Assembly: GCA_010093705.1 (NCBI GenBank)
Contig: MU006090.1
Span: forward strand, 1,763,817 to 1,827,816
DNA from: Patellaria atrata CBS 101060
Lineage: Eukaryota
Length of the DNA stretch: 64,000 nt
Direction: 5' to 3'
Below, one piece after another: positions 1 through 64,000 of the stretch (positions are counted from its first letter, which is position 1; every line of letters begins with the position of its first letter). The notes below the pieces were generated by a model. That model worked only from the letters and a program-made list of their open reading frames with translations. It was not told the origin of the DNA and ran no database searches. Made by a program: the position numbers and the translations under genes.

Positions 1-2470
1 CCACTCCTTCCAACCTCCCTCCCATCCAACACAAACCCCCCACCCCCTCCTCGCCTCCCCCTCCGCCCTTACCGCCTCCGCCTCCCTCCCCAACGCCCTT
101 AACGCCTCCCCCGCAAACCTCAGCGCCCTCACAGTCTCAATATTAATCATGCCCTTACTCTTTCTCAAATCCAACCCCCTACCCCTCTCAACGTCCGTGT
201 GGCCGAAATTCCGCAACACCTCGAGCGCATACTTGAGGGTCTTGGCGGGATGGCGGTGGGCGCGCCAGGCGTCGCAGAGCCAGATGGAGGGGTGCACGAG
301 ACACAACCTCGGCAGGGCATCAAATTTTGGGGAGGGGTAGAGGAGCGCGAGTTGAGTAGTCAAGCGCTCGACGGAGCGGATCGTCGAGGTCGGGATGAAG
401 GAGGAGAGGGAGCCGGCTGTGTCTGCGCCCGTGCCTGTGGCGTGAAGGGGGTTCGACGGAGCGTTGGACGCAGACAGTCCGCCGCCTTTACGCATGACGA
501 CGGACTTGATGGTTTGGAAGAGCTGGTCGCGCTTCCCGCGGAGGGTGGGCCCGTCGGACTTCTCGGCGAGACAGAGCGTGCAGCCGCATTCGAAGCCCCA
601 GCTGTCGGCGTAAACTTTTTGGCGCTGCGACCAGTCCGGCCCGGGGGAGACGTATTGGTGGGTTAGCTCTTCGCCGGCGGGGATGTCCCGAGTGGCGCGG
701 ACGAGCTGATGGGAGCCGAGGAAGGCGCGGGCGGTGTTGGGGGTGCAGGAGTGGTTGAGGAAGGCGGAGCGAGGCCAGAGGGCTGTGGTCAGGCCGGCTG
801 TCGATTTGGAGAAGAGGTTGTGGATTACGGTTAGGGAGTGGAGGGGCGCGTTGAAGCAGTTTGTTACGCGGATGGATTCGATGAGGAAGCTGTGGTCGGA
901 TGTTAGAGGGTCGTTTTAGGAGAGAGAGAGGGAGTATTGGGCGATGGGTGACTTTGAGGGTGGGAATAGGAGATTTTCAAACTTACATGTCTATGACTGG
1001 GACGCCGTCGATTAGTATACCTTCTTTACCACTACGAGGATAGTTTCCGGCATCGAGAGCTAGAAAATCGGCGTTTAGAGATGGGTTGTTGTAGAGTTTG
1101 CGAATCAAGCCCCTGAGCAATGCAGCACTGGATGCAGGAAACACTCTGCCGTTATTGACGTTGAAGAGAACTCTTTCGCTTTCATCATTCGCGGAATAGG
1201 TATTCGGTAGATAAAAGGCTTTTTCGCATAACACAAGTTCACCTGCCTTGATATCGCGAGCTGCAAATGTGCCTCTGCCGTAGTACTCCGTTATACCCAC
1301 CTTCACATCTGCGGAATAAGTCGCGTTGTCGAGGTGAACGTTGCGGTTTGTGAGGGTTGAGCTCATAGCCTTGAAATCGTAACTACCGCCCTCTGCTTCG
1401 GCTAGGCGGGAGTTTGAGCGTTGGAGATCCTTTTTGAAGCTCGAATTCTTGGGATTAAGTTTTGATGCTGCTTCAAAGTGTTTCTTGCCTCGTTCGTACT
1501 CCTCCAACTCGTAAGCTGCTCTGCCAGCAAGGTGGTGAGCCTTTGCATCCGCAGTCCCATCTCCAAAAACCGAAGCAAGGGCGTCTGACTCCGTTGCGTC
1601 GAATCGCTGAAGTAGAAGATTTACCCCTGCACGCTTGCGATAGACATCACTTCGGAAAGCTTTGTCCTCCGATGATGCTCTTGATATGGCCTGAGAATAG
1701 CTATTATATCATTAATCAAATGCATCGATCGGTTGTGTTAACATACTCACCATTCAAGTGCACGAAAGTACTGTTTCGCCAGATATGCCTTGTCTCCAGC
1801 TTGTTTATCATCTGAAGCAGTCCTTGAGAGATTTTGATCTGGTTTTCTTAACTTTTCCGGGATGAACGAACTACCTTCCTCCAATATCAAAAGGTCTGAT
1901 GGATGATCCACCCGTATCGCGTAGTCTTCGTCCCCATTATACTTATAGAATGGTTCTTTGATCGCGATAAAGTCGTTTTCCGCAATGAAGCAATCCAGAG
2001 TCGTGTCATCCCTATTGTATATTGAGAGCTTTTCCACATCGCCTTCCTCATCTTCGATAACGACTATTACGCCGGTGGATCGGTATGGCGAGGAGATCAC
2101 CTTGCCAAAGACGACTTTCCCACGATGGTGGGTCTCTAGGGTCAGATCCCCTACATGTATCTGTAACTTATTAGCCCAAAGTATAATGTCAGGGTACGAG
2201 TTGCTTGACCGGTTCGAGTTCCTTTAGGGGCACGGTCGACGGCGGATATGCCTTAGGTAGAAAGTATTGTCTGATGACGTATGCTTCAGGAGATTCTGCT
2301 AGAGCTTTGCAATTGGTGGCGTGCGATGAGAGAATTTCTTCTCGACTAGGTTTGTTTGGTGGTTTTTGTCCCTCTACTGCTGGTGCTACTCTTGATACCT
2401 CTTTCTGTCGATCTGCAGTGTCTTCATACGGTCTCTCTTCCTCACCATCGAGTTCAGCGTCTTTAGACAT
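1..2470 (-). CDS. TPR + SET domain protein (SMYD-like putative lysine methyltransferase), multi-exon, runs off the left edge
   Basis: ORFs 2189-2512, 1747-2100 and 983-1507 plus a last exon below 889. SET motifs GRGTFAARDIKAGELVLCEK, AFLNHSCTPN, RATRDIPAGEELTHQY and post-SET WGFECGCTLC. TPR-like KQAGDKAYLAKQYFRALE. Start taken at MSKDAE (2470). Confidence 0.85.
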
Positions 2471-4363
2471 TATTGTTCTAAGTTCAATCGATGTATTTGA
2501 TAGAAGGTCCAAAGAATTGGTACATCAATGGTGATAACCGTAAGTGTAAGATGATACAGCTATTTCCCCTCATGTTGAATGTCCAGCTCCAGCTACTTTA
2601 TGATAGCTCTAGGTCCTAGGGTCGCTGATAAGGTCACGAGTTCTTTGAAGAGTACAAGAAGCGTGTCCTCTTGGTTGCTGAATATAACGGAATGGTGAGC
2701 CGTCGTAGCAAATGAAAAAAGGCGGAGGAAGAATTGTTTTATATGATGTGGCGTCAGATAGAGTGGCCCAAGGATCTTAACGAGATGCTTGAAGTACCCG
2801 ACATCCTGGGAGAGCGTGAGACTCCTGCAGTCGGCGTCGTGCCTGGTGGCGATCGGGGAATAACTAGATCCAGAAAACGCAAAGTAAATTGTAGTAATAG
2901 GTTAGCTTTGATATTAAAGCATGTAAGCTAATAGGTAATGCGCCACAGTGATTGAATATACATTACACTACAGGGTTGAATTTATCGGCCATATCTTGCT
3001 CATTATGGAATGATAAATGCATGCAAGTTGCATAGCCGTCGCTGCTGCTCAAAAGGGCTGTTCAAAGGTACAGTTCAGGTACTGTACATAAACTGAGATA
3101 CCTGCAGAAGAGACATACTGCTTTGAGAGCAGATCATACCTCTGAAACCGCAACGGGTGAACCAGTGGGTTAAAGCCATAAGGACAAGTTCATGGTACTG
3201 GTATGCAATATGCCTTTACACAGCTAGGACTATGGATGCTGGAGGAACACGTTGCGGCTCATTACTCGTATGTTGATTGAGTTTAGAACCAGTTCAGTAT
3301 GAGCTCCTGAACCTGTAATATGGTAACGACGTCTTTGAATTACCAGTACTTCATCACAAGACTAATAAATACTAAGGTAGTAGTCGTAGTTGTAAGTACC
3401 ACAAATGCTATAAGGAAGGTTAACTGTGATTAGTGATTAGTACCCGGCCGAAAGACGAACCCCTATTTGACGGAATCCTGATACACCGGCTGGCGACGAC
3501 TCCAGTAGTACACTTTCAACTCAACTTCACATCCGACGTCACGTCTTGAAGGCAATAACCCCTTTCCATGAGTCCCAACAACCCTTCTGTTTTTTTTCAA
3601 TATCCATTTGTGCCCAAAACCGATGATATAATTAGAAATATTTGACGCCGAAAATTTGTTGAACAGGTGAGAACATTTCGATCACCACTACCTGTACGGA
3701 CGAAAACTAGTAATGGGTTATGGTACACAATATGGTAACAAGTCTTCTAAGCTCTTCCTGAAAGAATTCGCATTGTAGTAGGGGTTTGAGAACAAAAAGT
3801 ATAGGGTAGTAATCAAAGTATTTGCATGAATAACTTGGTTCCTTCAATGACATCTTGAAATGGCAGCTGCATTGGTTCCATCGCGTGCTTCGGAGTTCTT
3901 CCACGAACGAATATTGCCAAATTCACATAAGAAGATATGATCCATCATGGTTTCTTATCCCCATCGATATTTTGACCAGAAGTTAGGACTCATAGATGCT
4001 CCTGAAACAGACCCTGCCGGCGAGCTTGACTGGCTATAATGCCATATCTCACCACTCAAGTGGACTTCCCTGGCATTAAGTGTGACTGGGAGGTCTGACA
4101 TATCAAAACCTAGTATTCCAACTTACTGAAGACGTGGTTCATAATCTCCTAACACATTAATTTCGTTCCCCCAGTTGATGCAAAAGAACTGGTCGTACGG
4201 ATAAACTGCAGGTCCTCAAATCTTTAAAAGGAGGCAAACAGGTCCCCCCATTTGGCGTAACTCTTGACATAGGAAATTGTAGATGGTACGGGACTTGCTG
4301 GCTGAGTTACCTGCGCGTGAAAGATAATGACTTTGTCCAAGGTAGGCGAGGTTAACGATGGAA

Positions 4364-5112
4364 CTAGTTGCTGGAATGGCCTGAGCGATATTCAACTTCA
4401 GGTAAAAACCTATCGAAGTCGTACCCCTGAGTATATCCCTTACCGTTCCATTGATTCGTAGATGTTTGATGATCAGTGGGCCACCCTTTGAGCCATTGCG
4501 CATTGCTTCCCTCTATTCTATAAGTACCATTCAAACTCTGCCCTACATCTGGGCGAGTGAGAGATGTCTCTCCTGCAATATACGTGTAAGGATCCGTTGG
4601 CACCATTGGAGGATGTAATGTCGTCTCTTGCGCCATGATGGAGGTATAACTAGACGAAGATCCCTGAAAGGCGAGGTTGGGAGTGTGTGCGGCGCCGGTA
4701 ACTTTGTTAGGGCTGGCGTCCGGAGCCAGTTCATTGATGATCCTCTTCAGATCAGCATTCTCGTTCTCCAAGTCCAGGACTCTTTGTTTCAAGGCAGATG
4801 TACGCCGTTGATCTCCAGCAGCATCGTAGTGACAGTCTTGTGGACTCTTCTTCTGGCATGGAGAACAAACCGGTCTCGCGCCGTCACACTAGAGAAGGGA
4901 AGTTAGAGGTAGTCTTAGGTCGTGGGACCACGGTAACGTGCCTTGCATTTCCGTTTCTGACATGGTTGACATGCGATCGTGGTGATGTTGAGTCTCTTTG
5001 CGGATTGTCTCTTGTTGGGGTTCTCAGAGGGAGGTGTACCGTCCTCTTCTCCTGACCGGGGAGGGGCTGGCAGAAGTGTGCGACTGGCATAAGGGGAAGA
5101 CATTATTTTCAT
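4364..5112 (-). CDS. Small Zn(II)2Cys6 transcription factor (~231 aa, 2 exons, GC-AG intron 4889-4941)
   Basis: Spliced ACQPCQKRKCK|CDGARPVCSPCQKKSPQDCHY restores the six-Cys binuclear cluster, followed by the coiled coil LKQRVLDLENENADLKRII. Confidence 0.85.
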
Positions 5113-5933
5113 GCTCCTACCAATGTCGTGTGCTGCACATATTCGGGTCCGAAGGCTCCTTATAGTAGTTTTGACGGATGCGCGACACAGCAGGCGGGTG
5201 GAAAGGTATGTAATTTCATCACCGCTAAGTTATACGACGATACAATACCAAAACCACAAGGCCCACATCAAGCTCTAGTAGGGGCATTCAGTACCCAATG
5301 ATAACCCAAAGTTAGTTACAAGTACCTTAGGGTCCTATCAACCGACTGCAAACTTCCAAGGGGTCAAAGAAATTGATAGTAACCTAAATGGAAGTCGAGT
5401 CATTTGGTAAGGTATTGGAGTAAGGTAAGTTATTAGCTTTAGGCCTTCTCCATTCTAAATATCTCTAACCGGTATATACGACGGCGGCGTGCGAGAGTCT
5501 CGCATGCGTTGATTGCCGCTTCACGGAGCTGCCTCCGTCTGTCGGGGAGTGATCTGCGATTGGGTCTAGTCGCACAAAAGTGGAGACATTGGAGAGAGCT
5601 TTTGCATTGAACGATGACTTGTAGATAACCACTTACCTTTCTCTGATCAGATGATGATACAGTACCTTTCGGCTTTGACGCAGTTTTTGGATTTAAGAAC
5701 CTGAACAACGTTTATGCTTAGGTAGAGCCTCAGACCATTATGTTACCGTAGGTTCCGTCATTTGCCACCGCGAAGCCACGTTTCTCTAGCCACGTCCCTA
5801 CAGCTCATATTTCTCTAGCCACAGGCTAGTACGCATATGGATAATAAGATACCATGGAATATGCTGACGGGAAAGGTTCAAGGTAAACTCCCGTCTACTC
5901 CCGTCATAAGGTATTTTAACCTCCGTTTCGGGA

Positions 5934-8900
5934 TTAGGTTTCCTCCCGATCATCTTCCTCCTTCTCGGCATCCACCCAAATTAAAACGCCGCGTTTCTCT
6001 GCTCTACAACCATCCGCAGCCAAAACCTTCAATACTTGTCTGAAGTATCGATCTACCACTCTCAGCTGAGGGTTAATCCATTTCCCGTGTATCAATGGGA
6101 GCACATTGAATCTGACTGTTTCTCTGCTCATCGGTAGCACGTGTAAAGCTTTTAATCGTGGCCCGCTCATCGCGAATTCTTCTGATCCCTCCATGGTCAT
6201 GTCAAACGTAAGAAAATGGATCGTTGGGTTTTCAAACGTATATGCGAGGTGAATAACGGACGGCACCGAAGATGAAGGCGCCGAAGTTCGGGTGGTAAGA
6301 AGCACGCGCGGCTCACTGCTGGGAACGATCTGGCGGGGTACGAGAAGTGTGCTAACAATACTCGGGGTAGCAGTCCCTGATTCAACGACCTTTCGTCTCC
6401 ATTTCACCTGAAGATCGAGATTGAGACCAAGTGGGCGACGCTCTTCCAGGTTGAGCTTTCGAACCTCTATATCAAACTCACGTTCTTGGAGGTCTCTTGG
6501 TGATACTTCGGCTTCCGGAATCGGTGCGTCGTCCTTCTTGATCTTGCAATTAGCACCTCCATCTATCGCGTGTAAGATCAAGTCCGCCTCCTCTAAGATG
6601 ATGGTCTCATCCGCAAAAGACATAATGCGAGCTGTCAATATCCAACTCTGTGCAATTCCAACAGCGTTGCCATCCTCACCATTTTGACCTTGGTTGACGC
6701 TGAAATAACTCGGCCAGGGATCCGGATGTACCCGTGGCCTGAACTCGTAATTTGCCTCGAAGAGATCCAGTATTACCAGCTCAACGGAAAGTGTCTTGGA
6801 TACGGGTGTATCCGGATCGCTGAGGAGATGATAGAGCACCTTGATCTCTAATACAAAGTCCGATGGTTGAGACGTAGCTGTGAATGATATCGACGCAGTT
6901 CGAGTTTCCCCAGCAGCCAATCGTCCAACAGTATGCTGAGGAAGTTCCGTCATTGATAAATTGCTAGTGGTGGACTCGGATCTGTTTTGCTTTGACGGTT
7001 GATGTGTGCCTGAAACCCAAGTAAACGTAGGGATAAGTTTGGAACGACCAACGACCTGGAGCTCCAATATGGCTTCTGTCTCCTCGTCTTCATGATTTGC
7101 GACTTCGACATCCAGGGTGATAGGTTCATCGCAGAAGTAGTCAGCTCGTAAATTGGGAAGGCTAAGGTCTACCTTGGGTGGCTTTGGATGTATTATAGTT
7201 GGACTGTCTTTCTCCCTCCCGAGCTGTTTGGTTTTTATGCCTCCGCGACTCTGGAACCACCAGGTAGGCCATCTCTCCACAATCTCGAAAGTAGAACTAG
7301 AGGTAAGTTTAAATCTCTCTCTTTCTATGGTTATTATACTTCCCACTGGTCGCACCTCACCAGCTTCTCGAAATATAATGGGAAATGACAACACCTTTAT
7401 TTGACCAGGGTAAAAGGTGAGGTCTGTCAATCCTGAGAAGCTTAGTTTTGAGCCCCCAGAGTTTGCTGTGGTCCCCTCAGCTATCTTCATATTAACAATG
7501 ATTGACTCACGTGGAGTTCCTAATGCCGTATGCGTTACGGAAGGACCATGTGAAATGGTAATCATATTGAGACATCCTTCGAACTGCACAGCAATATGAG
7601 ACAGTGTAACGGGTGCGGAATTCTTGTGAGCACTGGACCTAATGACCAATTGGGTCTTCATAGCGTTTGAAACGTGACCTTCACTGTCTTCGAAAGTACA
7701 AGATACTGCTACTACTTTTTGTTAGCCTTATTTATTTAATCTTAGTGTTAGTATAGATACATGATGCATTCGTCCATTTATAACGTTAGAAACAGAAAGA
7801 AGTACTTACGAAAAGAGGAAGTATCTGCGGCATTCAGATCAACCTCTATCTTGGTACCTAATCCATCATCTCCATAAGTTATGTCGTCAAGACAGTGATC
7901 GAGATCATGCTTCTGATCGGTATCTGTGCTAAGAGCTAAATGCATTAGAATCCTGGCTTAGAAGACGTTGAAGGTCTTACCATTATTGTACAACTCCCAG
8001 CAGGTAGCAAGCACCAACTCTGCTTCACGAAGATGCACGGCACACGTGTGTAACGCCGAAGCGACTTGATAAACCAAAGACCACCAGTGTTCTGCACGCC
8101 AGTTCATTCCTTCCCAAAGGGGTTTTAGAAAAGCAACAGCCTCAGCGAATCGCCCAGCTCGTACGAGTTCGGTACCGATATCGAGCTGGAGTTTTGATAC
8201 CCGACGATGCTGACTTCTACTGTAGAACTCTCCTACCGCTTGCTCCAATGTCTCAACGATTTCACGCGTATGGTCGTAGCCATCCACACCCGGTAATGCT
8301 GCCTCGATATGTGGTTGGGGAACGAGGTATGTGTCATAAGTGCCATATCGATGGGCTACTTGTGTCGCTGGTGACATTCCAGGAGGCACACGATCTTCCT
8401 CTGGTATGTCTTCAGCAAGAGTACGCCTTGCAAAAGAATGTCTTGCAGATAGCTCAAACCAATATCCGGCATGGTGGAGAAGATGCCACGGTGGTAGTCT
8501 TTCGCCAACAGGTATAGCCTTTTCAGCTGGAACGTAAAAAGTTGGCGCTTGACCTCCAATTACATCGCCTGCTCTATTGAAATCTTTGATGTTGAAACTT
8601 GGTAGATTTGCTCTCTGAATAGTTTCGGCCATTATTTTAGACCACCTTGCCTCCCAAGCTTGCCAACCATAATTACTGGACCCTTTGCCCCGTCGATCGA
8701 TTAAATCTTGCATCCTATCTCTATAGTCAACCCAAGCTTGCACCGCAGACGTGGGCAGATTGTTCCATAATAGACAACGTAAAATACGCAAAGCTATAGT
8801 ATCAGTGAGCAGACGGGTATCATCCCAACGCGGTGACCAGCTAGCTATTGTCTCAAAGACTCCGTCCGAGTTGAGAAGCCCATCCAGGGCAATACTATAA

Positions 8901-9948
8901 TGTCTACACGCTGCATCCATTTCTTGACGAAACTCAGCGAAAACTCCCAGTTTGTACTCATATCGCACTGCCCAGGCCTGGCTCGTTAGAGTTTGAGATG
9001 TTCCTCTTGTAGGTGGAACTGTGGGTGGGGGAGCGTATCCTCGACTCTTCTTCCGCCTAGAATGCTTCGTGAGATCCCGATAATATTCGATGCACCCTGG
9101 TTGGAGCGCAGAAAGCACAGTGCTGACAAAAGTAGATAGCTCTACTCGAGACGTATTTGGGGGGAGAAGAAATAATCCCGTCTTTGGATCTAGGCCTGTA
9201 CCTCGACGAATAGTATTAAGTCGTTCGTCAAGATCAGGCGCCTGCAAGACAGTTTTATCGCTCAGAACGATTACAACTAAGCGTGTTTTGTATTCCGAGG
9301 CCTGTAAAACCTGCTTTATCTTGGATATTTCATTTTTGAGCTGATTGTCATGCAAACTATTCTTCGAGGGATCAGATTTTAGCTCATAAAATGCTATGAG
9401 CGCCGATGGAACGAAGTATTGGTGCTTTGCGAGCCAGAAAGGGGTCATAATCCCGTCCGGGAAAGATGGAGAACCGGGAGAAAGGGGCGAAATAGGTGAG
9501 TGCAATATCCATGAAGCAGGGATCGTTGTAAGGGGACTTTGAGTCACTGGAAACTCATCGGGAGTTCTTGCAGGGGGAGCAGCTTTGCGCGGAGGGAGTG
9601 TAAAGCTCTAAAGTCCTATGGTATCAGCGGACATGTATGTGGATTTCCCATTCTGGGCTTCATCAGACCTACCCTCCCAACTGCCCTGAATTTGAAACCG
9701 ATGAGCTCTGTTCTACTCTTGCTCGACCAAGGTGCATTTGTGCCGTCAGCTTTCAGGAAATCTCGTAGTAACTCCTGAGCTCGTTCTCCTTTCAAGTTTG
9801 GCCATTCTGAATTGATGAAAGCCCCGCGATCCTGTAGAGGACTGTGGGATCGTGTAGATGAGTATTGACTATCCTCATGAGTACTTAAACCATAGAGCAC
9901 AATCAACGGAAGATTGTGCGCAACATAATCTGCAGGATACGCATCCAT
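5934..9948 (-). CDS. TRAPPC11: TRAPP complex subunit TRAPPC11 homolog (Foie gras / Gryzun domains), 4 exons
   Basis: N-terminus MDAYPADYVAHNLPLIVL; YYRDLTKHSRRKK, RYEYKLGVFAEFRQEMDAA and a Gryzun-type C-terminus. ORFs 9616-9948, 7958-9547 and 5934-7661 are joined by canonical introns. Confidence 0.88.
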
Positions 9949-10403
9949 CGCTGGGGGTGAGAACGGAAGGGACTACAAGAAACATAAAAGGTCCTCAGTC
10001 ATATCTTCATGTTCCGCGCGGATGACGTGCGCGTGGACTAAAAGCTAGTGAATCGAAAATATAGTATCATTGAACATTGAGTCTTAATTGCATGTTGAAG
10101 ATGCTTACTATCACTTCGTTGACTAGAACCGCGAAAGTCAGATAGATATTGATGGAGATTAGATCATCAAAGCTACAAGAAAGTCCCTTGGGCTTGGCGC
10201 GGTAAAATAGCTCCGCCATACAATCTAGCATTCAGCCCTCAACTTACTCTTTTGATACCACCTTGGTTTTCTCCTTGAAATTTGTCCTAGTTCTATGATT
10301 ATATGAGTACTTGAATCTTCTCGTACATATTTGAACATTTTCAAACAGGATTCACCTTGAAACCCCTACAAAGATATCAAGTGTTCAACGCGGTCCGCCC
10401 ACC

Positions 10404-12016
10404 ATGGCCGCGACTCAGGCTTTGATCGCGGAGACGATCACGGCGATGAAAAGAGCAGTACAACGGGCTGACGAATGTGAGTCACTAATAAACTTCCGCT
10501 TTCTTAGAACTGCAGTTACTGACTATACTGGTCCTCTGATAGCTTCCGAGTCTGACGATCAGATATACTACCCAACAAATCGAGCGAACAAGCTTAAACG
10601 TAAGGCGAGATATGTTCAGCAAGGACGACTGGACAATGGCGCGGGCCCTAAATCGTATAAAAGAGTGTGTTATGCTAAATTTCTTCTGAAATTGGGCTTG
10701 CTAAACCGTTGGGTAGAAAATTGGACATGCCAACTACGAGCGTTACATCATTCACCGCAACCCTCCGCGATACGACGTCGATGGCGAGATAGTCGACTTG
10801 GACGACAACGATATAGACTCGGATGCGCTTAGCGAACAGGACGAGAATCCATGGGCTGGGATCAAGATTGAAAGTTTGTCTCCCTGTCCCTCCAGATCAC
10901 GGCTCCTCGAACCTTAAACTAATATCTTGAAACTATATAGACACGCTAGCTCCACTCACATCCTTAACGCAGCTTGCTACGCATCCCAGCTGGTCTGCCC
11001 CATATCAGTCTCGAGCACTCAAGACCATGATCGAGGAGTGTCGCGAAAATTTGTATCGGGAACAGAATGCTTTGTGGCGAGCGAAGGAACTGCTGACAAA
11101 ATTCCGAGGGGATGAAACCTGGGCGCCGGTCGGAATATTTGCAACCGAGTATGATGAGCTCTTATTGCGAAATACTATTCCCGCTAGAGCAACTGCATCA
11201 TCAGCAACTCAGTCCATTCAAAATGGCGAACAACAACTACTAGAGTGGGACCCTTCAAGATCAGGAGCAGACGGGCTGAGAACGCCACCGCACAACTTGA
11301 ACCGAGCGAATAGGGACGTGGACGGACTAGTAATGGAGGATGTACAGAATTCACAGCTATCCGCGGGTACATCTCCTCAGATAACGTCCAACGGCGTGCC
11401 GGTCAGTAGTGAGGGTATGAAAATAGAAAACCCCACTACCAATGGAGAAAGCCACAATGGTATGACAGACTCTATCGGAGTACATAGTCATAATCTAGAT
11501 GCTCCACCCAGAGATAACCTTCCTTCACCACCAGAAGAAGATGACACCAGCTCTCAGGCGAACTCCCACCGCATGACGACCAGACGGCGCGCCCGTGGAC
11601 CCTCCAACCCTGCTTCAACCACTTCTTCGCCTGCCCCCACCTCTGAAACCGTACCCTCCGTTCACCCTTTCTTCGCCTTCCCTACACATCTCCTCACGGA
11701 TCGCTCTCTTGGGCTCCAACCACACATCGCGGATCAAATGCGGCAGATCCTTCTTCTTTATGTACAGAAACAGGACGAAGTGGTGAGAGGCGCGAAGGAA
11801 CTGTTAGATGGGCTACTGGCGGCGGACAGGAAGAGAAAGGAGGTGCTGAAATGGTCAAAAGCGGAAGCACATGTGGGGACGATGAAGGACGGCGAAGATT
11901 GGTATGATAAGGAAGAATGGGGTCTGACGGAGGACTTGGTGAAGGGTAAGGAGGAGGAGGAAGAGGTCGAGGTACCAGGAAAGAAGACGAGACAGAGGAG
12001 ACGCGCGGGGGATTAA
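10404..12016 (+). CDS. RXT2: Rpd3L histone deacetylase complex subunit Rxt2-like, 4 exons
   Basis: RXT2_N-like TNRANKLKRKARYVQQGRL, ENPWAGIKIE, LLTKFRGDETW and C-terminal EDWYDKEEWGL. Confidence 0.8.
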
Positions 12017-12206
12017 GATCGAAATGTTTTGCATAGATTGAATGAAATATACCCACTCTTGTCTATGCTTGTTTGCCTTGACTAGGTTTCCTCCTTTAAC
12101 AAATTCTATCTTGTTCAGCTTACCCGAGTACAAAAAGGAATAAAGCTGTTATGATCCGTTAACCTTGCGATGTGCTGCGCGACCGTATGAGAAAGAAGAA
12201 ATAAAT

Positions 12207-12400
12207 AAAAAAAGACAAATTGCAAAACAATTAGCCCCGTAGGACTCCTTGAACCCCCAGGACGGGATTTTTGCTGCCGCTGCTCCATTGACCTGAGGTT
12301 TACCGATAAACCCGCCCGGAGGGAATCGAACCGACGACGTTTCGAGGGGGAAGGGAGATCGTAGTCAGACTGCCTGACCGCTCTGCCATTGTTAGTTGAA
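12207..12400 (-). ncRNA. Candidate Pol III-transcribed structured ncRNA with a degenerate tRNA-like head (element E1)
   Basis: On the minus strand: TATA-like CTTTATATT (12428-12420), A box TGGCAGAGCGG (12388-12378), perfect B box GGTTCGATTCC (12332-12322), 3' hairpin (12278-12214) and T7 run (12213-12207). The acceptor and T stems do not pair, so this is not a functional tRNA. Confidence 0.65.
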
Positions 12401-12598
12401 ACAGGACTTCTCCTTGGCGAATATAAAGACGAGGGGGGCGAGGGGCGGAGAGCTTAGAAGGAATATCACGTGTAGTGTTTGTAAATGTTGAAGAGACTAG
12501 TTGGGACATGGAAGGAGGGAGGACCTCTCTACTACGAATCTGGGTCACATGATATATTGATGCTATATATAATACAAAGACTGAGTAGGTAAGACATC

Positions 12599-14721
12599 TC
12601 ATAACTGCTCCAACAGGTCCCTAATCCTTCCCGCCAGCTCACTAATCACGATATCCTCCTTTACCCCTAATCTTCGACATTGCAACTCTACAATCTTCTC
12701 CTCCTTCCAGCGCCGCCCTAACAGCACAATGACCGGATACCCGACCAAATCTGCGTCGATCAACTTCCATCCCAGCTCCTTTTTCCTATCATCTAGCACC
12801 ACATCTGCCACCGTCCCTAGTAGCCCATCGTACACACTCTCCGTATCCTTATCTTTAATGTCCCTCCCACTGAACACAACAGCCTCAAATGGCGCTACAA
12901 CCCTAGGCCAATTGAGACCTTTCCCGTCCGCTAGCACAGCCGCAATGGCTCCAATGAGCCGGGAGACTCCGATGCCGTGACAGCCCATGTGGACAGGGGT
13001 GGGACCGGTTGGAGTTTCGACAACGCACTTAAGAGGGACGGAGTAGCGGGTGCCGAGGTGGAAGGTGTGGCCGACTTCGATGGCTTTGTGCACGGTGAGG
13101 GTGCCGGTAAGACAGCGAGGACAGAGGTCACCGGTGCGGATGCGGGTTAGGTCAAGGGGAGAATTGGTCGTGGGGTGGGTGGTAATGATTTGGTCGGCTG
13201 GCGACGGGCCAGAGGGGTTGAATGGTAGGACGGGGAGTAAGCGATAATCGTAAATGGCGATGCGGTCGCCGAAGGACACGTCGGTAGCGCGTTGCTGTTG
13301 CCAGGCGACCTTCTTGAATTGGGAGGCCCAGAGACCGAACGCACCGGTCTCGATTGAGGTGTCAAGTTCGGGAAGGATTTCTTTGAGGAGCCGGATGTTT
13401 AGATCTTGAGCCTTACCTAGATCTCCCTTCGAGAGAGGGTCTCTCTGAATGGTAGGGAAGAGCTCTTGATTTAATTGGTGGGGATAATGGACCTCAACTA
13501 AAGTCCTTCTATCTGTAGTAATTCCTTCCCAGATAAGCTCATTCGGACTATTAGACCCGTCCCGAACTCGCTGCTGATCCAGGCTCTTTTGTCCTTTCTC
13601 TTCGTTTGCCACATAATTGCATGAGTTGCATACACAAACATTATCTTCCCCTTTTAGGGAGGAAAAGTGATACTCATGGCTGAGCTTACCGCCCATATCT
13701 CCTGATTCAGCCTCAGCTACGAGGTAGGGGATTTTGAGTTCGTCCAAAATCGACACATATGCATTACATACGTCTCGATAGGTAGAGAGTGCTGCCTCAT
13801 GCTCGGAATCAAATGTATAAAGGTCTTTCATAAGGAATTCCTTAGCTCGCAAGAGCCCTTCTCTGGGACGCTTTTCATCTCGATACTTTCTGGCTGTTTA
13901 AAATTAGGGTCTCTAAAGGAGTAATCGGTCTGGAAAACATACATATTTGATATAAACGTAATGGTAGATCCTTGTATGAGCTTAAGATCCTTCCGACGAG
14001 GGTTGTAATCTCTTCTTCATGTGTGGGGGAGAGGAAGAAGCCAGATTCCTTTCGGTCTCTGACACGAAGGAACTATTATACTCAATATTCCATCTCTAGG
14101 ATCATTGAACAAGGCACTTACCTCTGAGTTAGCACTATACCTACCACTCTTCAGCCATAAATCCCTCGTTGTTATTGATGACAATGAAACTTTGGATGCC
14201 CCTTTCGAAGATATGAGTACTAGAACTGAACATAAAAGATTCTATTTACCAAGTCCAGTCATATGTTTATCAATCAATCTTTCTAACTTGTTTTGAACTC
14301 TTTGGCCAAGGGGAAGTAAATGAAAGACCCCAGAGTGAGCCTAGATAGTTAAGCTAATGAAAATGAACGAGGGGAAATTTCACTTCACACCTGTCGTAGA
14401 AACCCAGACCTTAGTAGAAGGGTATGGGAGTCATCTATACGAAGAAGTTAGATCCTTTTATCTTTTGAATGGGAATAGAGGATGGACCTTCAGAGCCGCT
14501 TCCAGCTGTACCCTGTGTGGGAGCCCAGAATGTGGAGAGGCGATTTCTCCCATCTATCTTATTATAATCAGAGATTATATAATGGAAATACTTCCGTTAA
14601 TAAAACTCACGTGAAGTGTTCTGACATTTTGATACTGGAAGGTTATACCGCTTTGAGATGGTTTAAGGGAACGCAAAGAAGTATTTCGTAACAGCAGCCG
14701 GAATGCAGAATGATGGGACAT
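12599..14721 (-). CDS. AIM10: Mitochondrial prolyl-tRNA synthetase (bacterial-type), multi-exon
   Basis: Basic presequence [33 protein letters not shown], motif 2 [40 protein letters not shown], motif 3 [10 protein letters not shown], and an anticodon-binding domain. Confidence 0.9.
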
Positions 14722-15010
14722 AAGGAAAGACTAGAAGAGAAAGGAGAAAACGTGTCTCAATTCATTTGATGGGAATTAGATTTTAAAATCCAGGGATGAT
14801 GAAAGATCAAGAGCATATCGAAGTAGTAGATGGTCCATGTCCTCTCCCGAGGATTTCCCGCGCGGCCTTCAATACAACGAGAATATTTTGAACTTAGTAA
14901 ATCACCATTCATCCGCCATTGAATTGTAGCTCAACGTACGTCTCCCAAAGGCTCAATTGAGGGCATTCTACTGACATGATACCTAGTGCTACAAACACTC
15001 ACAACCCACA

Positions 15011-16060
15011 ATGCCATCACCACGATTACGCTTCCAACCACTCACACTCCACCTCCCCATTTCTCCCTCACTTTCCCTATACCAATGCCGCAACGCATCC
15101 ATAGCGACAATACCCGCCCCATCCGACTCACACATCTCCCACCCCGTCTCCCCAGTCCTCCGCTACCCAGCCAACCAACCCCCCTCCCACAAACCCCCCC
15201 AATTCCGCAAATCTCAGCTCCACCGCCAATACACCTCCCTCCTACGCTCAACCCCCCTCCTCCTAATTTTCCAACACAACAACCTCAAATCCAACGAATG
15301 GATGTCCATCCGCCGCGAACTCTCCGCCGCCCTCACAACCGTCGATCAAGCCGCTCTAGCAACAGACCCCACAACCGCGGCCCTACACGCGAACAACATA
15401 AAATTGCAGATCGTGCAAACCGGCATCCTCGCCGCGGCGCTCCGCGTCGTCGAGTTCTTCGACCCATCCTCTATCCCCCAAACAACTGAAAATAAAGTAC
15501 GCACCGCGACGGATCCGGCGATCAACACGTCCCGCTCCCTACCCGACGCCCGTCCCCTCCCCGACTCTCCCGCCTTCACCCACGCCCTCTCCCGCACCGC
15601 GCACCGCCTCGCCCGCGCCTCAGGCCGCACCCATGGCCTCGAACCGCTCCTCTCAGGTCCCCTGGCCCTTCTGACCTTCCCCGCCGTATCGCCCGCGCAC
15701 CTCGCAGCCGCTCTGTCCATCCTCGCGCCCTCGCCTGCCTTTCCGGCGCCGAGGAGGAAGGCGAATCCGGCATACCACGAACCGGCTGTGCAGCAGGGGG
15801 TGCAGAAGCTGATGTTGCTGGGCGCCCGGGTGGAGGGACAGGCGTTCGATGGGGAGGAGGTGAGATGGGTGGGCGGGATTGAGGGCGGGATTGGGGGACT
15901 TAGGGTGAGACTGGTGCATATGTTGCAGGGGGTTGGGGGTGGGGTTACCAATGTGTTGGAGGGGGCGGGACGGAGTTTGTATTTTGCTGTTGAGGGGAGA
16001 CGGGGGATGTTGGAGGAGGAGGAGAAGAAGGAGAAGGGTGGGGAGGAGAAAGTGGGATAG
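15011..16060 (+). CDS. MRPL11: Mitochondrial large-subunit ribosomal protein uL10m
   Basis: RKSQLHRQYTSLLRSTPLLLIFQHNNLKSNEW...LLGARVEG; mitochondrial presequence-like N-terminus; intronless. Confidence 0.8.
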   Translation: MPSPRLRFQPLTLHLPISPSLSLYQCRNASIATIPAPSDSHISHPVSPVLRYPANQPPSHKPPQFRKSQLHRQYTSLLRSTPLLLIFQHNNLKSNEWMSIRRELSAALTTVDQAALATDPTTAALHANNIKLQIVQTGILAAALRVVEFFDPSSIPQTTENKVRTATDPAINTSRSLPDARPLPDSPAFTHALSRTAHRLARASGRTHGLEPLLSGPLALLTFPAVSPAHLAAALSILAPSPAFPAPRRKANPAYHEPAVQQGVQKLMLLGARVEGQAFDGEEVRWVGGIEGGIGGLRVRLVHMLQGVGGGVTNVLEGAGRSLYFAVEGRRGMLEEEEKKEKGGEEKVG

Positions 16061-16810
16061 AATGGAGGTGGAGGTGAAGGGTGGGCTTGTGTTGTAGGAA
16101 TAAAATGGAGGTGTATTATGTTGTCTACCTAAGTATAAACTATCATCTATCAGGCATATGTATCTTTCTGCATCAACCCCCTTCTCACGAATGGATATAG
16201 TATACTATCCCACAAACGGATCCCATACTCCTATCCCACGAACGTAATAGCGATCAGTCATATCAGAAGAACTGAAGAACTCGTTGAGTTAGGTCTACAA
16301 GGTAGAAAGAGACATCCCTCCCTTCTCACGCACTTTCAACCTCGAAGACTCTCCAATCTCGAAACCAGACGTCACACCATCTGCTCCCGTCTGCTCCACC
16401 GGTCGTAGAACCGCATCTACCATACGAGTGGTACGAGCACGGCAGACAGGAGCCGCATCCGCAGCGCGATACAACCAACACCAGCCTCGAACGCGATCGT
16501 ACCTGCTCGCCAAGCGGAGTACGGTACAGTACCAAGCCTCATCCACTCACTCTCGAAACCGTCAATTTATCTTCAGAGTTGGGAGTTTAACCCAAGGAAA
16601 TACCCAGTGCCTCTATTAATGTGGTCTTCTAAATATAAGGTACCACTTAAGAGCAGTCGATGCGCGCGTATCCGATCACGGAAACCTACATATCGAGTCT
16701 CAGTCTCAGTCTCCATCACGCAGATATACAGATCAAGCATCTCGCAGTTCTCGTGCTACGGCCCTCGGTTCCGGGACTTGGGGTCAGGTCTGTAAACGGG
16801 TACTAGCGCG

Positions 16811-16836
16811 GTGTGTGTGTGTGCGTGTGTGTGTGT
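16811..16836. repeat. (GT)n microsatellite, interrupted
   Basis: gtgtgtgtgtgtgcgtgtgtgtgtgt. Confidence 0.9.
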
Positions 16837-17063
16837 TTTGGGAGGTTGGATGTGGATGTGGTGCATGTGAGGTAAGGTAGAGATGAAGTCTTCCGGATGG
16901 TGGAGATGGCGTAGGTGTCTTTACTCACGATTGGGGTTACGGATAGTGGTGTAAGGTATTTCTGCTTATATTATAGGAGCTGATCTTGTGCTTCTACAGC
17001 ACCAGTACCTGAACGTGGTTACATAGGGTAGGTGGTACACGATGCGGTGTTTTTACAGGTCCA

Positions 17064-17066
<3 letters not shown>

Positions 17067-17108
<42 letters not shown>
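17067..17108. repeat. Poly-G tract, 42 nt
   Basis: Uninterrupted G42 counted directly. Confidence 0.95.
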
Positions 17109-17111
<3 letters not shown>

Positions 17112-18912
17112 TTAAATTAAGGTAAGGGTGTATGAGGTCGTGAAGTTGTTCGGATGTATTGTATTGCATCCCAGCCGTACTACGGTAAGCAAGCCGAGAG
17201 ACACAATGATGAAGGAGCCGAGGAATCCGAGGCGTACTTGAAGTGCCGAATGTGCTTACTGTTTCGCTTGTTGACACTGAGCGTTACAGTAGATGCTGCG
17301 CCTGCAGAAGATCTCGATGGGAACTTTTGGATAATTTCTAAAGTGGTTATATATGGGGCGAAATGTTGTGTTACAGAGATCCCGCCACTTCAATATCTAA
17401 ACGGTTAGAAAGATTGTGCTCAACTCCTTTTATTTTTATGATGAACGAACAAGGGAAAGTTGGGATTGGAACATGCTTTCTGTTGGAGAACGAGGGTACC
17501 TTTTTGAAATATTCGCCGCGTGGAGATTGGTAAGGTGACGGAGCAGAGTTGTTTTAAGATTTGCGGAGGAAGGTCTCTGTTGGCTATAACGGGCAGGTAC
17601 GTTGGACGGAGGACAGGCCTTGGGGGTACATCGGTTCAGTCCATGTCCCGGACTGCTGGATCTCGGGTAGGTAGACGTGTACCTGCTGTGCCAGTTGTGG
17701 TAGCCGCTGACGGACCGTTATTGTATACATCTTGTCGTGACATCGGGAGATGAGGTCAGTCAGATGTACATTGCTTTGATCGGCACAATTTCCTGCCAGG
17801 CTTGTTCCTACCAGTATCAACAATGTCTATTTTCGAAAAGTTTGGATCATGCACAAAGTTCCACGGTATTCGAATGGTGGTGAAGGGTAAAACCTAGCAC
17901 GCCTGGACAGCTGAATGTCGCTGACGATTGATTCTGACTATGTGCCACTTAAGCAACGAATATTTCGGATTGTGTACGAATGTGTCTATCAACATCATTG
18001 CGGCTGCAACCTCGTGATGAACTGTTTGTGAGAGCAAGGGAACATGATGCTTCCACGCTGTGTATATCCGTTGTGCATCAGGGAGAACCGTGAAATATTG
18101 CGACTGCAGGTAATCGATGTGGATGATTTGCTGTTGCCCCCTGTTTGACAATCTGAAGGGTTGTAGGATAACTGAATGCCAAGAGGAAAGAAACTGCTTT
18201 TGGGTTCAACTTGCTTGCTCAATATATCAATCTTTCAGGCTGAGGCAGTGTAAACCTTGGAATTCAGGGTTCAGAAGACGTTTCGACAGAGTTTGAAAGA
18301 GACAGAAACCTACATGGGCATGATCCAGCATCGTTTTATCGAGATTCGTTCGATCCCAAGATAGACATAGATCCATATTAAGGTATATCTCAGGGTAATG
18401 GATATTAATGTATCGAAGCTACCTATTCTTCCTCTTACCTCGGGACACGTGAGGATATCTTCCCCTTGCGATAGAATAATAATGAAAAGAGACATGATAA
18501 TGATATCTGAGGAGCAGCATGTGTGTCGAATGGTGAGAGACAACTGGGTAGTTTTATTTCACATCGATCCCCGCTATTAAAACCCACATGTCAGCCATCT
18601 GTCCCTCTCTCTCTGGATGATCAGAGGTTCACAGGCCTCATGTTTCTCCATGATTTTCGCAAATGTCAGATTCTCAAGAAGGTTAGTGCTCGAAAGCTCA
18701 GGCCGCTTAAGCAAGGGCACTGCGTATTCTTTTCACTAGCGCTCATTCGGGCGGGCTAAAGTAATGCTTGTCGTCACCCACACTACGGCCAGCGTCCGGC
18801 AGCAGTTGACAGCCACAACGGGATAGTTGCTGATAAGGAAGTTGGCATACGGCTGTGACGGAGTTACTTTTGTAAATCTCTTTAACTCCAACTTCATTTT
18901 ATTGCCTCAAGA

Positions 18913-18930
18913 TCTCTCTCTCTCTCTCTC
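18913..18930. repeat. (TC)9 microsatellite
   Basis: tctctctctctctctctc. Confidence 0.9.
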
Positions 18931-19471
18931 ATCCTTGCTTCTGAACTTCTGATTATCCAGTACTGGTAGATCGAAACTTGTTATGAAGGGAGAGATAGAG
19001 ATGAATAGAAACAGTACAATACATGGAGTAGAGACATTCAGGAAGCTGCTGGAAGGCTGTAAACTGGGCGTTCGCCGAGTTCCTTCAGGTCACTTTCGGC
19101 TGTGTGCTTTTTTGCATGTACTCCGTATGTACCGTGCCGTATGTTCGTGATGTTTTAGGTTGGAAAAGGGGCGTGACGAGGGGGGAGTCTGGTACCACAG
19201 CATCGGATATCGTATTTCGTTATTTTGAATGCTAGCAAAAAGCACGACGGCAATAATCATGTCTTAACGCAACCTTGCGATCTCCTTAACTCTCTGTCCA
19301 TGTTGCTGCCCATGATGGCGATATCTCATCACCAGCATGTGCTGGGACTACCTAGGCTGATGTTGCCCTTGTTCGTTTGCCTGAACTTAGGAAACTTAGG
19401 AGAGGTCAATCATCCCGCGAATCTGGTTCGCCGTAGACCGGCATCGCATGAAAGTGCCTAGAACTAAGATT

Positions 19472-19818
19472 TTATCTTGGGAAACGCGGAGTAAGATTGG
19501 TGCAGTTTGATAGCCTTAGTCCCTTTGAGCTCCCTTCTAGAGTCCAGTCAAGTCCTCTGATCTCGCCCAGCTATCCACAAGAATAATCGAAAGATATCCC
19601 ATAATCCCATAATTCCATAATCCCATAATCCCATAATCCCACTCCTAGCCCACCCAAAGAGTGGCTTGCCGCGAGCAGTCTAACACGTACCAAACCCCAT
19701 GTTATCTAGTATCTTCAGCAGTTGAAGTCCCCGGATGAGCGAGGCTTGCTTGTGCAGAGGGCTTACTTTAAATTATTCGAACCTTGCCGAACAGACCCTA
19801 GTAATTCTTTATCTATCG
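19472..19818. promoter_or_regulatory. Cluster of HGATAR (AreA/Nit2-type) sites upstream of the ammonium permease
   Basis: TTATCT 19472, TGATAG 19508, TTATCT 19702, TTATCT 19809, CTATCG 19813; about 480-820 bp upstream of the ATG. Confidence 0.6.
19596..19640. repeat. 8-bp tandem repeat (ATAATCCC), about 5.5 copies
   Basis: atccc ataatccc ataattcc ataatccc ataatccc ataatccc. Confidence 0.9.
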
Positions 19819-20293
19819 CCTCAACGAGAATCCATTCTGGCGACATTTATACCAACTAGTCTCCCCACACGCGCATCGTATCGTTGGACGTCCTAACTTT
19901 CTATTCACTGTATTTTGCTATACAGCATATTTAACTCACCGGACAGTCATAAGGAAAGGCGAGATTTAATTCTCACCTGACTCTTCACCACGAGGCGGAA
20001 CTGAAGACCTGCCTTGCATTGATTGTCTGTTCTTGGATACTCAATAATCGGGCCCCCAGCCGCGTGAGCTCTAGGTCTTTTTCACGGACGGCCATCTCCA
20101 AAACTACAGCCTTGTACCTCACGAGCCTCGGACCTTCACTCTTCACACACTCTTTTTGTCCATAATTTTCGCTCGCGCGGATTTTTAATGACACATTCTT
20201 TCACTGTGTCATTCGCCTTCCTTTGGCTAAACTCATCTTAAACTTCCATACCTACCGTACTTTCTTATACCGATCATAATAATCTGAATCGCC

Positions 20294-22054
20294 ATGGCCG
20301 ACAGTCAGTCTTTCGTGCCACTTGAAACGTTCGGCAATAACACCGATCCGAACGGAGGCGACTCGCTCAACCATAATCTCAATGTTTTCTACGAGGTAAG
20401 ATCTCTGGAATCTCGTTTGTCTGTATCTTTGTACTAATTGATAGCAAAAAGAGCGGTGATATTGCCTGGATGATTACTGCAACTGCACTTGTGCTTCTCA
20501 TGATCCCTGGTGTCGGGTATGTTTCGTTCGACCTTGTCAATTTCTAGTAGCAAACCTAATGTATTCCTTTCACAGCTTCTTCTATTCTGGTTTGGCTCGT
20601 AGAAAGTCCGCTCTTTCCCTAATCTGGCTTTCTGTCATGGCCACGGCGGTTGTTAGCTTCCAGTGGTTCTTCTGGGGATATTCCTTGACCTTCTCCCACC
20701 ACGCTGGCAAGTACATCGGTAATCTGGAGAACATCGGTTTCAGGAATGTACTTGCTGCACCCTCTGTTGGAAGTTCTAAGATCCCGGATCTTCTATTTGC
20801 TGTCTACCAGGGAATGTTCGCTTGCATCACGTAGGTTGAATCATCAGATTGAGGTGATCGCACTGACATCATTTCGTAGGGTTGCCCTCGCTGTAGGTGC
20901 GGTGGCCGAACGAGGCAAGATGCTCCCATGCATTATCTTCATGTTCATCTGGACTACAATTGTTTACGACCCAATTGCTTGTTGGACATGGAATCCCAAT
21001 GGTTGGTCATTCGTCATGGGAGGTCTTGATTATGCTGGAGGAACCCCTGTCCATATAGCCTCTGGAACAGCCGCTTTAGCATATTCCTACATGCTCGGAA
21101 AGCGTCGTGGTCATGGTACTCAGGAGTTGAACTATCGCCCTCATAACGTCACTCATATTGTCATCGGCACTGTCTTCCTCTGGGTCGGTTGGTTCGGCTT
21201 CAATGCTGGTTCGGGCCTCAGCGCCAACCTTCGCGCCGTCATGGCTGCCTTTGTCACGAATCTCGCGGCCTCCATGGGTGGTGTAACCTGGTGTCTAGTG
21301 GATTATCGCCTCGAGCGCAAGTGGTCGACCGTTGGCTTCTGCTCCGGTGTTATTGCAGGTCTCGTTGCTATCACTCCTGGATCCGGATATGTCCCCCCCT
21401 GGGCTGCAGTTATTTATGGTGCTGTTGGGGGTGCTGCGTGCAATTACGCTACAAAGCTCAAATACTTCCTTCGCGCTGACGATGCTCTTGATATCTTCGC
21501 TGTCCATGCTGTTGGCGGGTTTGTCGGAAACCTTCTGACAGCATTTTTCGCTGCGTGAGTCAGCCACACTCTGTACTGAATACCTTCCACTAATGGTGAT
21601 TTAGCGATTATATTGCCCATCTCGATGGAACGACTGTCATCGCTGGTGGATGGTTGAACCACAACTGGATCCAGCTTGGTTATCAGTTGGCAGACTCTGT
21701 TGCCGGTGGAACATACTCTTTCGTTGGAACCTGCATCATTCTCGCTGGCATCGACTTCGTAGGACGCTTCGTCCCTGCTCTCCGTCTCCGTGCGTCTGAG
21801 GAAGAAGAGGTACTTGGTATCGACGACGTCGAAATCGGTGAATTTGCTGTAAGTCTACAACTATTTTCACACTTCGAGGATGGAATACTAATACCATGTA
21901 GTACGATTATGTCGAGCTTACCCGCGAGATCAAGATTCCTGAGGACGATGCTCTTTCTCACCAAGACTCCGAAGAGCATGAACTCCAGCACATGCAGACC
22001 CATGAGAAGAACCATGACTCAATTGGTTCACACAATCCCCTTACCGGAATCTAG
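20294..22054 (+). CDS. mepA: Ammonium transporter, Amt/Mep family (Mep2/MepA-like, twin-His type), 6 exons
   Basis: GDIAW...LMIPG, FFYSGLARRKSAL, DYAGGTPVHIASG (first His retained), WFGFNAGS, FAVHAVGG, and C-terminal GIDDVEIGEFA|YDYVEL. Confidence 0.93.
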
Positions 22055-22945
22055 CTTCGTGACACTTAGTTAGCCTCTTCTTACATATACCCCATTCTCA
22101 TCGTCTTCGCTACTCATAGCAGCGTTGCGTGAGTATTCACTTGTCGGGATACCCGTTTGGATTCTGTTTAGGAAAGCACGGCGTAACCGATATATTGGCT
22201 TCAATCCATGGTCCACTCGGACAATTTCCTTGCTCTTTTCTCTGTGTTTAGCCTCGATACCTCTTGCTGTTTGGCATATATGGGATTCAGGACCTTTCTA
22301 GTTAAGTGTGGGGGGCTCAATTGCAAGACTTGGAAGGTGACTGGAGTTAGGAAAGATAGGACAATCAAAAATAATAATCACATTAGAAAGAGTGTCTCCC
22401 GTATTGATATATGGAAGGTGATAGATGAAGCATATAATGTCTCACTTGCTGATAGAACCGCTTTTAGGATATGTGATACCTGGAATGTCACAGAGATAAG
22501 CTAGCACGAATGCGGAAAACAGCTTTGAAGCTTTCAATCAGTTTTGCTCGTAACTTGAGAACGTCACAGCGCATGGAGAAACTGATGTGGATTGTAATGT
22601 GTACTTATGGTAGCCCATGAATATTTCTAACTTTACAGCATAGGTTTCAAAACAATCATGGATTACACTCTTGTATGAGGAAATCCCGCAGAACGCACTT
22701 TGCCGAGCTTATGGAGAAAAAAGTAGGAAGATAACTGAGGTGGTGAGCAACCTAAGGCGTGAGATACGGAAGTAACTTCCCTGACGTTAGCGTGACATTA
22801 GCGTGGCTTACATAACTAGCTTGTCATCGGAAATGCACGGACCTAAACGCACCTTCCAACCGAACCTTTCCCCAATCCCGATAACTTTTAAAAGCTCAAT
22901 CGCAATCAACAATTTACAACCTGTCGCTCCGAAAACATCTTTGCC

Positions 22946-24590
22946 ATGGAATCCGAAATACCACATCGAGGCGTGGCGCCTCCAAACGATGGCATGTCCG
23001 CCGCTCGCGTGGTTTTCCCCCATTCGCCTGAAGATTTCGAGAACGACGCGCGTGTGTCCTTCTCCAAGCTCGAGAACAAATGGCTTCTTGAAGATGATGA
23101 TGGATCCGAGTGGGAGTACAATGAAGCCTTGAAGAAATGGATCCCTCTGGTACGCATACACACCCCTTCATGAAGGCCGGCCCGAACTTGTACTATAGTA
23201 CCTATCTTGTATATGGAGCGGAAATCTAATGCTACAATTGTTGTTGGGTGGGATACAGTTGGACGAGGAATTACTGGAGAAACAAAGACAAGCGTACGCT
23301 GTTGCTGGCGTCGACGAACATGAGCCCGCCCAACCGGCGAAGAAGCGAAAGCAGGAAAATAGCGAGGTAACGGCCCTGCGAATATGGCGATTTTCGATGG
23401 TAAATAATGACCTGTCTTGACAATTTTAGGACAACAAGAGTCAGAAGAAGACGCGCAAAGATGAAGAGGCGAAAACAGAGCGCAAGAATACAGCAGTCTA
23501 CGTCACATCTCTTCCACTCAATGTAACTGTCGACGAGGTCAAATCGGTGTTCTCGCGCTGTGGGGTCATAGCCGAAACTATCGAGACTGGCGAGCCTCGT
23601 ATCAAGCTGTACACCGATGAAAAGGGAAATTTCAAGGGCGACGCCCTTATTGTATTCTTCCGTCCTGAATCAGTCGATCTCGCTATACAAATGCTGGACG
23701 ACTCGGATTTCAGGATTGGTCAGAGCGGGCCTGAAGGTTCCATGAGGGTCAAAGTCGCAGAGAAGAGCTACAAGAAGCAGCAGGACGGACCTACAACTGG
23801 TCCAAAGTCCAATATGCGCGATAAGAAGAAGATCATCAGAAAGACGCAGCAGATGAACAAGTACGTCGACTCCAGTATATATCTAATTGACTTGCTAACT
23901 ATAGCACAGCAAACTGCTGGACTGGTCTGACGATGAACCTTCTATGGAACCAACCACCTCGAAATTTGATAAGCTCGTGTACCTCAAACATATGTTCACC
24001 TTGAAAGAGCTCAAGGTATGCACTTGCTCTCCTATATTCAACCAGGTAGCATTAAGGCACTAACGTACAACTCCAGGAGGATCCTACGGCCATGGACGAA
24101 ATCGAGGAAGACATACGTGACGAGTGTTCCAAGCTGGGTCAAGTTTCGAGAGTCACGCTATTCGACAAAGAAGAGAGTGGTGTTGTTAGCGTCAAATTCG
24201 CTGACCACACAGCAGCGAAGGCATGCGTACAGGTAAGCTACAAATATCCTCCCTACTTTTGTGTGATGTCCCCTGTATGATATTCCTGGCACATTGGACT
24301 ACGACCCAAAAGGTCTACGCCAAGCGGAAAGTGGCCTAGGAGTGCCAAACGATGATGGACGAGATTTTTACAAACGTAATATCTTGCTCCAACTCACTGA
24401 CTTTTAGTTAATGAACGGTCGACACTTTGCAGGCCAACAAGTTGTTGCCTTCATCGCCAGTGGTGGCGAGAAATTTCAAAAGTCAAGAAAGAGTAAGGTG
24501 GGAGATGAGGAAGAGGACGAGGAAGCTCGTCGTTTGGATGAATTTGGAAAGTGGATTGAGAAAGCCGGTGAGGATGATGCTGACAATTGA
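22946..24590 (+). CDS. CUS2: U2 snRNP-associated splicing factor Cus2/Tat-SF1 (RRM + UHM), 6 exons
   Basis: NTAVYVTSLP...RIKLYTDEKGNFKGDALIVFFRPESVDLAIQMLD; LKHMFTLKEL, EIEEDIRDECSKLG, MNGRHFAG. Confidence 0.9.
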
Positions 24591-25236
24591 TGGATGCTTT
24601 GGATGTCATGTATCTCAGCATCCTCCTTTGATTATACTCGAAGTACTACCCTCATACCTTTTGTGTATTTGGATAGTGCATTGGACCTTTATAGGATATA
24701 GCTACTTGTACGAATTCGAATAAGACTGCTTTCAATTTGCTCCTAAGTGAAGTAACTGTATAGCTAAGTAGACTCTTTGATAGTGGGCAGAGATGATACA
24801 CTTAAGTGTATAGCATAATTTACCAATAGGGAAACGGTCGGACAACAGTGGCTTTTGTATGGGAAAGTACTATCAGTAGTCATCCTGTTCACTGAAGCAG
24901 AATAAGAGTGCCGCTGTTCTACGTTTTTTAAGAATCAAGCTTGCTCGTATCCCCGGGAAAGTGGCTTGCCTGAATACTGTAATAATGGCTTCTCATCCCA
25001 TCAACATTTTGTGACCACGTTCGCACAGCCACAACTAAAAGGTTTCATCAGTAAAATCTAGGGCATTCGAGCCACGGAATTTGAAAGTGATCGACAATTT
25101 TGACAGATCCTACGGCGTCGGTTACGGTTCTTGTTCCGTCACATTGACAAGGGTCGTAAACTGGGAAAGCTTTAAAGTTCACGCGGCGACTCTCGTCGAG
25201 CTTCAGACTTCTTCTCACGACCCCTCCATTTTCGCG

Positions 25237-28200
25237 ATGAACGGAGTTCAATCGCGTACATCGGATCCACGGTCACCGTCGCCGAGAGGCGTCCGATTTT
25301 CTGATGGGACTGAAGGTCAGAAGGTCAAAGGAACAATGGAGGCGGCTCACATCAACACGCACGACTTTTACGACTCGACATCGTCTTCGGGATCCAACGC
25401 CGATAACCCTCCCAACGAACGTACTCATTCCGAAGATGATATAGGCAATGGTCAATTTCAATACACATCGACAGTCGTCACTACGCCACTGGATGATATC
25501 GGCCCTCTCGCAAGCTCAGGAAGCTATATGTGGAACTCTACAGGACAGTTGAGAGCAAGAGGTGGAAGCGCAGGCTCAAATGGAGCAGAAGGTATTCCGC
25601 CAGCAATACAGACAAATGGGATGATATCTTCCCAAGCGCCACGGCCCATGGCCATAAGGACGCCTTCGAACACCTATGCTCCATCTGCCGCCCGTCGGCC
25701 AACCCAATTTTCCCTTAATAATACATCTGCTCGAAATCGGTCTACAACAAAACTTGCGCGTCGTAATCCTGCGGCTGAATACAGGGCGCAGGAGAAGACA
25801 TATATACAGCGTATACGGCAAGACGTCGATCCTGAAGATTCGTTCTCAGATTTACGAACCCCGAGTCTAGCATACAGCACGGATTCTGATATCGACGAGG
25901 AGTCCCCCTCTACTGCCGAATACTTTGACGACGACCACTATGATCACGAGACATTATTGTATAATGGTTACGATGAACTACAACCATCCATCGAAGAACT
26001 TAAGATACCTGCAAATAGGGAGAGACTCGAGTGGCATTCAATGCTGGCCAGTGTATTGAACGGCGATGTTGTAAAACAAGAGAAGAAAAGATTAATCGGT
26101 GGTACCGAACAGCAGGGTGAAAATACGTTGAGAGCTGAGATATGGCTTGGTGTAAGAGCAAGAGTTTGTGGAAGACCACTGCATGCGCAGAGAAGGCTAG
26201 TAGAGGACGGTCGATCTCGGATAAAGACTGTTATTGAGACGATTATAGCCTTTGAGGTCAAGGGTGAAGCAGAAGTTGGTCAGACAGCTGCACAGCAGGT
26301 TGAGGATATCGTACACAAGATCGAAAAGTGCGAGAGCCTGTATCCTACCAGACAAAGTCTTGAAACTGCACATCCCCGAACCGCTTCTTCCGCGTACAAG
26401 GAAAGTTGCGAGGCCGTCTTCGCCTGGCATAATACTACCCAGCTTATCAATACAGAAATCACCATTTTGAGAAAATGGGTAGGAAACGATGAGCTCGATT
26501 TCACTAGAACCAGGGATCAAACATCGAACGATAATCATAATCTCAGGGATGACTCGTCATTTATCGATAGACTTCTCAAAGAGGACGGCTTGAAGTCTCT
26601 GCAAGGGGAACGAAGCTTACTTCGAGGGTTGAATGTTGTCATATGCAAGGCAAAAGCAACACTGATGGCTAATGCTCAAGCTTTTGCGGACAGACATCTG
26701 CCGCCTTACATCGAGGAGCTTCTTACCTTGATTAATTTCCCATCACGATTAGTCCAAGAAATCATCCGCATGAGATTGTCTTTCGCAAAGAAGATGAAAG
26801 ACCCTGCTCAGCAAGGTGTTATCATGGCGGAGCAGATGATTACTCAGTTTCAGATATTGCTGAATTTGGCTGTTCGGATCAAAGAGTCCTACACCGTCAT
26901 CGCTGCGCCCGAGCCTGGATGGGACCCTCCGCCGTGTATAGAGGAAAATTTTGACAAAGTAGTGCTGGATGCGTTAAGGTTCTACTTCAAGATGTTAAAT
27001 TGGAAGTTAGCTGCCAACAAGAATACTTTCAAGGAGGCGGAAATCCTGGAACAAGAATGGGGCTTCTCGAACACTTTAGGGAGACATATAGATGGGGGTG
27101 ATACTGAAGTTGCTGAGCAGTTTAGGTAAGGTCGTTGTGCATTAACTGGAATCGCGTGCTGACTTCATATAGCTCGTTAACATCGAAATCTTTAGCGCGT
27201 CTAACAACACATTTCGAAAAGGAACTGCAAAGAAGACCAGGCGAAGTGGCAGGTCCAGACATGGATAGACGTTACAAGCAGATATTGGATTCTGTCCGTG
27301 TCCGACAAAGAAAGCTCTTCCGCTTTTCCCGAATCCTTACCCAACAATTCGAAAACTGCATGGAATACAACATCAATATCAAGCACGAACTCCTAGAGGA
27401 TCTTTCCCACTCGCTGAGCGTGAGTGGACATATCCTCGTTGAGACCGTCGAAGGCGAGAGCGGTAGTGGTCTCTACATTTTTGCCTCGCCGTCACTACGA
27501 GACCGACCCAAAGAAGTACAATTCCTCCTAACATCTTTCCTTCGGCCAGAGGATGGTCTTGAGGATCCAACTAGTCTTTATATTCTCATCCTCAAACCAG
27601 AAATTCCAATGTTTTGGGCTGGGGAGAAGATGACGGTGCCAGTGCGACAACCGAATCTCGATATCAAGACAGGTCGTCTGCGTCTTGTCGCCGACGGTTC
27701 GTTACAGCGATTAATTAATGCTAGACTCTACTTCACCCAGACTACAGGTGCTGATCTGATAGTGCTAATCGAGCAGCGAGCGAATCTTCCCAGAGTCAAC
27801 CAGGAACTGCAGAAAATCAAGAAGACAACCTACAAGTTATCAAATACCATTATGGACAGCGTTGAAATCATCAGGAAGCAAACCACAGGCCTTGATTGTC
27901 AAGAACTCATTCAGACGTGTTTCGCATTCGCCACTGAGTTCGGGAAACGATCAGATTTCTTCATGGACTTCAACCGACGAGCGATGAATAATATGAAGTT
28001 AACTAGATTGGCTTTGGATTGGGTGAGCTTCATTTGTGACGATTGTATTGCTTCTGACCGCAAAACGTTTCGGTGGGCTGTCATCGCTCTCGAGTTCGCT
28101 ATGAGGATGACGGTGGGAACAAGTATCCTATCAATTAGCGAACAAGAGTATGCCAAGCTACGTTTAAAGGTCGCAGGCTGCATGTCACTATTAATCTCCC

Positions 28201-29432
28201 ATTTCGATATCATGGGTGCAAGGTCGACTATGGCAGCCCAAGCCGAAAAACAGCGAATGGACGATATGATGGGCAAACTTCGGTTGGACGTCAGCCGTCT
28301 AAAGGATGATGAAGAGTCAGCAAAGATGGTACAAGAGCAGTGGCTCGAGCAACTGCAAGAGTTAGATGAGCAGAGGAAGCAGAAAGAGGCGGAACGTCAA
28401 GCGCTAGGTCGTGTTCTTGAAGACTCGAACGAAGCTGACCGTGCTCTTTCATATCTCTCGGCCTCCTCAACCAACGTTACTCTACGCTGGCAGCAAGGTC
28501 AATTCGTTGGTGGCGGTACATTTGGTTCCGTCTATGCTGCAATCAATCTCGATACAGGTCACCTCATGGCCGTCAAGGAAATTCGACTCCAAGACCCTCA
28601 AATGATACCAACCATAGTATCACAAATTCGCGATGAAATGGGTGTCCTTCAAGTCCTCGACCACCCTAACATCGTGCAATACTACGGTATCGAACCGCAC
28701 AGAGACAAAGTCTACATCTTCATGGAATACTGCAGCGGCGGCTCGCTCGCCGGCCTCCTCGAGCACGGCCGCATCGAAGACGAAACCGTCATCATGGTCT
28801 ACGCCCTCCAAATGCTGGAAGGCCTCGCCTACCTCCACGAATCCCACGTCGTCCACCGCGACGTCAAACCAGAGAACATCCTCCTCGACCACAACGGCGT
28901 CATCAAATTCGTCGACTTCGGCGCCGCAAAGGTCATCGCGAGACAAGGCCGCACCGTCGCCGCCGGCGAGCAGACCAGAGGCCGCGAGCGCAGCATGACC
29001 GGCACACCCATGTACATGTCTCCCGAAGTGATCAAGGGCCACACGTCCTCGGGCCGCCTCGGCGCAGTCGACATCTGGTCCCTCGGCTGCGTCATCCTCG
29101 AAATGGCAACAGGAAGGCGTCCCTGGGCGTCCTTGGATAACGAGTGGGCCATCATGTACAATATCGCCCAAGGCAACCCGCCGCAGCTCCCCACGAGAGA
29201 CCAGCTCAGCGAGGCCGGCATCGTCTTTTTGAAAAAGTGCTTCGAGAGAGATCCGGGGAAGAGGGCAAGCGCGGCGGAGTTGCTCCAGGATGAATGGATC
29301 ATGACGCTGAGGAATCAGTTGGCGCTTGACCCGGGCACGCCGCAGACGCCGGCGAGCGAGGTCACAGATAGTATGAGTGTGGGTAGTGCGCAGAGCAGTA
29401 GGCAGAATTCGAGCGTGTTTGAGAGGAGTTAG
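25237..29432 (+). CDS. SSK2: HOG-pathway MAP kinase kinase kinase (Ssk2/SskB/Wis4), intron 27126-27172
   Basis: RERLEWHSMLASVLNGDVV N-terminal domain; kinase motifs WQQGQFVGGGTFGSVY, MAVKEI, HRDVKPEN, DFG, GTPMYMSPE. First ATG at 25237. Confidence 0.95.
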
Positions 29433-30048
29433 GGGGAGGAGACGTGGGATGAAATGAAGGAGGGGGGAGGGGGGGAAGGGCGGGTATGTCCTTCACTAAC
29501 CCCGTTTTCCCTTTTTGTCCTTTTTTTTCCCTCCCCTTTTGTTGACGTACTTGAGACGTCTCGCTCGCTGGTTATCATATCTACTTGGACACTGCACTCC
29601 TTTTTTTCCTTTTTTTTTTTTTTTCCTTGGTACATAGCATTTTGCATCAGCGTTGGCGTTCGGGTTCTAGTCTATCGGTCTCCTGCCGTTTTGAGAGAGG
29701 ATCCTTCATTTGTACATTTCTACCACCCCATTGTCTTTTTATAGTATAGTTGCTTTTCCTCAACCTGCTTATGAGATTTGTAATACCCCACTTGCTATCT
29801 TACTTAGCATACCTCACTCAGTACAGTAAATCAAACAGGCAACAAAGAAGCATTCCAACCTTTCACCCAAAGTTTGAGTAAATCACACAAACATGCAAAG
29901 ATTAAAAATTCGTTTTCTCGTAGTCGGCCGGGTATATACACGAAATAATGTCCCATCTCGTTATCCACCATCTCACCTCCTCCCATCCCACCAACAACAC
30001 CCACACATCCTCATTCAAAGCCACCCAACCTACCGCACCACAACCCCA

Positions 30049-31800
30049 CTACCCCATAATCTTCTCAAAAATCCCGACGCCTTCCCTCCCCACCGCGGTC
30101 CCGACCCCAACGGCCCCAGCCCCCGCCATCCTCATCCTCTCAAAGCCAGCTTTATCGCTCACGCCGCCGACACCTATAACCCTCACGTGCCTGGTCTCCC
30201 TATGCGCCTTGAGCGCCGCGCTGATGGTGCGCACGTTCCCGAGCGCGAGGGGATGCAACGCCGCGCCGCCGAGGCCCCCAACGCCGGACCCATCGAGGGA
30301 ATTAAGCACGGGCCCCGCTTCATCGAGCAGGAGGGAGAAACCGAGGGTGTTGGTGCAGGTGAGGAAGGAGATGGGACAGCAAGTTTTGCGTTTGCCGGAA
30401 CCGGTGGCGCTTTTGCAGAGCTCGTCGACGAGGGTGCAGAATTGGTCTGCTTGGGTGTAGGGCGGGGTTTTCAGCCCGATGGGGACGGGGGCCGAGGAGC
30501 GCAGTGTGAGGGGCGGGAAGACTTCGTGCGGGGCGATGGAGCGGGAGCGTGAGCGCGAGGCCGTGGTGTATTCTTTTACCCAGGAGAGCTCGTCTTTGTG
30601 GTGGGTGTTTACGGGGACGTCGCGGGCGGAGATGACGCGGCTTAGACGGGGTGGTTCGGGTTCTGTTTCCGTTTCTTCTTCCTGATCCTCGTCCTCGACG
30701 GGGTTGTTGAGCTCATTCCCGTTGGAGGGGGGAGAAGGGGTTTGGAGCTCTGCGGCTGCGATGGTGGGTTGGGTGGCGCCGGCGGAGAAGAAGTCGTCGC
30801 CGGGCTTTTCCATCGAGGAGGCGGCGGCGTAGTCTTGTGCCCATTTGAGGATGCATTGGCCCTGACTCTCTTCGGTGGCGTCGTCGTCTTCGGTCACTGG
30901 AACGTCGCGGGCGGTTATGAGGCGGCGGAGAGCAGGCGGGTCCATTGGAGATGTGCCCTCGGCATAGTCATGGCTGTCTCCGGGAGGTGCGAGTCCTAAT
31001 TTTTGAGGTGGGTTGCCCTTCTTGATAGGAGCAGGCTCTTCACGTATGACGGGAGGAGATTTACCTTGGGAAGCCCGGGCGGAGTATGATTCTGCCCATT
31101 TCAGGATCCGGTCATAGTCGCCGTCTTTGTCGTCTCCATTAGGATCAGGGACAGGTACGTCTCGTGCTGATATGGTGCGAGTAAGGATATCCTGAGGTCT
31201 TGAAAGGTCCTCATTTGATCCAAACTCTGGAGGAGATGGTATTGCATTCTTCAGCGCGCTGAGATATTTAGCCAGACTCTCGCCTGAGTACGCTGGTGGT
31301 GGTTGTCCAGGGATGTTCGGGCAGGAGAGGTTGACCTCCATTGCCAGCGGCATTGGGACCATTGCCTGGTGAAGACATATGAGCCTATAGCATTCTGCCA
31401 CTTCATCTGGAGTGCCTGTTACGGAGATGATGAAGGGTTTCGCCTTAGCCACTGGTCTCCCCTCATTTGTGGCATCTTTGACTTGGTTCCCAAGACCTTT
31501 TGCGATCTGTGATATGAATACAAGATACTCTTTCAGCCGCTTAGGACTATAACCTAATGTATTCAGACTGGAAGTCGCATACTCTTTCGGCTTTTTCGCG
31601 TTTGGGGTTACGGCGTGGTTCGAAGGGTCAAAGAAGGTGTATTGGTGATGTTTGGGGTTATGACGAAAGCCGTTCAGCATGCTCGTTCGAGTAGTTACAG
31701 CGCCGGTGTAAGGACTATCGTAGAGGGCCTTAAGATCTGCTAGATCGGTCGCCCATGGTGTTGCAGAATTCAGCAGCGGTGGATCTATGGTGAGGGGCAT
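30049..31800 (-). CDS. Class 1A dihydroorotate dehydrogenase-like (URA1-like / possible dihydrouracil oxidase) flavoenzyme with a large internal insertion
   Basis: PPLLNSATPW, SLNTLGYS, PFIISVTG, catalytic-loop EVNLSCPN, IGLKTPPY, TNTLG, GGLGGAALHPLALGNV, IGVGGV. Confidence 0.88.
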   Translation of the reverse strand: MPLTIDPPLLNSATPWATDLADLKALYDSPYTGAVTTRTSMLNGFRHNPKHHQYTFFDPSNHAVTPNAKKPKEYATSSLNTLGYSPKRLKEYLVFISQIAKGLGNQVKDATNEGRPVAKAKPFIISVTGTPDEVAECYRLICLHQAMVPMPLAMEVNLSCPNIPGQPPPAYSGESLAKYLSALKNAIPSPPEFGSNEDLSRPQDILTRTISARDVPVPDPNGDDKDGDYDRILKWAESYSARASQGKSPPVIREEPAPIKKGNPPQKLGLAPPGDSHDYAEGTSPMDPPALRRLITARDVPVTEDDDATEESQGQCILKWAQDYAAASSMEKPGDDFFSAGATQPTIAAAELQTPSPPSNGNELNNPVEDEDQEEETETEPEPPRLSRVISARDVPVNTHHKDELSWVKEYTTASRSRSRSIAPHEVFPPLTLRSSAPVPIGLKTPPYTQADQFCTLVDELCKSATGSGKRKTCCPISFLTCTNTLGFSLLLDEAGPVLNSLDGSGVGGLGGAALHPLALGNVRTISAALKAHRETRHVRVIGVGGVSDKAGFERMRMAGAGAVGVGTAVGREGVGIFEKIMG

Positions 31801-32631
31801 GATCTGTAGCTAGATGTAGGCCTCCAGCTCGGTTGATATGCTATGCTATGGTGGAGTATATTGTTATAGTAATATGTTCTGGTCTTTTTAGCAATGCGAT
31901 GGAGATTGAAGTACTTGAACAATCCCTTGAAGGTATGAGCAGACAAGATGTGCTATATGTAGTTGTAAGTGCGGCAGAACCAGGACCGGACTCTTGTCAG
32001 TGGGAGTCAGTGGCAGGTGGTCAAGTCAAAGTCCGTTTCAGTAATTTATCAAGCTGGTCCTGCAGCCCCGCTGCATTGGAAAAGTCCCGAAAGGTAGTTC
32101 TAAGGTCTATAAAAATAATAAAGCGGGGAGATAGATGTTCCTCAGTTACAAAGTAGCTTACCTATACTGTCACAACTCCGCACAGATTAGGAAGTATTGA
32201 GGCACTGTATAAGCTGATGCATACGCAATGGCTGTCAGAATCTGGAGTGCCATGCGAGACTAAACCACGTCAAGATGTGTAGTTCTATCTGAGATGATTC
32301 CAGCATGTGGGCGCAAAACTTTCGTACGTAGAGGAATATAAGAAAAAAACAACTTTCTCCGATGTCAGTAACACAGCATCCGTACTGGCACATTGTCTCC
32401 GGATGGTGATAGAGCTACAGTAGGACCTGCGCACAAAGTGTGAATACCGTCCTACCGCAGAAGCAGATCTCAGAACAACAGGTCATACCTTACTGTATGA
32501 ACGTGAAAACAATGTCGAACACCTTCATGATCTCTTCCTCAAAACCGTCTCACTCATCCCATGCGCCTTGATCCTCTTACCAAGAGAATCGACGCGTCAC
32601 CGATTATTCTATCTCGACTTGGCTTGACACA

Positions 32632-33529
32632 ATGACCGTTATCACCGAAGACTCTGCATTCGCCATTCTTGAACACCTGCTGGGTATTTTGAGAGATGCG
32701 TCGAACAGACATCATCGACGTTACCAAGCTGTTCTCAAAAACCTGCTTGTCGACCATGAGCTTTTTACCTATCTCCGACCTCAGGTGTACGAGATGTTCG
32801 GACATGGGAAAATACCTAATTGGGACCAGTAAGAATTTGTGAATCCCAGTATGACCCATTGCTTATTCGCGTAGGTTGAAACAGTTTGGAGGTGATATCA
32901 ACGCGGAAGATCGTGGTGTCTACCTACATATCATCCGCGGTACAGATGGTAAAGATCGACTGTATGTGGGCCAATCAACCAATATGGCGGTGCGCATCAA
33001 GAAGAACCATCTGAACTTCCGATACCGACGAGACCATAAGTCATTCCATTATTTTGCTGTGGAGGACAGTACGTGGGACACTTTCGTGATTCTCGCCACG
33101 ATACCCTCACCTCTCAAGGCATTATCCCATGGACACGACAACGCATCCGTCGCGCTCTTGCTAAACGTACTCGAGATGTGGTGTGCACTCATGCTCCGTA
33201 CGCTGCAACCAGCTCAAGCAGAGCAATATCTCCCACCGGGAGAAGCTGTTGAAGAAAGTACCTGGTTTCCGCTAAACGTAGCGTCGCCAATCGATCATGG
33301 AGACAGTACGGTACAGCGAATGTGGTCGGATACCCTCATCGACTCGAGAGATAAACTTGCTGTCTTCTATCACATATCCCACGTATCAAGCAAATATGAG
33401 GACCGCTATGGGGCTAATACAGGTTGCTTCCAGGAGCAGAGCTATCGTGGAACGTTTCTCGCCGGAATCATCGTAGGTCTCTCTTTTGGATACTTTCTGG
33501 CCACCAAATTCGACAGACGGTACAGATGA
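32632..33529 (+). CDS. GIY-YIG-like domain protein with C-terminal transmembrane tail (intron 32829-32874)
   Basis: RGVY-x11-LYVGQSTNMAVRIKKNH and a downstream LNVLEMW Glu; hydrophobic FLAGIIVGLSFGYFLA followed by TKFDRRYR*. Start codon uncertain. Confidence 0.7.
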
Positions 33530-34818
33530 ACGGAATTCGGGTAAATATTCCCTTCTGCGGGAAAGAACTGGCCTGCAATCAGTCTGTCTTGTACGGGTCT
33601 ATAGCAGTTGGATGCACACTTTTGTAGCCGTCGATTCAAGTAGGGTCATAACATAGCCTCCAGCCTAGGCGGTGCATTTGTACTGAACATCCTACTCCGT
33701 CCCGAGCCGTATGCGTGTTGAAAGAGTAGGTATTCCCGAGGTGCTCAATAGCTTTATGCAAAATTAACCTTTACTCTTAGGATTTAGATATCATTTAACG
33801 TCTCTGCTGCACGCAAATGATGCGCGGTATAAAGTATGGTAGAGTGCGAGTTCGATATACTAATTCTGTACTCTGTGGCCCCCACTTCTTGTTTACTTAC
33901 TCTTTAACCTACGTGACGTGATTTTTGGCAATCGAATCGCATTCTGTACGAGTCAAGACTGAAGTGAGTGTGTTCTATTTATTGCACATGTCTCTTCCTC
34001 CAGCCTCAGCTGTTGCATTGATTTACATAACAACGGGAGAGCGGGATGATGAGACAAGCAGCTCCAGCTTGCGCCTCGCATCGCGTCCGCGTTTCCGATT
34101 ACTGTATCTTACCGTATTGTCATAGCGGGGAGCTACTTATACTTCTTAAAGTAAGGCTTACTCCAAACACCAGGCTCTGATCTCCCAAACGTTGATCCTC
34201 TAATCCCGAAGCAGCAAAATGCTTAAACCGGCCGAGTTTTCAACATCCTTTTAGGATTTTGTCATTTCTGAGCTCATCTGAGCCCACTCCTTACTGTACC
34301 GCTCCCTCAAGTCCCTAACAATTTCTTTTGTTTACAGTCGCTGTAAAGCATCCCCGCCCTGACTCTCATCCTCTTAAGAGCCGCCTTTCTACCCACCTTT
34401 TTCCCTGTTTCATCCATGCTGAGCCACCACATGGGCTGTTCCCTAAGCTTTCTTTTCCAGCCCTTCATTCGTCTCCTCTTGTCCATGCCATGACTTGGCT
34501 GCCGATTCGTCTGATTTTCCTGGCATGTATCGTTTAACCTTGCCGGCGGCCATGACCCGATCGTGGGCAGGCTGGGGCTGAGGTGTTTCTCAGTTTCCAT
34601 ATACAAGTCTCTTCCCTCTTGCTTATGTACAGTATATTCGACCCAAAGTGTGGTTGACACCGATGAACTCGGGACTTTGGCCTACCTTGTAGTCTAACGT
34701 CTTTATCCATCAATTACTGTTCCCTTTCCTGCTTTGTGTCTTTGCTTCACCTCAATCTCGATGCTTGTGCCTTGATCAGGTGTACTGTGCGCCTTCCTTA
34801 CAAAACTGGAGAACCAAG

Positions 34819-34883
34819 GTCCCTTCTAGTTTGTCCCTTCCAGTTTGTCCCTTCCAGTTTGTCCCTTCCAGTTTGTCCCTTCC
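34819..34883. repeat. 14-bp tandem repeat (GTCCCTTCCAGTTT), about 4.5 copies
   Basis: gtcccttctagttt gtcccttccagttt gtcccttccagttt gtcccttccagttt gtcccttcc. Confidence 0.92.
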
Positions 34884-35081
34884 TTTTCGATACTATACCG
34901 TCGGGTACACCGTTGTGGAAGCTGCAGGCCGTACAGTCAAATCGTTCCTGCCGTACAAATAGTCTAACGCCAATCCGCTTTCGACCTGTACCATACCTTA
35001 GCTAAAGAATACTTTACTGCCCTCATACCTTCCATTCTAGGTAGGGAGCAGTACAGTCCTACCTTAGCTCTATCCCCGATC

Positions 35082-36131
35082 ATGGCACCCAAGCTCCTCC
35101 CTCGCGCTTCCTCCGATGAGCCAACTTCGACGGCAAGATTGACCGGGAGAACAAGCACAACCTCAACAGAGGAACCCTCAACCATAGCCACAACCGATGA
35201 AGCACCCACCGAGCCCTCCCCTGGAGCCTCAACCGCAGCTTCAACCACAGACCTAACCTCAACCATAACCTCAACATCTCTTTCAACCTCCGCATCTTTC
35301 TCTACCCTTACATCTACAATCTCTTCAATCTCCGCCTCCGCCTCCGCATCCGCCACCGAAACCTCCAAGCCCTCGGACCGCTTCTCCCCCGCTGGAATCG
35401 CAGGAATAATTATCTCCGGTCTCCTCGGCCTCGCCTTCCTACTGGGAATCGCCCTCATCGTCCTCCGAAAGCGCCATCACAGACTCAAGAAAAAACGCCA
35501 CAGCACCGCCAGCACCGCCTTACTAGTCCCCCACGACCGCCGCAGCAGCATGCAAGAAAGCCGGAACAGCAGAGAGAGCGTGTCCATGTATTCTCGGAGC
35601 AGAGGAAGGGCAGGAAGCGACGTCGTGTACATCCGAGCCGAGCACGACGAGGACGCAGAAGAGGGAGAAAGGGGGCGGGATGGATTAGTAAGCGGTGCAG
35701 CTAGGGGCAGAAGTAGGAGTAGGAGCATCAGTATCGCCGATGCGCTGGTTCCCGTGACCGTGCATCCACCGCTGCCGGAGGTCGATACGTCGTACCGCAG
35801 CCCCAATAATCACCACGGCAACCCAAGCATCAACACCCCGGTTGCGGACTCGCCTAGTTCGGTCTACAGTGTCCATGTTTCGCGGAGTAATACTGTGGCG
35901 GGTACGGCGTATGTGGATGCCGAGGCGAGACCGGAGATCGCGGAACGCCAGAGCACGGCGGAGTCGGTGGCGTCGTCAAGGAGGAGTAGGGCTAATAGTC
36001 TAAGCTTTAATAGGTATTATTCGAGTGGGAGCGGGAGTGGGACGGTGGTGCGTGAGCCGGTGCCCGCTCTGGTAAGGCCGGAGGAGGTGCCGTTGGTGAG
36101 GGTTAGTGATTCGGATGAGGTGGGGAAGTAG
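35082..36131 (+). CDS. Ser/Thr-rich single-pass membrane protein (Mid2-like architecture)
   Basis: About 90-aa S/T-rich ectodomain, TM SPAGIAGIIISGLLGLAFLLGIALIVL, basic stop-transfer RKRHHRLKKKR, Ser/Arg-rich tail. No obvious signal peptide. Confidence 0.75.
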   Translation: MAPKLLPRASSDEPTSTARLTGRTSTTSTEEPSTIATTDEAPTEPSPGASTAASTTDLTSTITSTSLSTSASFSTLTSTISSISASASASATETSKPSDRFSPAGIAGIIISGLLGLAFLLGIALIVLRKRHHRLKKKRHSTASTALLVPHDRRSSMQESRNSRESVSMYSRSRGRAGSDVVYIRAEHDEDAEEGERGRDGLVSGAARGRSRSRSISIADALVPVTVHPPLPEVDTSYRSPNNHHGNPSINTPVADSPSSVYSVHVSRSNTVAGTAYVDAEARPEIAERQSTAESVASSRRSRANSLSFNRYYSSGSGSGTVVREPVPALVRPEEVPLVRVSDSDEVGK

Positions 36132-36343
36132 GGGGAATACAATCATGCATATATTGTCAGGCGTTATCGAGAAATTTGCTTCTTTTTGGCATTTTCGTCG
36201 TTATGAAGGCTTGGGTTTGAGATACCAGTTCAACATGAATGTCATGATTGTCCTTCCAATAGCTTTCTCGCAGTACTATTCTTATCGAATATACATATAT
36301 ATATATTCAAACCACCACTCTACGATAGGTTTGTCCCCAAACA

Positions 36344-37169
36344 TCACGCCTCAACCTTCAACCTCTCAACCCCCTCCAACGCATCCACACCCACATCCCC
36401 TTCCTCCTCCTCCGCGCCCGCCCTCGCCAACCCCCGCTCCCACAACTCCCTCCCCGTCAACTTCCTCTCCTCTTTCCTCCCCTTCTTCTCCAACACTTCC
36501 CTCTCCGCCTCGACCCTCCGTTTCTCCTCCTCCACCTCCTCCCGAAAACCCCGCCACCACTCCACAAACGACGCCCGCGTCACCTGCGTGCCGTGGAACT
36601 TGCGGTTCTCCTCCTCCTCCTCCCTCGCCGCTTCGAGGTCTTGAATCTGCTGGAGTTCCTGAGAGCGGGTGAGGATCAGGGTCTCGGCGGTTTCTTTGAG
36701 GGTCGAGGCGAGGGTGAATACCATCGCGTCGCCGAGGTTAGAGGAGGCGGTTGTGGAGAGGGTGGAGAGGAGAAGGGGCTTGTCGGTTAGGAGGGAGAGG
36801 AAGGTGTGTTTAGGCGCGTTGGGGGGGGAGGTTATGTCGATGTCCGGGGCGGTGGTCGGGTAGAGGGGTGTGTAGTGGATGTTGAGAATGAGGATTGCTA
36901 GATGGGTTTGTTAGCTGTATGTGTAATGTCTAGGGTTGGGGCGGGTGGTGGGTGGGTGGATATAGGGGGAGCGGCGTACGGGCTTCTGGCGCATCTTCGG
37001 AGGAGGAGGAGAGCTCGAGGGGAATGGTTATGCGGATGTCGGTTGGGGAGATCACTGTGGTGTTAGTGGGTGCTTGGAGGATTGGACGGGGGGGAGAGGT
37101 ACCTTGGAGCTCGTCCGGGTAGATGGCGCTCAGGACTTCGATTTCTTCGGCTTGTTCTTCGGCGCCCAT
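36344..37169 (-). CDS. GIR2: RWD-domain protein Gir2/RWDD1, 3 exons
   Basis: EEQAEEIEVLSAIYPDEL, HYTPLYPTTAP, LGDAMVFTL, KFHGTQVTRASFVEW, KLTGRELWERGL. Confidence 0.88.
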
Positions 37170-37589
37170 GGCGAGGGTTTGGAGTGGGGTGGAGGATGGT
37201 GTGGATTCTTGGGATGGGTATGTAGACAATCTAGGGGCTCATTCTATACGAGGAGAGAGATCAATTGGAAGGTGTAATAGGAGAACTGGGTGGGTATCGA
37301 CGAGAAATGTATATATGCAACTTAAGACGAGCGAGCGGGATGATGTGCGGGAGGGAGCTTTTTCTTAGTTGTGGCTGATGAGAGCGGAACGGAGGGGTCA
37401 AGCCACCCGCGAAAAATTAACCCGCAACATCAACCACGAGGAAAAAATGGAATCTGGAGTATCTCGATTCCCGCTACATATCTATTCCTACCGAAACCAC
37501 CACCAATTCCTTTGCACAATATCTTATTCAAAACTACAATCAACCCCTTTCCCAGCCCTCTTCCATCCCACGCCCAACCCTCACAAACA

Positions 37590-38853
37590 ATGGCCAAAAC
37601 CCGTCCAAAGTCAAAGTCCAAGTCCAAATCGAAAAACAAGCACAAAATCGAACCCGACCGTCCCGAAGACGCTCCCTCCCTCCTCACGCGCGCAACCTCC
37701 CTCCTCCAAACCTCGCAACCCGCCGAAGCCCTCCCGCTCGCCCAGCGCGCCCTCTCCCTCCTCCAACCCACCTCCGCACCCACTCCCGCCGCGCTCCCCG
37801 CCCTCACGCTCCTCGGCGAGATCAATGTTGAACTCGGGGATATAGACGCCGCGAGGGGGCACTTCAGTGCCGCGGCGGAGATGGATCCGGACGGCGGGTT
37901 AGGGGGCGCGGATAAGTTTCTGTGGCTGGCGCAGTTGTGCGAGGAGGGTGGTAGGGAGGCGGTGGGGTGGTTCGAGCGGGGCGCGGGCGCGCTGAGGAGG
38001 GAAATTGGAGTGTTAGAGGGGAATAGCAGGAAGGGGAAGCGGGCCGACGGGGTGTTGGAGGAAGGGTTGGAGACGAAGAAGAGGAAGTTGGCGGATGCGT
38101 TGTGTGGGGTTGTCGAGGTTTACATGACGGATCTGTCGTAAGTGCTTTCTTTCAATTGAGTGTCTGTGATGGGTCTTGAAACATAGGTTCGAGTGTGGAT
38201 ATGCTGACATTTCGTTCCCTGCGGACAGATGGGAAGAAGACGCAGAAACTAGATGCGAGACCCTCGTCACCGAAGCCCTACTCGTCGCGCCGAATAATCC
38301 AGAACCGCTGCAAACCCTCGCCTCGGTCAGGATATCACAAGAAAAAGCAGAAGATGCTCGGATCGCACTGACGCGGAGTATGGAGCTCTGGAAAGATCTC
38401 GATCCCGAGGACCCCGCCGTCCCTGCCTTCCCCACTCGGATCAGTCTGGCTCGTCTACTGATGGAGGTGGAAATGGAGGAAGATGCAATCGAAGTGCTGG
38501 AAAGGTTAGTAGCTGAAGACGACAGCAGCGTTGAATCGTGGTACCTAGGCGGCTGGTGCCTACACCTACTGGCAGACAAGCGGAAGGGGAATGTTAACGG
38601 TAGCGGGCCGTCCGATTTGGAAGGTAAGGACACAGCAACCAAGAGTATATTACACGCTAGCCGTGAATGGACACAGAACTGTCTGAAGCTGTATCAAGTG
38701 CTAGAGTACGAGGATGAACGACTGCGGGAGCATGCTTTGGAATTGCTAGAAGACTTGAATAGAACGCTCGGACCGGAAACAGAGGATGATGAGGGGTGGG
38801 AGGATGAAGAGGACGGGAGTGAAGATGAGGATGAAGAGATGAAGGGGACATGA
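37590..38853 (+). CDS. ACL4: TPR protein, assembly chaperone of Rpl4, 2 exons
   Basis: LLGEINVELG, KFLWLAQL, ALCGVVEVYMTDLS|WEEDAETRCE, PEPLQTLASVRISQ, and an acidic C-terminal tail. Confidence 0.85.
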
Positions 38854-40103
38854 CGACTCTTCTTCCGCTTGAGATTAGTGCCCGCGATTAAGAGCACATC
38901 AGTCTCCAAGCATGTTATCGATGCTCATTTTGAGCTTCTTCGAGCAAAGTCCTCCATATTCTAGACCCTTGTGCGAGCTTGTAGGTTCCAGTGGACTATA
39001 TTACAGCTATCGGTAGATAGCTGGCGAGGGACAACGATGGGAAACCTCGAGGGAGTAAGGGGAGGTGATAGATGCAGAACGATTCCCAGACGCTCCGAAG
39101 ATAGGACTGTATCAAGCCCATATATCGTACTAAACCCGTAGCACTACCTGGACTCCTCTCTGCATGCTGTTTTATTCGCTACAGTGGCAGTAAAACAGAG
39201 AGATTCAGGAAGTCAGTCGCGGAGGGGGAGTAGTTCCTCTAGCATAGAACAATCAAGCACAGTAATCAGTTCAAGGTAGTTAAATTAAACATATTCAATC
39301 AAGTCACATCACGACTCGCACAAGGAAACCAGAGTTTTGGTGCAAATTGCTTATTCTTTGGTGAGTATCTAGACCACACTAACATATCGACTAACTAAAC
39401 CGTACTGTAAATCAAATCCTGGGGATTGTGTTATGAGAAAATTAATCAATCGAGCCGATGATCCTGAGTGCGTGCGCTGATCCTGTCCGTGATAAAATCC
39501 AAATATACTCGTACAAAGAGGTGAAGCCAAAATCACTTTTCCTGAACGTCCCCTGTTTTTCTGCCGATTTCGGGATTTTTTTTTAGAGTGGGTGAAAGGA
39601 AAGTGGTGGAAAGTAGTTGGTGGAAAAGGAAATATTATTGATACAGCGTAAGACATGCCATTGCCTCCAAACGCCAGTTTTTATGCATGTTTGTCGTAAC
39701 GGCATGGCCAATCGTGATCGTGAGTCCGTAAGATGAAAGTACTAAGGAAAGCACGCGGATAGGCGACTAACTCGAGAGGACGTAGCGTAGCGTAGTCGAC
39801 TCTGATTGAACTCGCAAGATGATCGTGCCGGAGAAAGACATGGAGAATCGTGAACAATCGTGAGCCATAGGGCGTCGTAAACAGTCATGATGGCGGCTGA
39901 GGGGTTCTGAATGATGCTAAAGATCTCATGCCGTCGATTAAAGACATATGGGAACTGATAATCGAGAGAAGTACGTCGCGAAGTGAGAACGTTGCGAACA
40001 GTGGTGGTGAATGAACAAGACTGTCGAGGAGGTCATCCGATACAGAGATATTATCGATGCAGGTGATGGACAAAGTCGAACGGTGGAGGAACTGATGGAC
40101 AGC

Positions 40104-43100
40104 TTACTTCTTGAGCGGGTTCTCCGCGTTATACTTGCGGATCATCTCGTCTTCCTGAGCCTTGATGTTGCGAAAGCGCTTGCGGTTCTTCTCAACCCAC
40201 TTGCCCTTATCCTCTTTGCTCATGTTAGCAGGATCTTCTTCCTTCTTGGTCTTGAACTTGTTTGCCACCGTACTGAGGGTTCCCTTGGCCTTCGAAGGTG
40301 AGCTGCGGCTCTTCTGTGGCGAGCCATTGAAATCGCCCTTGATTAGGGTGCTGGGAGACTTTGTTGGTGAGGTCTGGAGCGAGTTCTCGCGAAACGTGAC
40401 TGGACTGATCATTTCGGATAGATCGTCCATGGCACCATCCATGGCACTATCCAAGCAACGCCGAGGAGACAGTCTCGAGAAGGAAAATGATCCCTGAGCC
40501 TTAATGGTCTCAATCGGCGTCAACTGTGGACGCTCACTCCTAAGCCCTGGGGACATGACGTTTTCTTCCTGTGGTTGGTTAGATGTAACAGCGGAGCCAT
40601 ATGGACTCGTCAAAGCGTTGCTGCTTGTGGTCTGCGTCTGAGTTGGCCAAGTTCGGTTTGCAAGGGGAGACTGCGGCGCATTAGGTGGTGCCCAGATATT
40701 AGGATCTACTCCTGGAAGCCTGGCAAAGGGAGTTCCCGGACTGACCTTGACTTGACTAGAGTTGGATCCATTCGATGAGCCCGTACGCCCACGTCCTTGT
40801 AGTGGAGAGACATTCGTCATGTTTGCCAATGGAGCAGATGTCCTGTTGGAAGACGGTGTTGCCCGGTTTGCGCCGAGGACGGATCGAAGATGTTCAAGCT
40901 GGCGTTCGTTCTTGAGCAGGCGATCAGCTTGGGCGTAACCGTGGGAGTAGACTTGACCACGGCTTGTGGGCGCAAGCTCTCGAATTGCATCCCTCCAACC
41001 GTTAAACCAGACTGCTTTCTGACCATCCGTGAGGTTATCAACGTCAGCTACATCAAGACTAAAGATACCATTCGGGCTGCTGGATCCATCCAGATCGAAA
41101 GGGCCGGGGCGTGTAGGTGTCTCCGGAACGGTTGAAACGCTATTCGGGGAATTTTGACGGCTTAGAGCACGAGCTTCTTGCGCTGGTGCGGAAGTGAATT
41201 CATTTTGGCGGCCGGGGAAGAAATCGTCAGTGTTAACACTGGAACGACTATTCTCATGCTTCTGGCCTGGACTGCCACCCTTGCTCTCTTCCACATGATT
41301 ACCACCCGGAGGTACCTCGCTCTGACCACTCGATACAGAGGCTGACACAAGACGATCACCAGCTGACTGATCCGAATCCACAGATCGACCAGGTTTGAAA
41401 GTAGGACTCGTAGGATTTAGGTTTGAGCGATGTTGCATGCTTGTTTCCTGCGAGGGCTGCTTGATGTCAACAGCGTGTGAACGTCGGTTTACCTTAGCAA
41501 CGCTTGGTGATTGATTCGACTGGGAGGTATTGGATCCCGCTCCCACAGTTTGAGCGGCTCCACTGGACGCTGATGGACCAGGCTGAACATATTGATATTC
41601 ATTGAATGTGGGAACGGTATCGCGTATGGGATAACCAAATGGCGCTGGTACACGTTGAAAGGACGGAGCTGGGAGCTCATAAACACGGCCTAGGCTCGGC
41701 TCCGGCAAATTGTTGAAACCAAGAGCTTGGGATGTGTAATTCGAAAAACGTTGATACGCTGACATTGGAGGGCAGTAAGGAGGGGGAACGTTATCTGGTT
41801 GGAGTCCATAATTTCCGCTACCGACAAAAGTTTCTCTCCCCTCGCGAGGACGTACGAGCGCAGATTGTACGTACATATCCATCAGCGCTGGTGGTTGCCC
41901 TCGGAATGGTATGTAATTACCACTTGACCCTGGCTGAAGTCTAGGATTAATTGATGTCGCAGGTGGATGGTTCTGTTGGAGGGGAGCACCCGGAGTGATA
42001 TCACCATCACCCCGATTCATGCGGGCTGTCTCGAATTTGCGCATAGCTTCATCGACCCGCTGCATCTCCTTCTCCAAGTTAGCTTTGTGTTGGCGAATGA
42101 GGTCGCGGCGCGTGACATAAACCCTCTTGATATCGACACGTTCGTTGGTCTCCGACCGAGAGATCCCTTGTCTCAACACATGTTGCTGCTCTAGAGCCTG
42201 GAGCTCACGACCGAGCTTCTCATATTCTTCCTGTAGTTGACTAATCTGTACACGGGGCGGCATGTGCATGAGACTATCGAATAATTCTGACACTGGTCGG
42301 ATAACAGATGCTGGCCAAAGAACGTACTTGTGCGTCCTCACGTTTCGATTATGCGAATCTGAGGCGTGTGACGGATGCCTCGACGTCGGGAAGTCTGGAT
42401 ACCGAAATATCATGTCGTCGTCGTCAGGCGGGACCTGGAATAGTAAATTGGTGGGTCGCACTGCAGGCTGAATTGAGGTTGAATGGCTCCATGGCTGATC
42501 TCCATGGAGGTGGTCTTGCCACCTTGCGATCGACAAAAGAGTTTCATCGTCGTGATCGATGGGATGCTGATTATCTGCAAGAAGTGGTTCACCCAGTGAA
42601 AGTTCTGGAAGTGGAATCTCTGATGGTTCCATTGTGAAGGGAGCTCGAGTTGTCGGGACGAGCTGTGCGGAAAGCTGATCTGGAGGTTCCCTAGATGGAG
42701 CCTTGCTGAAAGGAGTGATTGTGGGCACGACAAGACCACCTGCAGTGACGCGCACACCTGGGGGTGAACCGTGTCGCTTCACCAGAGTCTCCGCGCAGTG
42801 CTTCTTTACGGATGGTGTCGGCGAGGGCTTCTTGACGTTCGATGTGTCCTGTGTATTGGACTGAACGGACTTCTGAGGATTCTGAATTGCTGTGGTCAAG
42901 AGAGCTTGGTTGTCGCGCTGGGTCAAAGATTCCGAAGAGACGCGTGAAGACTTCCTTGCGAGGATTTCTGAAATATCAAAGCCGTCAGTCAACCCTCTGG
43001 GAACGAGGGTAACATGGGCGCTATTGATAGCGGATGCAATTATACGTTGACGGATAGGGGCGGAATCAATGCGAAAGATGCCGTGAGATGAAGCTGCGTA

Positions 43101-43471
43101 TAAGGCGTATAAGTGAAGGCGCAAATGTGTGGTTAACAGTGAGAACAGCAAACGTAAATAAACAAAAGTGTGCAGATAATAGAGTCGCGTCTATCTCACC
43201 GCCTAGGCAATGAAGCGGGTGAAAAGGGGATCGCTGGGTAGAATGCATGTGATATTAAAGTAGTAGTTCAATAAAGACAGATACAAACGCAATGCTTACC
43301 TTCAAGAGCTTCCTTGTTAACAGACACATCCTTGTTCAATATGTCTTGCGGTCCACTGTTTTCATCCTTCTTCAACTTGAGAAGCTGGGTAGGAGTATAC
43401 TTGCGGAATTTCTTTCCCATATCGGATCGCAGCCCTTCGAGACTTTGTGCTGCCCGTATTTGAGACGTCAT
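40104..43471 (-). CDS. Large intrinsically disordered protein (~1000 aa) with eIF4E-binding-like and PAM2-like motifs and a coiled coil
   Basis: Exon 43471-43300 spliced (GTAAGC...CTGAC...CAG, intron 42968-43299) in frame to the long exon 42967-40104. Contains RKYTPTQLLKLK, RVTAGGLVVP and SNLNPTSPTFKP. A further upstream exon (donor at 43549) is possible. Confidence 0.8.
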
Positions 43472-46400
43472 GGTCGAAATCTATAGAACGTATTAGCTGT
43501 TGTCACGTGAACACACTCCTGATAGAATGCAGAGAGAGTCAACCTATACCTCTTCAGTATTGGTCCCTATGGGAATGCAAAGCGATGTAACAACGAACTC
43601 CGGTGGTACTAAGACAAGTAGGCGATGGATTGGGAATGAGAGCAACGAAGGCCCAAGGATTGCAGTAATGTGGTGTAATGAGCGTGGAATAGCCTGGATT
43701 GAAATGGGGTTGAAAACAACTTTGTAGTCTCGACCTAGATCCGAGGAGAGCCTTTCAGTAATATACTCGACGAAGATTGCGCCTCCCATGAACGGACAGC
43801 TGAAAAGAAACCAAAACAAAGAAAGCTATGGCGCAAAGAGAATTGGAAGTATGAAGGAACCATGGAAGCCGGACTGGTCTTGCAAAGCACGCTCTTCTAT
43901 CTACAAGTACTTTGGAAAGGAGGAGTAGGAATTTGAGCAGGGAGGGGGGTTATAAAGTGCAATTGCAGCTGTCATTGCGCGAAGCTATGCTAGAATGCAC
44001 CTTTCAAGGTGATGCATTAGGTGTACGACATGCTTTTCTAGAGAGACAGCGGAATGTGACGAGAGTCATAACACCTGCCATCATGTTAGAGATGGGAGGT
44101 GCACTCGGTGCACTTGCTCAAGGTAATTCTTGTTTGGAAGTCGTCATTGTGTGGTAGGCGCACCCATGCTCAGTTTTAGTCGAACTGAAACTTGTGCGTG
44201 AATACTAACTTGCTTTTGCCGAGGAGAGCGAAAACATTGCATCCGGATTTTGATTCAACTTGTGGTTTGAGATTGAGTTCGCTGTTTAGAGGATTGTGAT
44301 ATGAAAAGACCCTGAATGGCAGTAGGAGCTGGGAAGAGACTGGTTGATATCGCATAGGCGTCGACATATTGTTTTCATCGGATGAGGAACTGCTGTAGAA
44401 GAATCCTTGGCCCAGCTTATCTCCCACACGTACGAGATGGCATCGTGTGGTCTAAGGCGTCCTCTTTGATTTAGATTGTATGAGAAATTGCTCTCGCAAT
44501 TGAAGAATGACGCCCTGCGTCCGAGAAAAGGATCCTCGGGGTGATAATATCTAATAAACCATGGCTCGAGATTGACGAGGCCTTGTTCATATAGCTAAGC
44601 GGCGAAATATTGTCTGAGGATGCGGACGGAAGGAGTTAAAGGGGAGATTTGATGTGAGAGCCGACGATATGGAGGTAAGCACTGGGAGGTTGTTGACTGC
44701 CATCCCCATGTGACCGTCCCTGCATGGGCCGCGTTGAGTTGTCCCAAGGTATCCGTACCACTTGACTATCTCTATAGGCACGATCGGAAAAGTACCATGT
44801 TCATATGAGAAACATAATGTTTAAAAGCTGCTGGTGATAAAAAATCAACCTAGAGCGAAGAATGCGCCATAGATAGTTTTCCCGGGCAGCAGAAATGTAT
44901 GGCTGTTGGTATGGACAATGACTAGTGGTATGATTTCCAACGAAACTTCGGTATTCATACTGTAGATCGTACTCGCGGGTTCCTACTTTTAGGGGAACCG
45001 CAAAGCCCAACCATTGCGTATGATTATATGTTGTGGATGTTTAGACGTTTGGATGCCGAAGGACATGTAGGTTCTAGCTCTGAGTATGTATAAGGTATAA
45101 GGCGTAAAGCTGTGAAGCCTTTTACATGATTCTTGATATAGTAGACTTGGTGTCAAAAGGAGGTTTCTTGGCACTGTGCTGATCTCTCTATCAAATTCGT
45201 TAGCCATATGTCCGTTATAGCAAGTATCTAGTTGAATCGATGATAACAAAATACATATATTTTGGTGATAGGTGCAAGAAACCCAGAGGATCAAAGGATG
45301 GAATGTGGCAGTGAAAAAGTGATACGGCGCGATAGGGGAATTAGGAGATGGAACGACGTGTGATATGCATTTCCGACTTGCCCAGTACTACCCAGAGCAA
45401 GAGCGGATGTGAGAAACAGATGATAGAGATATAAGTTCGATAGAGAAGAGAGCAGATAGTGAAATGAAATCTAATTTAGCTTACCTGTTGAATGGTGTAA
45501 TTGTTGTTGTGCGGGTGTGTGCGCCTTCGTACGGTAGAGAGCCTTCTGTTAGATGATCGCCGGGCCACCCGCACGACGACTAGACAACTGAGGTTATGAC
45601 CCCAATGTGATAATCTTGTCGAATCATCAGAGATAGTACTGCTGCGAAGTGACTCTGCGTCCAAGAGCTCACGCTCGATGGTGTCTTTTCAGTGGATGGT
45701 GCCTGTTTCTCCGCAGCTCCGCGTCTTCCTCACTTACCTCAATGACCAAAACCACAAATACAGCGGCAAATCGATAATAAAAAGACGCAAACTGAACGTA
45801 CCTTTAACGAAGAAGCGGGATTTGAAGCCGCGCTGGCGTGTCGAAAAGTTGTAGTGAGCAATCGGTGTCGCTGAAAGTGTGGTGAGGAAAGGAAATCAGT
45901 TTGACAAACCGGTCGGCACAATAAGCTCGGAAGTGGACCGAAGCTTTGCAATAACGACAAGCTGTTTGCCAAGCGTATGATACCTGCTTTAGACAATACT
46001 ATTTTCCAGCTTGATACAACGTTGAACGAATGCCACAAAAGTGCCTATGCCCCTAGACGATACCCTACCTTTGAGAGCATTTACCTTGCCTTCAAAGACT
46101 GAAGACAACCAGCTTATCGTCGAAGACTATACTATTTTCAACATTGGAAAGGCAAATAGGAGATCACCGAGGACAGTAGCAGGGCTATTGATCATCCGCG
46201 GAGGCCCACAGAGAGCAGAAATCACATTGAAAGGGGAAAAAGAAAGACATCTGAAAGAGAAACTGAAAATCAATCTAGTGAAGTGTAAACAATTGTTTTA
46301 TTACTTCTACGAGTTGAGAGGATTATATGAAAGCAAAACTATGATCCTCAGTATAATCTCAGCGATCCATGACGAGGAAAATACTTGTGAACGCCGGAGC

Positions 46401-49269
46401 CTTATTCCTTAGGTGAAATCAGTAAAGGGGAGCAAGTATAATGTAGAGTATCCTTACAGGTACTCTACCTATTGATCATATACAGGTCCACCCCGACCTT
46501 AACCGGGAATCAAGGGGTAAGGGGATGCTGTAGACCTTAGAATATCCCATCCACTTTCTGAATCGAAACTCACATAGCATAGTTAGCTAATATGATACCA
46601 GGTTTCATCGAGACAGTCCACGTCCCGATACACCAAGAGAACACTTATCTGGATAGAACGGCCCTTCTCGGAATACAGTTAGCTAGTGCCGAACCAAAAC
46701 CAGACACGAATCTGAATAAGAGTGCTTACATACCCATGTCGAGACGTTGTCGCGTCATAGTTGGGATATATCAGAAATTATGAAGGGCCAGCCGGCGTAT
46801 AGTTTGATCCTATGCTCCTGCTATGATCATCATACCTCGAATAAAAAAGGCAACAACTCCGGCCAAGCTCTGCCCTGTGTCCGCACGAGATAAAACGAAA
46901 GAATGGGATTAAGAAAAAGATAAAAGCTTTATCAAAGGGTACAAAAATCGGAAGCAAGCACTTATTCGGATGTTTTTAAGCTGCAATCCTCTATTCAAGC
47001 TCGTCCGACATCGCAGAGGACAGAAGCGGACGCCGCGGTCATGAAGTCAAATGGTATAATTTCTTGTGGACTTCCTTGTTCAACAAGACTTCCCAGGTAC
47101 AGAGTCTCTTAGCCATAGCTATGCAAACAGGCGAGCCGATTGGAGTACCAGGTCATTCATTCGTTGTTCTTACAGAAAGGTACAGTGGTTATAGTGGAGC
47201 CTTCAACACATATCAACCAGTCCTCGTTGAGATGTTCTTCACTTTCGCTCAGCGACAGTGGTTAGACCATTAGAAGGGTATCCTCTGGTTGACGAGAGCG
47301 GTAACTATCAAAGCCGTAGGCCTCGCCCTATAGGTTCCTTGCTTACTCATACTTCATGCTGAGGCAAAAGCTTTTTTGCGCCTATCGCCTCAAATTCTCA
47401 TATTTGACATGATGGGACGGGATATGCTGTAGCCGAGGATTTTGGTAGCTGTAAGGCGTCTCGTCTCTCAGAGAGCTTCTGACATGAAAGGGGCGACTAC
47501 AGCTTCTGAATTGGGGGCTATGCACTTCAAACAACACTTGTATCTGTCACTACTCTTTCTATATTCAGGAAATAAGAAAACACAGATAAAAAGATGGTGT
47601 AAAGTTGAATATCTTTGATAATATTCACAACAGCATAACGGGGATGAAATTTGCAGAATACTATTCTACCAAGAGACCGTTCCGAAGGATCTATTTAGGA
47701 ATCTATTCGCTATGGGTTTACCGCTCGGCCTGTCGGTTTGGAGTTAGCGCAACTACATCCAGGTAATAGTTATTTACCGAACCAAACGAAGATGGGATAA
47801 CACCTAGACATAAGACCAGCAAAAGGTTCTTTTGAAAAAGATTAAACGACAGATGTTGAGATAAAAATTGCTCTAAGTGATGATCAATTGATCAAAAAAT
47901 ATACTGGTTTCGAGCCTGCATTTTCAAGAACTTATGGTGGAATATATTACATTTCGGTCATATTGCAACCCCTTAAAATACTATTGATGGTGAGGTATGA
48001 CTTTCCAAGAATGAAGGTACTAATAAAGAATAATGTGGTGAAAATGAGCTGAATTTGCGAAATGATAGTGACTCCGAGAACAATCTTGATGATAAGCAAA
48101 GCAGACATCAAAACTATACTACCACCTGAATAAAGGAATGCGGACATGGCTTCATCATGCTATATCCCGCGCCAGGAGAACACTGATAGTGCGACAGGGG
48201 GAAGAATATCACTCACTTTTGCCGTTTTGCGTGGGTATTGTTTGGATAGGAGCAAAGTTGAAGTCGTTGAGACTAGTCTTCTCAGGACTCGCTGTGCTCT
48301 CTAATACCAACCACAAGTATCAGTAAGATTACTACAAATACCATATGGGATCTTATAATAACGGATAGGCCATATCACTGTAATAACCAAATCCCTTGGA
48401 AATCTAACTGAGCTGGTTGTGATGGTATGGTAACGCTTTCCCGACCTTGCTCGCCTATTTGCATTTGGAAATCCTCTCGGTAGGGACCACCTCGTCGGAT
48501 TCCGAATGTATTGATGTTGATACACTCTTCTTTATCGCTGTGCCCATCCAAACAGCTCGTATAGAATGATGGCCGGGGGGGGATTGTGGATATGTGGATT
48601 CTATCAGATCTATGCGCAAGGCTACTGTCAGAATGCGGAAGGTTGACCTTCGATCTCAGGACGACGACTAACTTTACAGACGCATATAGTCGACTGAGCA
48701 GGGTACACAGCTTGTCGTCGGAATAACCGTGGACCAGGACCTAGGAATAATAATGGGGAGAGGGTTTGTGAAGAAAGATGTGCTGGGTCGGTGTGTTCTC
48801 GGAAAAGATAGAGTAGGTGCCGTCTAAATTTGGAAGGCCAAGGGAGCATTCTCTGATAACGTCGGGTTGCTTTCTACACTACCGACTCCTACAACCGTCA
48901 AACCTCCCCCGCATTAACAAGATCACATCATCAAGCCTACGTGTTGGCTGGGATGAAAGACTATTCGGTCATGATGGGCTCTCCGAAACCACTGCCGCAA
49001 TTGACCTGCTGGGCCATACAACCACCTCACTTTTCTCATTGTCGGCAAGCTATGATCAGATCGAGGTAGTTACCTAACGAGAGATGGGCTTATTATGTTT
49101 GCCCTCACGATAAATGCCACAAGTGGTCGTTACCCAGGTCCCACCTAGGGTTGTAGAACAACTCGGCGCACTCGCATAAATACAGCCAGTCCCCCTAGAC
49201 TCGAGGATATTCTCTACCAAGCGGACAGTCCAGGCATAAATTCACATTCTCCGTTTAGAACCGCGCGCG

Positions 49270-51285
49270 ATGTCGGAACAGGTGGACTGGTATGACATTG
49301 TCATTGTTGGAGCAGGTCCTGTTGGACTGACATTATCCACTTGTCTCACACGCTGGGGGTACAAAATCAAGCACATTGACAATCGAGCCGAACCTACGCC
49401 CACTGGTCGCGCCGACGGGATACAACCACGCTCGCTAGACTTATTGCGGAATATGGGTCTCAAACGGAAGATTATGGCTCATGAACCTGCTAAGGTGTAC
49501 GAGGTTGCCTTTTGGGATCCAAGCGCAGAAGGCATTGCTCGTTCCGGAACATGGGCTAGTTGTCCTAAGTTTATCGATGCGAGGTATCCGTTCACTACAT
49601 TACTCCACCAAGGTCTCATAGAACGAATTTTCATCGAGGATATTCAAAAGCATGGCGGTAATATCCACCGACCTTGGACGATTACAGGATTTTGCAACGA
49701 TGGGAAGGATAAGACATACCCGGTTGAAGTGAGTCTCAAGCATGTCGAGAGGGGTGAGATTGAGAAAGTCCGAACCAAATACCTTTTCAGTGGAGAAGGT
49801 GCTAGGAGCTTTGTTCGAGAGAAGCTAGGGATCAAGATTTCTCATAAAGATCCGATTTCGCATGTGTGGGGTGTTATGGATGGTGTTGTCAGGACGGATT
49901 TCCCAGATATCAAAGTATGCATCTAGCCGAATTTCACAATTTTACCGAGACTAACGCGTAAGAAAGATGAAGTGCACGATACACTCCGATTCGGGTTCGA
50001 TTATGGTCATTCCACGAGAGAATAACATGGTTCGATTGTATATACAAATCGCATCTTCAACCGACAAAGATTGGAATCCCCGAAAGACTGCTACAGCTGA
50101 GGAAGTTCAGCGCTACGCTGAAAAGATCATGAAACCCTACTTTATTGACTGGGATCACGTTGAGTGGTACTCTGTGTACCCAATCGGTCAGGGAATCGCT
50201 GAAAAGTATACATTGGACGAACGCATTTTCCTGGGCGGTGATGTCTGTCATACACATAGTGTTCGTATACTGTAATCCTTGTACTATATCATTATTAACA
50301 TAATCTGCAGCCAAAAGCTGGTCAAGGTATGAACACTGCCTTTTTGGATGCTGTAAACTTGGCGTGGAAGATCCATTTGGTCGAGTCAGGCTTTGCGTCT
50401 CGTTCAGTTCTTTCTACCTACGAGTCAGAGAGAAGAAAAGTTGCGGCGAACCTCCTTGATTTCGACGCGAAGTACGCAGCACTCTTTTCTCAGCGGCAGC
50501 CGTCAGCCCGCGAAGTTGGTCTTGCGAATAAAGCTTCAGCTACGGATTCTGATGTCACGGATCACCATAAAGACAACGAATTCATCAAGGCGTTCAAAGA
50601 TTCTTGCGAGTTTACCTCGGGCTATGGCGTTGCCTACAATCCGAATCTCTTCAACTGGTCCCCAGCGCATCGTTCCAAGTCGCAGCTCTTCCTTTCTTAC
50701 CCGGAACATACAACCTTACGCACTGGCCGCATTCTCATTCCAGCAACAGTGACTCGAGTTGTTGATGCTAACGTCGTTCATCTCGAACAAGAGATACCCT
50801 TAAACGGTTCTTTTCGGCTCTATATCTTTACAGGAGACCTAGCTGAAAACTCTAAAGCACTCAAAGACTTCTCTGATCACCTTACGAAGAAGTCATCGTT
50901 CTATTCATCCTTCTTACGCGAAGATATTGACCAAGTCTCATACCATGAGCGCCATAATCCACACTCCCGTTTCTTTACACTTGCAACCGTAATCGCCGCC
51001 AGGCGTGACTCCATCGATATTTCATCTATGCTTCCACCTGTCTTAGCTCGATATAGGAATCATGTTTACGCCGATGATGTATGGGATCAGCGTGTTCCGA
51101 ATTCAAACGCAGCAGCACATGCAAAGATGGGTCTAACCGAAGGGAGCGGAGCTGTAATTGTTGTCAGACCTGATGCGTACGTGGGCTGCATCGTGCGGTT
51201 ATCCAAAGGTACGGGAACTGCCTTGGATGAATACTTCAATGCGTTCACGAGCAAGGAGGTCGGCAGTCACAGGTCACAATTGTGA
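49270..51285 (+). CDS. FAD-dependent phenol 2-monooxygenase family protein, 3 exons
   Basis: [61 protein letters not shown], and thioredoxin-like C-terminus VVRPDAYVG. Confidence 0.93.
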
Positions 51286-51836
51286 TACTTCAGAACGGCG
51301 CGAATACCCCAAAGATCATGATTTACGAATTCTGGAATCACAGCTTGGATGAAGAGAGAGAATACAATCTAATTTATTTCTATTTAGTATAAATCAAATA
51401 GAAAAAAAGCCTCATTAATTCACACCTTTCAGTCTCCTATATCTATCTTAGGACGGATGTTTACTATCAAGGAGATTGTTTTGAAGCTAATATATCACCA
51501 CATTTCCTGCTAGCATTAAATCAAGTACAACCATATCCTCGGGTGTTTCTCCTGAATTCAGGACAAGTAGTGGTACTTGTGGCCTCACACAGGGGAATTA
51601 TTAACTCTTGTACGGAGGTATCCTCGAAGCTATGACCAAGATTCAGGTTTGCCTCGGCTCCTTGACAACCTTCCACCACATCTCACTCTGTCCCCGCAGG
51701 ATGCCGTTGGTATGGAACAACGTAATATTGCATGTTTCAATTTCTATTCATTCAGGATTTGTAGAACCATCCTATACTCTAATTCTACCATTTTGATACC
51801 CATCAACTCTGTGCTCAGTAGAACTAGAACCTAGTA

Positions 51837-52937
51837 ATGCCTGATTCAGGGAGAACCAACTCCTTACCGTTAAGTGAACAACTATCAAAACCTCTTGAAG
51901 ATCCAGGCACGTTTGAGAATATACCCAAGTTAAGACATATAGCTGAAATTTCCCCTGGCCAGTTAGTCCGTTCACCTCTCTGTCTGTGGTCGTATGTGGC
52001 TAATCATGATACAGACGTGTTAAGGATAAAGTCATTATAATCACAGGTATTCACATACTCAAGGAAGGCTTATATTTACGAACTGATCTAACATGTCCAG
52101 GGGCCAATAGTCCTAAAGGCATTGGCCGTGCAACCGCTCATCAGTATGCAAACAACGGCGCCAAAGCAGTCTTCATCTGTGATTACAGCGATGAGTATCT
52201 CGAGGTCCATAAGCGGGAGCTGAATTCGCTATATCCCAACGTTGACATCCATCCACGGAAGTTCGATGCTGCAGATGAACCATCCGTAAAGCAAGTAGTA
52301 GACGAAGCATTAAAGTTGTACGGCCGGTTAGATATCTTCTTTGCCAATGCAGGCATAGCGACTGGCCAGACTATCAACAATGTATCTGCCGAGGAGTTCA
52401 TGAATACTATGAGAGTCAACGCTTTAAGGTGTATTCATTATCCGCAATATCACCCTTTAAACCTCAACTAATCTCCTTAGCGTGTTCCTCGCAACAAAGC
52501 ATGCCTCCAAGGCCATGCTCGTTACAAACTCCAGTAAACCCTACCCGTCCGGATCCATCATCGGAACCGCCTCCGTCGCTGGCATCCGCTCCAACGCCGG
52601 CAGCACCGACTACAGCGCCTCTAAAGCAGCTGTCGTCTCCATCGTGCAAACCGCCGCTTTCCAACTCTCAGGCACTGGTATCCGCTGTAACGCCATCTGT
52701 CCGGGCGTAATCGAGACCGGTATGACGGCTCTGATGTACGATGCAGCCCGAAAGAGAGGCACTGAGAGGAAGATTGGCCAGCTGAACCCCCTAAGGAGGG
52801 GTGCCCAGCCGGATGAGGTCGCGAGAGTCGCGCTGTTTCTAGGGAGCGATGAGGCGAGTTATGTCAATGGTCAGGCGTGGGCTATTTGCGGAGGTTTGAG
52901 TGCGGGTCATCCGTTCGTGCCTGGGAAGTTGGCATAG
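51837..52937 (+). CDS. Short-chain dehydrogenase/reductase (classical SDR), 4 exons
   Basis: KVIIITG|ANSPKGIG, FFANAG, YSASK catalytic motif, RCNAICPG, LFLGSDEASYVNG. Confidence 0.92.
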
Positions 52938-53003
52938 TGAGTTAAATCAAGACGTTGCATTGGCCACGTGGTCGTAGTAGCCCCTGAAATAAAGAAGAGT
53001 AAC

Positions 53004-53214
53004 AAAAAAATGATTTAACGCTCAAAAGGAAAAGAAATAAGGATATAAATAACACTAAACAAAGGCAAAACAGTTCCCACCGGCTCCCCATAGAACGGCG
53101 TGGTCCTTCTGCTTGAGGGCATTTTCCACTCCTTCTAAGGCTCACACACAGGACCGGTTGGTTTTGGCCTAATCGGTGTGGTGGGGGTTTTCCACCACTA
53201 AGCCACAGGTCCTG
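53004..53214 (-). ncRNA. Candidate Pol III-like structured ncRNA (element E2)
   Basis: On the minus strand: TATA-like TTATATGTAAA (~53249-53239), perfect A box TGGCTTAGTGG (53205-53195), long 5' hairpin CAGGACC...GGTCCTG (53214-53149), 3' hairpin (53112-53065) and T7 (53010-53004). No clear B box. Confidence 0.45.
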
Positions 53215-54095
53215 AAGTGAAAGACGGTTACGGGTTCGTTTACATATAACTTGTATGTTTGAAAAAGCGATTGGGGGTGGGTTGAATCGCTTCCCTACAG
53301 TCCCGCATCTTAAAGATAGGTTGTCAGAAAGCTCCTAAACCTCTACTCAATTTCCTATTGTCTAACCGTCGAACTGACTTATGAGTTTCGAATAACCTCG
53401 TACTCTTCCAAAGTCTTTGTCTCAGTCAACCCTTCTGATTAAATTTCGACATTAGGAGATCTCTTTATCCAGCCAAAATCAGCTCAGTCGCACCTCCTTT
53501 GTCTCACAAATCTACACCCTAAATCCGTACTCACACCATATTAGCACACATCGTACATCTAATCTCCCTTCGATGACTTCCTCCCGTCCTGCTCGCTCTA
53601 CGCAACACCCGTCATGTTATCTGCAATCCCTTCGCCTCATCTTCATATCAACGCCACCTCATGCTCCTTCAGAGCAATAATTTATTACACATCCCCAAAA
53701 GTAAGATAGATATAAAAGCCGTGTAACCCACATTGTCCAAAATGCTCCTCGCACGCCTTCACATGACACTCTCTTCGAACTATCTGCCACCTCCCCCACC
53801 ACGCTGTCTCATCATTCTCCGAAGGGTTCAGTTCCAAGCCGAGGCCGATCTGGCGCGAATGAGCGGGCATAGACTGATCCATACGGTAGGGAAGACGGGA
53901 GTGGTATGAGACTAAACGGTTACCGGGGCTGGGTCCGAGTTCAAAGATTATCTGATTGTAAAGGGAGGCGAAGATGGGATACGAGTGTATCTGACATTGA
54001 CACGGTAGTAGATCTACAATTCAGACTATCATGTTTCTGTACCCTGATTACTGTTCAAATCCAGTTATACCAATATCTTGCTACGATCCGAAGCC

Positions 54096-56476
54096 TCAAT
54101 GTAACCCCTCCAAATAACTAACCAACCTCTTCTTAATAACCACACCGACCAACTTCCCCGTGCCCTCCTCCACCACACAGAGGAACCTAAGCCCCAACTT
54201 GGCAAACATCTCCACTAGATACTCCATCGGCGCCTTCGCACAGATGGTCAAGGGCGTCCTATCCACAAACATGGAAAGATCGAAATCTTCCTCATCGGCA
54301 TCACCCAGGAGTCTAACCTCCGCATCCTCTGGAAAAAGCTCCCCGACTTCCTTGAGGCCGAACTCCAGCTCCCCTTCCGCAATATAGCCCTGCAGCATCC
54401 CATTCTGCACGAGCACCAGTCCGGCATCCATAAGCCCCCTCCGATGCAACAGATCCAGTTTCTCCTGCAACACTGTCCGGGGAACCATATTCGTCTTCCC
54501 CACGACAACCGTGATCTCCCTCATCGTCTGCTCGGGCGGAATCAGCTCCTCGACAAGATGGTTCTGCCGCTGCACGACGTGCAAGTTGTGATCGAGATCC
54601 AAGAACGGATGACCCATGACGTTCTGCGCGAGGTCGTAGATGCCCTCCTTCCCGATCGCGTCGGCGACCCATTTGGCGACGAGGATCGCGATCATGTGCG
54701 GGACGATGTATTCCAGCTCGCCCGTGAGCTCGAACATGATGACGCCGAGGGAGATGGTCATTCTTGAGACGCCGGCGAGGAAGCCTGCTGCGCCAACCAT
54801 GGCGAAGATGCCGGGCGAGATGTCGGGGATCCATTGGCCGAGGAGGCGGCCGAAGAAGGCGCCCGCATCGAGGGCTGGGATAATGACGCCGGATGGTACT
54901 TTACATCCGAAGGTTATAGTGGTGAGGACGAGTTTGGCAAGCGTGCCGTAGACGAGCCAGCCTATGTAGGAGTTGTTGCCGTCTGTTCTCGCTTCATTTT
55001 GACAGACCCACGTGTTGGAGGAGTGGTTATCACGGCAGTCAACCAGGAGATTGCGGATGATGATGTCGCCGGGCTCGCGGGTTAGGGGGTTGGGGAATTG
55101 GATTAGGGTTGTGGCGAGAACGACGAGGAAGACCTCGAAAACGGGGTAGTTCTTGATGATTGCGTATTTTCTGAACCATTTGCTCCACATGAAGTTGAGT
55201 TTACAGAACAGACCGCCAAAGATACCACCAGCGACACCCAGGACAACGAATACGAGATAGTGTACTGCGTTATACGATGTGCCATAGTTGGTCTCGAACA
55301 GGACGAGTTTCCCAGTTCCAGTAGGGTTCAAAGCTTTTAGCACCATTGCGGCAATAAGGGAGCAAAGAAAAGCTCGCCATAAGACTTTGCGGGGAAAGTA
55401 GGTGCTAATTTCTTCATAACTGAAGAGTACTCCTCCAATGGGTGCACCAAAAGCGACGCTCAACCCTGATGCGCATGCAGCGGAGAGAAGTTCACGCATT
55501 TTTCTGCCATTATTTCGGTATTTAGGGAACCACATCCCCACAAGATATCCAACGCACGTAGAGATGTGAACGAATGGACCTTCTTTACCCAAGCACATTC
55601 CTGTTGCAACAGCAAATATAGCACCGAATCCCTTTACAACCAAGACCTTCAGATCCAAAAAGTTCGGTATTACAAAGCCAGACAGGATTGTTTTGATCTC
55701 AGGTATGCCCGATCCAGCGGCCATATACAGAGATTTACCAGAGGTAACAGGTTGTGGTGTAGTATCCATCCCGTGCACTTCATCTCCTTTGCCAGGTGAC
55801 ACTGCTGGTAATGATCGTTTCGTCAACATTGTGGCGCTTGAACTCATGATACCAAAGGCCAGGGCCCAAGCGACGTATATGGCAAAGGATGATGTATATC
55901 TATCTGTCCAGACGTGGAAGTTCTTACAATCATCTCCAAGCTCCGAGTTGAGCCTTAGAAATGGAGTTTTCTCCTCACAACAAGCCTCCCTACTGAGGAG
56001 GGGATTCCTGGTACAATATCCGAACTTCCAGTCTGATACTGTAGCTTCTGCTACATCGACGACGAAGGCTACGCATGCTGTGAAAATACCAATAAACACA
56101 ACGGCAATCCAGCCGGAGCATGAGTCAAGCAGCGAGATGATCCCATACCGGAGACCTTTTCGAGAATGGACGATTCTATACCGATACGAATCTTTAACCT
56201 GACGAACGGTATTAGACTTAGGAGAAATTCTAAGAGACTAGAAGTTTATACAAGGTCATGTAGCCAATCGATAGTGGTATAGTCATTATATGGTAATCTT
56301 TCACCCACTGTAGAAGCAGCAAGTTGTTGTTCCTCTTTTGATACCGCAGATGCTGCAATTGATTGTGCTGAAAGGACTTCATCATCGTGCTGTAACTGGC
56401 TTAATCGGCGGTCGTGGGGAGGATGTAGGAGAAGGCCAGTCCGCTCATTTGCAGACTCAATGTCTTGATGGGACAT
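54096..56476 (-). CDS. CLC family chloride channel / Cl-/H+ exchanger with CBS domains, 2 exons
   Basis: YTTIDWLHD, GSGIPEIK, GKEGP, FGAPIGGVLFSYEE, MFELTG, GIYD and a C-terminal CBS-like region. Confidence 0.95.
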
Positions 56477-56638
56477 GTTTTACAGGATATGTCACCATAT
56501 GGCCGACAGGATATCGGGTGTAGCTGAAGCTTGGGGAACATGATGGGAATTAGAGAACAGTTTATATTTGAAGTAAATAATAAGGCAGCTATGCAAGTGT
56601 GCAGATCCGCGGCAGAGTGAATACAGTAAACAGCTTCC

Positions 56639-56755
56639 TTATCACTGACGCCGTGGAGAAGAGAGGGCTGATATTATTAGATCTATCGAGCTTTATCTGT
56701 GGCAGGATGCTGTGGCTTGATAAGGTGATATAGATAAGAATCATGGTCACGTGAC
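56639..56755. promoter_or_regulatory. Five HGATAR sites plus a palindromic E-box GTCACGTGAC in the divergent CLC / ethanolamine kinase promoter
   Basis: TTATCA 56639, CTATCG 56683, TTATCT 56693, TGATAA 56718, AGATAA 56732; GTCACGTGAC 56746-56755. Confidence 0.5.
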
Positions 56756-57360
56756 ATAACCCATTGGGGCAGGACGGGACGGAAACGTGACCACACTACC
56801 GTATTTCGTAATTCGTCGTCCCCAATTTCAATACGGTACTGGACTGTTTCTGTTACAGTACGATACATCCTACTGTCAATTTTGATACCACTGTGTATCT
56901 CACACCCACAGACGACGCAAATACTCGAGAAGATCATTACTTTGAAGGGCTGCGACAAGAGGAAATGAAAACATACCATGTCTCGGCATTACGAGTCCCC
57001 ACCGCCACTCGAATGCTCTCACGTGCCAGGCACACGCGACAACCACTGCCGTGCTTAATTCGTCCTGACCGCCCAGTTATCAAGCACGGTTACTACTAAT
57101 ATTTATCCCAAGTGTAGATTGTTTTAAGCACTCAATACATTGTCAGCAGAAGAACTGATTAGAGAAATTTTACAAGCTAGAAAGAGAGACATCGTAGAGT
57201 TCAATTGCACTTAGAATTGCGTTTTAGGTTCGTCAATAGCCCCATCATGGTATATTCTTACATGTGAAAGCACCACATGAGCAAGTGGATTGGTTCCCCT
57301 CTATCGGGTCTGCTTATGGCTAACACATCTATTATGACTATAGACAATATCCTCTAGAAG

Positions 57361-58816
57361 ATGATGAGTCTTTCCTCCGATGCTGTACCTATCAGGCATA
57401 TACCCCTTTCCTACTCTCATGAAGAGTCAAGAAAATCTGCCCTTCGCCTGATCCTAACCCTCAGACCGGACTGGGAGGATACTCAGGACCTAATTGAGTT
57501 CGTCAGATTTAAGGAGGGCATAACCAATACTGTATGTTGTTTACAACCGGGGTGATGCGTACGTCAAGACCTGACTGAAGCAGCAGTTAACGGGTTAAAT
57601 ATAGTTACTGAAAGCCATACACAAGGAACCTGGGAAGTCCGAAGAAGATATAGACAATGAAGCTATTCTACTTCGGGCATATGGCAATGGTACTGCTGTG
57701 CTCATTGATAGAGATGGTTTGTACCCCTGAACACGCCTGGACTATGACGAAGCTAACATTATTGATATAGGGGAAACATTGTCGCATTCGCTTCTCGCTA
57801 GCCATAACCTCGCTCCTTCTCTCCTAGCTCGCTTTGAAAATGGTCTACTCTACAAGTATATCCAGGGTACAGCCTGCGCACCAGAGGATCTCCGCCGCCC
57901 CGAGGTATGGAGGGGAGTTGCTCGAAGAATAGCAGAATGGCATGCAACTCTACCAGTCACAAAAATCACATCTCCTCCACCCAGTACCGACGCTCCCACC
58001 GGACGACCTAAGCCTCTCGCAACCCTAGACGACGCACCTCCACCTAAACCCGGGACCAGACACAACAGAACCCCCAGCGTCGTGACCGGCAAACCCGAGC
58101 CTACCGTCTGGAGCGTAATGCAAAAATGGATAGCTGCCGTCCCCACCAGCACCCCCGAAGAAAAGTCCCGCCAAGCAACCCTCTCCAAAGAACTCGTCTG
58201 GCTCGCCCGCACCCTTGGCGACACCCCCGGCATCCACTCCGCACCTTTAGTCTTCGCCCACTGCGACCTCTTGAGCGGTAATGTCATCATCTCACCCCCG
58301 TCACAATCCACGCCCACCCCCTCCCGTCGCTCCTCCCACTCCAGCGCCTCCTCCACCCCGACCCCGCAAGTGACAACCGTCTCCTTCATCGACTACGAAT
58401 ACACGACCGCAGCCCCCGCCGCCTTCGACCTTGCGAACCACTTCGCCGAATGGGGCGGCTTCGAATGCGACTACGCCGTCCTCCCCACCCGGTCCCAGCG
58501 GCGGGACTTTCTGAAGGAGTATTTGAGGGCGTATAACACGCACCTTGCCCGCGCGCCCTCGGAGCACGAAACAGAGGGAGAGTTGAGGCGGTTGGAAGAG
58601 GAGGTCGATATGTTCAGAGGCGTGCCGGGGTTTTATTGGGGTATTTGGGCTCTCATTCAGGCCACGATTAGCCAGATTCATTTTGATTATGCCGCTTATG
58701 CTGAGGTTCGGTTGGGGGAGTATTGGGCGTGGAAGAGGGAGGAGGGTGTGGATGTGGTGGAAGGGGAGGGCGAGTCTCGGCATCGGCTGAGGGAACGGAG
58801 ATGGCGGGAAGAGTAG
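57361..58816 (+). CDS. Ethanolamine/choline kinase, 3 coding exons
   Basis: FKEGITNT|LLK, LLRAYGNGT, LLARFENGL, Brenner motif HCDLLSGNVI, FIDYEY, FDLANHFAEWGG. Confidence 0.93.
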
Positions 58817-59430
58817 GTAGGCGATGCTTTTGTGAGCGGGACCCGGAGATTCGATCCATAGCCCGGTTCCCCCGGCTTTTCAACATCCGGGGACGCGGCG
58901 GTGGGTCGAGGACAGTTACGCATAGCACGTACGGGTCGGGTGACAGGGAGATATTCCACAATCACCAAGACGAGAAAGAGCAAATAAAAATAAAAAAGTG
59001 CAGAAATTGGAATGAGTGAGGGTGGTTTGGGAGTGGTATTCTTTTTTTTTTTTTTTCGACGATTAGATCAGCGATGACTAGTGTCTTCAACGACAGATAC
59101 CCCCCTTTCTACGCATGAGGTAGGAGAAGCGTAGAATTAAAAATTAAAAGTTGTGTGGATTATGACAGATATCGCGGGTTTTGCTTCGTGCGAGTTTGAT
59201 AGAAACATATATTAGATCGGGTTAGATTAAGTTTACCTCCTACCTTATTCCTCCCGGCGTACAAAGATCTTCTGGCGCGGGAAATATATGACAGTGACGG
59301 AATACAACACGCGCCAATCTCCAAACTCCGGAGCCCCCATGCGAACAAACGTCGCGATCAAATCCGCCCCATCCACGCCAGATACAAAGTCCCTACAAAA
59401 ATCTCACAAAACAGCAAAAATCCCATCACT

Positions 59431-62400
59431 CTACCCCCTCACCCACTCCATCTCCCCCACAAACCCACTACTCTCCCCCTGCATCGCAACCCCCACCCCA
59501 ACGCCCACAAACCCCTCATCCCAGCCCTCCCCGCCCAGCGTAGCGTCCAAATTCAGCAGGGCGTCGAAATCCGCCTGCTCGAGTTCGGGGAACGGCATGT
59601 CCGGGGTGGCGGAATCAGGCGTATCAAGGTCTTCCGGTATCATGTTCGCGGAGGTGATGAGCTGGGCGTGGAGACTGAAAGGTTGATGTTGGATGATCGC
59701 CTCATCCTGCTGTTGCTGAGACTGGCAATGGGGGATGGAAGAAGCAGTAGACTCCCCGCTCGAAGGCGGCGTGGACGCGAGGAACGACTCGAGGCGCTGC
59801 GCCACTTCTTCGTCGGAGACGGGGTGGACGGCCGCGTTGGAGGGGTGGAGGAGGTCAGTAGCGGAGCCGGAGATGGTGGGTTCGGGCGGTGGGGTGAGGG
59901 TGTTGTGGGCACGGTGGAGGGCGAGTTGCTGGAGATCGAGACGGCGGCCGGCGTCTACGAGGTCTTCTACCGTTTGGATGTGGCGGGGTTTCTGTGCGGG
60001 GTGGATGGGGGAGGGTTGGGATGCTGGGTGGAAGGAGGGGAGGTGGATGCCTGCTTTGCGGATGGCGGCTTCGAGGAACGCGGTGGAGTAGTCCGCTGCG
60101 GCGTATAGTTCGCGGAGCTTGCCCATGACTTGCATGCACTGGTAGAAGCCGCGGAGGGAGTTGCGACGAGTTTCCTCATCAGGCGCTTTGATGTCGAGGA
60201 GGTGGATGATGATAGCGGGGAGTAGGACGGTAACGCCGGTTGTGGGAAGGTAATGAACGAGGTTTAGGGAGTCAAGATTTGTTGCCATTGATGTGATAGC
60301 GGAAGCTGCACGTCTCACCGCACGTCTCGACATGTCCAACATCTCAGATCCTACGCCTGTAGGTGTGCTTACTGGAGAAGGTTGAAGGACCTGTGGACGA
60401 TGAAGTGCGGATAAAGTCGTATAGAATACCATGTGGAGAAGAGAGCGGTGAAGATCCACAGACGTGCTCCCACTAGAGGTTTCGTAATATTGAGCTTCAG
60501 GAGGTAACTCATCCACCCAAGTCTGAAGCAGATCATCACAGAGTTTTACTTCGCACGTTTCAGGATCCAGTTTCTTGGGTAGGAGCATCATAGTCGTCCG
60601 GTCAGCTAAGAGTTGGCTATTGTTGTTAAGGACGCAATATTGCTTTGAGAGGACGTGACTAATGCATAAAGATAGTTTGGCTTTGGATATACACAATATC
60701 GCCAGCGTCCGCTGAAGATCGACGTTTCGGGCAACAGCACAGTCTGCAGGGACGCATGATATACTGGCTGGGATGGCGGCAATCTCAAAGTCATTCAAAG
60801 TAAGCATCGGTACATCGTAATCTTCGCTCTTTATCCTAGTTGGTCTTCGCATTCCAAGGGCGATAAGTCGATCACGCATATAGGTGGACCACCAAATCCT
60901 CTTCCATAACTTCACTCTCTTCACGTCCATATTCGATCGTTCAGGGTTCCTGTGAAGACCGATTGTGTGGGCAACCGAAGTCGCAACGCCCATCCAATGC
61001 CATGTGTCCTTCTGGTCATCCGGAGTCTCATAGTAATAAGTTAGAAGTAGTATAGCTTGAACAAGTACTACACGATCTGACTCGTAATCAAAGTCGTAGA
61101 GTAACTTTGGATTGTTAGTTATCTTGCACAGTAATACGTATATTACGACGGGGCACATAACACATACCCTGACTTTTTGGAAAAAATCCTTCCTAGCCTC
61201 TTTCCGAGATAAGTATCCAGCATTTCGAAGATGTTGCATATCAACAAAAGCTGACCCGGCGAACATTACGGCTTGAAACAGAATCAAGCTGATCCTCCCC
61301 GCGCTACCATCGGTACGGTCGACAACGGCAAGGAAGTCATGCAGATCCAAAAGAGGCATGTACGGATGTACAAATTCGATATACGCTCTAAGTAATTCAT
61401 TCCGTAAGCCATTGGCCGGCGTAGTCAAAGCTCCTTTCTTCTCCAGATACGCAATTTCGTCCGGTCCGATACGGGTGGGTAGAGATTTGATGTAAAATGG
61501 CAAACTGGCCGTTATTGCCACTTTCGGCGAATATTGCGAGAAGGCAGGCGCTGGTGTACCAGATGGTAGTCGGCCGTATCCTAACATGCCGAGGTTGCTT
61601 TGCGATGATATTGACATGCGACGGTTGATAACCCCTTGCTGGAAACCGAGGTTGAGCTTATGGCCATGACTTTGGTCTATATATCGTTCACATATTGATT
61701 AATTCTTTCCTCTCTCCATCTTCATTCAGGTTTATAGGACTTACAGATGGAGTGAGGCACATGTTCAGACCGTTCCTGGTCATGTGATTTCTGAGTTGGT
61801 GTTGTTGAGGTCGCAGTGCTACCGGCAGAGCTATTTCCAAGCTGGGACAAGCCGTCTAATGCATCTCTAGAGGCAAGCTTGCGATTGGCATGAACATTAT
61901 CCGACGCAGCAACGTCAGAATGATTTTCTTCGTCTTTAGTCCATTTTCTGTGACAGCAAGTCAGCCATCATATTTGAGCATTTTATCCATACTCAGAATT
62001 GTGTTAGGCGATGAAAATGTAGTAGCTCCATTTGCCGATGCCTGCAGTTGCATGTGAACGGTAGTTACCCCAGACATCCTCCGCTGTGGAGTCCACCAGG
62101 TCTTATCGCATCTTGAGGCATTTTCCAACTTTCCAATTTTCCAATCTCTTGACCCAAGTATCAGACTGGACGGATGAATGAGACCTGACTCACTTTCTTC
62201 TCCTGCTCTCTGAAACGATGCATTCAACTTCATCCAGGCGGCAATTCGTGCAAGGTGCTCCATGCTCTGTGACATTGCATCGGACTTTACGTGCTCTGCA
62301 ACACTGGCATGCTTTGGCTGCTCTCCTCTTTACTGATCTCCCATGACCAGGGCCGTGACCGTGACCATCGAGTCCAGCAGCAGTGACCTTTCTTTTTGGA

Positions 62401-62459
62401 GATGTCGAAGGGGCGGCTGCTTGCTCCTGGGAATCTGAATGGGATGTGGTATCCGACAT
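59431..62459 (-). CDS. farB: Zn(II)2Cys6 transcription factor, cutinase transcription factor 1-beta / FarB, 4 exons
   Basis: KRRAAKACQCCRARKVRCNVTEHGAPCTNCRLDEVECIVSESRRRK and middle homology region YYETPDDQKDTWHWMG...KRIWWSTYMRDRLIALGMRRP. Confidence 0.9.
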
Positions 62460-64000
62460 ATTTGTCTGAAAACGATGGTCGAGTCTGCTTTGATTCGCGG
62501 GGACACAGCGGAGTATTTTGTAACAAAGGGGTAGAAATCAAAGTCGGCGCATAGCCAAAACAGATGACCGAGAGGGGAGGGGGAGGGAAGTGGTTATGTA
62601 GTCAGAGGTGTCCAGAGAGGTCCACCAAGGTTTCTAAGCAGTCTATGGCCCACTTCGACATGAGATATACGCAAAATAGGATCGTGCATCTTCAAGTTGG
62701 ATCACAATCGTTGCAATTGTGGGGTTTAGAACGGATGGACCCTAGAATAACGTGAACTGCTCCCCGGATTGACGGAGCAAGATCGATGTTTAGAGCAAGT
62801 CGAGCAACTAGACACGAGCTAGCCTTCGCCTTCAACAGTTCTTGGACTCTTGAACCAGGACATTATTCGGTGATTCCGGGAGACATCGGGAATAGTCCGA
62901 AGGACCGTTACCGCTGTCGTTTAGATACTGGTGTGTCAATACTTCAGCAGCTGTGAGTGTAATCTTCTCTCTGTGTAGAACCAGCGTCCTATCAATATTC
63001 CTGTAAATAGTCTATAATCTCCATGATACAAATTTTTGTAAAACTCTAGCATCTGAAGTTCAGCCTCAGATCGCTTCAAAATATCGAGTCGCGCTTGTCT
63101 TAACCTCATGCTTCAAGTCTTCAACGCCTCGAATCATGCACATGCATCGTAATGCGTCCCTTGGTCCCTCGATGGAGGATAGCTTAAAACTCAGGTGAGA
63201 AGTATGAAGGGCGGAATATCGAGTCATGAGAAGTGCTGTAAGCACGCAAGATCTTGAAATGATTGGCTTAAAGCAGGATGAAGCCCAAGGAAAATCAAGA
63301 CGGGGCGGAATTCTTCGCTACGCCCCTTGGCGGGTAAAGGTTTCCAAACTATGCTCTGGGCGCCGCCAAAGGACAACCGGAATTGCCGTATGCGGTTGAA
63401 ACCTTTCATATGATCATCGTTGTGATCAAGCATATGCTTCCTGCCCTGAAGCAAGCACGTTGCAACTGTGACGAACGTGTTTGAGCCAGGGTGAAGTTTA
63501 TCTCAACCTCCCGGAAGATGCTGATTGTTGTTGCCATGACGGCAACAGAACTACGCCTCCATGATGGCAAACTATCTCAGTCTCCTCTGTTTTGCTTACT
63601 GTAGAATCTATTCAAGGTAAAGTTATAGTCAGCCTAGACGAACTCGTATCATAAGGAGCCAAGTTGATACTGAGGCCTACTTCGACAAAACTTGCAAAAC
63701 CGGGGCATGGGCAAACTATATCTCGCTTACCCCAAACTTCGATCCAAAGGATCAGCAGTGGGGTAGTCTCGCCAAATAACGATATAGGATAGCGTGATGC
63801 ACTCACTACTAGGACGACAATGCAGATCATGTCTCCAGGGGACCATCATACTGGCGTCAGATGTTGAATTGAAATTCTTGTTCTATGAACCATGGCCTCT
63901 TCTGGACACTCACCAGGAGTACTGAGAGGCACATGATTTCGGATGGTTGAATAACGATTATACCGATATGAGAGGGAGTACCATAACTAGCTTCGTCCAC

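Follow-up and report, generated by a model that had tools for sequence, protein, structure and literature searches.

A SINE-like member of a dispersed repeat family, with a tRNA-type Pol III promoter head, between convergent RXT2-like and prolyl-tRNA synthetase genes of Patellaria atrata

The yeast genes RPR1 and SNR52 have Pol III promoters of the leader type, are single-copy and specify RNase P RNA and a C/D snoRNA, respectively. Among the fungal SINEs, Mg-SINE of Magnaporthe, Foxy of Fusarium and SINE2-1_BG of Blumeria have A-rich or LINE-like 3' ends. In the portions of the AfuSINE2 report drawn on here, these elements are presented as tRNA-derived and as occurring in tens to ~160 copies per genome, and the well-characterised fungal SINEs are put at fewer than ten families (PMC5063351). 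The same portions describe the AfuSINE2 elements of Aspergillus fumigatus as 140–493 bp long, with tRNA-related heads that do not fold into a cloverleaf (PMC5063351). SINE tails may consist of poly(A), poly(T) or another simple sequence, and the programs SINE-Finder and AnnoSINE accept poly(T)-tailed SINEs in plants, according to the sections consulted of a further source (PMC8825457). The rodent 4.5SH and 4.5SI genes, in the part of their description used here, carry A and B boxes together with a TATA-like box at −31/−24 (PMC10137851).

Here we describe an element of the Patellaria atrata genome that shares features with each of these systems. It occupies positions 12207–12401 on the minus strand of the 64-kb stretch of DNA that was analysed (the window) and is almost certainly a member of a dispersed repeat family of this genome. 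The repeat is likely to be a SINE-like unit of ~190 bp, composed of a tRNA-type internal Pol III promoter head, a tRNA-unrelated body and a T-rich tail, and the element is probably a retroposed SINE.

The element sits in a 582-nt gap between two convergent genes, which a previous reading of the sequence alone (the sequence-only reading) had named as RXT2 and ProRS, and their Pfam domains bear these identities out. A Pfam scan places an RXT2_N domain at 10931–12013 on the plus strand, in a gene that ends at 12016, and the class II synthetase core and anticodon-binding domain of a prolyl-tRNA synthetase (ProRS) at 12602–13897 on the minus strand, followed by a stop at 12599–12601. The Atlas clusters nearest to ProRS are proline-tRNA ligases of Ascomycota. 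The element lies on the same strand as ProRS, ~200 nt past its stop. In between is an AU-rich stretch; given what fungal 3'-end signals commonly look like, the ProRS mRNA probably terminates there, short of the element.

The window contains 19 ORFs of at least 250 aa, 16 of which were scanned against Pfam; the three left out share sequence with other ORFs, either on the opposite strand or in a different frame. The Pfam matches of the scanned ORFs all belong to ordinary cellular families, with no reverse transcriptase among the 16. Two adjacent long ORFs at 5934–9607 (minus strand) match Gryzun (E 3.7e-187) and Foie-gras_1 (E 6.8e-86), and probably represent exons of a single, TRAPPC11-like trafficking gene. 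The ORFs at 40104–43190 (minus strand, 1028 aa) and 34968–36131 (plus strand, 387 aa) stay without a Pfam match at E up to 1e-5.

On the minus strand, the locus carries a TATA-like TTTATATT (12427–12420), a leader motif CAACTAAC (12391–12398) that adjoins the A box upstream and has a similar form in other copies, an A box TGGCAGAGCGG (12388–12378, by pattern match), a B box GGTTCGATTCC (12332–12322, 0 mismatches) and a T7 run (12213–12207) that forms a Pol III terminator-like tail; the TATA-like element and the T7 run were identified by reading the sequence. All the minus-strand features listed in the sequence-only reading are present, including the B box 45 nt after the A box and the two hairpins described below. 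The repeat unit itself (~190 nt, 12207–12401) consists of a short leader, the A box, the B box, the body and the T-rich tail. The TATA-like TTTATATT stands outside it, ~20–25 nt upstream of its 5' boundary and within the single-copy flank (the bin at 12412–12445 is at single-copy depth). The CAACTAAC leader is the probable start region of the predicted Pol III transcript.

The A and B boxes, as given by the familiar consensus forms, do not exceed chance when taken singly: the B box (up to 1 mismatch) has 2 matches in the window versus 2.64 expected, and the A-box pattern has 3 versus 2.53 expected. One ordered A/B pair with a spacing of 25–60 nt is present in the 64-kb window, and none of 200 dinucleotide-preserving shuffles contains one, so the promoter-like architecture is real and not a product of chance; it would descend from a gene of the tRNA type. 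Exactly 45 nt lie between the two boxes (56 nt from start to start), and this spacing and the box sequences would fit a tRNA with a long variable arm.

The sequence-only reading had also described the tRNA stems as decayed, and our searches agree. ARAGORN at default settings found 0 tRNA genes in the window and, when applied to the element, none with introns allowed and none at thresholds of 90% or 80%; the two calls that it makes on the element at 70% are below any usable threshold and meaningless. By this program the cloverleaf, with its acceptor, D, anticodon and T arms, is absent from the element, and the Rfam tRNA model does not match the element even at E up to 10. At gathering thresholds Rfam 15 gave 0 matches in the whole window and, with E up to 10 in 11900–12800, nothing that overlaps 12207–12428. 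Apart from the A/B-box unit, these 64 kb of gene-dense fungal DNA yielded no Pol III-like feature.

The description of the predicted transcript as a structured RNA holds locally only. The small hairpin GGUUUA-UCGG-UAAACC (12312–12297, minus strand), with 6 bp and a UCGG loop, is a real palindrome (−4.3 kcal/mol, z −3.57, 0/200 shuffles as good), and the interrupted 65-nt 3' hairpin (12278–12214, minus strand) is marginally better than its shuffles (−20.5 kcal/mol, z −1.65, 9/200). On the plus strand the latter stretch reaches only −10.6 kcal/mol (z +0.37, 128/200 shuffles as good), and this difference supports the argument, made earlier from G-U pairs, that the minus strand is the one to be read. 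By contrast, the whole 194 nt fold no better than shuffles on the minus strand (−58.1 kcal/mol, z −0.42, 61/200 as good) or on the plus strand (−53.4 kcal/mol, z −0.34, 68/200), nor does the 114-nt 3' half on the minus strand (−31.9 kcal/mol, z −0.41, 68/200). A 14-nt A-box-like direct repeat (12277–12290 and 12378–12391, 101 nt apart, 79% identity) prompted the idea that the element derives from a dimer of two tRNAs, which was rejected on finding that 61 of 1000 shuffles match the local alignment of the two halves. The copy of this word at 12277–12290 falls inside the most repeated core.

Evidence that the element is repeated comes from public sequencing runs. Only two runs, X1 and X2, match 9000–16000 (1.00 and 0.99 of the words sampled). 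They come from one sample and together count as one data set. Neither is on record as RNA; both are probably DNA, and the window itself probably derives from them. The summed word depth is 312.3 (X1) and 442.2 (X2) in the left flank and 289.9 and 374 in the right flank. Within the element it climbs from 1808 and 2298 at 12208–12241, through 8023 and 8604 at 12242–12275, to a peak of 26472 and 28405 at 12276–12309, and declines again to 8719 and 11239 at 12310–12343, 4755 and 7117 at 12344–12377, and 2030 and 3115 at 12378–12411. The gain is confined to 12208–12411 and amounts to ~6-fold at both ends, 15–28-fold in the head and the 3' hairpin, and 64–85-fold in the core; since summed word depth does not equal copy number, we speak of tens of copies only. 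By blastn, no further copy was found inside the 64-kb window.

The contigs of both runs were aligned to 11800–12800 at 80% likeness, which yielded 58 contig pieces in X1 and 65 in X2, with the ends of the stretch covered by 2 per run. A further 25 (X1) and 27 (X2) lay only partly on the stretch, and the share of aligned contig material that runs into unlike sequence was 0.18 and 0.22. Our account of individual copies covers the 16 of 125 contig pieces and 12 of 43 loose ends that were listed. At least six X1 contigs besides the window's own, 626–28243 nt in length, are at the single-copy level with depths of 289–328, and align over 108–161 nt; among the other X1 contigs listed, mismatches and gaps make up ~6–20% of the aligned length and the flanks are unrelated. 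Single-copy depth combined with diverged alignments identifies these contigs as separate loci of the same genome. The window's own contigs, which show 0 other letters, stop at 12289 and start again at 12306 (X1) or 12360 (X2), a break inside the core that is typical of assemblers at repeats. Depth is also raised at 11834–11969 in X2 (up to 1121) and, in X1, at 11936–11969 only (up to 483); this region encodes the acidic, Glu-rich C-terminus of the RXT2-like protein, and the signal looks like low-complexity cross-matching rather than a repeat element.

The most repeated part of the unit is a core of ~30 nt under the depth peak (12276–12309, minus strand). No variant falls at 12276–12305 among the 40 of 57 variant rows listed, and promoter and hairpin positions vary among the listed copies. 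The B box reads GGTTCGAATCC in most other copies and GGTTCGATTCC in this one; at 12325 another letter is found in 11 contigs (X1) and 9 contigs (X2), which account for over half of the depth there. On the 5' side, the listed copies stop matching at 12386–12390, with one reaching 12401. The loose letters beyond 12388 and 12390 (minus strand) again form a CAAYTAAC-like word adjoining the A box, which indicates that the unit begins ~10 nt upstream of the A box, where we infer that Pol III would be expected to start. On the 3' side, copies stop matching at 12217 and continue as a longer T-run on the minus strand (2 loose ends per run); at 12217, the letters of the loose end are rich in A on the plus strand, hence in T on the minus strand. 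The unit thus coincides with the predicted Pol III primary transcript, from its start region to the T-run, and this match favours spread via RNA: had DNA segments been duplicated, upstream flanking sequence would have been copied with them.

We next turn to relatives of the locus. Eighty metagenome loci (802,596 nt) were retrieved via the ProRS exon, and 7 of them were compared with the window proteins by tblastn. Across these 80 loci around ProRS relatives, no blastn match to the element was better than E 0.52 and no A/B pair was found; ARAGORN, applied to 7 of the 80, detected 0 tRNAs. Two loci, L001 and L003, contain the same four genes as the window in the same order and orientation (the Foie-gras-domain ORF, RXT2, ProRS and the ORF at 14987–16060), at ~50% identity for ProRS and 65% for the Foie-gras-domain gene. 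Their ProRS–RXT2 interval has no element homologue, no A box and no B box, and the conservation in relatives to which the sequence-only reading had looked is absent from both. Measured from the last aligned residue of ProRS to that of RXT2, the interval is 410–411 nt in L001 and L003 versus 588 nt in the window; the difference of 177–178 nt is close to the unit length, a likeness that is no more than suggestive at such an evolutionary distance. In a third locus, L006, ProRS and RXT2 are on the same strand and ~4.6 kb apart. The absence in L001 and L003 and the arrangement of L006 indicate that the element is no old, conserved feature of the ProRS–RXT2 interval.

Wider searches with parts of the element gave 0 matches for a 22-mer of the core in metagenome_contigs and 0 for a 20-mer of the core in viral_contigs. 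Two 20-mer matches in genome_contigs were set aside, as they lie on bacterial MAG contigs and extend over 21–22 nt only, with ~1 match expected by chance. A 60-aa open frame through the element, searched as a protein for spurious ORF calls on copies, returned no candidate. Three short words of the element retrieved one unrelated paper only from the full-text literature, and four of its motifs are absent from one text supplement of PMC5063351.

By description, and as far as the portions of their report used here go, the AfuSINE2 elements are the closest known fungal tRNA-related SINEs in size and head decay (PMC5063351). They too belong to an ascomycete and combine an A/B-box head with a tRNA-unrelated extension and gene-rich insertion sites, and in one AfuSINE2 family the 11-mer GGTTCGATTCC recurs as an additional B' box (PMC5063351). 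The same portions report target-site duplications of 4–14 bp, low copy numbers and, for one AfuSINE2, an end in ACT repeats shared with a LINE, whereas the present element has no duplication above chance, tens of copies and a T-rich tail (PMC5063351). Mg-SINE, Foxy and SINE2-1_BG, likewise compared by description, are reported there to be larger than the present unit (472 bp for Mg-SINE; PMC5063351). Plant poly(T) SINEs, in the sections consulted, have a similar layout (A box, 25–50 nt, B box, 20–500 nt, poly(T)), and the 45 nt between the present boxes fall within that range, which is a likeness of layout only (PMC8825457). The same sections treat target-site duplications as essential in plant SINEs, whereas the present copy shows none above chance (PMC8825457).

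The genes of the rodent 4.5SI and 4.5SH RNAs are non-tRNA small RNA genes that derive from tRNA or 7SL and, like the element, have internal A and B boxes, an upstream TATA-like box and a T-run terminator; in the part of the source used here their products are defined, expressed RNAs of mouse-like rodents, whereas transcription of the present family is a prediction (PMC10137851). RPR1 and SNR52 also place a tRNA-like A/B-box leader upstream of a non-tRNA RNA, but they are single-copy genes with conserved products, whereas the present unit is multi-copy and matches nothing in Rfam.

We interpret the element as a SINE-like unit on the basis of its observed motifs, its dispersed multi-copy nature, its boundaries and its absence from two syntenic relatives. 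As in SINEs, it is a short (~190 bp), non-coding unit with dispersed copies, A and B boxes and a simple-sequence 3' tail, and the option of a tRNA-headed SINE, offered among others by the sequence-only reading, fits a dispersed multi-copy repeat with an A/B head. That reading had held that hundreds of copies with target-site duplications would mark an ordinary SINE; the copies are indeed many, though tens rather than hundreds, and the duplications are missing. For this copy the best exact flank match is 6 nt, with 137 of 300 shuffles as good, and the best with one mismatch is 8 nt, with 174 of 300 as good, so that no target-site duplication stands above chance; the copy is probably old.

In the route of transcription, helper-dependent copying and RNA-mediated spread that we infer, TFIIIC would bind the A and B boxes and position TFIIIB upstream, and Pol III would initiate in the CAACTAAC leader and terminate in the T-run. 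A reverse transcriptase supplied in trans would copy the transcripts back into DNA at new sites, and the present copy would have been inserted where the convergent RXT2-like and ProRS genes face each other with their 3' ends. Two features besides the missing duplication speak against a SINE. The tail is T-rich in the sense of the promoter, so a LINE route that depends on poly(A) has no obvious application, and a TATA-like box at the right distance in the unique flank would be a coincidence under random insertion.

The papers searched contain no precedent for a T-tailed SINE in fungi. It is conceivable, though we give it little weight, that the unit equals the full Pol III primary transcript with its oligo-U end and represents a T-tailed SINE type as yet undescribed in fungi, or that its core is a domesticated small RNA. 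The former would imply retroposition without a poly(A) tail, for example by a U-rich end that folds back and primes on the internal A5 run, and the latter would make the ~30-nt core the mark of a small RNA with a cellular role.

Several other origins were weighed against a retroposed SINE. The copies could be functional Pol III genes, scattered over the genome, that all specify a new ~180-nt small RNA and each have a terminator and an upstream promoter of their own. They would then compare with the dispersed gene families of 5S RNA and tRNA, or with the 4.5S RNA genes of rodents, and not with a mobile element. We regard this as unlikely. It would account for the T-run on every listed copy seen at its 3' end, for the TATA-like box at the right distance in the unique flank, for a ~30-nt core far more widely shared than the rest and for the failure to find a target-site duplication, and the rodent genes, in the part of their description used here, set a precedent for A and B boxes combined with a TATA-like box (PMC10137851). 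It sits poorly with listed copies that are ~6–20% diverged and vary at promoter and hairpin positions, with a whole-RNA fold no better than shuffles, with absence from the syntenic site of L001 and L003 and from the 80 loci, and with the lack of an Rfam family.

A repeat that spread at the DNA level, be it a fragment of a larger transposon, a passenger of MITE or Helitron type, or a truncated LINE tail with a tRNA-derived piece, would need neither a target-site duplication nor an A-rich tail, and a core much more abundant than the head and tail could belong to a commoner element. However, there are 0 inverted-repeat pairs in 12100–12500, neither strand of the element ends in a 3' A-run, and the depth peaks centrally, whereas 5'-truncated LINE tails pile up toward one end. 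The boundaries also coincide with those of the predicted Pol III transcript, and the flanks are single copy within ~200 bp, all of which makes an origin of this kind quite improbable. Least credible, with only a very slight chance of being right, is a unique, locus-specific Pol III gene for a milRNA precursor or a new ncRNA between RXT2 and ProRS. This copy has its A and B boxes, TATA-like box and T7 run intact and the local hairpins favour the minus strand, yet multi-copy status in the same genome contradicts uniqueness, the syntenic interval of L001 and L003 is empty and the overall fold is at chance level. The same results (a dispersed repeat, absent in two relatives and weakly folded overall) leave without support the proposal that this locus retained a promoter for the sake of expressing one specific hairpin RNA.

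The sequence has the looks of a purpose-built Pol III gene flanked by housekeeping genes, but it belongs to a genome-wide repeat and should be masked or annotated as SINE-like and not as a new ncRNA locus. A ~190-bp family with tens of copies adds one to the few characterised fungal SINEs, and in view of the T-rich tail one may ask by what route such units are copied. Lying between convergent genes, the intact A/B pair could also bind TFIIIC, and one may speculate that this site, together with an AATAAA-type signal, could affect 3'-end formation of the neighbouring genes.

Read on the plus strand, the antisense of the T-rich tail (12200–12214) contains such an AATAAA-type signal followed by an A-run. 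Speculatively, the tail of the element might supply the poly(A) signal of the RXT2-like gene, ~190 nt past its stop; a SINE-supplied poly(A) signal is reportedly the theme of a paper on a dog SINE. Beyond ProRS, the ORF at 14987–16060 (plus strand, 357 aa) has no Pfam match at E up to 1e-5 and is found at 57–58% identity beside ProRS in L001 and L003. These two loci come from different records and are nearly identical across their ProRS–RXT2 interval (11270–11720 in their own coordinates), with a handful of substitutions and a single 1-nt indel between them; it looks as if one fungal species, or closely related strains, had been sampled twice.

Follow-up and report, generated by a model that had tools for sequence, protein, structure and literature searches.

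The element E1, on the minus strand of the 64 kb window (the whole stretch of Patellaria atrata CBS 101060 DNA that we analyzed, 64,000 nucleotides), belongs to a family present in tens of copies at different sites of the genome. With moderate confidence, we read E1 as a SINE-like copy of approximately 185 nt with its own tRNA-type Pol III promoter, and a second minus-strand element, E2, as a separate and probably decayed tRNA-derived element, a 3′ hairpin proposed to unite the two not being conserved.

Contigs from two public runs of this organism (X1 and X2) were aligned to window positions 11900–12700 at a likeness of at least 80%. Both are contigs of one sample, which is probably DNA and probably the sample behind the assembly. 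Contig pieces confined to the E1 span numbered 58 in X1 and 56 in X2 and came from different long contigs; their extent delimits the repeat unit at 12217..12401 (−). The flanks have single-copy depth (312 in X1, 442 in X2), with depth back to 312 at 12170–12196, while summed depth over 12224–12412 is 1,100–28,000, at most about 90 times that of the flanks. Since the flanks are single-copy and the E1 span is multi-copy, E1 is a single member of a dispersed family. The listed pieces sit in contigs of 0.6–28 kb, each at single-copy depth; host contigs among those listed measure 28,243, 7,774 (with the copy internal, at 1734–1900), 14,652, 6,505 and 3,184 nt. Copy number is a rough estimate, about 30–90, as it was derived by summing contig depth in the two runs, both of one sample. 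In X1, 26 pieces are at least 99% alike to E1, 8 fall at 95–99%, 7 at 90–95% and 17 below 90%. Pieces listed include 12217–12324, 12223–12383, 12260–12386, 12268–12388 and 12274–12401, and the loose ends of copies diverge at 12217 and at 12386–12390. The part shared most widely, common to most copies, is a central core at approximately 12251..12331 (−) and not the hairpin region 12214–12278: summed depth over the core is 10,700–28,000 in X1 and 11,000–29,000 in X2, peaking at 12278–12304, although this profile, and hence the better-kept centre, is also shaped by the assembler's contig break points. Inside the window, no further copies of E1 or E2 were found, the best non-self blastn match of E1 being at most 24 bits.

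The anatomy of E1 is consistent with a Pol III unit. A motif scan places an A box, TGGCAGAGCGG, at 12378..12388 (−) and a B box, GGTTCGATTCC, at 12322..12332 (−), the latter an exact match to GGTTCGANNCC. The two lie 56 nt apart in the 5′ part of the unit, which is a tRNA-like spacing, and the window contains one such composite of both boxes, which 3 of 300 shuffles also produced. A TATA-like sequence, TTTATATT, lies approximately 35 nt 5′ of the A box at 12420..12427 (−), beyond the repeated unit. At the other end, a T7 run at 12207..12213 (−) is the likely Pol III terminator, about 110 nt past the B box. The sequence-only reading had described E1 with no mention of its perfect B box. We hypothesize that TFIIIC would bind the A and B boxes and that TFIIIB would be placed at whichever TATA-like sequence lies upstream of a given copy, for E1 at 12427–12420. 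Pol III would then start near 12400 and stop at the T7 run (12213–12207), and a LINE enzyme would reverse-transcribe the resulting RNA into new copies. No LINE or reverse transcriptase was found in the window (Pfam, 25 ORFs).

The hairpin that was proposed to be common to both elements is no better than chance and is not a conserved structure. Its component motifs are all present. In E1, where it occupies the 3′ third of the repeat unit (12214..12278, −), they are GCAAAA (12274–12269), TTTTGC (12227–12222), CCCGT/ACGGG, GGTTC-AAG-GAGTC and GCTAATTG, followed by AATTTGTC and then by the T7 run. In E2 (53065..53112, −), they are GCAGAA (53112–53107), TTTTGC (53070–53065), CCAC/GTGG, GTTCT-ATGG-GGAGC and GAACTG, followed by CTTTGTTT. 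We built one covariance model from each hairpin alone, using the proposed structures, and tested each on the other (leave-one-out). The other hairpin scored 10.3 bits (E 4.7, rank 6 of 8) in one direction and 13.1 bits (E 0.37, rank 3 of 19) in the reciprocal one, the same level as unrelated sites (11.0–13.2 bits). Against shuffles, the stability of the hairpins is unexceptional (z −1.65, with 9 of 200 as good, and z −1.36, with 18 of 200). The proposed fold of E1 has −6.6 kcal/mol compared with −18.7 for the best fold, i.e., 12 kcal/mol worse, and its 16 pairs have probabilities of 0.000–0.001 in the 189-nt RNA; the inner CCAC/GTGG stem of E2 pairs with a probability of 0.001–0.013. The apparent covariation between the stems is likewise unsupported: it came from two sequences only, the stems are not formed by the folding ensemble, and variants that break the apical stem among E1 copies (G-to-A at 12247, a deletion at 12244, U-to-G in the loose-end consensus) are accompanied by 0 compensating changes. 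What stands of the proposed Pol III RNA family is the dispersal of E1, its promoter elements and its oligo-T end; the 3′ hairpin does not define the family, and membership of E2 is unsupported, with no core similarity, no B box and reciprocal model scores at background.

E2 is a single locus in the window, at 53057..53215 (−), composed of a tRNA-like 5′ domain, which is a closed hairpin of 62 nt beginning at 53212, and about 90 nt that follow. A TATA-like sequence, TTATATGTAAA, lies upstream at 53239..53249 (−), and its A box, TGGCTTAGTGG, at 53195..53205 (−), is the sole strict match of the motif scan in the window; the same scan found no B box in E2. This combination of TATA-like site, strict A box, closed tRNA-like 5′ domain and missing B box suggests that E2 is probably a decayed tRNA-derived element. 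Both elements had been credited with a TATA sequence, an A box and a T7 run: the first two are indeed present in both, but the T7 run adjoins E1 only. Immediately 3′ of the E2 hairpin there are just T4 and TTTGTTT, with no strong terminator adjacent, and the first downstream T7 (53004..53010, −) comes 55 nt past the hairpin. A search for target-site duplications at E2 gave nothing convincing. The placement of both elements on the minus strand, each between convergent genes, was confirmed from the flanking ORFs: E1 lies between the ends of an RXT2-like ORF (12016, +) and a class II aminoacyl-tRNA synthetase ORF (12599, −), and E2 between those of a short-chain dehydrogenase (52937, +) and a CLC channel (54096, −).

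E1 and E2 do resemble each other at their 3′ ends. Their last 30 nt have CGGnGnnAAyTGTTTTGC in common, a 15/18 identity between the terminal 18-mer of E1, CGGGGCTAATTGTTTTGC (12222..12239, −), and positions 53065–53082 of E2, at the same place in both units and directly 5′ of a T-rich tail. That score is rare, being reached by 32 and 40 of 18075 random 30-mers and by 0 and 1 of 91 pre-T5 sites. A collinear 51-column alignment of the 3′ regions (38/51 identical, score 21) was equalled in none of 1000 shuffles and none of 3152 windows, which is more than the SINE reading strictly predicts, and the best non-self blastn match of E2 in the window is E1 (32.6 bits; next 24.0). All of this would fit an alternative in which E1 and E2, as related Pol III elements, differ in their 5′ parts and have one 3′ module in common (terminal 18-mer, closing stem and T-rich tail), recognized by one protein, e.g., a LINE reverse transcriptase or La. 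We consider this unlikely. In addition to the leave-one-out scores and the unpopulated stems, the whole-unit alignment of E1 and E2 is equalled by 19% of background windows (461/2374) and the hairpin alignment by 1.7% (117/7022; 106/6316). Half of the 51 columns, in a comparison picked after seeing the data, are T-rich DNA beyond the repeat unit, where other copies no longer reach 80% likeness. The E1 3′ region also gives a score of 19 with an unrelated T-rich site at 58997 (−), compared with 20 for the E2 site. Moreover, fewer copies share the 3′ end of E1 at 80% likeness than share the core, the depths being about 10 and about 90 times that of the flanks. E1 and E2 have in common at most 18 terminal nt and a T-rich tail, as could two SINE families that depend on one reverse transcriptase; the 3′ parts of SINEs usually derive from the partner LINE, according to one abstract (PMC7245038).

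Another possibility is that the E1 family consists of functional Pol III RNA genes duplicated as DNA, with a functional central core, and is not a retroposon at all. Dispersed genes of this kind exist, as 5S genes are dispersed in filamentous fungi, and the contig picture would look identical. Every examined copy ends in T-rich DNA; on the element strand, the loose-end consensus before 12217 is T7GT12. Such a T run would be a terminator and is not an A-rich tail. The centre is the best-kept part, and the 5′ and 3′ ends of the 189-nt RNA are paired in its fold. Nor was a target-site duplication seen: repeats at E1 are 6-mers only, away from the boundaries 12401 and 12207–12217, although the T-rich 3′ flank might hide a short one. 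Nevertheless, the fold of the full-length RNA is no stabler than that of shuffles (z −0.62; 52 of 200 as stable), copies are up to 20% different with many indels, and both candidate 3′ stems are broken by variants with no compensation. Known RNAs were not recovered either. Rfam gave 0 matches in the 64 kb at gathering threshold and, at E up to 10 on E1 and E2, only chance-level matches to unrelated families. No covariance-model match to known Pol III RNA genes (SRP RNA, U6, RNase P/MRP, 5S, tRNA, snoRNA) was found in the window, and neither ARAGORN at default thresholds, with introns also allowed, nor the Rfam tRNA model at E up to 10 detected a tRNA in E1 or E2. Lowering the ARAGORN threshold to 70% returned implausible tRNAs with introns of 106–174 nt in both elements and on the opposite strand, which we dismissed as noise. 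Relatives beyond this genome were not found in genome, viral and metagenome contig and protein searches: the E1 core 22-mer had 0 matches in genome-contig and viral-contig collections, and ORFs reading through E1 (112 aa) and E2 (130 aa) gave 23 and 17 word-sharing candidates, respectively, 0 of them at E up to 10. On balance, duplicated RNA genes seem to us an improbable origin for E1. By term search, a paper on 17 conserved structural RNAs of fungi leaves Pol III, tRNA-like RNAs and Dothideomycetes unmentioned (PMC8216456).

It could also be that neither element is transcribed, the motifs being relics or chance and E1 being mere repeated DNA. For E2 the numbers lend this some weight, because a strict A box alone is expected by chance about once per window (128 kb, both strands) and the E2-type promoter composite was reached in 5 of 300 shuffles. 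The variation among E1 copies points the other way. The stretch between the boxes, at 12334–12357, holds 15 of the 26 substitutions listed and 8 of the 12 indels listed, whereas the A box has 0 variants among those listed. In the B box, most variant contigs differ at the first N position (12325) or beside it (insertions behind 12324 and 12325), and the fixed positions 12322, 12327 and 12332 are altered in a few contigs. The boxes are therefore better kept among copies than the freely varying stretch that separates them, and the full composite of A box, B box, TATA-like site and T5 run appeared in 0 of 300 shuffles. We give the reading that neither element is transcribed little credence.

Finally, it is very improbable that the E1 family represents multi-copy Pol III RNA genes whose core mimics the loops of SRP helix 8, E2 then being a remote paralogue that has an SRP-Alu-like 5′ end and shares a 3′-terminal protein-binding module. 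The suggestion comes from runs in the E1 core that we take to resemble loop motifs of SRP RNA helix 8 and from the 5′ end of E2, which presumably resembles a yeast-type Alu domain. E2 starts with UGUGG, fitting the UGUNR motif that the SRP RNA Alu domain carries (PMC4605306), and E2 thereby recalls SRP RNA (7SL) and 7SL-derived SINEs. E1 differs from SRP RNA in that the middle helix of helix 8 and the GNAR tetraloop are absent, and its 185 nt are too short. An SRP RNA identity was rejected, with no SRP match in Rfam at E up to 10 on 12100–12500, 52950–53350 and 12205–12310. A pattern combining E1 and SRP motifs retrieved 25 loci from metagenome contigs, which by inspection look like unrelated and apparently bacterial coding DNA; Rfam gave 0 matches on the 20 of these 25 that were searched. 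If true, an SRP-like E1/E2 RNA family would be a fungal analogue of the 7SL-derived small RNAs.

Returning to E1 as a SINE-like copy, it is possible to set it beside known systems. CORE-SINE, V-SINE and Deu-SINE, superfamilies of animal SINEs, are each marked by a conserved central domain, and E1 is like them in its tRNA-type promoter head, best-kept centre and variable 3′ end; it differs in being fungal, and its centre is inferred from summed contig depth alone. With tRNA genes, E1 shares the spacing of its A and B boxes, and E2 shares with tRNA genes and pseudogenes a closed 'acceptor' stem and a D-arm-like A box. In neither was a cloverleaf found (ARAGORN, Rfam), and the B box to terminator distance in tRNA genes is about 20 nt, as against the much longer one in E1. 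E1 also resembles fungal SINE2 elements (AfuSINE2 of Aspergillus fumigatus, MgSINE and Foxy), compared here by their published descriptions. Fungal tRNA-related SINEs are described as 140–493 bp long and as carrying A and B boxes together with a region unrelated to tRNA, 5′ of an oligothymidine tract, and MgSINE and Foxy as having about 100–160 copies (PMC5063351). Judged by these descriptions, E1 is likewise short, carries its A and B boxes toward the 5′ end and a tRNA-unrelated body 5′ of oligo-T, and has copies dispersed in gene-rich DNA. Unlike them, it has no target-site duplication that we could see, and its 5′ head is not recognizably that of any tRNA. An undescribed system, as had been proposed, is unlikely: in anatomy E1 matches the fungal tRNA-related SINEs, and this kind of element is known.

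The window is ordinary fungal (Pezizomycotina) DNA, dense in genes. The closest named relative of one of its proteins has only 43% identity, and the fungal lineage is little sampled. For annotation, E1, as a SINE-like repeat with a live-looking predicted Pol III promoter, should be masked, as it lies about 200 nt downstream from a tRNA synthetase gene and, if left unmasked, would be mistaken for a novel RNA gene. If the 18-mer shared with E2 is real, it may be what the reverse transcriptase mobilizing E1 and E2 recognizes. E1 would also provide a marker family for this little-sampled fungal lineage.

E1, a minus-strand element at about 12217-12401, is a single copy of a dispersed repeat, about 185 nt long. 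Two public runs of this organism (X1 and X2) come from a single sample, probably of DNA, and we placed their contigs on 11900-12700 with a likeness threshold of 80%. The flanks of E1 have a flat single-copy depth of 312 (X1) and 442 (X2), and on about 12217-12401 itself 58 (X1) and 56 (X2) contig pieces were placed. Summed depth in X1 was 3,100 at 12224-12250, 10,700 at 12251-12277, 28,000 at 12278-12304, 12,000 at 12305-12331 and about 5,000 at 12332-12385. The listed pieces come from separate contigs (28,243, 7,774, 14,652, 6,505 and 3,184 nt), each at single-copy depth, and the copy in the 7,774-nt contig is internal (1734-1900). Past 12386-12390 the sequence differs from contig to contig, and past 12217 the other copies likewise enter T-rich DNA. 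Together these results identify E1 as a repeat copy. The family has some 30-90 copies, a rough figure since depth was summed over contigs, one sample lies behind both runs and the assembler breaks inside repeats. The centre of E1 (12251-12331, minus strand) reaches about 35-90 times the flank depth, against about 16 times for the tRNA-like head and about 10 times for the 3′ end; this profile could come from a conserved core whose ends were swapped, or it could be an artefact of assembler contig breaks. The sequence-only reading had joined E1 to a second minus-strand element, E2 (53215-53057), in a dispersed Pol III-like family with a common 3′ hairpin module; E1 is indeed dispersed and Pol III-like, and it was rightly picked as the window's best candidate, but the hairpin module shared with E2 is not supported and a new RNA system is unlikely.

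The A box of E1 lies at 12388-12378 and a perfect B box, GGTTCGATTCC, absent from the earlier list of motifs, at 12332-12322, 56 nt after the A box (both minus strand). Rfam gave no match in the whole window at the gathering threshold and only chance-level matches to unrelated families on E1 at E up to 10, and ARAGORN found no tRNA in E1, which argues that E1 is no described RNA. According to PMC5063351, a paper on A. fumigatus SINEs (short repeated elements with a tRNA-type promoter), fungal tRNA-related SINEs are 140-493 bp long, with an A and a B box, a tRNA-unrelated part that lies upstream of an oligothymidine stretch, and target-site duplications on their flanks, and the copy number is about 100-160 in families like MgSINE and Foxy. 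This anatomy is seen in E1, although no target-site duplications were found and the head, unlike that of a clean tRNA-related SINE, can be assigned to no tRNA. We favor, with some reserve, a SINE-like repeat of a known kind rather than a new RNA system. Its spread by retroposition we only infer, since no target-site duplication was found, its head matches no tRNA and the domains of the window ORFs include no LINE.

A functional, multi-copy Pol III gene family at the DNA level would also account for dispersed copies and stays in contention, but we think it unlikely. The full-length fold of E1 is unremarkable (z −0.62, with 52/200 shuffles equally good) and the copies differ by many indels. Both candidate 3′ stems are broken by variants (the G-to-A change at 12247, the deletion at 12244 and U-to-G changes in a loose-end consensus), and no compensating changes were found among the copies compared.

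Nor is the 3′ hairpin supported as a covarying structure common to E1 (12278-12214) and E2 (53112-53065). Its stability against dinucleotide shuffles was z −1.65 and −1.36 for the two hairpins, with 9/200 and 18/200 shuffles equally stable. The proposed fold of E1 comes to −6.6 kcal/mol, whereas its best fold reaches −18.7, and all 16 of its pairs have a probability of 0.000-0.001 in the fold of the whole 189-nt RNA; for E2 the values are −13.7 and −17.4 kcal/mol, and the supposedly covarying CCAC/GTGG stem has pair probabilities of 0.001-0.013. A covariance-model search had been suggested as a check, and we ran it in a stricter, leave-one-out form, with one hairpin per model and the proposed structure. 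Each hairpin found the other at background level: the E1 model gave E2 10.3 bits (E 4.7, rank 6/8), with four unrelated sites ahead of it (11.0-13.1 bits), and the E2 model gave E1 13.1 bits (E 0.37, rank 3/19), about the same as an unrelated site (13.2 bits). Neither model found further copies in the window. In plain alignment, 19% of background windows (461/2374) matched or beat the whole units, and 1.7% (117/7022; 106/6316) the hairpins.

The last 18 nt of the two units, CGGnGnnAAyTGTTTTGC, are identical at 15/18 positions. When the last 30 nt were compared, 32 and 40 of 18075 random 30-mers scored equally well, as did 0/91 and 1/91 sites before a T5 run. Under softer scoring the alignment extends into the downstream T-rich DNA, with identity in 38/51 columns; 0/1000 shuffles and 0/3152 windows attain its score of 21. 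Half of this stretch lies outside the repeat unit, and a T-rich intergenic site that is unrelated (58997, minus strand) scores 19 against the E1 3′ region, where the E2 site scores 20; we therefore read the downstream half as a common composition of T-rich tails or terminator regions. On the minus strand of 58960-59060, TTTTTTATTTTTATTTGCTCTTTCTC comes about 40 nt after an A16 run (59056-59041); this T-rich block is closely similar to the DNA immediately downstream of E1, and it accounts for part of the apparent tail similarity. The terminal 18-mer, picked after seeing the data, is a weak lead and would be the sole hint of a possible kinship. That E1 and E2 have a common 3′ module of some kind, a weaker form of the original proposal, seems improbable to us.

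All motifs quoted by the sequence-only reading were found at the coordinates it gave, and both elements have, as it said, minus-strand orientation and convergent genes on either side. E2 has a TATA-like site (53249-53239), a strict A box (53205-53195) and a T7 run (53010-53004), all on the minus strand, but the T7 run is 55 nt beyond the hairpin and does not adjoin it; directly 3′ there are only T4 and TTTGTTT. No B box was found in E2. Its 5′ part is a 62-nt closed hairpin from 53212, followed by about 90 nt, and the first 20 nt of that hairpin resemble a tRNA acceptor strand plus D arm, with the strict A box. E2 has no Rfam match and no second copy in the window. We read it as a putative tRNA-derived element that has decayed: it would be a tRNA relic or else an old SINE from a different family. 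The E2 composite (TATA-like site, strict A box and T5 run) arose in 5/300 shuffles, and a lone strict A box is expected by chance about once per window by our own arithmetic. The E1 composite (TATA-like site, A box, B box and T5 run) arose in 0/300 block shuffles of the window, in which E1 alone combines A and B boxes; we give little credence to E1 as inert repeats with relic motifs. Two other exact B-box matches, at 15635-15645 (GGTTCGAGGCC) and 28686-28696 (GGTTCGATACC), both minus strand, fall within long ORFs and lack an A box at tRNA-like spacing; they are probably due to chance. Just 3′ of the choline kinase ORF, GGAGATTCGATCC at 58840-58860 (plus strand) differs by 1 base from a B box and has a T16 run about 190 nt downstream on that strand; a further tRNA-derived relic is conceivable here.

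The conserved core of E1 resembles the loop motifs of SRP RNA helix 8, and the 5′ end of E2 (UGUGG, then the A box) resembles the UGUNR motif, which is carried by the Alu domain of SRP RNA (PMC4605306). This lead failed and we retain the kinship solely as a low-probability idea: Rfam SRP families gave no match to either element, even on short stretches with E allowed up to 10, neither the middle helix nor the GNAR tetraloop of helix 8 is present in E1, and a pattern based on the likeness found 25 metagenome loci, all seemingly unrelated bacterial coding DNA (0 Rfam matches in the 20 searched).

The window is gene-dense fungal DNA whose stop-to-stop ORFs hold ordinary fungal domains (RXT2-like, class II aminoacyl-tRNA synthetase, TRAPPC11/Gryzun, MEKK-type kinase, ammonium transporter, CLC channel, short-chain dehydrogenase, choline kinase and fungal transcription factor). 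In the TRAPPC11-like gene (5934-9607, minus strand), the Foie-gras and Gryzun domains are split over neighbouring ORFs (7958-9607 and 5934-7721) that an intron presumably links. Among named relatives, a Pleosporales species comes closest to the Gryzun ORF (43% identity), and even the top protein-library match has no more than 45%, which points to poor sampling of the lineage. On the same strand, the stop codon of the class II aminoacyl-tRNA synthetase gene (12599) precedes the start of the E1 copy by only about 200 nt (12207-12599, minus), so the copy may lie within, or just past, the 3′ UTR of that gene.

Returning to E1 as a SINE-like repeat, the differences listed among its copies gather between the A and B boxes (12334-12357), with 15/26 substitutions and 8/12 indels, and include no A box variants. 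Within the B box, most variant contigs differ at 12325, which is the first N position, and next to it, and the fixed positions 12322, 12327 and 12332 are changed in few. Such a pattern fits a promoter that selection or a recent origin has kept, round a free-drifting tRNA-derived remnant.
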